64,000 bases of DNA from an uncultured Actinomycetes bacterium (GTDB lineage: Bacteria; Actinomycetota; Thermoleophilia; UBA2241): the NCBI GenBank assembly GCA_963767005.1, contig CAVYCN010000004.1, positions 64,001-128,000 on the forward strand, written 5' to 3'. Under the pieces are notes generated by a model. That model was not told the DNA's origin. It saw only the letters and a program-made list of their open reading frames with translations, and did not search any database. A program made the translations under genes and the position numbers. This document shows positions 1 through 64,000 of this stretch, piece by piece (position 1 is the first letter of the stretch; every line of letters starts with the position of its first letter).

Positions 1-2
1 GC

Positions 3-629
3 GAGCAGTGCCAGCTGCCGCTCGAAGAACAGGCCCGGCTGCGCAGCCGTACCGGCACGCCGATCGCCCTCGTGGCCCTGAAGGTCGTCGACCCGCAAGG
101 CACCGAGGTGGCCCGTGACGACCGTGCGACGGGCGAGATCGTGGCGCGCGCGCCCTGGCTCACGCAGGCCTACCACAAGGACCGCGCCAACTCCGAGAAG
201 CTCTGGGAGGGCGGCTGGCTGCACACCCAGGACATCGCTGCCTGGGACGGCCACGCCTCGGTGCGCATCACCGACCGCGCCAAGGACATCGTCAAGGTCG
301 GCGGCGAGTGGCTGTCGTCGCTCGAGATCGAGGACATCCTCATGGCCCACGAGGCCGTGGCCGACACCGCGGTGATCGGCCGGCCCGACGAGCGCTGGAC
401 CGAGGTGCCGCTCGCCCTCGTCGTACCCAAGCCGGGGCACGAGCTGACCGAGGCCGACCTGCACGCCCACATCAAGAGCTACATCAAGGCCGGCGTGCTG
501 CCGCGTGAGGCTGTGCTCACCGCCGTGCAGCTCGTGCCCGAGATCGTGCGCAACGGCCTGGGCAAGATCAACAAGGTGGCCATGCGCGAGCGCTATCTCG
601 AGGCGCCCGCTCCCACACCGGCGTCCTGA
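3..629 (+). CDS. AMP-binding fatty acid/acyl-CoA ligase, C-terminal part (5' end outside window)
   Basis: Frame open from position 3; ANL-family motifs GWLHTQD, ITDRAKDIVKVGGEWLSSLEIE, GRPDERWTEVP and the catalytic GKINK. Confidence 0.85.
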   Translation, partial: EQCQLPLEEQARLRSRTGTPIALVALKVVDPQGTEVARDDRATGEIVARAPWLTQAYHKDRANSEKLWEGGWLHTQDIAAWDGHASVRITDRAKDIVKVGGEWLSSLEIEDILMAHEAVADTAVIGRPDERWTEVPLALVVPKPGHELTEADLHAHIKSYIKAGVLPREAVLTAVQLVPEIVRNGLGKINKVAMRERYLEAPAPTPAS

Positions 630-632
630 CCG

Positions 633-676
633 TCGGGGCGACGGGCGGCGGGCATGGCCGCCGCCCGTCGCCCCGA
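633..676. terminator. GC-rich hairpin, probable bidirectional terminator
   Basis: tcggggcgacgggcggcgg-gcatgg-ccgccgcccgtcgccccga: 19-bp perfect stem just after the stop at 629, between convergent genes. Confidence 0.6.
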
Positions 677-740
677 GACCCGTCGTCCTCGAGCACCCCG
701 GACCTTCACCCGGCGGCGAACTCGCCGCCCGCGAAGATCA

Positions 741-812
741 TCAGGTCGCGACGAGCGCGACCAGCGTCAGGACGAAGGCGACGAGTGCGGCGATGCGCAG
801 GCCCCATCTCAT
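741..812 (-). CDS. Putative 23-aa membrane peptide (MRWGLRIAALVAFVLTLVALVAT)
   Basis: ATG at 812 preceded by AAAAGGGGGGAG; single hydrophobic helix with basic N-terminus; GC-rich third codon positions; below the ORF track size cutoff. Confidence 0.35.
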   Translation of the reverse strand: MRWGLRIAALVAFVLTLVALVAT

Positions 813-890
813 GGCTCCCCCCTTTTGGCGTCCTGCTCCTGGCAGGACGCTGATACCGCGCGGGAGATGGCGCCAGTCGCGTTTTCGGTC

Positions 891-2138
891 TCAGGTCCCG
901 GCGTGCCCCTCGAGCTCGTTGGCGAGCAGCTCGACGAACAGGCCGACGTCGGTGACGACGCCGATCGTCTGGAAGCTGCCGCGATCGGCAAGCTTGGTGA
1001 CCACGGCCGGGTTGATGTCGACACATACGGTGTGGACCGCGGCCGGCAGCAGGTTGCCCGTGGCGATCGAGTGCAGCATGGTCGAGAGCATCAGGCAGGC
1101 GCCCGCACGCTGCGCGTAGGCGCGCATGGCGCGCTGCGCCTCCATGACGTCGGTGATCACTTCGGGCAGCGGCCCGTCGTCGCGGATCGAGCCGGCCAGC
1201 ACGAACGGCGTGCCGCTCGTGACGAGGGCGTGCATGAGGCCCGACGTCAGCACGCCCTGCTCGACGGCGGCCGCCAGGCCGCCGCAGCGCCGCACGGTGT
1301 TGATGGCGCGCAGGTGGTGCTCGTGGCCGCCGGGCACCGGCATGCCCGTCTTCATGTCGATGCCGAGGGAGGTGCCGTAGAGCGCCGACTCGACGTCGTG
1401 GGTGGCGACCGCGTTGCCGCCGAACAGGGCGCCGACATAGCCCGACCTGATCAGGCGGGCGAGCTGCGCGGCCGAGCCGGTGTGCACCACGGCGGGGCCG
1501 ACCACGGCGATTGTGAGCCGGCCCTCGTCGCGCACCCGGCGCAGCAGGCGGGCGACCTCGTGCACGATCTGCGCCTTGGGCTTCTCGCTCGACACGGCCG
1601 AAGCCATGAACTCGAAGGGTTGGCTCTCGCGCGGGCGCTCGAGCGGCAGGACGCGGATGCCGTGATGGCCGACGACCAGAAGGTCGCCGCGCGCCACGTC
1701 GCTCAGCGGCACCGTCTCGACGCGCGGCGCGCCGGCGGCGGCCGCGGAGAGCACGCGCACGCCGCAGTCCATCTCGGGCCGGTCGACGCGCACCCACTCG
1801 CCGTCGAGACGCACGAACGTCTCGAGGTTCGTGGTCGAGTAGAAGCCCTCGGGGAAGACGCCGTCGGCGGGCGCCGGCGCGAGCACGGCGTTCTCGGGGG
1901 AGACGGCCACGGCGCCGTGCTCCTGCACCGCCGTGAGGATCTCCTCGAGGTGCGCGCGATCGCGCCCGTAGATGCGAAAGACGGCGGTCGAGATGTCGGT
2001 CTTCGTGCGGCCCACGTCGAACGACAGGATCTCGAACTCGCCTTCGAGGTCCATGACGTCGTCCATGAGCTGGGGCACCATGAGCGAGTCGATCAGGTGG
2101 CCCTCGATACGGACGTCTTCGTAGGGTCGCTCAGCCAT
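891..2138 (-). CDS. TIGR00300-family protein (LOR/SDH-like, related to the ornithine cyclodeaminase domain of ArgZ/AgrE)
   Basis: Motifs EGHLIDS, PADGVFPEGFYSTTN, FEFMASAVSSEKP, GNAVATHDVE, LAGSIRDDGPLP, MLHSIATGN, VDINPAVVTKLADRGS; start trimmed to ATG 2138. Confidence 0.85.
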   Translation of the reverse strand: MAERPYEDVRIEGHLIDSLMVPQLMDDVMDLEGEFEILSFDVGRTKTDISTAVFRIYGRDRAHLEEILTAVQEHGAVAVSPENAVLAPAPADGVFPEGFYSTTNLETFVRLDGEWVRVDRPEMDCGVRVLSAAAAGAPRVETVPLSDVARGDLLVVGHHGIRVLPLERPRESQPFEFMASAVSSEKPKAQIVHEVARLLRRVRDEGRLTIAVVGPAVVHTGSAAQLARLIRSGYVGALFGGNAVATHDVESALYGTSLGIDMKTGMPVPGGHEHHLRAINTVRRCGGLAAAVEQGVLTSGLMHALVTSGTPFVLAGSIRDDGPLPEVITDVMEAQRAMRAYAQRAGACLMLSTMLHSIATGNLLPAAVHTVCVDINPAVVTKLADRGSFQTIGVVTDVGLFVELLANELEGHAGT

Positions 2139-2142
2139 CGTG

Positions 2143-3159
2143 TCAGGGATTATCTCCGAAATCGGGAGGCGGCGCCTGGCGGGGCTCGTCGCCGGGCATC
2201 CTGCCCTCTCCGCCGTCAATCGCGACGAGCGCCTCGACCGGCGCCTCGTGGCGGCCGCCGGCCGCCGGCAGCAGCTCGATGATGAGCGTCCCGCCAAAGA
2301 TCAGCGAGGCGCCGCTGATGAGGCGCACGGTGACGGCGTCCATGCCGAAGATCACCCCCGACACGGCGGCGAATACGCTCTCGAAGCAGAGCAGCACGGC
2401 GGCGTGCGTCGCCGTCGTGTACTGCTGCGCCCACGACTGGATGAAGAACGCGTAGATCGTGCCGGACAGCGCCGTCCAGACGATCTCGAGCCAGGCCTGC
2501 CAGCCAAGCGCCAGCGTGAGATGGGCGACGAAGGGCGTGACGGCCGCGAGCAGCACCGTCGAGACCGCCATCTGCGTGACGGCCAGGGTCGAGGGCGGCA
2601 CCTTGGGGGCAAAGAAGCCGGTCGTCATGATGTGCAGGGCGTAGAGCAGCGCCCCGAGCAGCGTCAGGGCGTCGCCCCAGCTCAGCGTGAGGTTGCCGCG
2701 CAGCGACAGGATGCCGAGGCCGGCGGTCGCCACGACAGCGCCGAGCGCCTGGAACCAGCCCGGCGAGCGGCGCGCCACGGCCCAGTACAGGAACGGCACC
2801 ATGGCCACGCTCAAACCGGTGATGAAGCCCGACTTGCCCGGCGTCGTGTACTGCAAGCCGATCGTCTGCACGACGAGCGCCGTCAGGTAGAAGGCGGCGA
2901 GCAGGCCGCCCATGCCCCACTGCCGGCGCGTGGCGCGCAGCAGCGCGCGCGGCTGGGCGGCCGAGAAGATCACGGTGGCGACGACGTAGCGGAAGAACAG
3001 GTAGAGCAAGGTCGCCGCCACCACGCCCTGGCCCCAGGAGCTCACGGTGTGGGTGAGGCGCTCTGTCACGTTCTTGATGACGACGAAGTTGAAGCCCCAG
3101 AAGACGGCGACCGAGAACAGCGCGAGGTCGGCGACGAGGACTTTGCGGCGCGGGTTCAC
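2143..3159 (-). CDS. EamA/DMT family transporter
   Basis: About 10 TM helices; FWGFNFVVIK, QTIGLQYTTPGKSGFITGL, WAQQYTTATHAA. Confidence 0.9.
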   Translation of the reverse strand: MNPRRKVLVADLALFSVAVFWGFNFVVIKNVTERLTHTVSSWGQGVVAATLLYLFFRYVVATVIFSAAQPRALLRATRRQWGMGGLLAAFYLTALVVQTIGLQYTTPGKSGFITGLSVAMVPFLYWAVARRSPGWFQALGAVVATAGLGILSLRGNLTLSWGDALTLLGALLYALHIMTTGFFAPKVPPSTLAVTQMAVSTVLLAAVTPFVAHLTLALGWQAWLEIVWTALSGTIYAFFIQSWAQQYTTATHAAVLLCFESVFAAVSGVIFGMDAVTVRLISGASLIFGGTLIIELLPAAGGRHEAPVEALVAIDGGEGRMPGDEPRQAPPPDFGDNP

Positions 3160-3285
3160 CGCCTCATCCTCTCACCGGCCCGCGAGGCGGTCGAGCCGGG
3201 TGCCGGCGCGAGCAGGCTGCCCCGAGGGCCGGGCGTGCCGGCGGCACCGGCGCGCGGCGCGCGCCGATGCCCCCGCGAGCCCGCC

Positions 3286-4074
3286 TCAGGCCGTGAACCC
3301 GCCGTCGACCGTCCAGGCGCGCCCCGTGACGAAGCTCGCCTCGTCGCTTGCCAGGAAGGCGACGACGGCGGCGAGCTCGGCTGGCCGGCCGACCCGCCCG
3401 AGCGGGTAGTCGTGACCCTGCCACGACGCGTAGGCCTCGGGATCGGGGGCGTCGGCGATCGCCTTGTCCAGCATGGGCGTGTCGAAGATCGCCGGCGCGA
3501 CGCTGCAGACCCGCAACCCATCGGGGCCGTGGTCGATCGCGAGGCTGCGGGTGAGCATGATGACGCCGGCCTTCGAGGCGGCATAGGCGGCCGCCCCCGG
3601 CTCACCGTGGATGCCGGAGTCGCTCGCGATGTTGACGATCACGCCGGCGCGGCGCGGCACCATGTGCCGCACCGCCTCGCGGCACAGGAAGAACGTGCCC
3701 TTGAGATTGATGTCCATGAGCTCGTCGTAGTCGGCCTCGCTCCAGTTCGCGATGGGTTTCTCAGCCCAGATGCCGGCCGAGTTCACGAGAACGTCGATGT
3801 GACCGTGCTGCGCGACCGCGTCGGCGAACAGACGCTCGCAGTCGGCGACCTTGGCGACGTCGCCCAGCACGGTCGAGAAGACGGCCGCCTCGAAGCCGGC
3901 CTCGCCGGCGAGCTCGGCGGCGCGCCGGGCGACGTCGTCGCAGCGCCCCTCGTCGCGACCGCCGACCGCGACCGACACGCCCTCCAGCGCAAAGCGCGAC
4001 ACGATCGCCTCGCCGAGCCCCGACGAGCCGCCGGTGACGAGCGCCGTCCTGCCGGCCAGACCCTGCAGCATCAC
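3286..4074 (-). CDS. Short-chain dehydrogenase/reductase
   Basis: TGGSSGLG, LVNSAG, YAASK motifs. Confidence 0.92.
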   Translation of the reverse strand: MMLQGLAGRTALVTGGSSGLGEAIVSRFALEGVSVAVGGRDEGRCDDVARRAAELAGEAGFEAAVFSTVLGDVAKVADCERLFADAVAQHGHIDVLVNSAGIWAEKPIANWSEADYDELMDINLKGTFFLCREAVRHMVPRRAGVIVNIASDSGIHGEPGAAAYAASKAGVIMLTRSLAIDHGPDGLRVCSVAPAIFDTPMLDKAIADAPDPEAYASWQGHDYPLGRVGRPAELAAVVAFLASDEASFVTGRAWTVDGGFTA

Positions 4075-4129
4075 GTCCTCCTCACGGTCGCTTCGAACGC
4101 GGTGGGAGCATAGCGCGTCGCGGCGTCGC

Positions 4130-5548
4130 TCACGACGCGGCGCGCCCGCACCAGCGCAGCGCGGCGCAGGCCACGATCGCAGCCGTGTCGACGAGCTCGT
4201 CGACCGCCACGCACTCGTTCACCGCGTGCGCCGTGTACCGGTCGTGCGGTCCGAACGAGAAGGTCGGGACGCCGCCGTGCAGGGTGAACGTCGCGGCGTC
4301 GTGCCACGAGTTCAGGCCGCCCGGCCGCGACGGCCGGCCCAGCGCTGCCCCGGCGTCGAGCACGGTGGTCACGAGCGGATGGTCGGCGGGGATCTCAGCC
4401 GGCGGCACCTCCCACTCCCACTCCCAGGTGATCGGGTGCTCGGCGAGCCAGGGATCGGCTGCGGCCGCCGCGTCGATGCGGCCGCGCAGCTCGGCCTTGA
4501 CCGGCTCGGCACCGAGCTGCGGGTGCCAGTGGGCCGGCAGGTAGTGACAGTCGAGCGTCAGACGACAGAAGGCCGGATAGGTCACGTCCCAGGTGCCGCC
4601 CGACACGAGCACCGGCACGACGTCGCCGGGCGCAAGGTACGGGTGGCGCTGGTCGGCGCGCGAGCGCCACTCGTCGTTCAGGCGACGCACCTCGGCGAGC
4701 ACCGGCACGAGCTTGTCGATCGCGTTGACCGCGCCGCCGTCGCGCCAGTCGGGCTGCGGCTCCTGCGAGTGCCCGGCGCGGCCGGGGATGGTGAGCCGCG
4801 GCTTGAGGATGCCGCGACAGGCCACCCAGGCCTCGAAGCCGGTGGGCTCGGCGCAGATGCCGGCGTCGGGCTGCAGGCCGCGTGCGGCGAAGCGGCGCAC
4901 GACCGACCAGCTCCCCATACCCGACGACTCCTCGTCGGTCACCGCGGCGAAGACGACCTCGCCGGCGAGCGCGACGCCGGCGTCGCGCAGCGCCTCGAGC
5001 GCGACCACAAGGGCGGCCAGGCCGCCCTTCATGTCGTTGACGCCGCGGCCGAACAGCAGGCCGTCGCGCTCGACCGCCACGAACGGGTCGGTCGTCCACT
5101 GCTCGCGCGGCTCCACGTCGACCGCGTCGATGTGCCCGGTCAGCAGCAGGCCGCGGCCGGGGCGGCCGCTCGGGTCGCCCGCAAAGCGGGCGACCAGCTG
5201 CGGCCGCCCCGCGAACTCGAGGCCGGGCGGCACGAAGAGACCGCCCGCGCCGGTCGGCTCCGGCTCCCACAGGTCGATGTCCGCGCCCAGGGCGGCGAGG
5301 CGCGCCGCGAGCAGCTCCTGCAGCTTCGCCTCGTCGCGCGGCGGCGTGCCGGCGTCGCGCGCCGTGGTGTCGCAGGCGACGAGCGCGGCGGTGAGGGCGA
5401 CGAGGTCGTCGCGGCGGGCGCGGACGGCGGCCGCCACGCGCGTTTCGAGCGCTGCCGCCGGCGATCCGTCGCCGCCGGCGCCGGTCGCGCCCTCGCGCCC
5501 AGGCGCGCCGTCGCGGCCTGACGCGCCGCCCCGGCCCTGCGCACTCAT
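4130..5548 (-). CDS. M20 family ArgE/DapE-like amidohydrolase (paralog 2)
   Basis: GHIDAV, GRGVNDMKGG, DEE, AEPT, AHAVNE; ATG 5548 overlaps the upstream stop (ATGA). Confidence 0.88.
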   Translation of the reverse strand: MSAQGRGGASGRDGAPGREGATGAGGDGSPAAALETRVAAAVRARRDDLVALTAALVACDTTARDAGTPPRDEAKLQELLAARLAALGADIDLWEPEPTGAGGLFVPPGLEFAGRPQLVARFAGDPSGRPGRGLLLTGHIDAVDVEPREQWTTDPFVAVERDGLLFGRGVNDMKGGLAALVVALEALRDAGVALAGEVVFAAVTDEESSGMGSWSVVRRFAARGLQPDAGICAEPTGFEAWVACRGILKPRLTIPGRAGHSQEPQPDWRDGGAVNAIDKLVPVLAEVRRLNDEWRSRADQRHPYLAPGDVVPVLVSGGTWDVTYPAFCRLTLDCHYLPAHWHPQLGAEPVKAELRGRIDAAAAADPWLAEHPITWEWEWEVPPAEIPADHPLVTTVLDAGAALGRPSRPGGLNSWHDAATFTLHGGVPTFSFGPHDRYTAHAVNECVAVDELVDTAAIVACAALRWCGRAAS

Positions 5549-6858
5549 CGCGCCACCCCGCACCAGCGCATGGCCGTCACGGCGGCGGCGGCGCAGAAGT
5601 CGACGAGGGCGTCGATCGTCACGCACTCGTCGACCGCGTGGGCCGTGCCGATCCCGTCGGGGCCGAATGAGAAGCAGGGCGTGCCGGCCAGCGTGAAGCT
5701 GGCCGCGTCGTGCCACGAATCGAGGCCGGCGACGCGCCCCTCGCGACCCAGGCCGCGCGCCACTCCGAGCACGGTCTCGACGAGCGGATGGTCGCCCGGG
5801 ATCTCGGCCGGCACCACGTCCTCGCTCCACTCGAAACGCAGCGGGTGCTCGGCAAACCAGGGATCGGCGGCGACGGCCGCCCCCAGACGACGGGTGATCT
5901 CGTCCTCGACGCCGCTTCCCGTGCCCTGCGCGTCGACGTGCCCGGGCAGGTATGTGACGTCGCAAGTGAGCGCGCAGGCGTGCGGATAGGTGACCACCCA
6001 GGTGCCGCCGCCGATCACGACCGGGACGATGTCGCCCGGCGCGAGCAGCGGGTGGCGGTGGTCGGCGCGCGAGCGCCAGTCGTCGCGCAGGCCACGTATG
6101 CCGTCGAACACGAGCGCCATCTTCTCGATCGCGTTCACCGCGCCGCCGTCGCGCCAGTGCGGCTGCGGCATCTCGGCGTGACCGGCGCGGCCCTCGACCG
6201 TGATGGTGGGCGTGACCGTGCCGCGGCAGGCGACCCAGGCGTCGAAGTCAGTCGCCTCGGCGCACAGGCCGGCGTCGGCGGCCACGCCGTGGGCGACGGC
6301 CGCACGCCCGCCGGCGCCGCTCGACTCCTCGTCGGTCACGGTGCAGAAGACGACGTCGCCGGCCAGGCTCACCTGCGCCCGCCGCAGGCTCTCGAGAGCC
6401 ACGACCAGGGCGGCGATGCCGCCCTTCATGTCGTTGACGCCGCGGCCGTACAGGCGGCCGCCGCGCTCCGTCGCCACGAACGGGTCGCTCGACCACTGCT
6501 CGCGCGGCTCGACGTCGACGGCATCGATGTGGCCGTTCAGCAGCAGGCTGCGGCCGCCGCCGCGACCGGGTAAACGCGCGGCGAGCTGCGGGCGCCCGAC
6601 GAAGTCGAGGTCGTCGGGCACGAAGCGATCGCCCCTCCCGGTCGCCGCGGGCTCCCACAGGTCGGTCGCGGCGCCCAGGGCGGCGAGCCGCGCCGCCAGC
6701 ACCCCCTGCAGGGCGGCCTCGTCGCGAGCCGGTTCGCCGGGCAATCGCGCCGTCGTGTCGAAGGCGACGAGCTGTGCGACGAGGTCGCACAGCTCGTCGC
6801 GCCGCCCCCGCACCTCCGCGATGACCTGTTCTTCGAGCTCGCTGCTCCCCGCGTCCAC
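5545..6858 (-). CDS. M20 family ArgE/DapE-like amidohydrolase (paralog 1)
   Basis: NGHIDAV, GRGVNDMKGG, DEE, AHAVDE; start trimmed to GTG 6858 after GAGG. Confidence 0.88.
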   Translation of the reverse strand: MDAGSSELEEQVIAEVRGRRDELCDLVAQLVAFDTTARLPGEPARDEAALQGVLAARLAALGAATDLWEPAATGRGDRFVPDDLDFVGRPQLAARLPGRGGGRSLLLNGHIDAVDVEPREQWSSDPFVATERGGRLYGRGVNDMKGGIAALVVALESLRRAQVSLAGDVVFCTVTDEESSGAGGRAAVAHGVAADAGLCAEATDFDAWVACRGTVTPTITVEGRAGHAEMPQPHWRDGGAVNAIEKMALVFDGIRGLRDDWRSRADHRHPLLAPGDIVPVVIGGGTWVVTYPHACALTCDVTYLPGHVDAQGTGSGVEDEITRRLGAAVAADPWFAEHPLRFEWSEDVVPAEIPGDHPLVETVLGVARGLGREGRVAGLDSWHDAASFTLAGTPCFSFGPDGIGTAHAVDECVTIDALVDFCAAAAVTAMRWCGVAR

Positions 6859-7062
6859 GATGCCTCGTTTCGCTCGTGAGCGGCGCGCGCCGGGCGCGTT
6901 CCTTTCCGCGCGACTGGCGCGCGCCGGTCGTTGCCGGCTGACCCGCAGACACGATTCTACGACGCGGCCGTCGCCACACGGGACGGCGTCCGCACCGTTG
7001 CGGCCCGGCGCGCCTGCGATAAGCTTGCCCCACCAGGCTCCCATGCCTCGAGGAGGTCGCCG

Positions 7063-7464
7063 ATGTCCGCCGACGAGCGGTCCAAGAGAATCCGCGTGAT
7101 CAGGCCCGCCGACGTGCGCTGGGAAGAGGCCATGGTGGGGCCCGAAGAGAAGGACCCGCCCGGCCGGGAGTGCGTCGCGGCGCAGTCCGGCGACGAGCGC
7201 TTCAGCTGCGGCCTGTGGCAGCGCGACGTGCAGGGCCGCTACTTCGAGCGCCCGTACCACGAGATCGCCTACATCCTCGAGGGCGAGGTCGAGGTGACCG
7301 ACGACGACGGCAACGTCGTCACGGCGCGCCCGGGCGACATCCTCATCACTCCCCAGGGCAGCAAGGGCTACTGGAAGAACCTGGGACCCGTGAAGAAGTT
7401 CTGGACGATCTACGACGACCCGGCCGCCGACCTCGAGGCGTACCTGGGGCCCGGGGAGTTCTGA
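7063..7464 (+). CDS. Cupin domain protein (cupin_3/EutQ-like)
   Basis: SD GAGGAGG before ATG 7063; CGLW...EIAYILEGEVEV...PGDILITPQGSKGYW. Confidence 0.85.
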   Translation: MSADERSKRIRVIRPADVRWEEAMVGPEEKDPPGRECVAAQSGDERFSCGLWQRDVQGRYFERPYHEIAYILEGEVEVTDDDGNVVTARPGDILITPQGSKGYWKNLGPVKKFWTIYDDPAADLEAYLGPGEF

Positions 7465-7478
7465 GAGAGCGGGGCCCC

Positions 7479-8237
7479 GTGGCGTCTGAGGGCCCGCCCG
7501 TGAAGCCGCCGCTCGTGACGCCGGTCGGCCTGCCGCTGCCCGACGTCGCTCCCGCGCTGCCCGGCCGCACCGTCGTCCTGCGCCCGCCGCAGCCGGCCGA
7601 CGTGGGCGTGATCGGGCGGCTGGGCGTCGACCCGACGATCGAGCGCTTCTTCGGCGTCGAGGGGGTCGTGCGTCGCGGGCTCACGACGCACGAGGCGCGT
7701 GCCGCGCTCGCCCGCCTCACCGACCGCGAGAGCACGCAGGGCTGGGTGATCGAGCACCGGGAACGGCTCGTCGGCCTGGCGCGGCTCTTCGCGGTCGATC
7801 CCGACGAGCGTCACGCGCGGTACGCCATCACGCTGCTCTCGCGCGAGTGGCTCGGTCGCGGTCTCGGCACCGAGGCGACGCGGCTCGTGCTGACCTACGC
7901 CTTCGCCGTGCTCGGCCTGCACCGCGTCACCGCACGCGTGCTCGACTTCAACGCGCGGGCGCTCGCCTGCCTGCGGGCCTGCGGCTTCGTCGAGGAGGGC
8001 AGCGAGCGCGAGGCCGTGCCGTTCGAGGGGAGCTGGCACGACCTCGTCGTCATGGGGGTGCTCGATCGCGAGTTCGCCGCCTTCGCCGCGGCGCGGCCGG
8101 AGTGCGCCGTCCTGTCGCCGCTCTCCAGGGTGCTCCGCGCCGAGGTCTTTGCCGCCGCCGGCCGCCGCAAACCGGACCGCCGCGAGCCGGACCGCCGCGA
8201 GCCGGACCGCCGGCCGCAGCACGCGCCGCGCCCCTGA
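7479..8237 (+). CDS. GNAT N-acetyltransferase (RimJ/RimL-like)
   Basis: WLGRGLGTEA, LHRVTARVLDFNARA...GFVEEG..RE; start approximate. Confidence 0.8.
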   Translation: MASEGPPVKPPLVTPVGLPLPDVAPALPGRTVVLRPPQPADVGVIGRLGVDPTIERFFGVEGVVRRGLTTHEARAALARLTDRESTQGWVIEHRERLVGLARLFAVDPDERHARYAITLLSREWLGRGLGTEATRLVLTYAFAVLGLHRVTARVLDFNARALACLRACGFVEEGSEREAVPFEGSWHDLVVMGVLDREFAAFAAARPECAVLSPLSRVLRAEVFAAAGRRKPDRREPDRREPDRRPQHAPRP

Positions 8238-8292
8238 GGGGGCGAGGCGGTCGCGCCGCCGCGAGCCTCGGACCCGAAGCGGAGGCCGCGGC

Positions 8293-9831
8293 CTAGCCTC
8301 GCACCCTCACCTTGAAACGCCGCACGCCCACCCCGCCGTGGCGGTCGTAGACACGCACCGTCACGACGAAGACGCCGTCGCGGTGGAAGACGTGACCTAT
8401 CCGGAAGGCGCGCGACCGGACGGTGGGGCGACGGCTCTGCGTGCCGTCGCCCCACACGACCGTCGTCCGCCACGAATCGGCGCCGGGGTCTGTGAAGGCG
8501 ATCCGGCGCCTGAAGGCGATGCCGCGGCGGGCGACGCCACTGCGCTGCGCGGCGATGCGCGGCGGCACGTCGCGCACGGTCACGAGGAACCGGGCCGTGC
8601 CCGACGTGCCGCCGCTCACGCGCACCGTCACCGCGACCGCGTAGGTGCCGGCGACGGCGTAGCGGTGGGACAGGGCGAAGCCGTGGTCGGCCAGGGTCAG
8701 TGCCTGCGCGCCCGTCCCGTCGCCGTAGTCGACCGTAGCCGTCCAGGCGGCGTCGGCCGCGGTCTCGTCGACGAACGAGCCCGTGCGCGCGAAGGTCTGG
8801 CCCTCGCGCAGCGCGCCGTCGCCGCCCGCGTCGACGACGAGCGCCCCGGGCTCGAGGTAGCGGCTGTCGACGACCTCGAAGTCGCTGCCCTTGACCTGCG
8901 ACAGCTCGTGCAGGTCGTCGTCGCTCCAGCGGGGATCGGGGGCGCCGGACACGTACCAGTCCGAGCCGTTGTCGGCGACCATCATGCCGTAGGTCTTGAG
9001 GGCCTGCAGGATGACCTGCACATCGGGCGAGAAGCCTGAGATGTCGAAGTCCGCCTTGAGGCGTACACGCAGCCCCATGGGCGGCAGGTCGGGATCGGTC
9101 GAGTCGCTGGCGTAGTGGCGGGCGGGGTAGATGTAGGCGCGCTGCGTGCGGGCGACCGTGAAGCGCAGCGCGTGGTCGATCACCCCGTCTGTGACCGCTT
9201 CGTCGTAACGTACGAGGCCGGGCAGGATCGGCAGACCGGCGGCGTCGGCCGACGTCCAGCCGGCCGGGCGCAGGGCGTTCGTGCCGAGGTCGAACACCGC
9301 CCCAGAGCCCGCGTGCCAGCTGCCGTCGGCCTGCGGCCAGGCGTCGTAGAGCTCGTAGAGCATCTGGTGGTCCACGTCGAGCACCAGCACGTGACGGTCG
9401 CCGTCGCTCGACGCGCCGCCTTCGACGGGAGCGTCCGCAGGGATCGGATACGGACCCGGATCGCTCTCGTCGGCGTAGTCGAACGTCACCGGCACCTTCG
9501 CCTGCGTGCCCGACACGCAAACGTATGGGATGCCGTTGGGCGCCCCGTCCCAGACCGTGCCGAAGTCGGCGTGGAGGCCGGTGTCGAGGCCCATGCTGCC
9601 CAGGTAGGCGGCCGAGTCCGGGTCGACCGGCAGCGTGTCGACCGGCGTGTTCCAGGGGTTGTCGGTCGGGAACAGCGGGAACGGGATGGCCACGTTCGGG
9701 CCGAGCACGTCGGCGGCGACCGCGCGCGGCGCCCACGAGAGCAGGCCGGCGGTGAGCGGCACCACGGCGAGCAGCACGACGGCGAGCGTCGCCGCTCCGC
9801 CACTCGCGCGGGCCCCGCGCCACGCCCTCAC
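8293..9831 (-). CDS. Secreted protein with N-terminal domain of unknown function and C-terminal PKD/Ig-like domains
   Basis: Signal peptide ending AVAA; SDPGPYPIP, GDRH, LYELY, WTSADAAGLPI, HALRFT block; two PKD-like units (VDYGDGT...HRY, VVWGDGT...HVF). Confidence 0.75.
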   Translation of the reverse strand: MRAWRGARASGGAATLAVVLLAVVPLTAGLLSWAPRAVAADVLGPNVAIPFPLFPTDNPWNTPVDTLPVDPDSAAYLGSMGLDTGLHADFGTVWDGAPNGIPYVCVSGTQAKVPVTFDYADESDPGPYPIPADAPVEGGASSDGDRHVLVLDVDHQMLYELYDAWPQADGSWHAGSGAVFDLGTNALRPAGWTSADAAGLPILPGLVRYDEAVTDGVIDHALRFTVARTQRAYIYPARHYASDSTDPDLPPMGLRVRLKADFDISGFSPDVQVILQALKTYGMMVADNGSDWYVSGAPDPRWSDDDLHELSQVKGSDFEVVDSRYLEPGALVVDAGGDGALREGQTFARTGSFVDETAADAAWTATVDYGDGTGAQALTLADHGFALSHRYAVAGTYAVAVTVRVSGGTSGTARFLVTVRDVPPRIAAQRSGVARRGIAFRRRIAFTDPGADSWRTTVVWGDGTQSRRPTVRSRAFRIGHVFHRDGVFVVTVRVYDRHGGVGVRRFKVRVRG

Positions 9832-10061
9832 TGCCGACCTCCTCCTCCTCGCCGACGCCCTCGCCGCCGGTATCGGCCGGACCCCCGCCCCGGCTTACCG
9901 ACCGGCGTAGACCGTTCTGGCTATCAGCGCAGGCCGGTCTGGTCGTCCGCACGGCCGGACGGCGCGATCGTCCGCCGCCACTCCCCGTACGAAGGTCCCT
10001 TGAGGGAACCGGCCGCCGTGGTTGGAGTCGTGCCACCCGACGACGACGAAAGGAAGCCGAG

Positions 10062-10307
10062 ATGGCGACACGGCCGGATGCGCGAGAGGGCACGACGATC
10101 CCCGCGTCGCCGGGTGTGCGGACGGCCACGACGATCGCCGTCGCCGGCGACCGCATGGTCGACTGGCGCCTCGTGGGCGCCAGCGCGGCCAGCGCCGACC
10201 TCGACGTCGAGGGGGTCTGGCAGGCCGGCGCCACGTTCCAGCTCGTGCCGCAATCGCTCGGCGCCGACGTGACCGGCGGCCTGCTCGAGCTGGTCGCCGC
10301 CGGCTGA
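10062..10307 (+). CDS. Hypothetical 81-aa protein
   Basis: GAAAGGAAG before the ATG; coding-like codon usage in the second half; no recognisable family. Confidence 0.3.
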   Translation: MATRPDAREGTTIPASPGVRTATTIAVAGDRMVDWRLVGASAASADLDVEGVWQAGATFQLVPQSLGADVTGGLLELVAAG

Positions 10308-10357
10308 GGCGCGCCCGACTCGCAGCCGCGGGGCCGATCCGTTGTAGCATCGCCGCC

Positions 10358-11602
10358 ATGAGCGACGAACCGACGCGCGCGACGACACTCGGCCGGCGCC
10401 TGCGGGCCCTGCCGGCGAACGTCGTGGCGCTGGGCGTGGTCAGCCTCGTGGCCGACCTGAGCACCGAGATGATCTACCCGGTGTTCCCGGGCTTCGTGAC
10501 GAAGACCCTGGGTGCGTCGGCGGCCACGCTCGGCCTGATCGAGGGCACCGCCGAGGCCACGGCCAGCGTCAGCCGGTACCCCTTCGGCCGGCTCTCCGAC
10601 GCCCGTGGGCGGCGGCGGCGCTTCGTGCTGGGCGGTTACGGCCTGGCGGCGCTCGGCAAGCTCGTGCTCGCGCTCGCCTTCGTGTGGCCGGTCGCGCTCG
10701 GCGGCCGTTTTCTCGACCGCCTCGGCAAGGGCATGCGCACGGCGCCGCGCGACGCGCTGCTCGCGGCCGACGTCCGCGACGCCGACCGCGGCCTCGCGTT
10801 CGGCCTGCACCGCACCATGGACACGGCCGGCGCCGTCGTCGGTCCCCTGGCCACGCTGCTGCTGCTCCACCTCGGGGTGTCGCTGCGCTGGGTCTTCGCC
10901 CTGGCGGTCGTGCCCGGCGTCCTGAGCGTGCTCGTCATCTGGCGGAGCGTGCGCGAGCGAGCGGCGGGCGGCCCGCTCGCGGCGGGCGCGGCGCCGGCCG
11001 CCGCGCCCACCCGGCGACGCCTCGTCTCGTTGCCCTCGTCGCGGCGCTTCCGGCGCCTGCTCCTGGCCTCGCTCGTCTTTGCCGTCGGCAACTCGAGCAA
11101 CGCCTTCATCCTGCTCGAGGCGGGGCGCGTCGGTTTCAGCCCCGACACCGGCGTCATCCTCGTCTACGTGCTCTACAACCTGACCTACGCCGCCGGTTCG
11201 CTGCCCCTCGGCGACCTGTCCGACCGCATCGGCCAGCTCCCCGTGGTGGCCGGCGGCTTCGTCGTGTTCGCCGCCGTGTACGCCGGCCTCGCCGTGGCGC
11301 ACAGCATGGTCGCGGTCGCCCTGCTCTTCGCCGTCTACGGCCTCTACATCGCCGCGACCGAGGGCACCACCAAGGCGCTCATCAGCCGCACGGCGCCCGA
11401 GGCCGAGCGCGCCTCGGCCATGGGCTTCTTCGACACGACGGTCGGCATCGCCGGCTTCGCGGCGAGCGCGATCGGCGGGACGCTCTGGGTCGCGCTCGGG
11501 CCGTGGGCGACCTTCGCCTTCGGCGCGGCCACGGCGGTCGCCGCGGCCGCCCTGCTGTTCGCCTTCTCACGAGGGTTAGACACGCGCCCGCAGAACGTCT
11601 GA
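10358..11602 (+). CDS. MFS transporter
   Basis: 12 TM; GRLSDARGRRR motif A, DRLGKGMRTAPRDAL, GLHRTMDTAGAVVGP; TAGCAT -10 lies 7 nt before the ATG (leaderless). Confidence 0.92.
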   Translation: MSDEPTRATTLGRRLRALPANVVALGVVSLVADLSTEMIYPVFPGFVTKTLGASAATLGLIEGTAEATASVSRYPFGRLSDARGRRRRFVLGGYGLAALGKLVLALAFVWPVALGGRFLDRLGKGMRTAPRDALLAADVRDADRGLAFGLHRTMDTAGAVVGPLATLLLLHLGVSLRWVFALAVVPGVLSVLVIWRSVRERAAGGPLAAGAAPAAAPTRRRLVSLPSSRRFRRLLLASLVFAVGNSSNAFILLEAGRVGFSPDTGVILVYVLYNLTYAAGSLPLGDLSDRIGQLPVVAGGFVVFAAVYAGLAVAHSMVAVALLFAVYGLYIAATEGTTKALISRTAPEAERASAMGFFDTTVGIAGFAASAIGGTLWVALGPWATFAFGAATAVAAAALLFAFSRGLDTRPQNV

Positions 11603-11723
11603 GGCGATACGAACGACACCGGGTCGGGGCGCCGGTGACCGGCGTCGTCTCCGTCCCGTCGCGACGGCGCCGCCGCCACGACGGGGCCTGGGACCCGCGG
11701 ACGACGACCAAGGAGAGGCCGCC

Positions 11724-12968
11724 ATGGGATCGATCGTGACCGGACAGCGCCGCGGTGCACGCCGGGCGGTAGCGAGTCTCGGGGCCGTCACCCTCGTGCT
11801 GGCGCTCGGCCTCACGGCCGCCCTGACCGCCTGCGGCGGCGGCAATCCCACGCCCGCGGCGACGGTGACCGTCACGGCCAGCGCGTCGCCGAGCACCTCG
11901 TCGGCAGCCACCTCACCCAGCGCCGCGCCGAGCATCAAGGCCCAGCTCGTGGTCGCCGTCGCGAGCGGCGCCAAGGCGAGCGGCATCAGCGTCGTGAACG
12001 GCAGCGGCGTCGTGAAGCAGCTCATCGCCCCCAGCGGCGGCCCTGTCAGCGATCTTGCCTGGTCGCCCGACGGCACGCGCCTTGCCTTCTTGCGCGCCGC
12101 GAGCGAAAGCGACTCGGCGAGCAGCCTCTTCGTCTACGACACGCGCACCGCGACCGTGAGCCAGGTGCCGGTCGGAGTCTCGCCGGCGACCATCGGCAGC
12201 TACGCCTGGGTGAGCGCGGCGCGCCTCATCGCGGCGTACTTTCCGGCCGGGGCGAAGACTTATCGCGTGAACGGCAAGCTCTGGCTGCGCGACGTGGCCA
12301 AGGGCGTGGGCTGGCCGGCCAAGGACGCCGGCGGCCACCTGGTGAAGGGCTCCAGCGTCTCGGCGTCCGCCGACGGCACGCGCGTGGCCTACGTCAGCTA
12401 CGGGACACCGACCAGCGCCACCATTCCCGAGAAGCTCCACGTCCTCGACACCGGCACCCTCACCGTGTCGACGGTGACGACAGGGCAGGCGCCGGGTGGC
12501 ATCGATGGCGATCAGCTCACCTGGCCGGTGATCTCGCCCGACGGCTCGATGATCGCCACCGAGCAGACCGGCAGCGACATCGGCTTCGGTCTGACCGTCT
12601 ACGCGCTCGACGGCACCAAGCGGTTCCAGGCGAGTGGCCTGGTCTGGCCGGCGCAGCCGGCCTGGACGAGCCAGGGTCAGCGCCTCGCCTTCGGCGGCGC
12701 CCTCGGCGCGACCGGCGGTGAGATCGACTCGCTCAACGTCTGGACGCCCGGTGCGAGCGCCGCGCAGGCCGTCGTGACCGGCCTCAAGCGTCCCGTGACC
12801 GGCGTGGCCTGGACGCCAAAGGCCTCGCAGATCGCCTATGCCGTGAGCGATGCGACCGGCCTGCAGAGCGTCCTGTGGATCGCGACCGCCGGCGGCGCGA
12901 ACCGCCACGTCCTGATCGCTCACGGCAACTCGCCGGCCTGGGCGATCGCCCCGATCGCCTTCCCCTGA
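11724..12968 (+). CDS. Lipoprotein with TolB-like (PD40/WD40) beta-propeller
   Basis: SD AAGGAGAGG; lipobox LTAC; Ser/Thr/Pro linker; repeats AWSPDGTRLAF, SADGTRVAY, SPDGSMIA, AWTPKASQIAY. Confidence 0.8.
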   Translation: MGSIVTGQRRGARRAVASLGAVTLVLALGLTAALTACGGGNPTPAATVTVTASASPSTSSAATSPSAAPSIKAQLVVAVASGAKASGISVVNGSGVVKQLIAPSGGPVSDLAWSPDGTRLAFLRAASESDSASSLFVYDTRTATVSQVPVGVSPATIGSYAWVSAARLIAAYFPAGAKTYRVNGKLWLRDVAKGVGWPAKDAGGHLVKGSSVSASADGTRVAYVSYGTPTSATIPEKLHVLDTGTLTVSTVTTGQAPGGIDGDQLTWPVISPDGSMIATEQTGSDIGFGLTVYALDGTKRFQASGLVWPAQPAWTSQGQRLAFGGALGATGGEIDSLNVWTPGASAAQAVVTGLKRPVTGVAWTPKASQIAYAVSDATGLQSVLWIATAGGANRHVLIAHGNSPAWAIAPIAFP

Positions 12969-12976
12969 TACGCGAG

Positions 12977-13017
12977 AGAGGCGGGCGGGCGGCTCGAGCA
13001 GCCGCCCGCCCGCCTCT
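12977..13017 (+). terminator. Intrinsic terminator hairpin
   Basis: agaggcgggcgggcggct-cgagc-agccgcccgcccgcctct, 18-bp perfect stem just after the stop at 12968. Confidence 0.7.
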
Positions 13018-13066
13018 TGTGAAATAACGGACAAGTATTGCCCGCTTTCTGGCGCGCCTTTACACT
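13017..13066 (+). promoter_or_regulatory. Sigma70-type promoter of the hdr-flx operon with adjacent Rex-like operator
   Basis: TTGCCC(13038-43)-17 nt-TACACT(13061-66); TTGTGAAATAACGGACAA (13017-34) resembles the Rex consensus TTGTGAA-N4-TTCACAA with 3 mismatches in the right half. Confidence 0.55.
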
Positions 13067-13136
13067 ACGAACATAGCTCTTACTTCGCGACGATACAGGC
13101 CGGCCGCACGATCGGCACCCCGGGCCACCCCGCGCG

Positions 13137-13811
13137 GTGCACCCGCGACGAGAGGCAGACGCCACGACCACGCCGCTCACCTCGACCCCGACTTCTCCGG
13201 CGAGACCCACGCCGGCCGGCCGGCCGGCCTCTCCGGAGCCCCTGGCCGCCTACGTCCGCCGCACGGCCGGGACCGACGTGGCGCGCTGCTACCAGTGCGG
13301 CAAGTGCTCGGCCGGCTGCCCGATGGGCCCGGAGATGGCGCTGCCGCCGCATGCGATCATGCGTCTCACGCTCGCCGACGACCGCGCCCGCCTGTTCGCC
13401 GACGACTCGCTCTGGCTGTGTCTCACCTGCGAGACCTGCAGCGCGCGCTGCCCCAAGGACGTCGACCCGGCGCGCGTGATCGACGCGCTGCGCGAGCTCG
13501 CGGCCGTCGAGGGCGCGGCGCACGCCCCGCGCGCGGTGCACGCCTTCCACCAGTCGTTCCTCGAGCAGATCCGCACGAACGGCCGCCTGTCCGAGGTGGG
13601 CCTCGTCATGCAGTACAAGCTGCGCGGCGGCGGGCTGCTGCAGGACGTCACGACCGCGCCGGCGATGCTGCGCCGCGGCAAGCTGCCGCTGCGCCCCCAG
13701 CGCATCGCCGGCGTGGCCGACGTGCGGCGCCTCATGGCGGCCTGCAAGCGGGAGCGCGCCCACAGCGCCCACTGCGCCGACTGGCCGGCCGACGGCGGAG
13801 GGCCGGCGTGA
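13137..13811 (+). CDS. hdrC: Heterodisulfide reductase subunit C-like (2x[4Fe-4S])
   Basis: CYQCGKCSAGCP and WLCLTCETCSARCP; start uncertain. Confidence 0.88.
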   Translation: MHPRREADATTTPLTSTPTSPARPTPAGRPASPEPLAAYVRRTAGTDVARCYQCGKCSAGCPMGPEMALPPHAIMRLTLADDRARLFADDSLWLCLTCETCSARCPKDVDPARVIDALRELAAVEGAAHAPRAVHAFHQSFLEQIRTNGRLSEVGLVMQYKLRGGGLLQDVTTAPAMLRRGKLPLRPQRIAGVADVRRLMAACKRERAHSAHCADWPADGGGPA

Positions 13812-14767
13812 GCCTCGCCTACTACCCCGGCTGCTCCATGCACGGCACCTCGCGCGAGTACGAGGAGAGCCTGCTGGCCGTGGCGGTCGCGCTCGACGTC
13901 GAGCTCGACGAGCTCGACGACTGGAGCTGCTGCGGGGCCAGCTCGGCGCACGCCGCCGACCACCTGCTGGGCGTCGCCCTGCCGGCTCGCAACCTGGCCC
14001 TCGCCGAGGCCCAGGGTGCCGACCGCGTCCTCGCGCCCTGCGCCGCCTGCTACAACCGCCTGTCGGGCGCGGCCCATGCGGTCGCCGCCGAGCCCGGCAT
14101 GGCGCCCAGGGTACGCGACGTGCTCGAGCGGCCGTTCGCGAACACCGTCAAGGTGGTCAGCATCGTGGAGCTGCTCCAGGGCCTCGCGCCGGCCATCGAG
14201 GAGCGCGTCGCGGCACGCCTCGAACCCAACCCGCTCGCGCACCTGAGCGTGGCCGCCTACTGGGGCTGCCTGCTGGTGCGGCCGGCCGACGCGACCGGCT
14301 TCGACGACACGGAGCGGCCGGTCGGCATGGACGAGGTGGTCGCCGCCTGCGGCGCCCGCCCGGCGCGCTGGAACATGGCGGTCGAGTGCTGCGGCGGGGC
14401 CTTCTCGATCGCGCGCACGAGCTCGGTCCTGCGCCTGAGCCGGGCCATCATCGACGACGCCCGGCGCTGCGGCGCCGACGCCATCGTCGCGGCCTGCCCG
14501 CTCTGTCACGCCAACCTCGATTTTCGCCAGAGCGCGATGAGCCTGAAGGGCGCCCCACCGATGCCCGTGCTCTACATCACTCAGCTCGTCGGCCTCGCCC
14601 TGGGGCTGCCGCTCGACCTGCTCGGCTTCGAGCGCCACTTCGTCGACACCCAGCCGCTCCTCGCGCGCCTGGCCGGCGACGCGCGGCGGGCGGCCGCTGA
14701 GGCCGCCGCACGCGAGGCGGCCCGGGCGGCGAAGGCCGCCGCCGGCACGACCGGAGCCGCGACGTGA
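13808..14767 (+). CDS. hdrB: Heterodisulfide reductase subunit B-like (CCG domains)
   Basis: YYPGCS, DWSCCGA, PCAACY, YWGCLL, ECCGG, ACPLCHANLD; GTGA overlap with hdrC. Confidence 0.92.
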   Translation: MSLAYYPGCSMHGTSREYEESLLAVAVALDVELDELDDWSCCGASSAHAADHLLGVALPARNLALAEAQGADRVLAPCAACYNRLSGAAHAVAAEPGMAPRVRDVLERPFANTVKVVSIVELLQGLAPAIEERVAARLEPNPLAHLSVAAYWGCLLVRPADATGFDDTERPVGMDEVVAACGARPARWNMAVECCGGAFSIARTSSVLRLSRAIIDDARRCGADAIVAACPLCHANLDFRQSAMSLKGAPPMPVLYITQLVGLALGLPLDLLGFERHFVDTQPLLARLAGDARRAAAEAAAREAARAAKAAAGTTGAAT

Positions 14768-16788
14768 GCCGCATCGGCGTCTTCGTCTGCCACTGCGGCG
14801 AGAACATCGCCCGCACGGTCGACTGCGCCGCGGTCGCCGACGCCCTGCGCGAGCACCCCGGCGTGGTGCGCGCCGAGGACTATAAGTACATGTGCTCCGA
14901 CCCGGGCCAGCAGCTCGTGAAGAGGGCGATCGAGGAGGACGGCCTCACCGGTGTCGTGGTCTGCGCCTGCTCGCCGCACATGCACGAGGCGACCTTCCGC
15001 CGCGCGGCCGCCCAGGCCGGCCTCAACCCCTTCGTGGTCGAGATGGCCAACATCCGCGAGCACTGCTCGTGGATCCACGACGACCGCGAGCGCGCCACGG
15101 CCAAGGCGATCGACATCGGCCGCACCCTCGTGGAAAAGGTCAAGCAGGACCGGCCGCTCGATACCATTCGCATCCCCGTCACCAAGCGGGCGCTGGTGAT
15201 CGGCGGCGGCATCGCCGGCATCCAGGCGGCGCTCGACATCGCCGACGGCGGGCACGAGGTCGTGCTGGTCGAGAGGGAGGCCTCGATCGGCGGCCATATG
15301 AGCCAGCTCTCCGAGACCTTCCCCACGCTCGACTGCTCGCAGTGCATCCTCACGCCGCGCATGGTCGAAACCTACCAGCACCCGCGCATCACACTGCACA
15401 CCTGGAGCGAGATCGAGAAGGTCGACGGCTACATCGGCAACTTCAGCGTGACGATCCGCAAGAAGGCGCGCTCGGTCGATGAGGACCTGTGCAACGGCTG
15501 CGGCGACTGCCAGGCGGCCTGCCCGAACCGCAGGATCACGAGCGAGTTCGACGCCGGGCTGGGCAAGCGCACCGCGATCTCCACCCCGTTCCCCCAGGCC
15601 GTCCCCAACATCCCGGTGCTCGACCGCGCCAACTGCACGCTGTTCAAGGGCCGCGCCAAGGGACTCAAAAAGGACGCCTGCGGCAAGTGCAAGGAGGCCT
15701 GCCTGAAGGGCGCGATCGACTACGACTCCGAGGACACGTTCGTGACCGAGGAGGTCGGCGCGATCGTGGTGGCGACCGGTTTCCAGCTCTACGACATCGG
15801 CCGCGAGCAGCCGGCGGGCCTCAAGGGCTACGGCGAGTACGGCTACGGCGAGGTGCCCGACGTGATCGACGGCCTCCAGTTCGAGCGCCTGGCGAGCGCG
15901 TCCGGGCCGACCGGCGGCGAGATCGTGCGGCCCTCCGACGGCGCCGTGCCCAAAACGGTCGTGTTCGTCAAGTGCGTGGGCTCGCGCGACCCCGAGAAGG
16001 GCATGGCCTACTGCTCCAAGATCTGCTGCATGTACACGGCCAAGCACACCATGCTCTACAAGCACAAGGTGCACGACGGGCGCGCCGTGGTCTTCTACAT
16101 GGACATCAGGGCCGCGGGCAAGGGCTACGACGAGTTCAGCCGGCGGGCGATCGAGGAGGACGGCGCCGAGTACGTGCGCGGGCGGGTGAGCCGCATCTTC
16201 CGCGACGGCGACGTGGTGAAGGTCTGGGGCTACGACACCCTGGCCGACCGCCAGGTCGTGATCGACGCCGACATGGTCGTGCTGGCCACCGCCGTGCGAC
16301 CCCAGCCCGGCATCGCCGAGCTCGCCCAGAAGCTGTCGGTGAGCTACGACCAGGACGGCTTTCTGAACGAGGCCCATCCCAAGCTGCGCCCGGTCGAGAC
16401 CAACACCGCCGGCGTCTACCTGGCCGGCGCCTGCCAGGCGCCGCGCGACATCCCCGAGTCGGTCGCCATGGCAGGCGCGACGGCGGCCAAGGTGCTCGGC
16501 CTGTTCAGCGCCGACGAGCTCGAGCGCGACCCGTCGGTGGCCCTGGTGAACGAACGCACCTGCAGCGGCTGCTTTCACTGCGAGCGCGTCTGTCCCTACG
16601 GTGCGATCGAGCATCGCGACGTCTGCGACATGGAGGGCCACGTCTGCGGTCACGTCGCCTGGGTCAACCCCGGCGTCTGCCAGGGCTGCGGCACCTGCGT
16701 GGCAGTGTGCCCCTCGAAGAGCGTTGAGCTGGCCGGCTTCACCGACAGCCAGGTCTATGCCGAGATAAACGCGCTGGCGGGATGGTGA
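14764..16788 (+). CDS. hdrA: Heterodisulfide reductase subunit A (FAD, electron-bifurcating)
   Basis: RIGVFVCHCGENI, ACSPHMHE, NIREHCSW, GGGIAGI, TFPTLDCSQCIL, CVGSRD, YCSKICCMY, ferredoxin inserts. Confidence 0.95.
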   Translation: MSRIGVFVCHCGENIARTVDCAAVADALREHPGVVRAEDYKYMCSDPGQQLVKRAIEEDGLTGVVVCACSPHMHEATFRRAAAQAGLNPFVVEMANIREHCSWIHDDRERATAKAIDIGRTLVEKVKQDRPLDTIRIPVTKRALVIGGGIAGIQAALDIADGGHEVVLVEREASIGGHMSQLSETFPTLDCSQCILTPRMVETYQHPRITLHTWSEIEKVDGYIGNFSVTIRKKARSVDEDLCNGCGDCQAACPNRRITSEFDAGLGKRTAISTPFPQAVPNIPVLDRANCTLFKGRAKGLKKDACGKCKEACLKGAIDYDSEDTFVTEEVGAIVVATGFQLYDIGREQPAGLKGYGEYGYGEVPDVIDGLQFERLASASGPTGGEIVRPSDGAVPKTVVFVKCVGSRDPEKGMAYCSKICCMYTAKHTMLYKHKVHDGRAVVFYMDIRAAGKGYDEFSRRAIEEDGAEYVRGRVSRIFRDGDVVKVWGYDTLADRQVVIDADMVVLATAVRPQPGIAELAQKLSVSYDQDGFLNEAHPKLRPVETNTAGVYLAGACQAPRDIPESVAMAGATAAKVLGLFSADELERDPSVALVNERTCSGCFHCERVCPYGAIEHRDVCDMEGHVCGHVAWVNPGVCQGCGTCVAVCPSKSVELAGFTDSQVYAEINALAGW

Positions 16789-16794
16789 GCGTCG

Positions 16795-17379
16795 ATGCCT
16801 GAGACGACGAGCGACGGCCGCGAGTCGAGGATCTTCGAGCCGCGCATCACCGCCTTCGTGTGCAACTGGTGCACCTATACCGGCGCCGACCTGGCCGGCA
16901 CGAGCCGGCTGCCCATGGCGAGCAACGTGCGCATCATCCGCCTGCCCTGTACCGGCCGCATCGACCACCTCTTCATCGTCAAGGCCTTCGAGCGCGGCGC
17001 CGACGGGGTGATCGTGAGCGGCTGCCACCCGGCCGACTGTCACTACACGGCCGGCAACTACCACGCCCGGCGCCGCTTCGGCGTGTTCCGCGAGCTGCTC
17101 TCGTTCCTGGGTGTCGACCCCCGCCGCCTGACCTTCTCGTGGGTCTCGGCCTCGGAGGGCGGCAAGTGGGCCGCGGTCGTGAACGAGACGGTCGCCCGGG
17201 TGCGCGAGCTGGGGCCGTTCGACGCCTATCACCGGCTCGCCGACGCGCCGCCGCCCGACGGCGACCCGTTCGCCGCGCTCGCGGGCACGGACGGCTCGCT
17301 CGAGGCGGCCGGCGGCGATGGAGCGTTCACAGTCGACGCCGCCGCCCCCGATCCGGCCGGCGAGGGGGGCGCCCGGTGA
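16795..17379 (+). CDS. flxD: MvhD/FlxD [2Fe-2S] subunit
   Basis: FVCNWCTYTGADLAG, RLPCTGR, GADGVIVSGCHPADCHY, WVSASEG. Confidence 0.9.
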   Translation: MPETTSDGRESRIFEPRITAFVCNWCTYTGADLAGTSRLPMASNVRIIRLPCTGRIDHLFIVKAFERGADGVIVSGCHPADCHYTAGNYHARRRFGVFRELLSFLGVDPRRLTFSWVSASEGGKWAAVVNETVARVRELGPFDAYHRLADAPPPDGDPFAALAGTDGSLEAAGGDGAFTVDAAAPDPAGEGGAR

Positions 17380-18254
17380 GCGAGCTGCAGGACACCGCCC
17401 GCCGCCTGCTCGAGGACGGCACGGTACAGGTGGTGATCGGCTGGGAGGCCGGTCGCCGCGGCGTCCGCCCGGCCTTCGTGACCGACGCCGCCGGCTGTGA
17501 CCGGCTCGTCTTCGACGCGCGCTGCGTGCACGACCTTGCCGTCTTTGTGAACCCGCGGCGCTCTCAGGTCGCCGCCCTCGGCAGGGCCGCCCTCGTGGTC
17601 AAGGGCTGCGACGCCAAGGCGGTGGCCGGGCTGCTGCGCGAGGCGCAGCTCACCCGCGACCAGGTCGTGCTCATCGGCGTGCGCTGCGGCGGCGTCGCGA
17701 CCGGCCCCGAGGGGTCCGAACCGCCGGCGCTCACCGCCGACACCGTCGCCGCGCGCTGTCACGGCTGCGACGTGCGCGAGCCGGCCGGCGTCGACGTGCT
17801 CGTCGGCGAGCCGCAGAAGGAGCTTCCCGTCGAGCCCACGCTCGACGAGCGCGTGGCGGCGCTCGACGCCCTGAGCCCCGCCGAGCGCCTCGCCTTCTGG
17901 ACCGCTGAGCTCGCGCGCTGCACGCAGTGCTACGCCTGCCGCCAGGCCTGCCCGCTGTGCTACTGCGAACGCTGCGTCGTCGAGAAGAGCGAGCCGCAGT
18001 GGATCGAGACCTCGCCGCACGCGCGCGGCAACTTCGCCTGGCATCTCACGCGCGCCCAGCACCTGGCCGGTCGCTGCGTGGGCTGCGGCGAGTGCGAACG
18101 GGCCTGCCCGGTCGGCATCCCCCTCGGCCTGATCAACCGCAAGCTGCAGCAGGTCGTCTACGAGCTCTACGGCTACACGGTGAGCGACGACCCGGCGGTG
18201 CCGGCGCCGATCGGCGCCTACGCCGTCGACGACACTCAGGACTTCATCCGATGA
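17376..18254 (+). CDS. flxC: FlxC-like 4Fe-4S protein
   Basis: KGCD; CTQCYACRQACPLCYCERC; HLAGRCVGCGECERACP; GTGA overlap with flxD. Confidence 0.82.
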   Translation: MSELQDTARRLLEDGTVQVVIGWEAGRRGVRPAFVTDAAGCDRLVFDARCVHDLAVFVNPRRSQVAALGRAALVVKGCDAKAVAGLLREAQLTRDQVVLIGVRCGGVATGPEGSEPPALTADTVAARCHGCDVREPAGVDVLVGEPQKELPVEPTLDERVAALDALSPAERLAFWTAELARCTQCYACRQACPLCYCERCVVEKSEPQWIETSPHARGNFAWHLTRAQHLAGRCVGCGECERACPVGIPLGLINRKLQQVVYELYGYTVSDDPAVPAPIGAYAVDDTQDFIR

Positions 18255-18313
18255 ACGACTTCATCGTCATCGCCCACGCCGGCGCGACGTTTGTTGCGCG
18301 CCTGGTCCGATGA
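18251..18313 (+). CDS. Putative 20-aa bridging mini-ORF (MNDFIVIAHAGATFVARLVR)
   Basis: ATGA overlap with the flxC stop and ATGA overlap with the flxB start. Confidence 0.3.
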   Translation: MNDFIVIAHAGATFVARLVR

Positions 18314-19488
18314 GCGAGCGGGCGACAGACGGCGGCCACGGTCCGGCGACGGTCGGCGACTCCGCCGCGGGCGCGGTGCCGCGCCGGGTCCTGCTGCTGA
18401 CCGACGACGCCGTCGCGGCGCTCGTCGAGGAGCTCGCCACCGCCGGCGCGCCGGCGGTGGCGCCGGCGTGGGCCGGCGGAGCCGGCCGCGCCGCCGACGC
18501 CCCCGGCGCGCCGCGCGAGACCGAGTACCGGCCGGTGACGGGCGCGGCCGAGCTCGCCTTCGGCGAGCGGCTGCCGCGCCTCTCCCTCAAGCAGCTCTTC
18601 CTGCCGCCGACCGAGGTGCTCTTCTCGTGGCGGCGCGGCGCCGGCGACGTCGAGCTCACCCCGGCGCCCACCGACGTGCCCGCGCGAGTCGTGCTCGGTG
18701 CGCGGCCCTGCGACGTCGCCGCCCTGCCGATCGTCGACCGCGTGATGAACTGGGACTACGCCGACGAGCTCTGGAACGCGCGGCGCGCGGCGACCACCGT
18801 CTTCAGCCTGGCCTGCGGCGTCGAGGACGGATCGTGCTTCTGCTCCGCCGTGTTCCTCGAGCCAGCGACGACCAGGGGCTCCGACGGACGGCTGACGCCG
18901 GTCGACGGCGGCTACCTGGTCGAGACGTTCAGCGACAAGGGCGACGCGTTCGTCGCGGCTCACGCCGACCGGTTCACCGATTCGCCCGCCGGCGCGGCGG
19001 GCGACGAGCTGCGCGGCCAGGCCGGCGCCTTCCGGGCCGCGGCTCGCGAGCGCGTCGCGGCCAATCTGCGCCTCGACCACGACCGCGTGCGCGACTGGCT
19101 CGAGCACCACTTCGACGACCCCTTCTGGGCCAGCCTCGGGCCGCGCTGCAACGGCTGTGGCGTGTGCTCGTCGGTCTGCCCCACGTGCCACTGCTTCGAC
19201 ATCGTCGACGAGCCCGAGAGCGTGGGCCGCGGCGTGCGGCGGCGCAACTGGGACACCTGCCAGACCTGCGTGTTCACGCTGCATGCCTCGGGCCACAACC
19301 CGCGCGCCGACCAGAACGCCCGCTACCGCCAGCGCGTCGAGCACAAGTTCCTCGTCTACCCGGCCCGCTTCGGCGACGTGCTCTGCACCGGCTGCGGCCG
19401 CTGCTCGCGCGCCTGCCCGACCGGGCAGGACCTGACCGAGATCCTGGCGGCGATCGGCGACCGCGCCGGCAGCGGAGCGCCGTCGTGA
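18310..19488 (+). CDS. flxB: FlxB-like (AsrA-type) 4Fe-4S protein
   Basis: GARPCD, CFC, CNGCGVCSSVCPTCHCFD, RRRNWDTC, CTGCGRCSRACP. Confidence 0.85.
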   Translation: MSERATDGGHGPATVGDSAAGAVPRRVLLLTDDAVAALVEELATAGAPAVAPAWAGGAGRAADAPGAPRETEYRPVTGAAELAFGERLPRLSLKQLFLPPTEVLFSWRRGAGDVELTPAPTDVPARVVLGARPCDVAALPIVDRVMNWDYADELWNARRAATTVFSLACGVEDGSCFCSAVFLEPATTRGSDGRLTPVDGGYLVETFSDKGDAFVAAHADRFTDSPAGAAGDELRGQAGAFRAAARERVAANLRLDHDRVRDWLEHHFDDPFWASLGPRCNGCGVCSSVCPTCHCFDIVDEPESVGRGVRRRNWDTCQTCVFTLHASGHNPRADQNARYRQRVEHKFLVYPARFGDVLCTGCGRCSRACPTGQDLTEILAAIGDRAGSGAPS

Positions 19489-20333
19489 GCGGCGGGCCGG
19501 CGAGCAACCTCTATCAGCCCGACCTCGTCGTGGTCGAGGCGATCACCGACGAGACGCCCGACACGCGCACCTACCGCCTGCGCTTCCGCGACCCCGAGCG
19601 CGCCGCGGCCTTCACGTTCCGCGCCGGGCAGTTCGGCGAGTACTCGGTGTTCGGCGCCGGCGAGTCGACCTTCTGCATCGCGAGCCCGCCGACGCGCACG
19701 GGCTACCTGGAGTGCACCGTCAAGGCCGCCGGCAAGGTCACCGGCAGCCTGCGCCAGGTCGACGTCGGCGACCTGCTCGGCTTTCGCGGCCCCTACGGCA
19801 ACGCCTTCCCGATCGAAGAGTGGGAGGGCCGCGACCTCGTCTTCATCGCCGGCGGCATCGGCCTCGCGCCCGTGCGCTGCGTCATCTGGAACGTGCTCGA
19901 CCGGCGCGAGCGCTACGGCGACGTGACGATCGTCTACGGCGCCCGCAGCGTGGCCGACCTCGTCTACAAGCACGAGCTCGAGGAGTGGGCCGCGCGCGAC
20001 GACGTGCGCCTGGTCACGACCGTCGACCCCGGCGGCGAGACGCCGGAGTGGCACGGCGAGGTGGGCTACGTGACGCCGGTGGTCGAGCGCACCGCGCCGC
20101 GCGCCGCGGGCGCCGTCGCGGTGCTCTGTGGGCCGCCGATCGTAGTCAAGCTGACGCTGCCGGTGCTCGCGCAGCTCGGCTTCGCCGACGAGGCCGTGTA
20201 CACGACCCTCGAGAACCGCATGAAGTGCGGCGTCGGCAAATGCGGGCGCTGCAACATCGGCTCCGTCTACGTCTGCAAGGACGGCCCCGTGTTCACCGCG
20301 TCCCAGCTCAAGGCGCTGCCTCAAGATTATTAG
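19485..20333 (+). CDS. flxA: FlxA-like FAD/NAD(H)-binding [2Fe-2S] oxidoreductase
   Basis: FRAGQF, GFRGPYGNAF, AGGIGLAP, CGPP, LENRMKCGVGKCGRCNIG..YVCKDGPVF; GTG 19485. Confidence 0.9.
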   Translation: MSGGPASNLYQPDLVVVEAITDETPDTRTYRLRFRDPERAAAFTFRAGQFGEYSVFGAGESTFCIASPPTRTGYLECTVKAAGKVTGSLRQVDVGDLLGFRGPYGNAFPIEEWEGRDLVFIAGGIGLAPVRCVIWNVLDRRERYGDVTIVYGARSVADLVYKHELEEWAARDDVRLVTTVDPGGETPEWHGEVGYVTPVVERTAPRAAGAVAVLCGPPIVVKLTLPVLAQLGFADEAVYTTLENRMKCGVGKCGRCNIGSVYVCKDGPVFTASQLKALPQDY

Positions 20334-20453
20334 GCGCGACGAAGTGACGCGCGCCTGAGCGCCGGCGACGCAGTCGATCCGGCGGACCAGGCGCGCGACG
20401 CCGACCGCCGCCTTCACGTCCGGTGTGGCCGCCCCCCGGTCCCGGACGTGAGA

Positions 20454-20487
20454 CGGGCGGGGCGGGCCGAACGGCCCGCCCCGCCCG
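20454..20487. terminator. GC hairpin between flxA and tRNA-Asp
   Basis: cgggcggggcgggccg-aa-cggcccgccccgcccg inverted repeat between convergent units. Confidence 0.55.
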
Positions 20488-20513
20488 GCAAGCAAGCGGC
20501 GCTGTGAAGGTGC

Positions 20514-20590
20514 TGGCGGGAGCGACGAGACTCGAACTCGCGACCTCCGGCGTGACAGGCCGGCGTTCTAACCAGCTGAACTACGCCCCC
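20514..20590 (-). tRNA. tRNA-Asp(GTC)
   Basis: GGGGGCGTAGTTCAGCTGGTTAGAACGCCGGCCT-GTC-ACGCCGGAGGTCGCGAGTTCGAGTCTCGTCGCTCCCGCCA; cloverleaf, encoded CCA; TACAAT upstream. Confidence 0.97.
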
Positions 20591-20775
20591 GCGCAAGCAG
20601 CGACGACCGGCGCCCCAGGGCGCACCGGTCGGCAGTGCAGCGACGACGGATTGTAGCAGATGCGGACGGGGCGACAAAACTCCGCGGCGTTGCGCCGGCC
20701 GCCGTCGCGGCCCCGGGCCCGGCGAACCCGCCGCCGTCGCACCCGCGGCGCGCGGCGCGGTACGATGGCTCGACC

Positions 20776-21582
20776 GTGAACGGACACGAACAGCCCGACA
20801 TCGAGTACGACGCCTACGGCTCGGACGAGCTCGCCGAGATCTACGACGCCGTGTACGCCGATCGTGACGACGCCGGCTTCTGGACGGCGCTCGCCCCCGC
20901 CGAGGGCGGCACGCTCGAGCTGGCCTGCGGCACTGGGCGCGTCCTGCTGCCTCTGGCGCGCGCCGGCCACGAGGTGGTCGGCCTCGACCTCTCGCCCGCC
21001 ATGCTCGCCCGCTGCCGGACCAGGCTCGCCGCCGAGCCGGCCGCGGTGCGCGAGCGCGTGCGCCTCGTCCAGGCCGACATGACCGCCTTCGACGTGGGCC
21101 GGCGCTTCGCCCTGGTCACGAGCCCTTTCCGCGGCTTCCAGCATCTCACCGCCGTCACCGACCAGCTCGCCTGCCTGGGACGCTGCCACGCCCACCTCGT
21201 CGCCGGCGGTCGCCTCGTGCTGGACCTGTTCAATCCGGACCCGGCCCTCCTGTATCCGGGCGGTGGGAGCGACGGCGAGGAGACGGCCGAGACGGTGGCC
21301 TGGACCGCCGGCCGCACCATCCGCTGGTGGGGCCACGTGACCGGCTACCATCGCGCCCGCCAGGTCAACCAGTGCGAGATGGTCTACGAGATCACGGAGT
21401 CCGGCGGCGCCACCCGCCGGGTGAGCGAGCGCTTCCCCATGCGGTACCTGTTCCGCCACGAGCTCGAGCACCTGCTGGCCCGCGCCGGCTTTGCGATCGA
21501 CGCCCTCTACGGCGACTACGACCGCTCGCCCTACGACGACGACTCGCCCGAGCTCATCGTCGTGGCCCGGCCGATCGCCTGA
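20776..21582 (+). CDS. Class I SAM-dependent methyltransferase
   Basis: LELACGTGR, GLDLSPAML, QADM, GGRLVLD; start trimmed to GTG 20776. Confidence 0.88.
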   Translation: MNGHEQPDIEYDAYGSDELAEIYDAVYADRDDAGFWTALAPAEGGTLELACGTGRVLLPLARAGHEVVGLDLSPAMLARCRTRLAAEPAAVRERVRLVQADMTAFDVGRRFALVTSPFRGFQHLTAVTDQLACLGRCHAHLVAGGRLVLDLFNPDPALLYPGGGSDGEETAETVAWTAGRTIRWWGHVTGYHRARQVNQCEMVYEITESGGATRRVSERFPMRYLFRHELEHLLARAGFAIDALYGDYDRSPYDDDSPELIVVARPIA

Positions 21583-21751
21583 CCGGCCGCCGCGCCGGCG
21601 CAGCAGCGCACGAGCCGGCGTACCACCGCCCCGCCCCACGTGCGCCGCCGCAACGCCGCGCGCCGCCGCCCCACCGGGAACCATGCCGCCACGGACCGCG
21701 GCGCCGGCACGGCGCGACGCCGCCCGCGAGACCGACGACCAAGGAGGACGA

Positions 21752-22510
21752 ATGAGCGGACGCCTCGCCGGCAAGGTGACGATCGTGACCGGCGCCGGCT
21801 CGGGCATCGGCAGGGCGACGGCGATCCGCTTCGCCGAAGAGGGCGCCCTGGTGACCTGCGTCGACATCGTGTCCGAGACGGTGGCGACGACGGCGGCCGA
21901 GATCGGCGATGCGGCCGTCGCCGTGACCGCCGACATCGCCGACCCCGAGCAGGTGCGCGCCTACACCGACGACACGGTGGCGCGTTGGGGCGGCGTGCAC
22001 GCGGTCTTCAACAACGCCGGCGTCAACCTGCCCGGCGTTTTCCACGAGGTGCCCGACGAAGTCATCGACCGTACGCTGAACGTCAACGTCAAGGGCACGA
22101 TGTACGGCTGCCGCTACGCCATCCCCCACATGCTCCGGGCCGGCGGCGGCTCGCTGATCAACACGAGCTCGGTGAACGGCATCGTCGCCGAGCCGTTCCT
22201 CACCGTCTACGCCGCCTCGAAGGGCGCGATCGTCATGCTTTCCAAGGGTATCGCGCTCGACTACGCCAAGCGCGGCATCCGCTGCAACGCGATCGCGCCG
22301 GGCTGGGTGGACACCCCGGTCAACTACGCCCACGCCGAAATGCTCGGCGGCCTCGAGCACGTCTACGCGACGATCGACTCGTTCCAGCCGATCGGCCGGC
22401 CGGGCGAGCCCCGCGAGATCGCCAACGTGGCCCTGTTCCTGGCCTCCGACGAATCGTCCTTCGTCACCGGGGCGCTGATCGTGGCCGACGGCGCGATGAC
22501 CGCGCAGTAG
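21752..22510 (+). CDS. Short-chain dehydrogenase/reductase
   Basis: SD AAGGAGG; TGAGSGIG, NNAG, YAASKGA. Confidence 0.92.
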   Translation: MSGRLAGKVTIVTGAGSGIGRATAIRFAEEGALVTCVDIVSETVATTAAEIGDAAVAVTADIADPEQVRAYTDDTVARWGGVHAVFNNAGVNLPGVFHEVPDEVIDRTLNVNVKGTMYGCRYAIPHMLRAGGGSLINTSSVNGIVAEPFLTVYAASKGAIVMLSKGIALDYAKRGIRCNAIAPGWVDTPVNYAHAEMLGGLEHVYATIDSFQPIGRPGEPREIANVALFLASDESSFVTGALIVADGAMTAQ

Positions 22511-22577
22511 ACGACGCAGCGCTCGCCGCGTCCGGCGATCCGTGCCGCCCGCTCGGCCGCGCGCTCGAGCCCTGCCG

Positions 22578-22931
22578 CTAGCCGGCGCGCGTGCCGTTCG
22601 GCAGCGGCCGCTCCGGCACGGCCAGCGCCGGCGCGATGCCGTCGGCGTAGCCGAGGTCGAGGAACATCGCCTCGGACAGCACGCCGGCCATCTCGCGCGG
22701 CTCCAGGTTGACGACGAAGAGCGTCTGCACGCCGACGAGCGCGCCCGGGTCGGCGCGCTCTTTCTTCATGCCGGCGAGGACGGTGCGCCGCCGGTCGCCG
22801 AAGTCGACGACGAACCGCACGAGCTTGCTCGAGCCGTCGACGTCGTGGACGCTCTCGATCGTCCCCACACGGATGTCGAGCGCCTCGAGCTGGGCGAGCG
22901 GCACGAACGGCTTGATCGGGGCAGGTTTCAT
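22578..22931 (-). CDS. tRNA-binding OB-fold protein (Trbp111/CsaA-like)
   Basis: LDIRVGTI, VDFGDRRRTVLAG, VVNLEPREMAGVLSEAM. Confidence 0.85.
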   Translation of the reverse strand: MKPAPIKPFVPLAQLEALDIRVGTIESVHDVDGSSKLVRFVVDFGDRRRTVLAGMKKERADPGALVGVQTLFVVNLEPREMAGVLSEAMFLDLGYADGIAPALAVPERPLPNGTRAG

Positions 22932-22936
22932 GCTCC

Positions 22937-23536
22937 TCACCTCCGCCCAGACCAGCCGTGGAGCAGGGTGGTCACCACCGCGGCTTCGCCATCGGCGGCC
23001 TGCAGGCGCCCGTTGGCCACTTCGTGCAGGACCATCACCATCGCGCCGCCGAACACGGCGCTCAGGGCAGTCGAGGACAGCTCCCGCGGGAACTCTCGCG
23101 AAAGCCTGCCCCGCTCGAAGAGCGTGAGGATGGGCTGCTGGAAGCGCCGCTCGATGTCGCGGCGCTGGTCCCGAGCGGGCTGCAGGGTCTCCTGGACGAG
23201 CAGGAACCGGTAGCGGTCGCTCATCTCGAACAGCGCCGCGATGAGCCGGGTCAGGGCCTCGCTCGCACCGCCTTCGTCGAGCCGGCTCGCGGCGATCGCG
23301 CGCTCCACGTCGTCGAGCGCCCGCGCCAGGATCGCCTCGATCAGCACCTCCCGCGTGGGGAAGTGACGGTACAGTGTGGCGCGGCCGATCCGCGACTCGG
23401 CAGCGATCTCGGCCATCCCCGCAGCCGGATCGAGCGACAGCAGTCGGGCGGCGTGATCGAGCACCGCCTGGCGGTTACGCTCTGCGTCGGCCCGCCGGCC
23501 GTAGGGACGTTCGGCGGGCTCGGCTTCGTGCGTCAT
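22937..23536 (-). CDS. TetR/AcrR family regulator
   Basis: RADAERNRQAVL...MAEIAAESRIGRATLYRHFPTRE HTH. Confidence 0.92.
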   Translation of the reverse strand: MTHEAEPAERPYGRRADAERNRQAVLDHAARLLSLDPAAGMAEIAAESRIGRATLYRHFPTREVLIEAILARALDDVERAIAASRLDEGGASEALTRLIAALFEMSDRYRFLLVQETLQPARDQRRDIERRFQQPILTLFERGRLSREFPRELSSTALSAVFGGAMVMVLHEVANGRLQAADGEAAVVTTLLHGWSGRR

Positions 23537-23572
23537 GGGCAGGACTCCGACAACGATGCCTTCACTCGAACT

Positions 23573-25771
23573 CTACTCCCGGGTCGGCCCGGGCGCCGCC
23601 GCGGCGCTCGCGACCGTCTCGGGCGACGCCTCGCCGGCGCCGACCGTCGGCCCACCCGCGACGACCGCCGCAGGCGCGAGCGCCCGTCCGCCCTGGTGTC
23701 CCGGCCACCAGACGCGATGGCCGAGCAGGGTGGCGACGCTGGGCACGAGCGTCGCGGCCATGACGAAGGCCACGAGCATGATGCCGACGGCGACGGCAAA
23801 GCCCATCTCGGCGAGCAGCGTGACGCCGGCGGTCAGCAGCGACGCGAACGTGCCGGCCAGGATGACGCCGGCCGAGGCCACCGTGGGGCCGCCGTGAGCG
23901 ACCGCCATCGCGGCGGCGTCGTGCGGGCTCGCGCCCTCGACGATCTCCTCGCGCAGACGGGTCGTCAGCAGGATGTTGTAGTCGGTGCCGACGGCGACCA
24001 CGAACAGGTACACGATCATCGGCATGGCGAACATGATGCCGGCGTCGCCCCCTATCCACTGGAAGACGATCACCGAGGCGCCGAGCGTGGCCGCGAAGCC
24101 GAGCGCCACGCCGGCCAGCAGGTAGAACGGGGCGACGAGACTGCGCAGCAGCACGGCGAGGATGAGCAGGATGAGCAGCGCCGCGACCGGATAGACCACG
24201 CGGTAGTCGCGGTTGGACGCCGCGCGCACGTCGGCGAAGCCCATGCTCTGCCCGCCGACGAGCGCCTGGTGGCCCTGCCCGGCGGCGGCGTGCGCCACGT
24301 CCTTCAGGCGCTCCACGACGGCGAGTGCCTGGTTGCTGAGCGGCGCGACCACAAGACTTGCGTCGAACGCCGCCGTGCGGCCGTCCTTGGTCGACCCCGC
24401 CGCGGTCACGGTCGCCACGCCGCCCACGCTCCTGAGCCGCGCGGCAAAGGCCGTCATCTCGCTTGCGGCCAGGGGGCGCGAGCCCGTCAGATAGACCTGG
24501 GTCGGGCTGAGGGCGCCGGCCGGGAAGGCGCTCTCGAGCAGCGTGGTCGCCCGCGCCGACTCGGTCTTCGAGGGGAGCTGCCCGCCGATGTCGTAGCTCG
24601 CGTGCATGAAGAACGCGCCGACGGCGAGCGCCACGAGGATGCCTCCCGACGCGAGCGCCATGCGCCCCGGCTGACGCGCGATCCGACCGGCGATCGCCTG
24701 CCAGATGCGGCTGGGCCGCGCCGTCCGCCAGTGCTTCGACGGCCAGAACACGTTCGGCCCGATCAGCGCGAGCAACGCGGGGATCAGGGTGAGCGCGGCC
24801 AGCAGCATGAGCGCGACAGAGGTGACGAAGGCCGGGGCCATCGTCTGGAACGATTTGAGGTCGGAGAGGCCGAGCGCGGCCATGGCGGCGATCACGACGA
24901 AGGCCGACGACGCAATGGCCACTCCCACGCGATGCACGGCGGTGCGCACCGCGACGCGCGATTCGTCGCCGGCGCGCAGGCGCTCCCGGTAGCGGAACAG
25001 CAGAAAGAGGATGTAGTCGGTGCCGATCCCGAACAGCACGACGACGAGCAGCGTGGTAAGCGAGGCGTCGACCTTGAAGCCGAAATACTTGGCGAGGTCG
25101 GCCAGGACCGACGTCGAGAGCGCGTAGACCAGGCCGATCGAGGCGACGGGCAGCGCTCCGGCGATCGGGCTGCGGAAGATCACGCCGAGCAACACGATGA
25201 TCAGGACGATGGTGACGATCGCCACGATCCTGGTCGCCGAGTCGAACGACTTCATCGTGTCGTAGGCCATGGCGACGGTGCCGGCCAGACCGGCCTTCAG
25301 GCCGCTGCCGGCGAGCAGACTCGTCGCCTTGGCGCGCAGCAGCGGCACGGCGTCCTGCAGGCTCTTGTCGGTGGGGGCACCCTTGAAGAGCACGGTCACG
25401 AGCTGCATCTTGCCGTTCGGCGCGATCATGCTGCGGCTCGTGACGACCCCCGCCACGTGGGCGATGTGCGCCTGGTTCAGGCCGAGCGTCAGGGCGCCGA
25501 CGCGGGCCAGGTCGGCGGTCGTCAGCCGGGCGCCGTCGGCGCGCCGCACCACGAAGACGCTCGTGGCGTCGGCGTTCTGCGGAAAGGCCCGGGTCGCCAG
25601 GTCCTGGGCCTTCATCGACTCATACGACTTGGGCAGGAAGCTGGTCTGGTCGGAGCTCGAGACGCTCGCCAGCGACGGCGAGAGCGCGACGATCGCGACG
25701 GCGGCGATCACCCAGGCGACGATCACCCACCACGGGCGGCGGGTCACGAGCTGACCAAGTCGAGGGAACAC
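23573..25771 (-). CDS. MMPL (RND-like) family transporter
   Basis: Two GIGTDY/AVGTDY motifs, ~12 TM with two extracellular loops; GTG 25771 after CAGGAGG. Confidence 0.92.
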   Translation of the reverse strand: MFPRLGQLVTRRPWWVIVAWVIAAVAIVALSPSLASVSSSDQTSFLPKSYESMKAQDLATRAFPQNADATSVFVVRRADGARLTTADLARVGALTLGLNQAHIAHVAGVVTSRSMIAPNGKMQLVTVLFKGAPTDKSLQDAVPLLRAKATSLLAGSGLKAGLAGTVAMAYDTMKSFDSATRIVAIVTIVLIIVLLGVIFRSPIAGALPVASIGLVYALSTSVLADLAKYFGFKVDASLTTLLVVVLFGIGTDYILFLLFRYRERLRAGDESRVAVRTAVHRVGVAIASSAFVVIAAMAALGLSDLKSFQTMAPAFVTSVALMLLAALTLIPALLALIGPNVFWPSKHWRTARPSRIWQAIAGRIARQPGRMALASGGILVALAVGAFFMHASYDIGGQLPSKTESARATTLLESAFPAGALSPTQVYLTGSRPLAASEMTAFAARLRSVGGVATVTAAGSTKDGRTAAFDASLVVAPLSNQALAVVERLKDVAHAAAGQGHQALVGGQSMGFADVRAASNRDYRVVYPVAALLILLILAVLLRSLVAPFYLLAGVALGFAATLGASVIVFQWIGGDAGIMFAMPMIVYLFVVAVGTDYNILLTTRLREEIVEGASPHDAAAMAVAHGGPTVASAGVILAGTFASLLTAGVTLLAEMGFAVAVGIMLVAFVMAATLVPSVATLLGHRVWWPGHQGGRALAPAAVVAGGPTVGAGEASPETVASAAAAPGPTRE

Positions 25772-25797
25772 GCTGCAGACCTCCTGGACGACGTCCA

Positions 25798-25850
25798 AAC
25801 AGAGACAGACGAATCTCGGAAAGATAAGACTCGTCCGTCTCTGTTGTCAA
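25798..25850 (-). promoter_or_regulatory. mmpL-tetR promoter with probable paired TetR operators
   Basis: Minus strand TTGACA-18 nt-TATCTT; arms acagagac(a/g)gacga(a/g)tct form an inverted repeat, each a GAGAC-N6-GTCTC-like palindrome. Confidence 0.65.
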
Positions 25851-25882
25851 CCTATGCGGGCGCCGGTGCCCGGGCGATGGAC

Positions 25883-26755
25883 CTACCCGCCTCGCCCGCC
25901 TCGAGCTGTGGCCACCAGGTAGATCCTGTTGAACACGAGATCGACGAGGCCGTCGTCGGCGCGCTGGGTCGCGAACGACGAGCGCAGCAGGCGTCCGAAG
26001 AGCTCCGCATACCAGTCCGGCAGCGGCGCGGTGTAGTTGCCCGGGTCGAGGTAGCCGGCCGCGGCCCCGCTCTCGAACACCCGCACGACGTCGTCGGGCG
26101 CGCGGCGGGACCGGGTGACGTCGATCCGCGCAAGCTCGACGCGAAAGCCGGCCGCCGCGAAGAGCTCGGCGTACTGGTCCGCGCTCTCCAGAAAGAACCA
26201 CGGGCTGCGAAAGCCGGCGAAGACGGGTCCCGTCTGGGCATCGGCGGCGACGTCGTCGAGGGCGGTCAGGAAGTTCGGGCAGTAGCGAGCGCCCGCGGGG
26301 GCCTGGATCCCCATGCGGCCTCCGGAGCGCAGCGCCCGGCGGCAGGACTCGAGCGTCCGACGTGGGTCGGGGAGCCACTGGAACGCCGAGTTGCAGAAGA
26401 TCACGTCGAAGCGCGCCCGCTGTGGCAGCGTCTCCGCCGTGCCGACGCGGAAGCGCAGGTGTTTGCCACCGTGGCCGGCGGTCGCCTGGTCGATCATCCG
26501 CACCGACGGGTCGACCCCGAGGACCCGGCCGGCGGTCATCTGGCCGATCCGCTCGGTGAGGTGGCCGGTGCCGCAGCCGAGGTCCAGCACGTCGTCGTGA
26601 GGGCCGATCCGCAGAAGGTCGAGGAGTCGCTCGGACGCCGCCTTCTGGACGAGGGAGTCTCGCTCGTAGCGATCCGCGATGCCGTCGAAGCCGGACGGGC
26701 GCGGCGGCACGTGGGCCTCCGCCCCGCTCGCAGGCTGATCGCCGTTCGTGGCCAT
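25883..26755 (-). CDS. Class I SAM-dependent methyltransferase (Tam/BioC-like)
   Basis: VLDLGCGTG, GVDPSVRMI, FDVIFCNSAFQW. Confidence 0.88.
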   Translation of the reverse strand: MATNGDQPASGAEAHVPPRPSGFDGIADRYERDSLVQKAASERLLDLLRIGPHDDVLDLGCGTGHLTERIGQMTAGRVLGVDPSVRMIDQATAGHGGKHLRFRVGTAETLPQRARFDVIFCNSAFQWLPDPRRTLESCRRALRSGGRMGIQAPAGARYCPNFLTALDDVAADAQTGPVFAGFRSPWFFLESADQYAELFAAAGFRVELARIDVTRSRRAPDDVVRVFESGAAAGYLDPGNYTAPLPDWYAELFGRLLRSSFATQRADDGLVDLVFNRIYLVATARGGRGG

Positions 26756-27867
26756 CAGGGCTCACCCTCGCCGAGCGCCAGGCGCACGAGCCGGTCGAGC
26801 AGCTCGCCGAACGGGATCCCGGCCGCCGCCGCGGCCTTGGGCAGCAGGCTGTTGATCGTCATGCCGGGCAGCGTGTTGACCTCGAGCACGACCGGTCCGC
26901 GATCCTCCGTCACGATCATGTCGACGCGGGCGTAGCCGCGGCAGTCGAGAGCACGGAAGGCGCGGATGGCGAGCTCCTGGATGGCCGCGGCCTCCGGGTC
27001 GGGCAGCTCGGCCGGACAGATGTCGTCGGTGAGCGCGGGGTCATACTTGGCCAGGTAGTCGAAGAAGGCGGCCTTCGTGACGATCTCGACCACCGGCAGC
27101 GCCGTCGGCCGGCGGTCGCCGATCACGCCCACCGTGATCTCGCGCCCCTCGAGCAACTCCTCGACCAGGACGCGACTGTCGTAGGCGAAGGCCTCCCCGA
27201 GGGCCGGCCGGAGCTGCTCCGTCCTGTCCACGCGGCTCATGCCCACGCTCGAGCCCTGCCTCGAGGGCTTGACGAAGGCGGGCAGCCGGGCGGCGGCGCG
27301 GCCGAGCGTCTCGTCGTCGAGCTCGACGCGCTCGATGACGACGGCGCGCGGCACCTGGATGCCCTCCGCGGCGAGCACCTTGTTCGCCATCGTCTTGTCC
27401 ATGGCGAGCGCCGAGGCCAGCACGCCCGAGCCTACGTAGGGAATCCCCAGGATCTCGAGCATGCCCTGCAGCGTCCCGTCCTCGCCGTAGGGGCCGTGCA
27501 GCGCGATGAAGGCCACGTCGATGCGCGGCTTATTATCGACGATGCCCACGGCTTCGGTCGCCGGAGCGGCCGCCGTGGCGGCGCTCTGAATCTCCGCCTG
27601 GAAGGCGGCCGGCAGCTCGCGATCCCGCTCGCCGAGCTCCTCGGGCGCGCCGGAGTGCGCCAGCAGCGTCCGCGCCTTCGCGGCGAGATCGGGCGGCAGC
27701 TTCGGGTTGCCCGCCATCAGCGCGAGCGAGTCGAACAGGAGGACCTCGTAGCGGTCGGGGGGCAGATGGTCGGCGATCATGCGACCGGTAGCGAGCGAGA
27801 TCTCGCGCTCGGCCGAGGCACCGCCGAGCAGCACGCCGACCCGTATACGACGATCGGTGTCACCCAT
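26755..27867 (-). CDS. ddl: D-alanine--D-alanine ligase
   Basis: GGASAEREISL, ALHGPYGEDG, AMDK, KPSRQGSSVG, FFDYLAKY, RVDM, EVNTLPGMT. Confidence 0.93.
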   Translation of the reverse strand: MGDTDRRIRVGVLLGGASAEREISLATGRMIADHLPPDRYEVLLFDSLALMAGNPKLPPDLAAKARTLLAHSGAPEELGERDRELPAAFQAEIQSAATAAAPATEAVGIVDNKPRIDVAFIALHGPYGEDGTLQGMLEILGIPYVGSGVLASALAMDKTMANKVLAAEGIQVPRAVVIERVELDDETLGRAAARLPAFVKPSRQGSSVGMSRVDRTEQLRPALGEAFAYDSRVLVEELLEGREITVGVIGDRRPTALPVVEIVTKAAFFDYLAKYDPALTDDICPAELPDPEAAAIQELAIRAFRALDCRGYARVDMIVTEDRGPVVLEVNTLPGMTINSLLPKAAAAAGIPFGELLDRLVRLALGEGEP

Positions 27868-28015
27868 ATCAGCCTCCCTGTCGCCGCCCCGGATACGGCC
27901 GGCGACTCCCTTCCTGCGGGGCCGCTGTCACACTTGGGACCCCAGCCGTTCGCGGAGCTTTCAGGCAGACGGCGATCCGCCGGTCGCGGCCCTGGGCGGC
28001 GGCGCTGGCGACGAC

Positions 28016-28090
28016 TGGTGGGCGATGCTGGATTTGAACCAGCGACTCCCTGCTTGTAAGGCAGGTGCTCTACCCCTGAGCTAATCGCCC
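28016..28090 (-). tRNA. tRNA-Val(TAC)
   Basis: GGGCGATTAGCTCAGGGGTAGAGCACCTGCCT-TAC-AAGCAGGGAGTCGCTGGTTCAAATCCAGCATCGCCCACCA; TATAAT at 28109-14. Confidence 0.97.
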
Positions 28091-28137
28091 CCCGATGCGG
28101 CAACGCGGATTATACAGACCGTGGGTAGACTACCGGC

Positions 28138-28992
28138 GTGGACCGGACCGCGAGACCGACGACGGGCGCCGCCGAGAGCGGCGACGCGGCGCTGGCCGTG
28201 GGGCCGGACCGACCTGCCACGGCGGCGCCGGCGAGTAAGCTGGCCGTCGAGCACCTGACGTACGCGGTCGCCACGGGCGGCGAGCGTCACGTCATCCTGG
28301 ACGATGTCTCGCTCGCCGTGCCGGCCGGCCGGTTCTTCACCATCCTCGGGCCGTCCGGCAGCGGCAAGAGCACGCTGCTGCGCTGCGTCAACCGCCTGAT
28401 CGAGCCCGGCGCGGGCGCCGTCCTGCTCGACGGCGAGCTGGTGTCGGGCCTGCCGGTGCAGACGCTGCGGCGGCGCGTCGGCATGGTGTTCCAGACGGCC
28501 GCGCTGTTCGAGGGCACTGTGCTCGACAACGTGCTCTACGGCCCGCGCCTGCGCCGCGAGCAGCTCGACGGGAGCCTCGCCGACGAGCTGCTCGAACGCG
28601 TCGGCCTGCCGCGCACCTTCGCGGCCAAGCCGGTCGGCGAGCTGTCGGGCGGCGAGGCGCAGCGCGTCTCGCTGGCGCGCGCCCTCGCCAACCGCCCCGA
28701 GGTGCTGCTCCTCGACGAGCCGACCGCCTCGCTCGACCCGACGGCGAGCGCCCAGGTCGAGCGCCTGCTCGTGACGCTCGCCGCCGAGACCGACCTCACC
28801 TGTCTGTTCGTCACCCACGACCTCGACCAGGCGCGCCGCGTCGGCGACCGCGGGCTCCTGCTGGTCGACGGCCGCGTCATCGAGGAGGGCCCCCTCGCCG
28901 AGATGCTCGCCGACCCCGGCACCGACATCATGCGCCTGTTCATCGAGGGGCGTCTGACCGGCGAAGGCGGGACCCAGGGAAGCACGCCGTGA
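28138..28992 (+). CDS. fetA: ABC transporter ATP-binding protein (FetA/YbbL-like)
   Basis: GPSGSGKS, LSGGEAQR, LLLDEPT, H-loop; coupled to a UPF0014 permease. Confidence 0.8.
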   Translation: MDRTARPTTGAAESGDAALAVGPDRPATAAPASKLAVEHLTYAVATGGERHVILDDVSLAVPAGRFFTILGPSGSGKSTLLRCVNRLIEPGAGAVLLDGELVSGLPVQTLRRRVGMVFQTAALFEGTVLDNVLYGPRLRREQLDGSLADELLERVGLPRTFAAKPVGELSGGEAQRVSLARALANRPEVLLLDEPTASLDPTASAQVERLLVTLAAETDLTCLFVTHDLDQARRVGDRGLLLVDGRVIEEGPLAEMLADPGTDIMRLFIEGRLTGEGGTQGSTP

Positions 28993-29804
28993 GCGCCCTG
29001 GCGGCGGTCGCCGGCTCACACTTCAGCTTCACCAACGTGGCGGTGGCCGTCGTCATGGTGGCCGTCGCGGTCGGTCTGTCGCGCTGGCGGCGACTCGACC
29101 TCGAGCGCGACATCGTGCTCGCCGCGATCCGCGCTTTCGTGCAGCTCATGGCGATCGGCTACGTGATCGACCTCATCTTCCGCTCGCGCAGCACGGTCGC
29201 CGTGGTCGCCATGCTGGCCGCCATGGTCGGCTTCGCGGCCTTCACGTCGGGGCAGCGCTTTCGTGGCCTGCCGCGCCGCTTCGGCATCGCCCTGGCCGCG
29301 ATCGGCCTGTCGTCGCTCGCCACGCTCGGCCTCATGGTCGCGCTCGGCATCATCTCGCGCGACGCGCGCTACCTGATCCCGATCGGCGGCATGGTGGTGG
29401 GTAACTCGATGAACGTCGCCTCGGTCACCGGCGTGCGACTGATCGAGGACACGCGGGCGCAGCGCGCCGTGGTCGAAGCTGCCCTCGCCCTCGGGGCGAG
29501 CCCGCGCCAGGCGGCTCACACGGTCCTGCGTCGCGCCGTGCGACTCGCGCTCATCCCCACGATCGACAGCACCAAGACGATGGGCATCGTCTTCCTGCCC
29601 GGCGCCATGACCGGCATGATCATCGCCGGCGCGGACCCGCTCGACGCCGTGCGCCTGCAGGTCGTGATCATGTACATGCTGCTGACCGCGGTGGCTGTGA
29701 CGGCCGTCACCGTGGGGTTGCTCGTGGTGGGCTCGCTGTTCACGGCCGAGCAGCAGGTGCGCCGCGTGGGCGAGGCCGCCGCGGCGAGCGACCGTCCGGC
29801 CTAG
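28989..29804 (+). CDS. fetB: UPF0014 permease (FetB/YbbM-like)
   Basis: RAFVQLMAIGY, IPIGGMVVGNSM, LALGASP, GIVFLPGAMTGMIIAGADP. Confidence 0.85.
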   Translation: MSALAAVAGSHFSFTNVAVAVVMVAVAVGLSRWRRLDLERDIVLAAIRAFVQLMAIGYVIDLIFRSRSTVAVVAMLAAMVGFAAFTSGQRFRGLPRRFGIALAAIGLSSLATLGLMVALGIISRDARYLIPIGGMVVGNSMNVASVTGVRLIEDTRAQRAVVEAALALGASPRQAAHTVLRRAVRLALIPTIDSTKTMGIVFLPGAMTGMIIAGADPLDAVRLQVVIMYMLLTAVAVTAVTVGLLVVGSLFTAEQQVRRVGEAAAASDRPA

Positions 29805-31063
29805 CGGCTGGCGATCGTGTCGACGGCGACCTGCCAGGAGGAGCCGTCCCAGTGCACGATGAGCGGCGTGCTCGACGTGCCGGCGCCGGTCGTGCCGGCG
29901 ATCCACACGTCGGTGGGCGACTGCGCCGCGACTGCGCCGAGCTGCACGTGCAAGAGAGCGGCGATGCCCATGTCCTGGGCCGCCACCGGGCGCCAGGTGG
30001 TGCCGTCGTAGCGGGCGACGCCGGCGACCGCGGCGAGCCACACGCACGCCGGCGTCGGCGTCGCCAGCGTCTCGCGCACCCCGCTGAACGTCTGCGACAC
30101 GTCGAGCCACTGCGTGCCGTCGTAGTGCTGCAGGAGGGCGTCGCCGGCGGCCCAGACGTCGCCGGAGGACGTCACCGCCACCGTGAGGAGACCGCCGTCG
30201 CTCACGCCGGCGTCGGCGACCTGCGACCAGGCCGCACCGTCGTATCTCATCGCTAGGACGTGGCTGCCGTCGGCGGCAACGCCGACCGCCCAGAGGCCGG
30301 TGGGGGTGCCGGCGATCGCGTTCAGTGCGCCGCCGCCGGGGGTGGCGGGCAGGACGGCCGTGCGCCAGCCGGCGCCGTTCCAGTGGGTCGCGTAGGGGAC
30401 GCCGTGGGAGCTGCCCACCGCCCACACGTCGTTGGCCGCAAGGACAGTCAGGCCGCGCAGCACGGCGCCCTCGTCGTGCGCCGCGGTGAGCGCCGTCGTC
30501 CACTGCGCGCCGTCCCAGTGCACGACGCCGCCCGACGGGCCGAGGGCCCAGGCCTCGCCGTCGGCGGCCACGCCGACGGCCGTGAGCGGACCGACGTCGG
30601 GCACCGGCGTCTCACGCCACGCCGTGCCGTCGTAGTGCAGGGCGAAGGAATGTGCGGTGCTGCCGCCGGCGGCGTCGCCGCGGGCGCCGACCGACCAGAC
30701 GTCGATCGGCGAGAGCTCGGCGATCGCCGCGAGGCTGTAGCCGACGTGTGCGGCGCCGGGCGAGGGCGACGACAGACCGGGCACCAGCGGCTCGACGTAG
30801 GCGGGGGCGCCGCCGCCCGGTCCGGCGAGCACCGCGTTCGGCGACGCGGTGCCCTGGGGCCGTTGGTTGACCGCCAGCAGGCCCACGGTGAGAGCGCCGA
30901 CGCCGACGGCCAGGGCCGCCGCCAGGGCGAACGCGCGGCGCGGCGCGAGCGCGCGGCGCGGACGGCGCGCGCCGGCGCCAGTGCGTGCCGGCGCCGCTTC
31001 GGCGGCGCAGCGCTGCAGCTGAGCGCGCAGGCCGCTCAGGTAGTCGTCGAAGCCGCCGCTCAT
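29801..31063 (-). CDS. Single-TM protein with extracellular repeat domain; putative anti-sigma factor
   Basis: Short cytoplasmic N-terminus, one TM, repeated DVW(A/S)VG...H(W/Y)DG..W units; ATGA-coupled to the ECF sigma. Confidence 0.65.
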   Translation of the reverse strand: MSGGFDDYLSGLRAQLQRCAAEAAPARTGAGARRPRRALAPRRAFALAAALAVGVGALTVGLLAVNQRPQGTASPNAVLAGPGGGAPAYVEPLVPGLSSPSPGAAHVGYSLAAIAELSPIDVWSVGARGDAAGGSTAHSFALHYDGTAWRETPVPDVGPLTAVGVAADGEAWALGPSGGVVHWDGAQWTTALTAAHDEGAVLRGLTVLAANDVWAVGSSHGVPYATHWNGAGWRTAVLPATPGGGALNAIAGTPTGLWAVGVAADGSHVLAMRYDGAAWSQVADAGVSDGGLLTVAVTSSGDVWAAGDALLQHYDGTQWLDVSQTFSGVRETLATPTPACVWLAAVAGVARYDGTTWRPVAAQDMGIAALLHVQLGAVAAQSPTDVWIAGTTGAGTSSTPLIVHWDGSSWQVAVDTIASR

Positions 31064-31767
31064 CGCCGTTCCGCCTCGTCGTGGCCGTGATCGCGGTCGT
31101 CGTCGGACTCGTCGCGCAGGGCGGCGAGGTCGCGCGCCAGGCGCTTGAGCCCGCGGCTCACGCGCTGCCGCATGAGGTCCTCGCTGCAGCCGGCGAGGCG
31201 CGCCGCCTCGGGGTACGAGAGGCCGTCGACCACGCGCAGCACGACCGCCTGGCGGATGTCGCCCTTGAGGGCGTTCAGGGCGCCGGCCACCACGTCACGC
31301 ACCTGCTCGAGGTCGAGGAGCTCCTCGGCCCGCTCGAGAGCCTCCGCCGGCACCTCGAGCCGCTCCATACCGAGGCGTTCCCGCCACTGCGTCTCGACGC
31401 GGCGTCGCCGGATGTAGCGGGTGAGCTGGCGCCGCGCGATCGTATAGAGCCAGGCCGTGGCCGCTCCCGGGCCGGGGTTGCGAAAGCGGGCGCGCCCGGC
31501 GAAGGCCTGCGCGAAGGTCTCGGCCGTCAGGTCGGCCGCCACCTGCGAGTCGTAGGTGCGCCGCGCGAAGAACGCGAGCAGCCCGGCCGCATGGCGGTCG
31601 TAGAAGGTGACGAACTGCTCCGGACATGAGGCCGATCCCTCCAGGAGCTCCTCGTCGCTGCGCAGCGCCAGGCTCGCAACGTTGCCGTCCCTGAGTGGGC
31701 TTCTGTCCAGTAAGTGCACGACGTTCATCGCCTGTGACAGTCCTTGCGCCGCGCTTCCTCGATCCAT
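31060..31767 (-). CDS. ECF (sigma-70 group 4) sigma factor
   Basis: AADLTAETF, AWLYTIARR (region 2); LSYPEAARLAGCSEDLMRQRVSRGLKRL (region 4); start may be 31728. Confidence 0.88.
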   Translation of the reverse strand: MDRGSAAQGLSQAMNVVHLLDRSPLRDGNVASLALRSDEELLEGSASCPEQFVTFYDRHAAGLLAFFARRTYDSQVAADLTAETFAQAFAGRARFRNPGPGAATAWLYTIARRQLTRYIRRRRVETQWRERLGMERLEVPAEALERAEELLDLEQVRDVVAGALNALKGDIRQAVVLRVVDGLSYPEAARLAGCSEDLMRQRVSRGLKRLARDLAALRDESDDDRDHGHDEAERR

Positions 31768-31908
31768 CAGGAAAGCATCGGCGGACCGGGGCCCACGCTG
31801 AAGGGCCGGCGGTCGGCGGCGGCGGCGGCGCTCAGGCGCGTGGGCGCGAGGAGATGCGGAGGGCGGGCGCGGTGACCGGAGGGGTGCGGAGGACGGGCGC
31901 GGCGGCGC

Positions 31909-34812
31909 CTACTTGGCCGCCTGGAGCGCCTTGAGCGTCGCCGAGAGGGCCTTGATCTGTGTCCCGTACCCCGAGAAATCGCCCGCCTTGAGCGCCGCCT
32001 GAGCCGCCTGGAACTCGCGGTTGGCCTGCGCGATCAGGGTGCGGACGCGGCCCGTGACCGGCCCGGTAGGCGTGGTGGGCGTGGTCGACGCCCCGGGCGA
32101 GCCGCTGCTCGCCGCGGCCGGCGCGGTGCCGAAGATCTCGGTGAGCGCCGCAGCGAGCGTAGGCTGCATGGCCACGATCTGCTGGCCACCGATCAACGTC
32201 ACACCGGCCGACGTGCTCGCCCGGTAGAAGACGACCACGCGCTTGAGCTGGGGGACGGGCGTGACCGACGATTGCAGGTAGAGCGGCTCGACGTAGAGGA
32301 GGGAATCCTCGATCGGGATCACGAGCAGGTTGCCGATGATCACGTGCGAGCCCTGCTGGCCCCACAGCGTGAGCTGTTGCGAGACCGTCGGGTCCTGGTT
32401 CACGGCCGCCTCGACCTGGGTCGGGCCGTAGACCGTGGCGTTGCTCGGGAACGCGAAGCTGACGGCGCGGCCGTAGTTGGGCGCGTCGGACTGGGCAGCG
32501 AGCCAGCCGATCATGTTCGGTCTCCCGTTGGGCACGAACGGCAGGATCTGCACGAACTCGTCGCGGGTCTGCCCGGGCAGCCGCATGATCACGTAATAGG
32601 GCTCCATCTGGCCGGTCGGCGCGGAGAGTGAGGTGCCGGTCGGGATCGCCCACTGGTTGTTCTTGCTGTAGAGCACGTTGGGCTGGGTGACGTGGTAGGT
32701 CGTGAACATCTGCGACTGCACATTGAAGAGGTCCTGCGGATACCGCACGTGGGCCAGCAGCACCTGGGGCATGCTCGAGAACGGCATGAACATGCCGGGG
32801 AAGATCTTCTCGTACGCGCGGATGATGGGGTCGGTGGGATCGGCGACGTAGAACTTCATCGAGCCGTTGAACGCGTCGATCACGACCTTGACGGAGTTGC
32901 GGATGTAGTCGATGCCGCCGGTCGGCTGCGAGTACGGGTAGCGGTCGGTCGTCGTGTAGGCGTCGGCGATCCAGTACAGCCGGCCGTTCGCGATCGCCAT
33001 ATAGGGGTCCTGATCGAGCGTCAGGAACGGCGCCGCCGCGTGCAGGCGCTGCACGATGTTGTTGCGCAGGATGATGCGGCTGCCGGGTTCGATCGCGTTG
33101 CTCGTGAAGAAGCGGATCGTGCCGAAGCGCACGGAGAAGGCGAGGCGGTTGAAGAACGAGTTGATGGGGATGCCGCCACTGCCGGTGTAGTGGTAGTTCG
33201 CCGGCCCGTTGGGATAATCGAACTCGGCCGTCTTGGTGTCGACCAGGGTGTAAGTGGTGCCGAGCAGCCCGTAGTAGATGCGCGGCTGGGTGATGGTGAG
33301 GTCGGGTGCGCTCGAGGTCGGGGGCACATCCTGCACAAGGAAATCGGGCGAGCCGTCCGAGGCCACCTGGTTGACCGCCGAGACGACCGCTCCGAAGCCG
33401 TGGGTGTACGTCGTGTGCTGGTTCACCCAGGTCTGCGACTGCGACGGCAGGCCGGCGATGTTCAGCTCGCGCGGCGCCAGCATGGTCTCACGGTACACCC
33501 CGTTCACGTCGTAGCGGTCGATGCTCACGGTGGTGAACTTGTAGTAGGGGCGCAGCTGCTGGAGCTGGCCGTAGCTCGTCAGCAGGGTGTTCTGATCCCA
33601 CAGACGGATGTTGCCGATGGTGCCGCTGTTCGTGACGAGCTTCTGGGTGTTCAGGTCGCCCGTCAGCGGGTACTGGGTCTGCGTTATCCGGTCGAGCCCG
33701 TACGCGGCCCGCGTGGCGGCGATGTTGTAGCCGATGTAGGTGCTCTCCTTGGCCTCCTGGTTGGGGCTCACGATGAGCGACTGGACGACCGCCGGGAAGA
33801 TCACGCGGATCACGATGAGGGCGACGACCCAGCCGCCCAGGCCGTAGAGCGGCCAGCGCCAGCGACGGCGCCAGAAGCCGTTGGCGATGAGCAGCGCACC
33901 GAGCGCCCAGCCGATCACCATCATGACGCGCATGCCGGGCAGCCCGGCGTGAATATCGGTGTAGCCGGCGCCCGCGACGACCCCGCCGCTCGAGAGCAGC
34001 AGGTCCCAGGCCTTGAAGATGTAGCCCGAGCCGGCCAGCGCGATGACGATGCCCAGCAGGACGGACAGGTGCGCCACCGACTGACTGCGCGGCCGCACGA
34101 CGAAGCCGACCGTGCCCTGTCCAGGACCGCGCACGAAGGGGCCGCGGCCGAACGGGCCGCGAGGCGCCTCGGGCTGCTCAGTCGCCGGCGCCGGACGCTG
34201 CTGCGCGAGCACGAGGCCGCCGAGGGCGCCGTGGATGATCACCGCGACGACGAGGCTCGCGATGAGCGCACCCAGCACGAGGCCGTAGACAGCCTCCCAG
34301 GCGGGCAGCGTGAAGACGTAGAAGCCGATGTCGTGGTGGAAGATCGGGTCGCGCGTGCCGAACGGCACGCCGTTCACGGCGCGCTGGAACAGCAGCCAGT
34401 CGGCCGATGCGCCGGCGCCGACGATGATGGCGATGATGGCCGAGAGGATGAGGCCGCCGCGGCGCAGTGCCTGGACGGTGCGCTCGTTGACGTACTCGAC
34501 GACGTCGATACCCTCGAAAGCGCGGTGGCGCGGCGACAGCCGGCGCGCGATCTCGACGTTGCCCCAGAAGATGGCGAAGAAGATGGCGGCGGCGGCCACG
34601 CCGACGATCAGCCGCGACCAGATCTCGCGCCAGAACACCACCCGCAGACCGATCTCGCCGAACCAGAGCCAGTCGGTGTAGGCGAGCAGGTACAACGCGA
34701 ACAGGACCACGGCGAGGATGACGGCCGCGACGACGATGCCGATGAGACGGCCACGATGGTGACCGGCCGGCGTCCCCGGCTGCTTCGCCGGCATGTGGTA
34801 GACCTTGGCCAT
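31909..34812 (-). CDS. UPF0182 family membrane protein
   Basis: TDWLWF, DPIFHHDIGFYVFTLP, GAGYTD, NIRLWD, YTHGFG, PRIYYG, YIRNSVK, GNLLVIP; CATAAT 6 nt before the ATG. Confidence 0.93.
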   Translation of the reverse strand: MAKVYHMPAKQPGTPAGHHRGRLIGIVVAAVILAVVLFALYLLAYTDWLWFGEIGLRVVFWREIWSRLIVGVAAAAIFFAIFWGNVEIARRLSPRHRAFEGIDVVEYVNERTVQALRRGGLILSAIIAIIVGAGASADWLLFQRAVNGVPFGTRDPIFHHDIGFYVFTLPAWEAVYGLVLGALIASLVVAVIIHGALGGLVLAQQRPAPATEQPEAPRGPFGRGPFVRGPGQGTVGFVVRPRSQSVAHLSVLLGIVIALAGSGYIFKAWDLLLSSGGVVAGAGYTDIHAGLPGMRVMMVIGWALGALLIANGFWRRRWRWPLYGLGGWVVALIVIRVIFPAVVQSLIVSPNQEAKESTYIGYNIAATRAAYGLDRITQTQYPLTGDLNTQKLVTNSGTIGNIRLWDQNTLLTSYGQLQQLRPYYKFTTVSIDRYDVNGVYRETMLAPRELNIAGLPSQSQTWVNQHTTYTHGFGAVVSAVNQVASDGSPDFLVQDVPPTSSAPDLTITQPRIYYGLLGTTYTLVDTKTAEFDYPNGPANYHYTGSGGIPINSFFNRLAFSVRFGTIRFFTSNAIEPGSRIILRNNIVQRLHAAAPFLTLDQDPYMAIANGRLYWIADAYTTTDRYPYSQPTGGIDYIRNSVKVVIDAFNGSMKFYVADPTDPIIRAYEKIFPGMFMPFSSMPQVLLAHVRYPQDLFNVQSQMFTTYHVTQPNVLYSKNNQWAIPTGTSLSAPTGQMEPYYVIMRLPGQTRDEFVQILPFVPNGRPNMIGWLAAQSDAPNYGRAVSFAFPSNATVYGPTQVEAAVNQDPTVSQQLTLWGQQGSHVIIGNLLVIPIEDSLLYVEPLYLQSSVTPVPQLKRVVVFYRASTSAGVTLIGGQQIVAMQPTLAAALTEIFGTAPAAASSGSPGASTTPTTPTGPVTGRVRTLIAQANREFQAAQAALKAGDFSGYGTQIKALSATLKALQAAK

Positions 34813-34960
34813 GGCGCCATTATGGCAGATTGCGGGCCGGTCGAAGCCCATTGCAGTCGGACGGCCGCCGAGATGACGGCGGCGGCGGTCGGCTCGGCGC
34901 CCGGCGGCGGCCGCGACGAGAGCGAACCGGCGCTACTCCGCCGGGCGACTTCGTCGTGGG

Positions 34961-35172
34961 CGCTCAGGCGAGCGTGGCTTCGCTGCGCGCCTAGTGCCGA
35001 TGATCGACTGCGTCGTCACCGCTCAGGCGAGCGTGGCTTCGCTGCGCGCCTAGTGCCGATGATCGACTGCGTCGTCACCGCTCAGGGGAGCGTGGCTTCG
35101 CTGCGCGCCTAGTGCCGATGATCGACTGCGTCGTCACCGCTCAGGCGAGCGTGGCTTCGCTGCGCGCCTAGT
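34961..35172. repeat. Tandem array of a 59-bp REP-like unit (3.6 copies)
   Basis: cgctcaggcgagcgtggcttcgctgcgcgcctagtgccgatgatcgactgcgtcgtcac at 34961, 35020, 35079 (1 mismatch), plus a 35-nt partial copy at 35138. Confidence 0.95.
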
Positions 35173-37255
35173 CGGCGGCGGGTGCGGGACCGGTCAGCGG
35201 GTCCCAGCGCCGCGCCTCGTCGCCCAGGAAGGCGAGAAAGCGATTGACCATGCGCGGATCGAGGCGCCGGCCGGCCGCGGCGCGCAGCGCCCCGGCGCCG
35301 TCGGCGCCGCGCGTGAAGGTGCGCAGCACGGCGAGGGCGCGGGCGACGCGCGGGATGTGGTCGCCGCGCAGCCCCTCCGGGTAGCCCGTGCCGTCCCAGC
35401 GTTCGTTGCCGTACAGCAGGGCATCGACCAGGTGGTCGACCGCCGGCGTCTCTCCGCCGGCGGAGAGCGGCACGGGTCCGCCGCCCGGCCGCTCGTCGCC
35501 GGCGCTCGCGGTCTCGAAGGCCCGCAGCGCCCCGGCCAGGGCGTCGACCTCGCTTGCCGAGAAACCCATGCGCGCGGCGAAGCGCCGGCCGAGACCGGCG
35601 AGCGGCGACTCGCCCGGCGCTGTGGCGCCGCGGCCCTCGTCGCCCGACGTGAACACGCAGTTGCGGCCGCGCGCCTTGGCGCAGAGCAGGGCCGCGTCGG
35701 CCGCTCCCAGGACGCCGTCGGTGTCGGTCGCGTGGCGCGGGAACGAGGCGATGCCGACCGAGATCGTCACCGAGAGGCCGGGCTCGATCGCCGACAGGTC
35801 GGCGACCTGGGCGCGGATGCGCTCGGCCACCCGGCTCGCCTCGTCGACGTCGGCGTGCGGCAGGATCATGGCGAACTCCTCGCCACCGTAGCGGGCCGCG
35901 AAATCGGACTCACGCGAGCAGCTCCGCAGCACCTCGGCCACGTCGCGCAGCACGTCGTCGCCGCGCTGGTGGCCGACCGAGTCGTTGACCGCCTTGAAGC
36001 GGTCGAGGTCCATCATCAGCAGGCAGAACTCGGTGCCGTAGCGCTCGGAGCGCGCGACCTCGAGGCCGAGCGCCTCCTGGAAGCGGCGGTGGTTGTAGAG
36101 GCCGGTGAGACCATCGGTCGAGGCCTGGACCTCCATCTCCTTGTACGAGCGCGCGTTGCGGATGGCGATCGCCGCGAGGTTGGCGAAGAGCTGCACGTTC
36201 TCCATCTCGCGCTGCTCGAACGTGCGCCCGGCCAGGCGATCGACGGCCAGCAGGCCGATCACCGCGCCCATGAAGCGCAGGGGCACGAGCACGGAGGCCT
36301 GCGGCTCGAGGTCTGTGCCGGGCACGAGCACCGCGCGCGGATCGTGGATCATGTCGTTCACGAGCTGCGGCTCGTCGTGACGCACGACCCAGCCGCCGAC
36401 GCCCTGGTCGAGCGGCTGGCGGAAGCGCAGCATCTCGTTCGCCCACTTGTCCTGGGCGAAGATCGTGACGAGCTCGTTGGCGCTCTCGTCGACGAGCGCG
36501 ATGTCGATCGTGTCGTGGTCGACGAGCATCTTGAGGACATCGGCGATCTGGACGAAGACGGCGTTGTGATCGAGTGTCGACAGCAGCGCGCCTGACACGT
36601 CGAGCAGCTCGTGGCGCACCTTGAGCTGCTGCTCGAGCAGGTCGGTAGTGTGCTCGAGCTCCTCGTACTGGCGGGCGCTCTCGACGGCGGCCGCGGCGAA
36701 CGTGGCGAAGACCTCGAGCTCCTTGGCCTGATCGAGCGTCGGCAGCCGGCCGTCGCCGGGGTCGCCCAGGTCGAGGACCCCGATCATGCGGTTGGAGCGA
36801 TCGCGCAGCGGCACGAAGAGTTTGTCGCCGCGCTGCCACGAGCCCACGGGGCGCGGCGACTCGCCGGGAACGGGCGCCGGGAGAGGGAACAGGCGGCGCT
36901 CCTCGTCCGTATACTCGTGCTCGCGATGATCGATGAAGAAGGCGCAGCCGATCTGGTGGCGCTCGGCCAGGAACGGCCCGAAGGCAGCGACCGGCACCGG
37001 CGTGTCGAGGATCGCCTGGTCGCGAGCCTCGTCGCGCCCCACCACGGCGTGCGCGCGGAAGACGTCGCCTTCGGCCGCGTTCAGATAGACGGTGACTTCG
37101 TCGAAACCGAACGTGCGCGCGGCCCCCGTCGCGATGGAGCGCACCACGCCGGAGAGGTCGGGGCTCGATCGCAGCAGGTTGCCGAGCTGCACGAGACTCG
37201 CGAGAAGTCCGTCCACACCGGGATCGGTCGATCGTTCCTTGCTGAAGATGCCCAG
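35168..37255 (-). CDS. Diguanylate cyclase: GAF-GAF-GGDEF with degenerate HD-GYP remnant
   Basis: TDGLTGLYN, DLDRFKAVND, RESD I-site, YGGEEF; C-terminal ERWDGTGYP without an HD motif; start CTG 37255 or GTG 37216. Confidence 0.88.
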   Translation of the reverse strand: MGIFSKERSTDPGVDGLLASLVQLGNLLRSSPDLSGVVRSIATGAARTFGFDEVTVYLNAAEGDVFRAHAVVGRDEARDQAILDTPVPVAAFGPFLAERHQIGCAFFIDHREHEYTDEERRLFPLPAPVPGESPRPVGSWQRGDKLFVPLRDRSNRMIGVLDLGDPGDGRLPTLDQAKELEVFATFAAAAVESARQYEELEHTTDLLEQQLKVRHELLDVSGALLSTLDHNAVFVQIADVLKMLVDHDTIDIALVDESANELVTIFAQDKWANEMLRFRQPLDQGVGGWVVRHDEPQLVNDMIHDPRAVLVPGTDLEPQASVLVPLRFMGAVIGLLAVDRLAGRTFEQREMENVQLFANLAAIAIRNARSYKEMEVQASTDGLTGLYNHRRFQEALGLEVARSERYGTEFCLLMMDLDRFKAVNDSVGHQRGDDVLRDVAEVLRSCSRESDFAARYGGEEFAMILPHADVDEASRVAERIRAQVADLSAIEPGLSVTISVGIASFPRHATDTDGVLGAADAALLCAKARGRNCVFTSGDEGRGATAPGESPLAGLGRRFAARMGFSASEVDALAGALRAFETASAGDERPGGGPVPLSAGGETPAVDHLVDALLYGNERWDGTGYPEGLRGDHIPRVARALAVLRTFTRGADGAGALRAAAGRRLDPRMVNRFLAFLGDEARRWDPLTGPAPAAD

Positions 37256-37442
37256 CGGGTGACCCCCCCTTGCCCGCGCGTCCCACCGTCGCGCACACTG
37301 CGAAGCCGTGCCCGTATAGTAACCCCAGACAGGAGCCCGCGCGGGGGTTCCGGAGGGCCTGCGGGCCGGTATGCGTTGTCCGGGCTGTGCACGCTCGGGC
37401 GGCGGCGGGGTCCGGCCACGGCCGGACCCCGCCGCCGCGCCG

Positions 37443-38271
37443 TCACGCGTCGTAGGGCGGCAGCTTGAGGATGCGGCGCGCCTCGTCGGGCGTGGCGGCG
37501 TCGCGGTCCCACTCCTTCGCAAGACGCGCGACGCGCCCCACGAGCTCGGCGTTCTCCTTGGCGAGGACGCCCTTGTGCAGGAAGATGTTGTCCTCGAAGC
37601 CGAGGCGCACGTTGCCGCCCAGGGCGAGGGCGGTCATGGTTATCGCCATGTGCCAGCGGCCGATGCCGGTGCAGGTCCAGGTCGAGCCCGCGGGCAGCCG
37701 GTCCACCAGGAAGGCGAGGTTGCGCGGCTCGCCGCTCATCGAGCCCGGCACGCCGAGCACGAAGTCCCAGTGGGTGAGCGGCCCGGCCGGGCCGTACTTC
37801 TTGACCAGCTTCAGCGCGTTGTCGATCTGGCCCGCCTCGAAGATCTCGAACTCGGGGCGGACGCCCTTGGCCTGCATGCGCTGGTAGAACTCGCTCATCA
37901 GGGCGGTGTCGTTGAAGAACACGTCGTCGCCGAAGTTGGCCGTGCCGGTGGTCAGCGACGCCATCTCGGGACCGAGCTCGAGCGGCTGCAGGCGCTCGTC
38001 GGCGGTCATGCCCATGGCACCGCCGGTCGAGGTCTGGATGATGATGTCGGTGCGCTTGCGGATCTCCTCGATGGCGGCCGCGAAGACCTCCTTTGCCTGC
38101 GTCGGAGCGCCGGTCGCGTCGCGCACGTGCAGGTGGAACATGGCCGCACCGGCCTCGCGGCAGCGGGACGGCGTCGGCGCCGATCTCGACGGCGCTGACC
38201 GGCAGCGCCGGCTGCGCCTCTTTCGTCGTCTCGGCGCCCACGCCGGCGACGGTGATGATCAGCTTCTCCAT
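37443..38271 (-). pseudogene. kce: 3-keto-5-aminohexanoate cleavage enzyme (BKACE/DUF849), split by a +1 frameshift near 38166 (real or assembly error)
   Basis: N-terminus MEKLIITVAGVGAETTKEAQPALP in one frame; RCREAGAAMFHLHVRD, QTSTGG, GGNVRLGFEDN in the other; one extra C in GTC-C-CGC. Confidence 0.85.
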
Positions 38272-38351
38272 CGGACCCTCTCTCAGGTCGTCGGTGTGCG
38301 CGCGGCGGCGACGATCCCCTCCACCCGCGCCTCCTCGCGTTCAGGCGGCCG

Positions 38352-39623
38352 CTACCGCTTCCAGGGATGCGACGCGGCCACGCAGGCGAGCGACTCCTCG
38401 ACCACGTCGAGGGCGCGCGTCAGGTCGGCCTCGGTGTGGCGGTAGCAGATGTACCAGTGGTGGTAGGGCTGCACGAACAGGCCGCGCCGGATGCACTGCG
38501 TGTAAAACTCGGTGCGGCGCTCCTTGTAGTGGTCGTCGACGTGGTCGAAGGTGAGGAACGGCATCGGCGGGATCCCGCTCCTGGTGACCGGCACGCCCGA
38601 GGCGTCGACGATCGCGCCGAGCCGCTCGAGGAACCGCGTGCCGCGCTCCCAGATCGCGTCCTGCACCTTCTCGCGCTCGAGGATGTCGAGGCACTTCATG
38701 CTGGCCGCCATCTCGAGGCTGTTGGGGAAGTACGTCGAGCTCAGGAAGGCGTCCTTCACGTAGACGCTCATGACCTCGCGCTTGCCGACCAGGGCGGCGA
38801 TCGAGTAGCCGTTGGCCATCGCCTTGCCGACGGTCGTCAGGTCGGGCGTCACGCCGTAGCGCTCGCTCGCGCCGCCCATCGACACGCGAAAACCGGTACG
38901 GATCTCGTCGAAGGTGAGCACCGCGCCGTTGGCGTGCGTGAGCTCCTTGACGGCCTCGAGATAGCCCGGCGGGGGGGCCATGACGGGCTTGGCCATGGGG
39001 TGTCCGACCGGGGTGACGATGACGCCGGCCACCTTGCCGGGGTTCTCGGCGAAGACGCGCTCGAGATCGGCGATGTCGCCGTACTCGAACTCCTTGGTGA
39101 GCTCCCAGACGGCCTGCGGCACGCCGCCGTGATGCTCGACGCACCAGTCGCCCCAGCCGTGGTAGCCGCAGCGCGCGACGACTTCGCGGCCGGTGAAGGC
39201 GCGCATGGCGCGCACGGCGGCGTTGGTGGCGTCGGAACCGGTCTTCACGAGGATCGTCTGCTCGCCGCAGGGCATGATGTCGGCGAGGCGCTGCTCGAGC
39301 TCGTTCTGCAGCGGCTGCACCAGGCTGAAGCAGAAACCCTTGTCCATCTGTGCCTTGGCGGCGTCGTTGATCTCGGGCTCGACGTAGCCGAGGATGATCG
39401 GCCCGTAGGCGCAGAGCATGTCGATGTACTCGTTGCCGTCGACGTCGAAGATATGGCCGCCCTCGCCGTGAGTGATGAAGACCGGGTATTCGCCGATCAC
39501 GAAGTTGTAGGGCCGGCGGATGCCGCCGACGCCGCCCGGGGTAAGGCGTTGCGCGTCGTCGAGCATCGACATCGACTTCGCGAGGTTCAGCTTGGGCGCG
39601 CTCTGCACGGATCGTGTGGTCAT
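38352..39623 (-). CDS. kat: 3-aminobutyryl-CoA aminotransferase (class III, HemL-like)
   Basis: PGGVGGIRRPYNFV.GEYP, CAYGPII, KGFCFSL, KTGSDAT, GYHGW, DEIRTGFR, GKAMANG, FVQPYHH..ICYRHT match my recollection of Cloacimonas Kat; adjacent to kce. Confidence 0.82.
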   Translation of the reverse strand: MTTRSVQSAPKLNLAKSMSMLDDAQRLTPGGVGGIRRPYNFVIGEYPVFITHGEGGHIFDVDGNEYIDMLCAYGPIILGYVEPEINDAAKAQMDKGFCFSLVQPLQNELEQRLADIMPCGEQTILVKTGSDATNAAVRAMRAFTGREVVARCGYHGWGDWCVEHHGGVPQAVWELTKEFEYGDIADLERVFAENPGKVAGVIVTPVGHPMAKPVMAPPPGYLEAVKELTHANGAVLTFDEIRTGFRVSMGGASERYGVTPDLTTVGKAMANGYSIAALVGKREVMSVYVKDAFLSSTYFPNSLEMAASMKCLDILEREKVQDAIWERGTRFLERLGAIVDASGVPVTRSGIPPMPFLTFDHVDDHYKERRTEFYTQCIRRGLFVQPYHHWYICYRHTEADLTRALDVVEESLACVAASHPWKR

Positions 39624-39872
39624 GCGTGACTCCTTTTCATGCGAAAGATGCGTCGATTCTATGCCTTCCGCGAGGCCCGGCCGCCGCCCGCCGCGGCCGC
39701 CGCGGCGTTCGGCGGCCGGCCGTGCTGGACATCGCGGCGACCGGGTCGTTTCAGCCGGGGTCGGACAGGCGGCGGCGCAGCGCGGCGCGGCGGCGCAGCG
39801 CGGCGCGGCGCCGCAGGACCGCGGCGGCGCCGTGACCGCCGGGGGCCGGCGGCCGCGATGGACGGCACCGGC

Positions 39873-40808
39873 TCACGCCGGCGCCGTCCCGTCGGCGACC
39901 GCGTCGCGCTCGCCGAAGAGCACGACGAGCAGGCCCGCCAGGATGATGAGCGCGCCGCCCACGATGGTCCAGGTCGCCGGCCGCTGGCCGAGCAGCAGCA
40001 GGGCGTAGAGCGGGGCGCTCACCGGCTCGAGGTAGCCGAGGATCGAGGAGTGCTGCACGCGGATGCGGCTCACGCCCTCGGTCCACAGGGTGTAGGCGAG
40101 GGCCGTGCAGACCAGGCCGAGCAGGACGCCGATCAGCAGGTCGTGGCCGGACAGGGAGCGGCCGGCGCCCACCGTCTGCCACAGCGCGAGCGGCAGCAGG
40201 ACGACGGCGTCGATCACCATCTCGCTGATCACGATGGTGACGGCGCCGACGCCGCGATCGGTCAGGTCCTTGACGACGAGCTGGAAGGTGGCGTAGCCGA
40301 TGCCCGACACCGTGCCGGCCGCGAGACCGACCGTCGATACGCGCACGCCCTGCCCGAGGACGCCCGGCACGAGGATCGTCACGAGGCCGGCGAGGGCGAC
40401 CGCAAGCGCTACGTAGACCAGTGGCTCGGTGCGGACGTGGAGCAGGCGCGGCGCGGCGAGCGCCACGTACACGGGCGCCGCGAACTCGAGGAACATGCCG
40501 ATCGAGACGTTCGTGTCGCGCAGCGCGACGAAGAAGAGTAGCAGCGTGGCCGCGTCGACCAGACCCATGAGGAGCAGGCGCGGCGCGATCCCGGGACGTC
40601 GCACGCCGGCGAGCGGCCGGCGGCGCGCGAAGACGGCGCCCAGCACGACGCCGGCCGTCGCGAAGCGCACCACGAGCAGCGCGCTCTCGGGGGCGGTCGT
40701 CGAGTCGACGAGCGCCCCGATCGCCCCCATGATCAGGTACGACACACCGACCAGAGCGTAGCCGCGCAGGGCGTTGCGACGGGCCGTGACGGCGGTGTCC
40801 GGCGTCAT
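39873..40808 (-). CDS. EamA/DMT family transporter
   Basis: 10 TM; VQHSSILGYLEPVSAP; ATG 40808. Confidence 0.88.
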   Translation of the reverse strand: MTPDTAVTARRNALRGYALVGVSYLIMGAIGALVDSTTAPESALLVVRFATAGVVLGAVFARRRPLAGVRRPGIAPRLLLMGLVDAATLLLFFVALRDTNVSIGMFLEFAAPVYVALAAPRLLHVRTEPLVYVALAVALAGLVTILVPGVLGQGVRVSTVGLAAGTVSGIGYATFQLVVKDLTDRGVGAVTIVISEMVIDAVVLLPLALWQTVGAGRSLSGHDLLIGVLLGLVCTALAYTLWTEGVSRIRVQHSSILGYLEPVSAPLYALLLLGQRPATWTIVGGALIILAGLLVVLFGERDAVADGTAPA

Positions 40809-41731
40809 GGGTCGCCGGCCTCGACCGGCGCGGCCGTAGCGGGAGCGACGTCGCTCTCGCCCGCGCCGAAGCGCACTACGATCACGCCGGCGCCGATGAT
40901 GAGGACGCCGCCGGCGACGGTCCACAGCGACGGCACCTGGCTCAGGAAGACCAGGGCGTAGATGGGCGCGCTCACCGGCTCGACGTAGCCGATGATGCCG
41001 GAGTGCTGCACCTTGATGAAGCGCATGCCGTCCATCACCAGGCTGAAGGCGAGCGCCGTGCAGACGACGCCGAGATAGGCGGCGATGCCGAAGTTGCGCA
41101 GCGTGAAGTCGGCCGCCGGCGTCTGCAGCAGACCCAGCGGCAGCAGCACGGCGGCGGCCAGCACGCTCATCGCGAACACGATGGTCGTGGCGTGGACCTC
41201 GCGGCGCCGGAGCTGTTTGCCGCCGATCAGGTAGATCGAGTACATGACGCCGGCGAGCGTGGCGAAGAAGAGGCCGTAGGGCGTGAGCCGTACGCTTTCG
41301 CCGGTAAGGCCGGGCACCAGGATGAGGGCCATGCCGGCCAGGCCGACGCCGACGGCGGCGTAGACCGCGCCCTCGGTGCGCCCGCCCTCCAGGTGCGGAG
41401 CGACGAAGGCGATGTAGAGCGGCGCCAGGTACGACAGGAAGATGGCGACCGCGACGCCCGTCTGGCGGATGGCGATGAAGTAGCTCACGAGGTTCACCGC
41501 GAGGGCGACGCCCAGGATCAGCAGGCGCACGGTCGTGCCGCGGTCGGCGACCAGAGTGCGAAAGTCGCGACGCACGGCGACGACGACGCCCAGGACGAGG
41601 GCGGCGAACAGCATGCGCACCGCGACGAGCATGACCGAGGGCATGGTCGCGTAGGTCACGAAGACACCGATCGAGCCGTTGATGAGTCCGGCCGTGAGGG
41701 TCTCGCCATAGCCGCGCAGACGGTGGCTCAC
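40805..41731 (-). CDS. EamA/DMT family transporter
   Basis: 10 TM; VQHSGIIGYVEPVSAP; GTGA overlap. Confidence 0.88.
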   Translation of the reverse strand: MSHRLRGYGETLTAGLINGSIGVFVTYATMPSVMLVAVRMLFAALVLGVVVAVRRDFRTLVADRGTTVRLLILGVALAVNLVSYFIAIRQTGVAVAIFLSYLAPLYIAFVAPHLEGGRTEGAVYAAVGVGLAGMALILVPGLTGESVRLTPYGLFFATLAGVMYSIYLIGGKQLRRREVHATTIVFAMSVLAAAVLLPLGLLQTPAADFTLRNFGIAAYLGVVCTALAFSLVMDGMRFIKVQHSGIIGYVEPVSAPIYALVFLSQVPSLWTVAGGVLIIGAGVIVVRFGAGESDVAPATAAPVEAGDP

Positions 41732-42654
41732 GCCGGCACCTCGGTCTCGGCCCTGCCCAGCGCGATGGCCAGGGCGCCGGCCGCGATAATCAAAGCGCCG
41801 CCGAGCCAGGTTGTGAGCGGCGGCCGCTCGGCGACCAGCAGGAGCGCCCACACCGGTGCCGTGACCGGCTCGAGGTAGCCGAGTATGCCGGCGTGCTCGA
41901 CCGGAACGAAGCGCAGGCCGTCCGTGAACAGGCTGAAGCACAGGGCTGTGTAGACGAGGCCCATCACGGCGACGATGGCCACGTCGCCGCCGGTGAGCCG
42001 GTAGTGGCCGGCGGCCGTCTGCCAGACCGCGATCGGCAGGATCAGCACGACCGAGCACACGCAGTAGAACAGGGTGTACGTGGTGCCGCGGATCCCCTCG
42101 CCCAGACCCTTGACCTGCAGGAGGGCGGCGGCGTAGCAGCCCCCGGCGACGAGGCCGCAGACTATGCCCGGCAGCACGTGCGATGAGCCGGCCAGCGTGA
42201 GCGTCGGCACGACGATCAACGCCATGCCGGCAACGGCGAGGACGATCGCCGCCGTGTCGCTGCGCTCGCGTCTGGTATGCAGCACCCAGGGCGCGACGAT
42301 CACGATGTAGACGGGCGCCATGTACTCGAGGGCGATGCCGATGGCCACGCCGGCCAGGCGGATCGCGGCGAAGTAGAAGAGCATCTCGCAGGCCACCGTG
42401 CAGCCGACCAGCACCAGGCGCCACGGGTGTCCCAAGCGGCGCACCTCGGCGACGCCGCCGGTGAGCAGGAACAGCGGCCCGAGCACGAGGCCGGCGAGCG
42501 CCATGCGCAGCACGAGCAGCAGGCTGGCCGGCGCGTGAGAGATCATGAGGAGCGCACCCGACGTGCCCAGGATCAGGGAGGCGCCGCCGATCTCGGCGTA
42601 GCCGCGCAGGCGGCGGCGCGCGCCGGCCGACAGCGGGACCGAGTCGATGGTCAT
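41728..42654 (-). CDS. EamA/DMT family transporter
   Basis: 10 TM; VEHAGILGYLEPVTAP; ATG 42654. Confidence 0.88.
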   Translation of the reverse strand: MTIDSVPLSAGARRRLRGYAEIGGASLILGTSGALLMISHAPASLLLVLRMALAGLVLGPLFLLTGGVAEVRRLGHPWRLVLVGCTVACEMLFYFAAIRLAGVAIGIALEYMAPVYIVIVAPWVLHTRRERSDTAAIVLAVAGMALIVVPTLTLAGSSHVLPGIVCGLVAGGCYAAALLQVKGLGEGIRGTTYTLFYCVCSVVLILPIAVWQTAAGHYRLTGGDVAIVAVMGLVYTALCFSLFTDGLRFVPVEHAGILGYLEPVTAPVWALLLVAERPPLTTWLGGALIIAAGALAIALGRAETEVPA

Positions 42655-42677
42655 GCGCGACCCCCTACGGCCGGCGG

Positions 42678-44462
42678 TCAGGAGAAGCCGAGCTCGGCGG
42701 TGAAGACCTCGTGGAACTGGCGGTCGGTGGCCAGGTCGAGGAACTCGATGCGGCGCGCGAGCTCGCTCATGGCGCGCCGCTCCTCGACGTCGATGAGCGC
42801 CATCTGCGCGCCCACGCCGGCGGCGTTGCCGACGAAGGCGATGCGCTCGCGCGGCACGTCGGGCAGCAGGCCGATGGCGAGCGCGTTGTCGACGTCGAGC
42901 TCGTTGCCGAAGGCGCCGGCCACCAGGACCTGGTCGAGCCCGGCGGGCTCGAGCCCGGCGTGGGCGAGCAGCAGCCTGCAGCCGCTGGCGATCGCCGCCT
43001 TGGCGAGCTGCAGCGAGCGCACGTCGTGCTGCGTGAAGACGATGTCGCCCTGCGGCCCCGTCGCGAGGACGTATTCGAGGCCCGGCCCGCTGTCGCTCGA
43101 GCGCACGCGGGCGTGCGGCTGCAGGCGACCGCTGGCGTCGACCACGCCGGCCGCCACGAGGCCGGCCAGCAGGTCGACCACGCCGGATCCGCAGATGCCG
43201 AGCGGCTCGCGCCCGCCGATCGCGCGCACGTCGCGCGGCTCGCCGTCGGGGCCCAGCGAGACGCGCTCGATCGCGCCCTCGACGGCCTTCACGCCGCAAC
43301 TGATCTGGTAGCCCTCGAAGGCCGGGCCCGAGGCGCAGCTCGTGACGATCACTCGACCCTCGTGGACCAGGGCGATCTCGGTGTTGGTGCCGATGTCAAT
43401 CGCGAGGCGGGGCGTCGTCGACTGGGCCAGGCGAGTGGCGGCGATCACGGCCAGACAGTCCGAGCCGACGAAGCCGGCGATCGGCGGCGGAAAGTGGACG
43501 CCGCCCTCGGGGTTCATGGCGAAGCCGAGCTCGGCGGCGCGCAGGGTGAGCGGCGCGGCGGTGGCCGGCGCGAAGGGCGCTGCGCCGAGACCGACGGCCG
43601 ACAGCCCCAGGGCCAGATGGTGCATGGCCGTGTTGCCCACGAGGGTCATGTCGTAGAGGTGACGCGGGGCGATCGCCTGGCGTGCGCAGAGCGTCGCGAG
43701 CAGCTTGTTGACGCCACCGCGCGCGGCGCGCCGCAGGTCGTCGAGACGGCCGTCATGGATCGCCTGGGTGAGACGGGTGACGACGTCCTCGCCGAAGCGC
43801 ATCTGCGGGTTCTCGAGCGCCTCCTGGTCGATCTGCCGCCCGCTCTCGAGGTCGAACAGGTAGGCGATGATCTTGGAGGTGCCGACGTCGACGGCCACGC
43901 CGAAGGCGGGGCCGTCGACGTCGGCCGTCTCGACGTCGACCGGGCGGCCTTCGTAGCGCGTCACGACGGCCTGGTAGCCGCCCGCGCGCAGCGTCGCGGG
44001 CAGGGTGCGGGTCACGCCGAGCGGCAGGTCGTAGTCGCCCAGGACGGCGAGCAGCCGCTCGCGGTCGGCGCGCGCGTCGGCGAGCGTCGGCGGCTCGAGG
44101 GTCACGACCTCGCGCGCGACCGCCGGATGCGGCTCGCCGGGGTGCAGGCGCGACGTCGTCAGGATCTGGCGGCGGCCCTGGGTGGCCCGTACCTCGATGC
44201 TCACCCGCTCGGAGAGCGGCACGGTCTGGCAGGCGAGCCGCCAGCCCTGCGCGAGGCGGCTCGCGGGCACCTTGCCGCGCTCGATCTCGGTGGGCTCGCT
44301 GAAGCTGCCGGCGCCGGTGCGCACCAGGCACTTGCCGCACGTGCCGCGGCCGGCGCAGTCGACGGGCACGTCGACGGCGCCGCTCGTGACGACGGCGAGC
44401 AGCGACTCGCCGTCTTCGATCTCGACGGTCACGCCGATGGGCTCGACGAACACCTTGGTCAC
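42678..44462 (-). CDS. RACo/RamA-type ATP-dependent corrinoid reductive activator (2Fe-2S + ASKHA)
   Basis: CAGRGTCGKC...RLACQ; VDVGT, NPQMRFGEDVVTR, GNTAMHHL, GFVGSD, DIGTNTE, CASGPAFEG, GICGSG, LAKAAI, AGAFG. Confidence 0.9.
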   Translation of the reverse strand: MTKVFVEPIGVTVEIEDGESLLAVVTSGAVDVPVDCAGRGTCGKCLVRTGAGSFSEPTEIERGKVPASRLAQGWRLACQTVPLSERVSIEVRATQGRRQILTTSRLHPGEPHPAVAREVVTLEPPTLADARADRERLLAVLGDYDLPLGVTRTLPATLRAGGYQAVVTRYEGRPVDVETADVDGPAFGVAVDVGTSKIIAYLFDLESGRQIDQEALENPQMRFGEDVVTRLTQAIHDGRLDDLRRAARGGVNKLLATLCARQAIAPRHLYDMTLVGNTAMHHLALGLSAVGLGAAPFAPATAAPLTLRAAELGFAMNPEGGVHFPPPIAGFVGSDCLAVIAATRLAQSTTPRLAIDIGTNTEIALVHEGRVIVTSCASGPAFEGYQISCGVKAVEGAIERVSLGPDGEPRDVRAIGGREPLGICGSGVVDLLAGLVAAGVVDASGRLQPHARVRSSDSGPGLEYVLATGPQGDIVFTQHDVRSLQLAKAAIASGCRLLLAHAGLEPAGLDQVLVAGAFGNELDVDNALAIGLLPDVPRERIAFVGNAAGVGAQMALIDVEERRAMSELARRIEFLDLATDRQFHEVFTAELGFS

Positions 44463-44483
44463 GTCTGTCTCTCCGGGTCGACG

Positions 44484-44516
44484 CGGCGGGCGGCGGCCCG
44501 CGGCCGCCGCCCGCCG
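44484..44516. terminator. Perfect GC hairpin between kamA and the RACo gene (terminator or mRNA stabiliser)
   Basis: cggcgggcggcggcc-cgc-ggccgccgcccgccg, 15-bp stem, no U-tract. Confidence 0.45.
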
Positions 44517-44571
44517 TCTGCTTGTCTCGGGCGCGCCGGCCGAGCGGCGCAGCCTCGCGGGCTCCTGCGGG

Positions 44572-45858
44572 CTAGTCCTGCATGCGCGCCTTGCGGTCGG
44601 CGATCTTCTTCAGGCGCGCGTCCCAGACCTCGCTGAGCGTCGGGCCGTGATCGTCGTACATGCCGGCCACTCCGAGGCGCTGGCGCTCGGCCGCGCAGTC
44701 GGGGCAGTGGCACTCGGGCTCGACGTAGTCGTCGGGCTCGGTGTACTTGCTGATGACGCCCTCGTAGTTGCGCAGGATCACGTGGCCCGGAGCCTGCGAG
44801 ATCATGTACTGCGGCATGACCGGCGTCTTCCCGCCGCCGCCGACCGCGTCGATGATGTAGGTCGGCACCGCGAAGCCCGAGGTGTGGCCGCGCAGGCTCT
44901 CGGCGATCTCGATGCCCTTGGCCACGCTGGTGCGAAAGTGCGACGTGCCCTCGGCGAGGTCGCACTGGTAGAAGTAGTAGGGCCGCACGCGCGCCATCAC
45001 GAGCTTGTGGACGAGGCGCTTCATGACGTTGGCGCAGTCGTTGACACCGCGCATGAGCACCGTCTGGTTGCCGAGCGGGATGCCGGCGTCGGCCAGCATG
45101 GCGCACGCTCGGATGGAGTCTTCGGTGAACTCCTTGGGATGGTTGAAGTGCGTGTTCAGGAAGAGCGGATGGTACTTCTTGAGCATCGCGCAGAGCTCGG
45201 GGGTCACGCGCTGCGGGCAGACCACCGGTACGCGCGAGCCGATGCGCACGACCTCGACGTGGTCGATCGCGCGCACGCGGGCGATGATCTCCTCGAGCTT
45301 GTCGTCGGCGAGCACGAGCGGATCGCCGCCCGACAGCAGCACGTCGCGCACCTCGGGCGAGCGCTCGATGTACTTGATCGCATTGTCGAGCTCGGCCTGG
45401 GGGACGGCCTGCTCGTGGCTGCCCACGTGGCGCCGCCGGGTGCAGTGCCGGCAGTACATGGAGCACATCTCGGTGACGGTGAACAGCACGCGGTCGGGAT
45501 AGCGATGCGTGATGTGCGGCGTGGGCGAATCGACATCTTCGGAGACGGAGTCCTTGAGGTCTTCGGGGCGCACGACGAGCTCGGCCGACGTCGGCACGGC
45601 CTGCATGCGCACGGGGTCGTGCGGGTCGTCGGGGTCGATCAGCGAGGCGTAGTAGGGCGTGACCGACACGCGGAACTTGCCCATGCAGGCTTCGAGGTCG
45701 GCGCGCTGCTCGGGCGTGAGGTTCAGCACCTGCTCGAAGTCGGCGACCGTGGTCAGCCGGTTGGCCAGCTGCCAGTGGTAGTCGTTCCACTGCGCGTCGG
45801 TCACGTCGTTGAAGCGCGGGATGTCTTTCCAGTGTCGCGGTGTCGTCTGCACGGTCAT
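44572..45858 (-). CDS. kamA: Lysine 2,3-aminomutase (radical SAM/PLP)
   Basis: THRYPDRVLF, CSMYCRHCTRRR, LSGGDPL, THFNHP, GHTSG, GGGGKTP, LRNYEG, C-terminal CHCPDC; SD GAGGAGGAG before ATG 45858. Confidence 0.93.
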   Translation of the reverse strand: MTVQTTPRHWKDIPRFNDVTDAQWNDYHWQLANRLTTVADFEQVLNLTPEQRADLEACMGKFRVSVTPYYASLIDPDDPHDPVRMQAVPTSAELVVRPEDLKDSVSEDVDSPTPHITHRYPDRVLFTVTEMCSMYCRHCTRRRHVGSHEQAVPQAELDNAIKYIERSPEVRDVLLSGGDPLVLADDKLEEIIARVRAIDHVEVVRIGSRVPVVCPQRVTPELCAMLKKYHPLFLNTHFNHPKEFTEDSIRACAMLADAGIPLGNQTVLMRGVNDCANVMKRLVHKLVMARVRPYYFYQCDLAEGTSHFRTSVAKGIEIAESLRGHTSGFAVPTYIIDAVGGGGKTPVMPQYMISQAPGHVILRNYEGVISKYTEPDDYVEPECHCPDCAAERQRLGVAGMYDDHGPTLSEVWDARLKKIADRKARMQD

Positions 45859-45994
45859 GTCGTCTCCTCCTCGCGGCGCCCCCCCGGCGATCCGCACGTC
45901 GTCTTGCGTCGCCGTCCGGCCCCTGGCGAGAGGGACCGCCCGGCCGCGGCCGCCGCCTGCGCGGTGGCCGCCAGGTGCTGATCAGGTCGCACGA

Positions 45995-47347
45995 TCACAA
46001 CCCCGCCGTTGCGATGATACGCCGAAGCGTCTCCAGCTTCTCCCGGCCGAGTGGCGGCGCCTCGTGGCCGGCGACGAGCTCGCCGGCCAGCGCCGCGGCG
46101 CGCTCGGCCGCGCCGGGCCGGCCCTCGCGGCGCCAGGCCTCGTAGGGACTGCGGTCGAACAGCCGCGGACGCCACACGTCCTTCATGTGACGCCGCGTGT
46201 GGCGCTGGGCGAGGGCGTTGCCGCCGATGCCGACCGCGGCGATCGTGTCGAGCGCCATGGTCTCGTCGTCGACGGCGATGCCGGCGGCGACCGCCGTCAC
46301 GTTCGACCATGTCTCGGCGTCGAGCACGAGCTGGGCCGGTGAATACACCGTGCCGCCGTCGGTGTGGCCGGCGGCGGCCATGAGCGCAGCGCCGCCCAGG
46401 GCGGCGGCGAGCGCGAACGCCGTACCGTCGGCGGCCGACAGCCACTCGTCGGCGGCGGGACGCGTCGGCGGAAAACCGGCCGCGAGCGGCAGGCCGGCGT
46501 AGGCCGCGAGCTGGCAGAGACCGGCGAGCGTGGCGACGCCGGCCGGCCCCAGGCCAAAGCCCGGCGCGTGCTCCTCGACCGCCGCCGGCAGGGCCGGCAC
46601 GATGAAGGCCGAGCCGGGCGCCGCGAGCTGCTGGACGGCGCAGGCGGCCAGGGCCGCGGCGTGCACGGCGACAAGGGCCTCGCCGGGCGTGGCCGGCGGC
46701 TCGTCGAGGACCGGCTGCGCAAAGCAGCCGCACGGCAGACCGGCGCGCGCGCAGGCGAGCAGCGGGTCGAGATCACGCTGCTCGCGGCTGTGCACCACGA
46801 CGCCGAGCGGCGGCGGCGACCCCGGCTCGCGCCCACCGAGCGCCGCCGCGACGGCGATCACCGCGCCGGCCTGGGCCGCGCTCATGGCGCCGCAGACCAG
46901 CACCGGCCTGGCGGTGGCCTCGAGGGCGGCGGGCAGCTCGGCGAGACGGCGCGTCGGCACGCCGACGACGGCGACCTCGGGCAGGGCGTCGGCGAGCAGA
47001 GCGGCCGCGCCGACGTCGGCGGCGGCGGCGGTGGCGGCCATCAGGCCGCCACCGCCGCCGCCGAACGCCACGTCGCGGTCGGGTGTGCGGCCGGGCAGCA
47101 CGAACGACGCGGGCGCGCGGCCGGCGGCCTCGCGCGTGAGGGCGACGGGCAGGCGCGCGCGGCCGGCGGCGCGGTCGACGGTCGCGCCGGCCTGCTCGAG
47201 CAGGGCCAGCGCCGTTTCACCAGCGACTGCCACGCCGTGGCCCTCGAGCAGCTCGAGGGCCGCGTCGTGCAGGGCGGCGGCGTCGGCCAGTGGGGCGTGG
47301 TGCAGCGGCGGGCTCGACGGCGGCTCCGGTGTGGCGGCATCAGGCAT
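45995..47347 (-). CDS. MttB-superfamily methyltransferase, strongly diverged
   Basis: LHDAALELLEGHGV, AGRAPASFVLPGR; C-terminal ALDTIAAVGIGGNAL..HTRRHMKDVWRP; Ala-rich, shortened core. Confidence 0.7.
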   Translation of the reverse strand: MPDAATPEPPSSPPLHHAPLADAAALHDAALELLEGHGVAVAGETALALLEQAGATVDRAAGRARLPVALTREAAGRAPASFVLPGRTPDRDVAFGGGGGGLMAATAAAADVGAAALLADALPEVAVVGVPTRRLAELPAALEATARPVLVCGAMSAAQAGAVIAVAAALGGREPGSPPPLGVVVHSREQRDLDPLLACARAGLPCGCFAQPVLDEPPATPGEALVAVHAAALAACAVQQLAAPGSAFIVPALPAAVEEHAPGFGLGPAGVATLAGLCQLAAYAGLPLAAGFPPTRPAADEWLSAADGTAFALAAALGGAALMAAAGHTDGGTVYSPAQLVLDAETWSNVTAVAAGIAVDDETMALDTIAAVGIGGNALAQRHTRRHMKDVWRPRLFDRSPYEAWRREGRPGAAERAAALAGELVAGHEAPPLGREKLETLRRIIATAGL

Positions 47348-48749
47348 GGACCCTCCTCTCGGCGGCGTGCACGACCTCGGCGGTCGCGCGCCGCGTGGCG
47401 TCGTCGGGCGTGAAGGCCGGCGGCTCGCGTCGCAGGCTCTCCGTGCGAGCGCGCACGCGCTCCTTCAGCGTGGTCGCGCCCTCGGCCCGCCAGTGCTCGA
47501 ACTCGCCGCGCTCGAACAGCGCCGGCGCCCAGACGTCGGCGCCGTGCTCGCGGGTGTGGGCGAGGTCGGCGAAGCTGCCGCCGGGACCGACGGCCGCGAT
47601 CTCGTCGAGCGCGAGCGCGCGGCGGTCCGAACCGACGTCGTGCATGAGCGCGCGGGCGTACGAGACGAGCTCGTGGCCGAGCACGATGGTCTCGAACGAG
47701 CTCTGCCGCCCGGCCTCGAGGTAGCCCACGTCGTGCAGCAGGGTGGCCCGCGACAGGGCGCCCAGCACGGCCGAGATGGCCGCCTCGGCGGCCCACTGCT
47801 CGTCGAGCAGCTTGGCGTCGGACACCGCGGCGTAGGCGAAGCTCGGCAGCCCGTAGAAGTGGCAGAGGTCGCACGCGGCGGCGTTGCCCAGGTAGTGCTC
47901 GGGCGCGCCGAAGGCCTCGATCGCGGTGCGCGGATCAGCGGTGCCGCAGCCGACGCCCAGCACGAAGGGCGCGCCGGGCGCGACGAGCTGGTGCAGGACG
48001 AGCGCCGACAGCACCTCGGCGTTGCCGACCAGCACCGTGCCGGCGACGCTCACCGGCGCGCTCACGCCGGCCACGGGCGCCGGCGCGTACACGAGCGGGA
48101 TGCCTTCGACGGCGCAGGCCTGGATCTGGCGCAGGGCCGCGGCGGTGTGGCCGAGCGGCGGCGCCGAAAGCGCGTAGCAGGCGAAGCTCGCCGGCTCGCC
48201 GGCGAGGCCGGCGAGCTCGCGCATGAGCGGCAGCGAGCCGGCGTCGCGGGCGGTCGCCAGGAGCGGCTTGCGCGTGCCGGAGCACATGGCCGCGAAACGC
48301 GCCACGTCGCCTGTGGCCGCCGGCACGTCGGCCGGCAGGCCCATCGACATGACGAAGTCGATGCCGGGGAGGAGCTCGCAGAGGGCCGCCATGCCCTCGA
48401 CGTCGGCGCTCGTCGCCGGGCGGCGCTCGCCGCTGTCGGGGTCGCACACGTAGGCGCAGTCGGGACCGGTCCCGAACCAGCTCCGGCCGTCGGCCACCTC
48501 GATGCCGCTCGCGGCGGGGTCGCGTGAAGCCACGGTGCAGCGTCGCGGCGCGGCGGCGAGGGCCTCGCCGACGAGCGCCGCCGGCAGGCGCACGCGGTCG
48601 CCGTCGACGAGCGCGCCGGCGCCGGCGAGCAGCGCCCGCGCCGGCTCCCAGGGCATGTCGACGCCGGTCTCCTCGAGCAGGGCGAGGGTCGCCTCGTGGA
48701 CCTGCCAGCAGGCGTCGTCGTCCCAGACCACGAGGCGGGCGCCGGTCAC
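47340..48749 (-). CDS. Non-pyrrolysine MttB-superfamily corrinoid methyltransferase
   Basis: VHEATLALLEETGV, FGTGPDC, GNAEVLSAL, SDAKLLDEQ, LLHDVGYL, VGPGGSF; no in-frame TAG. Confidence 0.88.
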   Translation of the reverse strand: MTGARLVVWDDDACWQVHEATLALLEETGVDMPWEPARALLAGAGALVDGDRVRLPAALVGEALAAAPRRCTVASRDPAASGIEVADGRSWFGTGPDCAYVCDPDSGERRPATSADVEGMAALCELLPGIDFVMSMGLPADVPAATGDVARFAAMCSGTRKPLLATARDAGSLPLMRELAGLAGEPASFACYALSAPPLGHTAAALRQIQACAVEGIPLVYAPAPVAGVSAPVSVAGTVLVGNAEVLSALVLHQLVAPGAPFVLGVGCGTADPRTAIEAFGAPEHYLGNAAACDLCHFYGLPSFAYAAVSDAKLLDEQWAAEAAISAVLGALSRATLLHDVGYLEAGRQSSFETIVLGHELVSYARALMHDVGSDRRALALDEIAAVGPGGSFADLAHTREHGADVWAPALFERGEFEHWRAEGATTLKERVRARTESLRREPPAFTPDDATRRATAEVVHAAERRVHA

Positions 48750-50209
48750 GGAGCGGCGAGCTCCGCGTCGGCGCGCGCCACGATATGAGCGAGCTCGGCG
48801 GCGACGTCGTCGGGCAGCGGCTCGGGCCGGTGGTTGGCCAGGATGTCGTCGGCCGTCTCGGTCGCCCGCTCAAGGGCGCCCTTGCGGCCACCGGCGACCC
48901 AGACGTCGTAAGGCGTGCGGTCCCAGACCGCCGGGCGCCAGATCTCCTTCATGTGCTGCCGCGTGTGCTTCTCGGCGAGATAGGTGCCGTTGGGACCCAC
49001 CCTGGCGATCAGGTCGACCGCCAGCGTGTCGTCGTCGACGACCACGCCGCCGGCCACCTTCTGCACGATGCGATAGATCTCGGTCTCCATCACCATGTGC
49101 GGGTAGCTCAGGATCTTGGAGCCGTTCAGCAGGCCGCAGCCGTTCATCATGTCGGCGCCGGTCATGACGCTGGCGAAGGTCGACAGGGAGTCGTCGACCG
49201 CGGCCTGCCAGTCGGGCTCCTTGGCGCTCGTCGCCATCGTGCCCATGGCCATCGGCACGCCGTAGAAGTGAGCGAGCTGGGTGGCGCCGGCGGCCAGCAG
49301 GTAGTCCTCGGGGCCGGCCGTGTAGCCGCCGGTCTTCAGGTCCATGCAGCTCGGCGCGCCCGAGAAGAAGGCCGGGCAGCCCGGCCAGGCGAGCTCGAGC
49401 AGGACCACGCCCGACAGCGCCTCGGCGTTCTGCACGACGAGGTTGCCGGCCAGAGTGGCCGGCCCGGTGCCGGCCATCAGCGGCATGGGCATGAAGCCGC
49501 TCGCCAGGCCGTGCTCGGCGGCCACCAGGTTGGCCTCGAGGTTGGGACCGTCGTGGCCGAGGGGGTCGACGGCGCACTGCATGAAGCTGATGATGGGACG
49601 CTTGCGCAGCTCGGCGGTGCCACCGACGATGGCGGCCGCCATCTCGACGAGCAGCCGTGCCGGCCGCTCGCCCACCGTCGTCACGGCCTGGTAGTGCTTC
49701 GTCGTGTTGGTGAGCACGGCCTCGGAGTCGTGCAGCGCCTTGCTCGCCGGCGGCACGTCCTGCGAGGTGACGACCGGACCCCAGTAGTAGCTCACGTCGG
49801 GCAGGGCGTCGACGAAGCGCGCCGAGGTGGCGGCGTCGGCCTTCGTCGAGGGCCGCTTCTCGCCGGTGTGGTGGTCGTAGACGAAGACGCCGCTGCCGTC
49901 GTTGGACAGATAGCAGTGGCGCCGGTCGATCACGAGGTCGCAGGCGGGGTCGCGACCGGCCAGCACATAGCTGTCGGGCACCCGGCTCACGGCGTCCATG
50001 ACGACGGCGCGCGGCAGCCTGACGATCGCGGTCGCCCGGTCGACCCTGCAACCGTTGCTCTCGAGGACGTCGAGCGCCTTGTCGGAAGGGAAGCGCACGC
50101 CGGTCGTCTCGAGCACGTCGAGCGTGGCCTCGTGGATGCGCTCGAGGTCGTCGCTCGACAGGACGTCCCAGCCGAGACGGGGGGTGATGGGATTGATCCG
50201 GGGGCTCAT
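48746..50209 (-). CDS. Non-pyrrolysine MttB-superfamily corrinoid methyltransferase
   Basis: IHEATLDVLETTGV, PATLAGNLVVQNAEAL, MDLKTG, SAKEPDWQA, VGPNGTYL. Confidence 0.92.
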   Translation of the reverse strand: MSPRINPITPRLGWDVLSSDDLERIHEATLDVLETTGVRFPSDKALDVLESNGCRVDRATAIVRLPRAVVMDAVSRVPDSYVLAGRDPACDLVIDRRHCYLSNDGSGVFVYDHHTGEKRPSTKADAATSARFVDALPDVSYYWGPVVTSQDVPPASKALHDSEAVLTNTTKHYQAVTTVGERPARLLVEMAAAIVGGTAELRKRPIISFMQCAVDPLGHDGPNLEANLVAAEHGLASGFMPMPLMAGTGPATLAGNLVVQNAEALSGVVLLELAWPGCPAFFSGAPSCMDLKTGGYTAGPEDYLLAAGATQLAHFYGVPMAMGTMATSAKEPDWQAAVDDSLSTFASVMTGADMMNGCGLLNGSKILSYPHMVMETEIYRIVQKVAGGVVVDDDTLAVDLIARVGPNGTYLAEKHTRQHMKEIWRPAVWDRTPYDVWVAGGRKGALERATETADDILANHRPEPLPDDVAAELAHIVARADAELAAP

Positions 50210-50265
50210 GGGCGGCGACCTCGCAGGTTCGCGGAAGGGGCCTGAAGCGTGGGGCGTCGGCCGGT

Positions 50266-50363
50266 CCGACTAGGCGTGCGACGGCGTCACACGCGCCTAG
50301 GCGATGACGACGGAGTCGATCATCGGCACGAGGCGCGCAGCGAAGCCACGCACGCCTGGGCGG
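50266..50363. repeat. Dispersed, diverged, inverted copy of the 59-bp REP-like element
   Basis: Minus strand cgcccaggcgtgcgtggcttcgctgcgcgcctcgtgccgatgatcgactccgtcgtcatcgcctaggcgcgtgtgacgccgtcgcacgcctagtcgg aligns to the 34961 unit plus the next hairpin. Confidence 0.85.
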
Positions 50364-50511
50364 CGACGGCGAGGCCGATCGCCGGCACTACAGGCCGGAC
50401 GTGCGGCAGATGGCGATGATGGAGGCCGCTGGCACCCGCCGAGTCTATCAGACGCCCGCTGGAAGCGGCGACCGGTCGGGACGCGCGGCGCCACTCCGCG
50501 GACCCGGGCCT

Positions 50512-51981
50512 TCAGGCCAGCTCGCGGTCGGCCCGCGTCACGAGCTCGTCGAGGGCGGCGGCGGTGACGGCCGGCAGAGGCTCGGCGTGGTGGCCGGCCA
50601 GGATGCCGGCGGCGATGTCGGCCGCCGCGTCGCGAGCGCCGCGCCGGCCACCGTCGACCCAGGCGTCGTAGGGCGCGCGGTCCCACACCAGGGGGCGCCA
50701 GATCTCGGGCGCGTGGCGCCGGGTGTGGCGGTCGGCGAGGAAGGTGCCGCCGGGGCCGACGCGGTCGATGACGTCGAGGGCGAGCGCCTCGGCGTCGACC
50801 GTGACGCCCTCGGCCAGGCGCCGCACGATGCGGTAGACCTCGGTCTCCATGATCAAATGGGGATACGACAGGGTCCGGGAGCCGTCGAGCAGGCCGCAAC
50901 CGCTCATCATGTCGGCGCCGGCCAGCACCGAAGCCGCGGTCGAGAGGGCGTCGTCGACGGCCGCCTGCCAGCCCGGCTCCTTGGCGCCGGTGGCCATGGT
51001 GCCCATGTTGACCGGCAAGCCGAACGAGCGGCCGAGCTGGGTCGCTGCGGCCGCGAGGACGTCGTCCTCGGGGCCGCCGCCCGTGTACCCGCCGGTGCGC
51101 AGGTCCATGACGCTCGGCGCGCCGGCGAAGAACACCGGCGCGCCGGGGCTTGCGAGCTCGAGCAGCACGAGGTCGGCGAGCACGGTGGCGGCGTTGACCA
51201 CGAGGTTGCCGGCCAGCGTGGCCGGCGCGGTGCCGCAGCCCAGGGTGAGCGAAAGAAAGCCGCAGGGCACGCCGGCGGCGGCGCAGACGAGGCCGGCCTC
51301 GAGGCTCACCGCATCGTTGCCGAGCGGGTCGACCGGGCAGGCGATCAGGCTCACGAGCGGCCGGCGGCGCAACTCGTCGCGGCCGCCGCTCAGGGTGGCG
51401 GCCATCTCGACGAGCAGCCCGGTCGGCCGCTCCCCGACGCAGGTCACCGCCTGGTAGTGCTTGGTCGTGTTGGCGAGCACGGCCGCGGCTTCGTGCAGCG
51501 CGCGCGACGCGACGGGCGCGTCGCCGCCGGCGACGATCGGCCCCCAGCAGAACGCGACCTCGGGCAGCGCGTCACAGAAGCGCGCCGCATCGGCGACGTC
51601 GGCCAGAGTCGAGGGGCGCCGCTCGCCGCTTGCGGGGTCGACGACGGCGACGCCGCTCGCGTCGTTGGACAGGTAGCAGTGACGGCCGTCGAGCGGCAGG
51701 TCGCACGACGGGTCGCGCGCGCAGAGCGTGACGTCGCGGGGCGCGGCCGCGAGGGCCGACTCGACGAGCGGCTGCGGCAGGCGGGCGACCTCACGCCCGC
51801 GATCGACCGCGGCACCGTGCGCCTCGAGGACGTCGAGCGCACGCGCCAGCGGGAAGCGCACGCCGACGTCGGCCAGGACGGTGAAGATCGCCTCGCGCAG
51901 GCGGTCGAGGTCGCCCGCCGACAGGACCTCCCAGCGGCGGGCCGGGGCGATCGGCGCGATTCTGGGCGCGTTGCCGCTCAC
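50512..51981 (-). CDS. Non-pyrrolysine MttB-superfamily corrinoid methyltransferase
   Basis: Close paralog of 48746-50209 (HCYLSND, NTTKHYQAVT, PATLAGNLVV, GAKEPGWQA). Confidence 0.92.
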   Translation of the reverse strand: MSGNAPRIAPIAPARRWEVLSAGDLDRLREAIFTVLADVGVRFPLARALDVLEAHGAAVDRGREVARLPQPLVESALAAAPRDVTLCARDPSCDLPLDGRHCYLSNDASGVAVVDPASGERRPSTLADVADAARFCDALPEVAFCWGPIVAGGDAPVASRALHEAAAVLANTTKHYQAVTCVGERPTGLLVEMAATLSGGRDELRRRPLVSLIACPVDPLGNDAVSLEAGLVCAAAGVPCGFLSLTLGCGTAPATLAGNLVVNAATVLADLVLLELASPGAPVFFAGAPSVMDLRTGGYTGGGPEDDVLAAAATQLGRSFGLPVNMGTMATGAKEPGWQAAVDDALSTAASVLAGADMMSGCGLLDGSRTLSYPHLIMETEVYRIVRRLAEGVTVDAEALALDVIDRVGPGGTFLADRHTRRHAPEIWRPLVWDRAPYDAWVDGGRRGARDAAADIAAGILAGHHAEPLPAVTAAALDELVTRADRELA

Positions 51982-51982
51982 G

Positions 51983-52903
51983 CTACTGCGCCGGGTACGT
52001 GCCGGCCTTGAGCATGGCGAGCGCCTTCGTGAAGGTCGGCACGCCTGCCGGGCGCACGCTCACGTCGAGACCGTGGTACCAGCGCCGCGACAGGAGGGTG
52101 AGCTCGCCGCTCGCGCGCATGCTCCTGATGGCGCTGTCGAGCAGGGCGATGAGGTCGGCCTGGCCGGGCTGCACGGCGAAGGCCTCGGGCTGGTAGTAGA
52201 AGCCGGCGCCGGCGACCGTCACGGCGACGCCGCCGGCACGCATGGTCGCCGCCGTCGTGTCGGCCGTCATCGCGCCGGCCAGGCTGCCGTTGCCCACGTC
52301 GGCGACGGCGTCGGCGTCGGTCGTGTAGAGCTGGACCTGGACGCCGGTCGCCGCCTCGAGAAAGCGCTGGTAGGTGGTCGCGGCGCTCGCGCCGACGGCC
52401 TTGCCGGACAGTCCGGCCAGGGTCGTGATCGGCGTCGAGCCCGTCCGCACCAGGACCTGGGCCGCACTGTAGGTGTAGGGCGCCGTGAAGGCGAGTCCGC
52501 TCGCCGGCGCCGGGTCAGTGGCGATCGAGCTGATCGCCACGTCGTATTTCGCACCCTTGAGCGCCGCCGGCACGCGCGCCCAGTCGAGCTCGCGGATCTC
52601 GACGTCGACGTCGAGCAAGGTGGCCACCTGCTGCGCCACATCGACGTCGAAGCCGCTCCAGGCGCCCGTGGCGCCGACCGAGCTCTGTGGCGCGAACTCG
52701 GGGTCCTCGCCGACGACGAGGACGCCGCGCGCGGCGATCGTGGCGGCGAGCCCGGTCGGGCGGTGACCGAGGATCTGGGTGAACCGCTGGGCCGGCGTCT
52801 GGGCCGCGGCCTTGACGTGGCCGCCGCAACCCGCGAGGCCGACGACCAGCAGGGCCGCCACGACGGCGACCAGCGTCACGGCCGGCGCGCGGCCCGAGCT
52901 CAC
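51983..52903 (-). CDS. Polar amino-acid ABC transporter substrate-binding lipoprotein (SBP family 3)
   Basis: Lipobox LAGC; GFDVDVAQQVA, KYDVAISSI, FTAPY, MRASGELTLLSRRWY; GTGA overlap. Confidence 0.85.
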   Translation of the reverse strand: MSSGRAPAVTLVAVVAALLVVGLAGCGGHVKAAAQTPAQRFTQILGHRPTGLAATIAARGVLVVGEDPEFAPQSSVGATGAWSGFDVDVAQQVATLLDVDVEIRELDWARVPAALKGAKYDVAISSIATDPAPASGLAFTAPYTYSAAQVLVRTGSTPITTLAGLSGKAVGASAATTYQRFLEAATGVQVQLYTTDADAVADVGNGSLAGAMTADTTAATMRAGGVAVTVAGAGFYYQPEAFAVQPGQADLIALLDSAIRSMRASGELTLLSRRWYHGLDVSVRPAGVPTFTKALAMLKAGTYPAQ

Positions 52904-54237
52904 GCGAGGCCCGCCACCAGGCGCCGCAGCTCGGTGTCGAGACCGGGCTCGAGCGGCGGCGGCACATGGCTCGCGAGGATCTCGCGGGCGCGCTCGCGGG
53001 CGGCGGCGCGGGCGTCGTCGCCGAACGCGCGCAGCCCGCCCGCCACCTGCCGGGCCGCGCCGGCGGCGCCGGCCGCCGAGGTCACGGCGGCGGCGCGGGC
53101 TGCCGCCCGCGCCGCCGCCGTGACCTCGGTCCCCAGGACCAGCTCCTCGAACGAGAAGATGCGACCGCCGGCGACCATGCCGACCCCGGCCAGCATGTCG
53201 ACGCCGGCCAGCAGCGACAGGTACGTGGTCGTCACGTCGTCGATCACCGACTGCCAGCCCGGCAGCTTGGCCGCCGAGGCGTTCACGCCGCACTGGGTGG
53301 GCAGCCCGTAGAAGGCGCCGACGTTGCCGACGGCCGCGCCCATGAGCGTGTCCTCGGGCGCGCCGCCCGAGAAGTCGCCGGTGCGCAGGTCCATGACGCT
53401 CGGGATGAAGCAGACGAACACGGGGGCGCCGGGGAAGGCGGCCTGCACGGCGCAGACGCCCGACAGCGCCTCGGCGATGCCGACCACCAGCGAGCCGGCC
53501 ATCGTGATGGGGGTCGTCGAGCCACCTTGTGGCATGGTGACGAAGCCGATCGGCACGCCGGCCTGGGCGAACACCAGGGCGGCGGCGAGCGTGCCGTCGT
53601 CGTGGCCGAGCGGCGTGATCGTGCCGAGCAGGGCCGAGATCGGCGACGCGCGCCGCACGGCGCGCTCGCCGCCGGCGATGGCACGCGCCATCTCGACGGC
53701 GACGCTCGCCTGCTCGGCGTCGACGATGGTCACCGTCTGGGCGTGCTTGCCGGTGTTGGCGAGCACCTCGTAGATCTCATGCAGGCCGCGGCGCTCGACC
53801 GGACGGTCCTGGGCGCTCACCGTCGTCCAGCAGAAGTCGATCTCGTCGAGGGCGTCGACGATACGGGTGACGGCGGCGACGTCGGCGGCCGTGGTCGGCC
53901 GCTTGTCGCCCGTCTCTAAGTCGTAGATGTCGGTGGGGCAGCCGTCGGTCGTGAGCAGCGAGCGCGAGCCGGTGACCAGCGTGCGGTTGGCGCGCGCGCC
54001 CAGCGTCAGCCGCTCGGGCGCCTGGCCGACGAGCGCGCGCACGACGTCGGCCGGGATGCGCACGACCTGGCCCTCGGCCTGCGCGCCGGCCGCGACCAGG
54101 GCCGCCCTCGCCGGCAGGTACGGCACCGCGACGCCGACCGTGGAGAGCACGCGCAGGGCGGCCTCGTCGAGTCGCTCGAGGTCGCGCGCGGTCAGGACCT
54201 GGAGACGCGCCGGCGCGTCGGGTTCGGGCTGTCGCAC
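52900..54237 (-). CDS. Non-pyrrolysine MttB-superfamily methyltransferase with shortened C-terminal region
   Basis: LDEAALRVLSTVGV, PITMAGSL...AEALSG, MDLRTG, SAAKLPGWQ; SD AAGGAAGG. Confidence 0.85.
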   Translation of the reverse strand: MRQPEPDAPARLQVLTARDLERLDEAALRVLSTVGVAVPYLPARAALVAAGAQAEGQVVRIPADVVRALVGQAPERLTLGARANRTLVTGSRSLLTTDGCPTDIYDLETGDKRPTTAADVAAVTRIVDALDEIDFCWTTVSAQDRPVERRGLHEIYEVLANTGKHAQTVTIVDAEQASVAVEMARAIAGGERAVRRASPISALLGTITPLGHDDGTLAAALVFAQAGVPIGFVTMPQGGSTTPITMAGSLVVGIAEALSGVCAVQAAFPGAPVFVCFIPSVMDLRTGDFSGGAPEDTLMGAAVGNVGAFYGLPTQCGVNASAAKLPGWQSVIDDVTTTYLSLLAGVDMLAGVGMVAGGRIFSFEELVLGTEVTAAARAAARAAAVTSAAGAAGAARQVAGGLRAFGDDARAAARERAREILASHVPPPLEPGLDTELRRLVAGLA

Positions 54238-54316
54238 AGGCACCTTCCTTGTGGCCGTCGTCGATCGGTCGCGCCGCCGGGGCTGGGTCCGGGGCGAAGC
54301 CGCCCCATTCTCGCCT

Positions 54317-54793
54317 TCAGACGGCGATGGCTGCAACCCGCGGCGCGAGCATCGCGCGCAGGTCGGCGCTGCGGATCTTGAGCATCGTGGTCGTGGCGCC
54401 GCCGCCGCAGTAGACGACCGGCGGCTCGAACACGGCCGGGTCGGCGACGACCGGCATGTCCCCGTCGAGGCCGCAGGGCGGCAGCGCGCCCGGCCGGAAG
54501 CCGGTCAGCGACACGACCCGCGGCGCGGCGCAGGGGGCGACGGCGGCGCAGCCGAGCACGGCGGCGAGGCCGTCGGGGTCGACGCGCCGGTCGCCGGGCA
54601 CGAGGCACACCACAGGTCCGCCATCGGTGTCGACCAGGACGGACTTGACGACCTCGCGCGGCGCGACGCCGAGCAGGGCGGCGGCGTGGCGCGCGGTGCT
54701 GGACAGGGCGGGCAGCTGGACGATCTCGTGCGCCACGCCCCGCTCGAGCAGGAAGTTGTGGACGTCGCTGCAGGACCTCAAGGAAACGAGCAC
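54317..54793 (-). CDS. YbaK/EbsC aminoacyl-tRNA deacylase family protein
   Basis: VVKSVL, TGFRPGALPP, VYCGGG; start approximate. Confidence 0.85.
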   Translation of the reverse strand: MLVSLRSCSDVHNFLLERGVAHEIVQLPALSSTARHAAALLGVAPREVVKSVLVDTDGGPVVCLVPGDRRVDPDGLAAVLGCAAVAPCAAPRVVSLTGFRPGALPPCGLDGDMPVVADPAVFEPPVVYCGGGATTTMLKIRSADLRAMLAPRVAAIAV

Positions 54794-54884
54794 CCCCCCT
54801 CAGGCTGCGGCATCACTCTACCACAGGCGCGGGCGCCGGCCGGCCGCTGTTGCCCGCTGGCCGGCGCCCGCCTACGATGGGTTC

Positions 54885-55577
54885 ATGCGCGAGCGCTCGA
54901 CACGGCAGCGCGTAGGACGGCGGGTCGCGAGCCTGCTACTGGTGGCCGGCGGCATCGTCGTCGCGTTCCCCTTCTGGTCGGCGGCGTACGCTCACTTCCA
55001 GCAGGGCGCCCTGCGCGGCGACTACCGCCGGGCGAGTGCCGCCTTCGTGCTGGGCGAGCAGCGCCAGACAGCGGTGCTCGCTCAGCTCCGCACGCCGCAG
55101 ATGAAGGTGCGCCGCCTGGCCGCCCTGTTCGCCCGCGGCCTCAAGCCTGGCGACCCCATCGGGCGTCTCATCATCCCGCGCCTGGGGATGGACCGCATCG
55201 TCGTGCAGGGCGCGGCCGGCAGCGCCAGCCTCAGTCCGGCCAGCGATACCGCCTACCTGCGCGGGGGCCCCGTGCACTACGGGATCACGCCGCTCCCCGG
55301 GGCCGGAGAGCCCTTCGCGGTGGCGGGACACCGCACGACCTACGGTGCGCCCTTCTACAGCCTGAACGAGCTGCGCCGCGGTGACCGCATCGTGGTGGAC
55401 ACGCCGTACGGACGCTTCACCTACCGCGTGGCGCGGCTGACGACGGTACTGCCGACCGAAGTCGGTGTGCTCTACGACCGCGGCTACGGCCTCGTGCTGA
55501 CCACCTGCACGCCGCCCTACAGCGCGAGCCACCGCCTGGTGGTGTGGGCGAGCGCGGCTGGCTTCCGGCTCAAGTAG
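54885..55577 (+). CDS. Sortase (class E-like)
   Basis: N-terminal TM; AGHRTTYGAPF, LTTCTP...HR; TTGCCC-17-TACGAT promoter 6 nt before the ATG. Confidence 0.9.
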   Translation: MRERSTRQRVGRRVASLLLVAGGIVVAFPFWSAAYAHFQQGALRGDYRRASAAFVLGEQRQTAVLAQLRTPQMKVRRLAALFARGLKPGDPIGRLIIPRLGMDRIVVQGAAGSASLSPASDTAYLRGGPVHYGITPLPGAGEPFAVAGHRTTYGAPFYSLNELRRGDRIVVDTPYGRFTYRVARLTTVLPTEVGVLYDRGYGLVLTTCTPPYSASHRLVVWASAAGFRLK

Positions 55578-55659
55578 GCCGCGCGGTGTCGGAGGTGGCA
55601 GCGGAGACATGGGCCGCGGCTGGGGCCCGTCCCGTCTTGCGCTTTCGCGCCGGCCCGCG

Positions 55660-56892
55660 TCAGGCCGGCAGCGGCGGGCGCTCGGGGCGCGACCCCTCGA
55701 GCGGCGTGACCAGGTAGAGGTCGCCGGGCCGGCCGCCGGCGTGGCTGGCCGGCACGAACACGAGGCCGTCGGCCAGCACCATCGAGCGCAGGATCGCCGA
55801 GCCCTGCGGCCCGGTCGTCGTGAACCGCCAGGCGCCGTCGTCGTCGCGCAGCAGCAGGCAGCGGCGCACCTCGACGCGGTCCCTCGTCGCCCGTACCGGC
55901 TCGACCGCGGCCGCCGTGAGCCAGGGTCGCCAGAGGTCGCTGCGCCCCTGCATCGCCAGGAGCGCTGGCCGGACGTAGAGCTCGAACGACACCATCGCCG
56001 AGACGGGGTTGCCCGGCAGACCAAAGACGAGCCGGCCCTCGCGCACCCCGAAAGCCACCGGCTTGCCCGGCTTGGTCGCGACGCCCCAGAAGCGGCGCTC
56101 GACGCCGAGCTCGTCCTCGACCTGCTTGACGAAATCGAAGTCGCCGACCGACACGCCGCCCGACGTGATCACGACGTCTTCTTCGAGGGCCCGCGCGATG
56201 AGGCGACGGGTCTCGGCGCGATCGTCGGGCGCGATGCCGAGCACGACCGGCTCGCCGCCCGCGGCCAGCACCTGGCCCAGGGCCGTGAACGAGTTGGAGT
56301 TGTGGATCTGGCCCGGCCCCAGGGGCTGCCCGACCGGCACCAGCTCGCTGCCGGTCGCGAGGATCGCCACCCGCGGTCGGCGGACCACATCGACTTGCTC
56401 GAGGCCGACCGACACCAGCATGCCGATCTCGGCCGGGCCGAGCGGCGCGCCACGCGGCACGACGACGTCGCCGCGGCGCACGTCCTCGCCGGCGTGGCGC
56501 ACATTGGCGCCGGCGCGCGGCGCCGTGCGCACGAGCACGCGGCCGTCGCGCTCCTCGATGTGCTCGACCTGCACGACCGTGTCGGCCCCGACGGGCATGG
56601 GTGCCCCGGTCATGATGCGCGCCGCCTGGCCCGGCTCGAGCGGCGCGGTCGCCACCGTGCCGGCCGGGATCTCGGCGACGACGGGGAGCCCCTCACGCCG
56701 CGCGAGCTCGAGGTCGGCCCCGCGGACAGCGAAGCCGTCCATGGCGGAGTTGTCGAACGAGGGGACGTCGGCGGCCGAGACGACGGCGGCGGCGGCGGCG
56801 CGCCCGAGGGCCTCGAGCACCGTCACGCGCTCGGCGCCCAACGGGCGTGCGGCGGCCAGCACCAGATCGATCGCCTCGTTCAGCCTGACCAT
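55660..56892 (-). CDS. moeA: Molybdopterin molybdotransferase
   Basis: FDNSAMDGFA, RIMTGAP, ATGSEL, TSGGVSVGDFD, KPGKP, GLPGNPVS. Confidence 0.93.
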   Translation of the reverse strand: MVRLNEAIDLVLAAARPLGAERVTVLEALGRAAAAAVVSAADVPSFDNSAMDGFAVRGADLELARREGLPVVAEIPAGTVATAPLEPGQAARIMTGAPMPVGADTVVQVEHIEERDGRVLVRTAPRAGANVRHAGEDVRRGDVVVPRGAPLGPAEIGMLVSVGLEQVDVVRRPRVAILATGSELVPVGQPLGPGQIHNSNSFTALGQVLAAGGEPVVLGIAPDDRAETRRLIARALEEDVVITSGGVSVGDFDFVKQVEDELGVERRFWGVATKPGKPVAFGVREGRLVFGLPGNPVSAMVSFELYVRPALLAMQGRSDLWRPWLTAAAVEPVRATRDRVEVRRCLLLRDDDGAWRFTTTGPQGSAILRSMVLADGLVFVPASHAGGRPGDLYLVTPLEGSRPERPPLPA

Positions 56893-57018
56893 GGCACGGC
56901 CTCCTTGGTCGTCGTCCACACGCAGCCGCCGCGCCCCGCTCCGGTCGCCCGCGCAGGAGCCAAGCCTACAGCAGGCTCCCGCGCCGTGGGCGGGGCGCGC
57001 CCCGCACGGCCGCGCCGC

Positions 57019-57681
57019 CTAGGGCAGCCGAGCGAGGTCGGCGGCCCCGTCGAAGACCATGACGAGCGCCTCGCCGGCGGTGAGCTCGAGGCGGGCGTCA
57101 GGCTCGGCGACGCGGTTGCGCAGCCCGCGGCACACGGTCGCCGGCAGCGGCTCGTCGGTGAGCTCGTACTCGAGCCCGCGCAACGTGAGGACGACCCCCG
57201 CCGAGAGCGCCAGGACGGACACGCGGGCGCCGGCGGCGGCGCCGAGGCGCAGGCGCGCCGGCGCCCGCACGACGGTCGCGGCCAGGCCCGGCGCGGCGAT
57301 GCGCGCGGCCCGGCCGCGCGCGGCCAGGCCGCGCAGCACGCAGACGTGGCCGAGCAGGTGGTCGAGCGCGCCGCCGAGGGCGCCGAGCAGCACGAGCTCG
57401 CCGTCGAAGCGGGTCTCGGCGGCCGCCACGGCGAGCTCGGCGTCGGTTTCGTCCTTGCGCACCGGGTGCTCGAGGACCGTGATGCCGGCCGCCCTGGCCT
57501 CGGCCAGCAGGCCGGCGTCGAGCGAGTCGAAGTCGCCTACCAGCAGGGCGGGCCAGCGACCGTAGCGCCGCAGGAAGGCGTGGCCGCCGTCGGCGGCCAC
57601 GACCGCCTGCGCCGCGTCGACCCGGCGCAGGTACCAGGCGTCGTCCTCATAGTCGCCGTTCAGCAGGACGGCGACGGTCAT
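57019..57681 (-). CDS. thiN: Thiamine pyrophosphokinase
   Basis: AADGG, VGDFDS, KDETDAELA, GALGG.LDH; ATGA-coupled to thiT. Confidence 0.9.
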   Translation of the reverse strand: MTVAVLLNGDYEDDAWYLRRVDAAQAVVAADGGHAFLRRYGRWPALLVGDFDSLDAGLLAEARAAGITVLEHPVRKDETDAELAVAAAETRFDGELVLLGALGGALDHLLGHVCVLRGLAARGRAARIAAPGLAATVVRAPARLRLGAAAGARVSVLALSAGVVLTLRGLEYELTDEPLPATVCRGLRNRVAEPDARLELTAGEALVMVFDGAADLARLP

Positions 57682-58370
57682 GAGCGGCGAGCCCCGCGCG
57701 CCGCCGTCGCCTCGTCGTAGGCCGTGAGGACGAACACGAGCAGGACGGCCGTGATGATCGCCTCGGGCACGAGGTAGAGCAGGTTGTAGGTGAGCGAGTA
57801 CAGCCAGACGGGCTGGCCGGCCGGCGCGTACGAGGCGAAGTAGATGATGCCGGACAGGTAGTGACACACGAAGCGAGCTCCGGTGCCGACGGCGACGGCG
57901 CCGACGACGAGAGCGAGGAACGGGCGGGTCGCGCCGGGCGACCGCCGCATCCCGCGCCAGGCGGACCGCGCCGGCGATGACGGCAGCGGCACGAGCGCCG
58001 CCAGGCCGAGCGCCCCGAACGCCAGAGGGTAGTCGAGCGCCACCTGGAACGGCTGCACCAGGAAGGCGCCGGGCAACAGGAGCTGGACGAAGCCGTACAC
58101 CACCCCGACCGTGACCGCCGGCACCAGGCCGCGACGCACGGCGATGAACAGGATGGGCAGCATCTCGAGGCTCACCGAGCCGCCCTGGGGCATGACGAAC
58201 AGCTTGACCAGGCCGAGCGCCGCGGCCAGGGCGACGGCGATCGCCATCTCGGCGATGGCTGCCGTGCTCCAGCCGGCCGGGTTGGCGTTGACCCGGCCGG
58301 CCGCACGCCGCGACGCGCTCGCGTCGCCCGCGCCGCGGCTCTCGGCCGCCAGGTGAGGATGTCTCGACAT
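57678..58370 (-). CDS. thiT: ECF S-component thiamine transporter ThiT
   Basis: MPQGGSVSLEMLP, QVALDYPLAF, RFVCHYLSG, YAPAGQPVWLYSLTYN. Confidence 0.88.
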   Translation of the reverse strand: MSRHPHLAAESRGAGDASASRRAAGRVNANPAGWSTAAIAEMAIAVALAAALGLVKLFVMPQGGSVSLEMLPILFIAVRRGLVPAVTVGVVYGFVQLLLPGAFLVQPFQVALDYPLAFGALGLAALVPLPSSPARSAWRGMRRSPGATRPFLALVVGAVAVGTGARFVCHYLSGIIYFASYAPAGQPVWLYSLTYNLLYLVPEAIITAVLLVFVLTAYDEATAARGARRS

Positions 58371-58371
58371 G

Positions 58372-58500
58372 GGCCTCCCTTCGCTGGCATTACCCAGCAA
58401 CGTCCGATGGACGCCGCCACCCCTGCCGGGGCGGTCAGGTTCTGCGCGTCGGCGCTAGGAAGCGCCCTCTCAGCCCCTCGTCCAGGAGCTCCGCAGGACA
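58372..58500 (-). ncRNA. TPP riboswitch with a ~36-nt insertion in J4/5
   Basis: GCGGAGC...GCTGAGA...ACGC...AACCTGA-[insert]-CTGGGTAATGCCAGCGAAGGGAGG directly before the thiT ATG; SD within the aptamer 3' strand. Confidence 0.88.
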
Positions 58501-58601
58501 CCCCTGCATCATACCCCTTCGAGCCGCTTGTGCGCCGGCCGGCGGCCGGCCGCCGGCCGGCGATCCGTTTCAGACGCTTCGCGGGTGGCGTGAGAGCGCC
58601 C

Positions 58602-58925
58602 TGTGGAATATGTGGATAAGTTCCTTTTCGTCCGCTCGCAGGCTCGGAGCCGGGGTGCACAAACACTTCCCGTCGACGAGTCCCCTTGACAACCTGGTGC
58701 CGGTCGACTCAAGCGGACACACCCGCGATTTCCAGCACATTTATGGTGCACCGCTGGCCGGCGGCGGCGGCCGGCCCACACTGGGAGGCTGCCGGGGCGT
58801 GACGGCGCGGTCGGGCGCGCCACAAGGGCTCGTGAAAGCGTCCTTTCCACAAAAGCTGGTATTTGCGGACGCGGCCGCATTTCCCGGCCGGGGCATTCCA
58901 CAGATGTCGAAAACCCTGTGGACAA
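58602..58925. other. Upstream DnaA-box cluster (oriC part 1)
   Basis: TGTGGATAA (58611-19, perfect), TGTGGAATA (58602), CTTTCCACA (58843), CATTCCACA (58894), TGTGGACAA (58917); locally lower GC. Confidence 0.75.
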
Positions 58926-59002
58926 TCATGCCCGAAGCCCTGCAAACCGGCGTTTCAGACGGCGTTCGGCGCGCGTTCTGCTCTGCTATACTCCAACCCC
59001 CC

Positions 59003-59857
59003 ATGGAGTCGTTCCTCGACAGGCTGCTCGCCGCCGACGCGGCGCCCGCCCCGCGTTTGCCGGCCGGGACGCCGGGCGCCGGCACGGCCCTGGTCGACGC
59101 TGATCCGCCTGCCGCGGCCCCGCCGCCCGACGACGATGCCGCGCCGCGCGGCCCAGGGGCGCCGCGCATCGCCGTCTACGACACGCTCACCAGCCCACCT
59201 CGCGTGGTGAGCGTCGAGGAGCGCGATGTGCCCGCCCTGATCGCGGCCCTCGCCGAGCGCACCTACCACTCCTGCCGCGAGCAGGGCGGCAACGTGCCCT
59301 TCACGGTCATCAACGAGCTCATCGAGAACCTGATCCACGCCTTCTTCCGCGACGTCGTGGTCACCATCCTGGACGGCGGCCGGGTGGTGCGCATCTCCGA
59401 CCACGGCCCGGGCGTCGACGACAAGGAGCGCGCCTTTCTGCCGGGCTTCACGACCGCGAGCGCCGCGCAGCGGCGTTTCATCAGGGGCGTCGGGTCGGGT
59501 CTGCCGATCGCGCGCGAGTCGCTCGGCTTCCTGCGCGGCGCGATCACGGTCGAGGACAACCTCGGCGGCGGCGCCGTGTTCACCGTCAAGATGCCGCAGC
59601 AGGCGGCGCCCGAGGCGGCGCCGGCCGCCGCGCCGGCCGCGCCGCGCCTGTCGACCCGCCAGAAGAAGATCCTCGTCCTGCTCATGGAGCTCAACGTGGC
59701 GGGCCCGAGCGCGCTCGCCAAGGAGCTGCGTGTGGCTCCGGCGACGGCCTATCGTGAGTTGAATTTACTCGAGCAGATGGGCTTGGTACACTCGCGCCGC
59801 GACGGCAAGCGCGCCCTCACCGAAGAGGGCATGAACCTCCTCGAATCGCTCTTCTGA
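59003..59857 (+). CDS. GHKL (HATPase_c) ATP-binding protein with C-terminal winged HTH
   Basis: ELIENLIHA (N box), ISDHGPGV (G1), GVGSGLP (G2), GGAVFTV; C-terminal GPSALAKELRVAPATAYRELNLLEQMGLV..GKRALT; TATACT upstream. Confidence 0.82.
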   Translation: MESFLDRLLAADAAPAPRLPAGTPGAGTALVDADPPAAAPPPDDDAAPRGPGAPRIAVYDTLTSPPRVVSVEERDVPALIAALAERTYHSCREQGGNVPFTVINELIENLIHAFFRDVVVTILDGGRVVRISDHGPGVDDKERAFLPGFTTASAAQRRFIRGVGSGLPIARESLGFLRGAITVEDNLGGGAVFTVKMPQQAAPEAAPAAAPAAPRLSTRQKKILVLLMELNVAGPSALAKELRVAPATAYRELNLLEQMGLVHSRRDGKRALTEEGMNLLESLF

Positions 59858-59875
59858 CGGCCGGCCGGCACCGGT

Positions 59876-61354
59876 GTGGGGGTCGTCCCGTCCGTCCGCG
59901 CCGGGCACGGCACGGGTGGTAAGCGGGAACGCGACGATGGCGAGGCCGAGATCGACGAACAGCTGACACTCATCTGGAACGAGGCTCGCGACCAGATCCG
60001 GGGCCGCGTCAACGACGCCACCTTCCGCCTCTGGTTCGAGCGCACCGTACCCGTCGCGCTGACCGACGACGCCTTCGTCCTCGGGCTGCCCAACGAGTTC
60101 GCGCGAGACTGGGTCGAGTCGCGCTTCGGCGCGGTCCTGCGCGAGGCGCTGCGGCTGGTCCTGTCGGCCGACGTCGAGGTGCGCCTCGTGGTCGACGAGC
60201 GCGCCGCCGCCCTGGCGACGAGCGGCGCGCCCGACGAGCCCGCGCCGGCGACGCCCGGCCCGGAGCCCGATGAGCCGGCCGCCGTGCCGGCGACGCGGCC
60301 GGGCGACGCGGCGGGCCTCAACCCCCGCTACGTCTTCGACCGCTGGGTCATCGGCCCCCACAACGAGTACGCCACGGCGGTAGCGCGCAGCGTCGCCGAG
60401 TCGCCAGCGGCGGCCTACAACCCGGTCTTCGTCTACGCCGACACCGGCCTCGGCAAGACGCACCTGATCCAGGCGATCGCCCACCAGCTCCTGGTGACCG
60501 AGCCGCGCCGGCGTGTGAAGTACGTGACCTGCGAGCAGTTCATCGACGACTTCATCAGCGGCGTGAGCGAGAAGGGCCGCATCGAGGCCGACCGCTTCAA
60601 GGCGCACTACCGCACGAACGACGTCCTTCTGATCGACGACGTGCAGTTCCTCGCCGGCAAGGAGGGCACCCAGGTCGAGTTCTTCCATACGTTCAACGCG
60701 CTCTACGAAGCCGACCGCCAGATCGTGCTCACCTCCGACCGGCCGCCTCGCGAGCTCGAGGAACTCGACGACCGCCTCCGCTCGCGGTTCGGCCAGGGCG
60801 TGGTCGTCGACATCGGCCGGCCCGACGTCGAGACGCGCATCGCCATCCTGCGTCGCCAGGTCAAGGTCGACGACTTCCGCATCGCCGAGCCCGAGGTGCT
60901 CGACTACATCGCGAGCCGCGTGTCGACCAACATCCGCGAGCTGGTCGGCGCCCTGCGCCGGGTCGTGAGCTACGCCTCGATCACGCGCGGCGACGTGACC
61001 CTCGAGGTGGCCCGCGAGGCGCTCAAGGACATCCTGCCCAAGCCCTACGCGCAGCCGATCACGATCGAGGCGGTGCAGGGCGAGGTCGCCCGCCAGTTCG
61101 GCTGCCACGTGAGCGACCTGCGCGGCGATCGACGCAGCGCCGACGTCGCCTACCCGCGGCACGTCGCGATGTACCTCTGTCGCGAACTCACCGAGGCCTC
61201 GCTGCCGCAGATCGGCGAGCGCTTCGGCGGTCGCGACCACAGCACCGTCCTCTACGCCGTGAACAAGATCGAGCGCCTCATCCAGGACGGCCACGACCGC
61301 CAGCTCCACGACCTCGTCCAGGTCGTCACGCAGCACCTGCGCAGCGAGCGCTGA
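59876..61354 (+). CDS. dnaA: Chromosomal replication initiator DnaA
   Basis: [53 protein letters not shown]; start uncertain. Confidence 0.96.
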
Positions 61355-61423
61355 CCGCCTGCGGCGCCGCCCGGCGGCGGCGCTCCCACGACCGTGCGGA
61401 CCGGCCGGCAGCCCCCGCGCCGC

Positions 61424-61680
61424 TCCTCCACAACGCCCCTCTGCAGACCACTGCCGGCGCCCGTCCCTCAGCCTGTTGACGACCCTCTGGAGGGACGGTG
61501 GAGAATGTCGCACGCGGGGTCCAAACCGGATATGCTTGCCGCCTGCGGAGCCGCTCGCCGGCGGCACGAGGGGGTTTGTCCACACGCTCTCCACACCGCC
61601 GCCACAAGCCTCGCGTCACCGCAGGTGCAGGCAGACAGTCGGTTTCCCACACTGTCAACAGGGCCTACGACCATTACGAA
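61424..61680. other. oriC between dnaA and dnaN: DnaA boxes plus DnaA-trio unwinding element
   Basis: TTGTCCACA (61576), CTCTCCACA (61587), TTTCCCACA-CTGTCAACA (61643-60), then GGGC and CTA CGA CCA TTA CGA (61665-79). Confidence 0.8.
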
Positions 61681-61717
61681 GGTACCTCTACGGAGAGAGA
61701 GATAGTAAGGAGCCGGA

Positions 61718-62818
61718 ATGAGATTCGCCTGTGATCGCACGACGCTCGTCGAGAAGCTCAGCATCCTGGCCCGTGGTGTCTCCACGCGCAGCGCGCTGCC
61801 GGTGCTCTCCGGTATCCTGCTCCAGGCCCGCGAAGGCCGGCTCGATCTCTACTCCACCGACATGGAGCTGTCGATCAAGGCGAGCATCCCGACCCAGGTC
61901 GAGACCGACGGCGAAGCCGTCGTGCCGGCCCGGCTGTTCACCGACGTGGTGCGCAACATGGAAGCCGGCGAGGTGCGCGTCGAAGCCGGTGAGGGCGTCG
62001 TCAACATCGCCGCGGGTAAGGCCTCGTTCAGCCTGAACTCGTGGGTCGCGAGCGACTTCCCGCCGACGTCGTCGTTCGACATGGGCGCCGCCTTCTCGGT
62101 CGGCGTCGAGCCGTTCGTCGAGACGCTCGAGAAGGTAGGCCGAGCGGCGTCGCGCGACGAGACGCGGCCGATCCTCACCGGCGTGCTCGTCACGATCGGC
62201 GGCGGCAAGCTCAAGATGGTCGCCACCGACAGCTACCGTCTGAGCGTCAAGGAGACACCGCTCGAGGGCGGTCCGGCGAGCGAGATCCAGGCGATCGTGC
62301 CCGTCAAGGCGCTGGCCGAGGTGCAGCGCCTGGGCGCCGCCAGCGACGGCGCCGACCTGCGCCTCGTGATCACCGAGAACCAGGCGCTGTTCGAGGTCGG
62401 CGACGTGTGGATCGCCACGCGCCTGATCGACGGCCAGTTCCCCAACTACCGGCAACTCCTGCCCGAGAGCTTCGATCACGCGATCGCCCTCGACCGCGCG
62501 GCGCTGCTCGCCGTCACGCGGCGTGTCAGCCTGCTGGCCCAGAAGAACACCCCGCTGCGGCTGCAGTTCAGCGAGGGCAAGCTCACGATCCGCGCGGTCA
62601 CGCAGGACGTCGGCCAGGCCGAAGAGGAGCTCGACGCGCCGTTCAGCGGCGAGGGCTTCGAGATCGGCTTCAACCCGCTGTTCCTGATCGACGGTCTCGA
62701 GGGAGTCAGCGGCGACACGGCGACGCTCAAGTTCATCAACCCGCTCCGGCCCGGGCTCGTCACGGGCGCCGACGAGTCGTTCGTCTACCTCATCATGCCT
62801 ATCCGTCTGAGCAGCTGA
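61718..62818 (+). CDS. dnaN: DNA polymerase III beta sliding clamp
   Basis: STDMELS, ETRPILTG, VATDSYRL, RLIDGQFPNY, IGFNP, YLIMPIR. Confidence 0.96.
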   Translation: MRFACDRTTLVEKLSILARGVSTRSALPVLSGILLQAREGRLDLYSTDMELSIKASIPTQVETDGEAVVPARLFTDVVRNMEAGEVRVEAGEGVVNIAAGKASFSLNSWVASDFPPTSSFDMGAAFSVGVEPFVETLEKVGRAASRDETRPILTGVLVTIGGGKLKMVATDSYRLSVKETPLEGGPASEIQAIVPVKALAEVQRLGAASDGADLRLVITENQALFEVGDVWIATRLIDGQFPNYRQLLPESFDHAIALDRAALLAVTRRVSLLAQKNTPLRLQFSEGKLTIRAVTQDVGQAEEELDAPFSGEGFEIGFNPLFLIDGLEGVSGDTATLKFINPLRPGLVTGADESFVYLIMPIRLSS

Positions 62819-63030
62819 TCGACGTCGCCGTCAGGGGGCCCCTCACGCTGGGGGCGTTCGTCAAGCTGAGCGGCGTCGCCGCGACCGGCGGCGAGGCGAA
62901 GTTCCTCGTGCGCGACGGCGTCGTACGGGTGAACGGCGAGGTCGAGGTGCGGCGCGGCCACCACGTGAGTCCGGGTGACATCGTGGCCGTCGGCGATACG
63001 GAGTATCGCGTGTGTTCGTCTCCCGCCTGA
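62815..63030 (+). CDS. yaaA: S4-domain RNA-binding protein YaaA-like (non-canonical start)
   Basis: LTLGAFVKLSGVAATGGEAK...VRVNGEVEVRRG...PGDIV; canonical dnaN-yaaA-recF position; CTGA overlap with the dnaN stop. Confidence 0.8.
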   Translation: MIDVAVRGPLTLGAFVKLSGVAATGGEAKFLVRDGVVRVNGEVEVRRGHHVSPGDIVAVGDTEYRVCSSPA

Positions 63031-64000
63031 GGCTCGTCAACTTCCGCAGCTACGACGACGTCACGGTCGACTTCGCGCCCGGGCTCAACGTCATCGTGGG
63101 CCGCAACGCGAGCGGCAAGACCAACCTGCTCGAAGGCGCCTGGTTCGCGCTGCGGGCGAGCTCGCCGCGCACCACTCGCGACGACAAGGCGGTGCGCTGG
63201 GGAGCCGGCTACGCGAGGGCTGAGGCGACGATCGCGGCGGGCGCCGACGGCCCGGCTCGCACGCTCACCGTGGCCTACGCGCCGGGCCAGACCAAGCAGG
63301 CGCGCGTCGACGGCGCCGACGTCGCTTCACTCGACGACCTGCGTCGCCACGGCTGGGTCTTCATCTTCGTGCCGGAGAGCCTCCTGCTCGTGAAGGGCAG
63401 CCCGGCGCGCCGCCGGGCCCATCTCGACGCCTTCGGCGCGGCGCTCGACCCCGCCTACGAGGCCGGCCTGCGCGACCTGAACCTCGTGCTCCGGCAGCGC
63501 AACGCGCAGCTCTTTCGGGTGCGCGAAGGCGCGCCGGCCGACACGCTCGACGCCTGGGACCGCCAGCTCGCCAGGGTCGCGTTACCGTTCGCCGCGCGCC
63601 GCGCCGGCGTGGTCGACCGCCTGGCCGCGAGCTTCCGCGAGTTCGCGGCGGCACTCGCGCCCGACGGCGGCGCCTTTTCGCTCACGCTCGCCTCGCAGCT
63701 CGACGACCTGCCGCCGATCGCCGCCGGCGGCGACGCGACCGCCGTGTCCGCGACCGCGGTGCCCGCGATTCCCGCGGGCGCGCGCGAGGCGGCCTTCCTT
63801 GCCGCCCTGCGCGCGCGCCGCGCCGGCGAGGTGGGGCGCGCGACCTCGGCGTACGGCCCGCACCGCGACGACCTGCGGTTCGTCGAGGAGACGAGCGCGC
63901 CGCCCGTGGCGGTGGCCGACGCGGAGGAGCGTTCGCCGGCGGCCGCCGGCGCCGGCCCCGGTGGGCGCGACCTGCGCCTATTCGGCTCGCAGGGCGAGCA
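63012..64000 (+). CDS. recF: DNA replication/repair protein RecF (runs off window)
   Basis: GTG FVSRLRLVNFRSY, GRNASGKTNLLE, KGSPARRR, QRNA, YGPHRDDL, FGSQGEQ. Confidence 0.93.
   Translation, partial: MFVSRLRLVNFRSYDDVTVDFAPGLNVIVGRNASGKTNLLEGAWFALRASSPRTTRDDKAVRWGAGYARAEATIAAGADGPARTLTVAYAPGQTKQARVDGADVASLDDLRRHGWVFIFVPESLLLVKGSPARRRAHLDAFGAALDPAYEAGLRDLNLVLRQRNAQLFRVREGAPADTLDAWDRQLARVALPFAARRAGVVDRLAASFREFAAALAPDGGAFSLTLASQLDDLPPIAAGGDATAVSATAVPAIPAGAREAAFLAALRARRAGEVGRATSAYGPHRDDLRFVEETSAPPVAVADAEERSPAAAGAGPGGRDLRLFGSQGE

What the first reader, a model, noticed from the sequence alone, without database searches (positions are those of the whole stretch)
37443..54237. Candidate undescribed pathway: five MttB demethylases and a corrinoid activator interleaved with lysine fermentation genes
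Seen: one co-directional block mttB-SBP-mttB-mttB-mttB-mttB-kamA-RACo-EamAx3-kat-kce, with kamA placed between the methyltransferases and their activator. Known: non-Pyl MttBs demethylate quaternary amines (MtgB glycine betaine, MtpB proline betaine, MtcB carnitine, MtyB gamma-butyrobetaine); KamA, Kce and Kat belong to lysine fermentation. I know of no MttB acting on methyl-lysines. Inference: uptake and stepwise demethylation of N-methylated (e.g. N6-trimethyl) lysine, with the product fermented and methyl groups passed to corrinoid/THF. The cognate corrinoid protein, methyl-THF transferase, kamDE and kdd are not in the window.
Basis: partly seen in the sequence, partly recalled or inferred. 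Interest (0 to 1): 0.82.

Follow-up and report, generated by a model that had tools for sequence, protein, structure and literature searches.

The report
B12 demethylases wired to lysine fermentation
A bacterium keeps five vitamin-B12-type methyltransferase genes in one block with three lysine-fermentation genes, a pairing that recurs in a second phylum; some of these enzymes likely strip methyl groups from methylated lysine before it is fermented, and two of the five are predicted to work as one two-part enzyme.

Summary
The gene block is real. Linkage is not chance: mttB3 orthologues sit within 5 kb of kamA in 49 of 64 loci, 15 are cut by contig ends, none is unlinked. Bacillota assembled a similar block independently (kamA-MttB-corrinoid protein, once with a methyl-THF transferase, once beside the whole kam cluster). 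The 'missing' kamBDE, kdd, methyl-THF transferase and corrinoid proteins lie elsewhere in the genome. Corrections: there are at most four active sites. mttB5 has a decayed barrel but keeps the partner loop, mttB1 keeps the pocket but lacks that loop, and they travel together, so a heterodimer is predicted. RACo is the genome's only activator. The SBP is an orphan. kce has a likely assembly frameshift. The MtgB betaine motif is absent. Best reading (0.45): N-epsilon-methyl-lysine is demethylated, then fermented. Main rival (0.3): a mixed methylamine/basic-amino-acid island; one relative keeps kamA-RACo-kce with no MttB. No substrate is shown. The scan found this system before on other DNA (e1-9799796, e1-4931206, e1-2803478); the mttB1-mttB5 complementarity is not in those notes as shown.

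The parts
52900..54237 (-). mttB1, non-Pyl MttB; pocket conserved, C-terminal dimerisation loop missing (Ala-rich bypass); predicted catalytic half of an mttB1:mttB5 pair
   Evidence: PF06253 222 bits, matching profile 29-426 only; family conservation barrel 0.82, loop 0.12; model
51983..52903 (-). family 3 (polar amino acid) solute-binding lipoprotein; orphan here, conserved Arg of the 'EER' motif lost
   Evidence: permease and ATPase follow it in many relatives, best genome hit to the permease 34%
50512..51981 (-). mttB2, non-Pyl MttB, paralogue of mttB3 (61% identical); patchy in relatives
48746..50209 (-). mttB3, non-Pyl MttB; the member with kamA-linked orthologues in Bacillota (about 53% identical)
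47340..48749 (-). mttB4, non-Pyl MttB of a different clade with several paralogues elsewhere in the genome; absent from many related loci
45995..47347 (-). mttB5, MttB fold with decayed pocket and conserved dimerisation loop; predicted non-catalytic partner; lies directly before kamA
44572..45858 (-). kamA, lysine 2,3-aminomutase, the genome's only match at E<=1e-60
   Evidence: TIGR03820 above cut-off; E 8e-170 to 2A5H with R134, D293, D330, K337 kept
42678..44462 (-). RACo/ASKHA corrinoid reductive activator, single copy in the genome
41728..42654 (-). EamA/DMT transporter 1
40805..41731 (-). EamA/DMT transporter 2
39873..40808 (-). EamA/DMT transporter 3
38352..39623 (-). HemL-like class III aminotransferase, likely Kat (3-aminobutyryl-CoA aminotransferase)
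   Evidence: 66% identical to the gene in a Bacillota kamA-kdd-...-kce cluster; no kal found in the genome
37443..38271 (-). [quoted passage not shown]

Best explanation
The block encodes pyrrolysine-free MttB methyltransferases that likely transfer methyl groups from an N-epsilon-methylated lysine to a corrinoid protein encoded elsewhere, and the freed lysine would then enter the lysine-fermentation route encoded here (KamA, Kce and a likely Kat) and 41 kb away (KamBDE, Kdd). Shown: gene identities, conserved linkage, presence of the rest of the pathway, absence of the betaine motif. Inferred: (1) uptake by a basic-amino-acid ABC transporter (complete in relatives, orphan SBP here) or by EamA carriers; (2) demethylation by mttB1:mttB5 (predicted heterodimer: mttB1 supplies the pocket, mttB5 the loop that docks the corrinoid protein) and by mttB3/mttB2 for other methylation states; (3) methyl-Co(III) passed to THF by the methyl-THF transferase at G000:C3:328992, with RACo re-reducing Co(II); (4) lysine to beta-lysine to 3,5-diaminohexanoate to 3-keto-5-aminohexanoate to 3-aminobutyryl-CoA plus acetoacetate, then acetoacetyl-CoA via Kat. 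Demethylation is needed because the PLP-dependent 5,6-aminomutase needs a free epsilon-amine (established chemistry, recalled).
For: mttB3 orthologue within 5 kb of kamA in 49 of 64 loci, 15 unresolved, 0 unlinked. Bacillota relatives: 21 of 121 genomes carry the orthologue; 15 have kamA adjacent, 1 does not, 5 are unresolved. In 10 of 13 fetched kamA loci without it, another MttB (bMx) still follows kamA directly. A phylum-wide sample gave three further genomes: corrinoid-MttB-methyl-THF transferase-kamA-MttB-corrinoid (L220); kamB-kamC-kamD-kamE-kdd-kal-kce-thiolase-...-kamA-MttB (L233+L221); and an MttB pair about 4 kb from kce-kal-kamE-kamD (L222). G062 has only 2 MTTB matches, both in the kamA operon. 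An unassigned metagenome contig has corrinoid-MttB-MttB-kamA-MttB (L148). kamB, kamD, kamE and kdd pass their cut-offs in G000. mttB3 has G/A/N/S at MtgB Y97/R312/H348/F356; PMC13080624 states R312 is conserved in all characterised acidic-quaternary-amine members, which fits a substrate whose carboxylate is far from the methylated N. The SBP family keeps an acidic residue and two aromatics at the side-chain site (site roles recalled from LAO-type proteins).
Against: No activity data and no RNA data. G018 (94% complete) has no MTTB match yet keeps SBP-racemase-kamA-RACo-EamA-kce, so the lysine genes do not depend on the MttBs. RACo is the single activator of the genome. 46 related loci carry a Pyl trimethylamine methyltransferase inside the same region and 8 carry a Pyl dimethylamine methyltransferase, so the region also collects unrelated methylamine genes. 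The MttB that stays next to kamA differs between phyla (mttB5/mttB1 vs bMx). In the wider clade the link is rare: kamA is seen in 2 of 39 other metagenome loci (many under 5 kb), in 0 of 6 regions from another actinobacterial family, and the bM2-like subgroup sits mostly with Pyl mtbB/mttB. Most linked genomes belong to two lineages and are not independent.
Confidence: 0.45

Rival explanations
1. A mixed catabolic island: ordinary lysine fermentation genes and the genome's single RACo share a region or promoter with MttBs that act on other N-methyl compounds (methylamines, methylated ornithine/arginine, polyamines); there is no shared substrate.
For: G018 keeps kamA-RACo-kce without any MttB. 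Pyl mttB in 46 loci, mtbB in 8, agmatine-deiminase-like genes in 11 and a racemase-like gene in 7 of the loci clustered. mtbB plus corrinoid protein lie beside the Bacillota operon in 6 of the 10 kamA-bMx loci. The block is 5.6 kb from dnaA, a stable position. The genome has 38 mttB loci.
Against: The same MttB orthologue group sits next to kamA or the kam cluster in two phyla with different gene orders and KamA sequences only 52-58% identical. A generic island would not be expected to pick the same subclade.
Confidence: 0.3
2. The substrate is an N-alpha-methylated lysine (lysine betaine type), which must be demethylated before KamA can bind the alpha-amine to PLP.
For: In the SBP family the Asp of the 'VTD/ITD' motif seen in 4ZV1 and 3VV5 (alpha-amino binding, recalled) aligns with Ala in 45 of 49 rows, Ser in 2 and Asp in 2 (rows include repeated genomes). 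kamA, the step that needs a free alpha-amine, is the gene that is linked.
Against: About half of those SBPs have an Asp one residue later, and a conserved Glu nearby could substitute. The MttBs lack R312, which binds the adjacent carboxylate in betaine-type substrates. N-alpha-methyl-lysines are rarer in nature (recalled).
Confidence: 0.12
3. KamA acts first on N-epsilon-methyl-lysine, and the MttBs demethylate the methyl-beta-lysine product before KamDE.
For: kamA rather than kamDE is co-located. Thermoleophilia KamA carries Ile/Val/Leu in place of Pro332, two residues after the epsilon-amine ligand D330, in 58 of 59 GC-rich-group sequences aligned.
Against: Bacillota kamA genes linked to MttBs keep Pro332. 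In G103 the MttB operon has no kamA, while a canonical kamA-kdd-...-kat-kce cluster lies elsewhere.
Confidence: 0.1
4. A bypass: methyl-beta-lysine is transaminated and cleaved by Kce to a gamma-butyrobetaine-type CoA ester, which is then demethylated or loses its amine.
For: kamA, an aminotransferase and kce are exactly the lysine genes in the block; Pyl TMA/DMA methyltransferases are often nearby.
Against: Kce is closest to the canonical enzyme 2Y7D (E 6e-79) and keeps its 'GAET' Glu motif. The aminotransferase matches the Kat-position gene of a canonical cluster. Kat needs a CoA thioester (PMC3149608). R312, used by MtyB, is absent.
Confidence: 0.03

Closest known systems
Non-pyrrolysine MttB quaternary-amine:corrinoid methyltransferases MtgB, MtpB, MtcB, MtyB, MthB with shared MtqC/MtqA/RamQ (PMC13080624, PMC12155760)
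   Same: PF06253 fold, no Pyl, corrinoid protein and methyl-THF transferase used in trans, one shared reductive activator, dozens of paralogues per genome.
   Different: The MtgB residues Y97/R312/H348/F356 are not kept. The genes are linked to lysine fermentation. One member lacks the dimerisation loop and one has a decayed pocket. No lysine-derived substrate was found in my searches.
Methanosarcina barkeri MttB-MttC (PDB 7XCL/7XCN; PMC9842639)
   Same: Best structural match; the partner subunit's loop (396-452) docks the corrinoid protein, which is the basis of the heterodimer prediction.
   Different: Homo-oligomer with Pyl334 and Tyr364; here the Pyl position is Ala (mttB1-3) and the pocket and loop functions appear split between two genes.
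Kat variant of lysine fermentation (kamA, kamDE, kdd, kce, kat, no kal; 'Ca. Cloacamonas', PMC3149608)
   Same: Same gene set, with a HemL-like aminotransferase and no kal in G000, G007 or G011.
   Different: Split in two clusters 41 kb apart, with kamA, kat and kce in a methyltransferase block.
AblA/AblB N-epsilon-acetyl-beta-lysine osmolyte synthesis (recalled)
   Same: KamA next to a GNAT in the Bacillota version.
   Different: The GNAT is 147-157 aa with no NCBIfam hit at E<=1e-15; there is no GNAT in the window block; the context is catabolic.
Gut bacterial trimethyl-lysine to delta-valerobetaine route (PMC11773067, search listing only; DavB/DavA role recalled)
   Same: Proposed substrate.
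   Different: Keeps the trimethylammonium group; no corrinoid chemistry.

Membership tests
MttB superfamily | PF06253 above cut-off; MttB TIM-barrel fold | tested here: met
   157-312 bits vs 25; mttB5 model matches 7XCL, TM 0.74
Pyl trimethylamine methyltransferase | in-frame TAG at the Pyl site; TIGR02369 >=525 | tested here: not met
   no internal stop; 174-462 bits; Ala at the Pyl site in mttB3
MtgB-type / acidic quaternary amine demethylases | R312 (all characterised members), H348, Y97, F356 | tested here: not met
   mttB3: A, N, G, S by pairwise alignment to 9YCE; mttB1 Q, mttB2 N, mttB4 F/A and mttB5 A at R312 by multiple alignment; alignment-based only
Non-Pyl MttB enzymes | methylates cob(I)alamin or a cognate corrinoid protein with an N-methyl substrate | not testable with these tools
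   needs an assay
Complete corrinoid methyltransferase system | corrinoid protein, methyl-THF transferase and activator available | tested here: met
   in trans: 23 B12-binding matches, NF005719 301 vs 259, RACo in the block; all in cis in L220 except RACo
Homodimeric MttB architecture | each subunit has both pocket and dimerisation loop | tested here: not met
   not met for mttB1 (loop 0.12) or mttB5 (barrel 0.58, 7% of columns >=90% conserved); met for mttB3 (0.91/0.85)
Lysine 2,3-aminomutase KamA | TIGR03820 cut-off; CxxxCxxC, R134, D293, D330, K337 | tested here: met
   (residue roles recalled from the 2A5H literature)
[quoted passage not shown] | NF052387 cut-off 382 | tested here: inconclusive
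   intact orthologue 378.4, best family by far; best PDB hit 2Y7D; window copy frameshifted
Kat (3-aminobutyryl-CoA aminotransferase) | HemL-like class III enzyme replacing kal in a lysine cluster | tested here: met
   context only:
Kat (3-aminobutyryl-CoA aminotransferase) | sequence identity to the characterised CLOAM0809 | not tested
Polar amino acid ABC transporter | SBP with carboxylate-binding Arg plus permease and ATPase | tested here: not met
   not met in G000; met in many relatives
AblAB osmolyte system | AblB beta-lysine acetyltransferase beside kamA | tested here: not met
   none in the block; Bacillota GNAT has no NCBIfam hit at 1e-15

The most novel reading that the evidence does not exclude
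This is an anaerobic, corrinoid-dependent route for demethylating and fermenting protein-derived methyl-lysines, assembled at least twice in bacteria, and its core actinobacterial enzyme is an obligate heterodimer of a loop-less catalytic MttB and a pocket-dead MttB pseudoenzyme that docks the corrinoid protein.
Probability: 0.35. Interest if true: 0.8.

Novelty: new variant of a known kind. Interest (0 to 1): 0.6.

Why it matters
Only a handful of the thousands of non-Pyl MttB proteins have known substrates, and all known ones are small quaternary amines. A conserved link to lysine fermentation gives a short, testable substrate list for one subclade, and would explain how methylated lysines from protein turnover are recycled without oxygen and without releasing trimethylamine. 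The mttB1/mttB5 split also warns that counting mttB genes overcounts enzymes, and that a loop-less MttB may look inactive if it is expressed alone.

Tried and rejected
No RNA holder was listed for window 43000-52000; 16 DNA rows held small shares. Rfam found only two tRNAs in the window and a PYLIS element in L182 among 6 sources; no lysine riboswitch reached threshold. There were 0 sigma-70-like promoters and 3 terminator-like sites against 1.9 expected. No sigma-54-like motif was found in 220-base upstream stretches of six genes, and no shared motif emerged (this was not a test of the Bacillota promoters). A search with an mttB5 homologue at E<=1e-75 mostly returned mttB2/mttB3 and could not count mttB5, so position before kamA was used instead. 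L072, titled Desulfovibrio, was rejected as an independent phylum: its MttB is 88% identical to that of L071 and G062 is listed among G061's relatives. L067 (83% identical to mttB3, titled Deltaproteobacteria) was not counted as independent either. 'RACo is the cognate activator of these MttBs specifically' was rejected (G018 keeps another corrinoid protein and PylS). A Wood-Ljungdahl sink was not supported: no acetyl-CoA synthase match in G000, G011 or G018, present in G013 and G061. The saccharopine-dehydrogenase-like neighbour's best PDB hit is PH1688 (E 3e-29); its identity as lysine 6-dehydrogenase is recalled and a paper search found nothing, so it is a lead only. The look-up for earlier notes near this place was empty.
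Full report
Observation. The block from 54237 down to 37443 holds, on the - strand, mttB1, SBP, mttB2-5, kamA, RACo, three EamA, a class III aminotransferase and kce. The window is G000:C4:64001-128000. Record titles of the closest relatives say Thermoleophilia or Actinomycetota. kce begins at 38271 and changes frame near 38170; relatives' contigs in 3 of 4 runs lack one base there. No MttB in the block has an amber codon. The genome has 38 mttB loci, 7 of them with TAG in the Pyl motif, plus PylS, PylC, PylD and tRNA-Pyl.

The rest of the pathway. kamB, kamD, kamE, a thiolase and kdd lie at C4:159186-165226, 41 kb from mttB1; the four lysine-specific genes pass their NCBIfam cut-offs. No kal was found in G000, G007 or G011, while G061 and G094 have it. 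This fits the Kat variant described in PMC3149608 (parts 1-2 of 6 read). The aminotransferase is 66% identical to the gene before kce in a Bacillota kamA-kdd-...-kce cluster. A methyl-THF:corrinoid transferase is at C3:328992 and there are 23 B12-binding matches. The corrinoid gene found inside related loci is most like C3:160000 in 14 of the 16 high-GC actinobacterial-type loci tested, but it travels with a Pyl mttB, so the cognate partner is open. No acetyl-CoA synthase was found in G000.

Is the linkage more than chance? By chance 54 of 2931 predicted non-mttB genes lie within 500 bp of an mttB, and 219 within 5 kb (my own gene calls). Of 73 loci from the genome scan, 64 carry an mttB3 orthologue (>=68%): 49 have kamA within 5 kb downstream, 15 end too soon, none is unlinked. 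These are mostly one family. Independent support comes from Bacillota. Among 121 relatives of G061, 21 have the orthologue bM3; kamA is adjacent in 15, absent from the operon in 1 (G103) and unresolved in 5. The usual order is NhaC-family transporter, GNAT, kamA, bM3, corrinoid protein, second MttB (bMx). Of 13 fetched kamA loci without bM3 (13 of about 26 such genomes), 10 keep bMx directly after kamA and 3 have no MttB. In a sample of 401 Bacillota genomes 12 matched (only 3 candidates per genome were scored). All 5 with an mttB3-type gene are next to kamA (4) or about 4 kb from kce-kal-kamE-kamD (1), including L220 with a methyl-THF transferase in the operon and L233/L221 contiguous with the whole kam cluster. 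The related bM2 type sits beside Pyl mtbB/mttB in 5 genomes and beside a saccharopine/lysine-dehydrogenase-like gene in 3.

Results against. Outside these lineages the link fades: 2 of 39 other metagenome loci show kamA (L139, L148; many contigs are short), and 0 of 6 regions from 5 genomes of another actinobacterial family show lysine genes. G018 has no MTTB match but keeps kamA-RACo-EamA-kce. RACo is single-copy in G000, G016 and G018, like the shared RamQ of E. limosum (PMC12155760, passages). 46 related loci hold a Pyl trimethylamine methyltransferase in the same region and 8 hold mtbB.

What the five MttBs are. mttB1, 2, 3 and 5 fall in one clade marked by Asp, Trp and Gln at pocket columns; mttB4 falls in another (FastTree). 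Against MtgB (9YCE), mttB3 has Gly, Ala, Asn and Ser at Y97, R312, H348 and F356, and Ala at the Pyl site. PMC13080624 (parts 1-3 of 6 read) reports R312 conserved in all characterised members. Known betaines are therefore unlikely substrates. A long chain entering where pyrrolysine lies in MttB, with Asp/Trp holding a methylammonium, is my inference from alignment only. PMC9842639 (passages) shows that the partner subunit's loop 396-452 docks the corrinoid protein. Mean column conservation (barrel/loop) is 0.91/0.85 for mttB3 (37 sequences), 0.82/0.12 for mttB1 (19) and 0.58/0.74 for mttB5 (47; frameshifted records lower its barrel figure). A 19-sequence alignment has its longest conserved run at 373-409. 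The mttB5 model folds as an MttB (pLDDT 83.5, TM 0.74 to 7XCL; residues 357-383 low-confidence alone). The mttB1 model replaces the loop with three helices. In 19 hand-picked relatives where both ends of the block could be read, 17 have mttB1 and mttB5, 1 has neither, and 1 frameshift-rich locus gave mttB1 only by script, though one search shows an mttB5 hit there; mttB3 is missing in 4 (G024's mttB5 lies at a contig end). mttB1 is single-copy in 19 of 22 family relatives. I predict an mttB1:mttB5 heterodimer; binding itself was not modelled.

Transport. Relatives have SBP, permease and ATPase after mttB1. G000 has only the SBP, which has lost the conserved Arg. The family keeps an acidic residue and two aromatics at the side-chain site, like lysine/ornithine/arginine binders (numbering and roles recalled). 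It has Ala in 45 of 49 rows at the Asp that usually binds the alpha-amine, which keeps an N-alpha-methyl substrate open.

Mechanism and odds. N-epsilon-methyl-lysine demethylation followed by Kat-type fermentation, 0.45; mixed island, 0.30; N-alpha-methyl-lysine, 0.12; KamA first, 0.10; gamma-butyrobetaine-type bypass, 0.03. Gene identities and linkage are shown; every substrate assignment is inferred.

Literature. Searches for MttB with trimethyllysine (0 papers), trimethyllysine with corrinoid (3 unrelated listings), and broader term sets (listings only) showed no MttB acting on methyl-lysine. The library lacks most subscription journals, and no supplements were read; the supplementary alignments of PMC13080624 (Figs S2, S3) may bear on the R312 mapping.

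Earlier notes. The scan reported this system on other DNA: e1-9799796 and e1-4931206 agree with the lysine link, e1-2803478 with a degenerate loop-only paralogue, and e1-4695233 calls it ordinary. I reached these readings before seeing the notes, and they are not independent evidence. The complementary loop-less mttB1, the G018 control and the further Bacillota genomes are not in the lines shown to me.

Verdict. A real, conserved, functionally suggestive operon: a new variant of known MttB systems with a testable substrate prediction. Interest 0.6.

Noticed in passing
G000:C3:236048-245240 (L247): Pyrrolysine machinery in a Thermoleophilia-type genome: PylS C-terminal domain, PylC, PylD above cut-off and tRNA-Pyl; 7 mttB genes carry TAG at the Pyl motif and 4 mtbB-like genes lie on C18.
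   Followed up: partly
G000:C2:206656-213646 (L250): Ornithine fermentation cluster: Ord, OrtB and OraE above cut-off, racemase-like gene nearby.
   Followed up: partly
window 13323-20333: Cluster of CCG-domain, flavin/4Fe-4S, MvhD-like and NAD-binding Fe-S genes resembling HdrABC-MvhD-Flx (cluster name recalled); a possible electron sink, since no acetyl-CoA synthase was found.
   Followed up: no
window 59876-62818: dnaA and dnaN: the block lies about 5.6 kb from the likely replication origin, and relatives keep this position.
   Followed up: partly
window 57019-58370: thiT and thiamine diphosphokinase; no TPP riboswitch reached Rfam's threshold.
   Followed up: no
L224:9194-13572, L225, L226, L223: A non-Pyl MttB (bM2 type) heads an operon with Pyl mtbB and Pyl mttB, in three of these loci beside a sigma-54 activator; it may act upstream of trimethylamine or on another methylamine.
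   Followed up: no
L229:7618-11891, L230, L071:93-2815: MttB followed by a saccharopine/lysine-dehydrogenase-like gene (with an NhaC-family transporter in L229/L230): a second possible lysine-catabolic partner without kamA adjacent.
   Followed up: partly
L090:1-8255: NhaC transporter, M20 deacylase, amidinotransferase-like gene, MttB, corrinoid protein, MttB: hints at a methyl-arginine variant.
   Followed up: no
L072, L067: Record titles (Desulfovibrio; Deltaproteobacteria) disagree with the sequences, which match Bacillota and Thermoleophilia loci.
   Followed up: partly
G000:C19:116091-117418 and C10:37067-38566: One mttB elsewhere appears split in two ORFs and one match contains a TGA near its start.
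   Followed up: no
window 891-2138: LOR/SDH-ArgZ-like domain protein (ornithine-ammonia cycle type) beside another EamA and two M20 peptidases.
   Followed up: no
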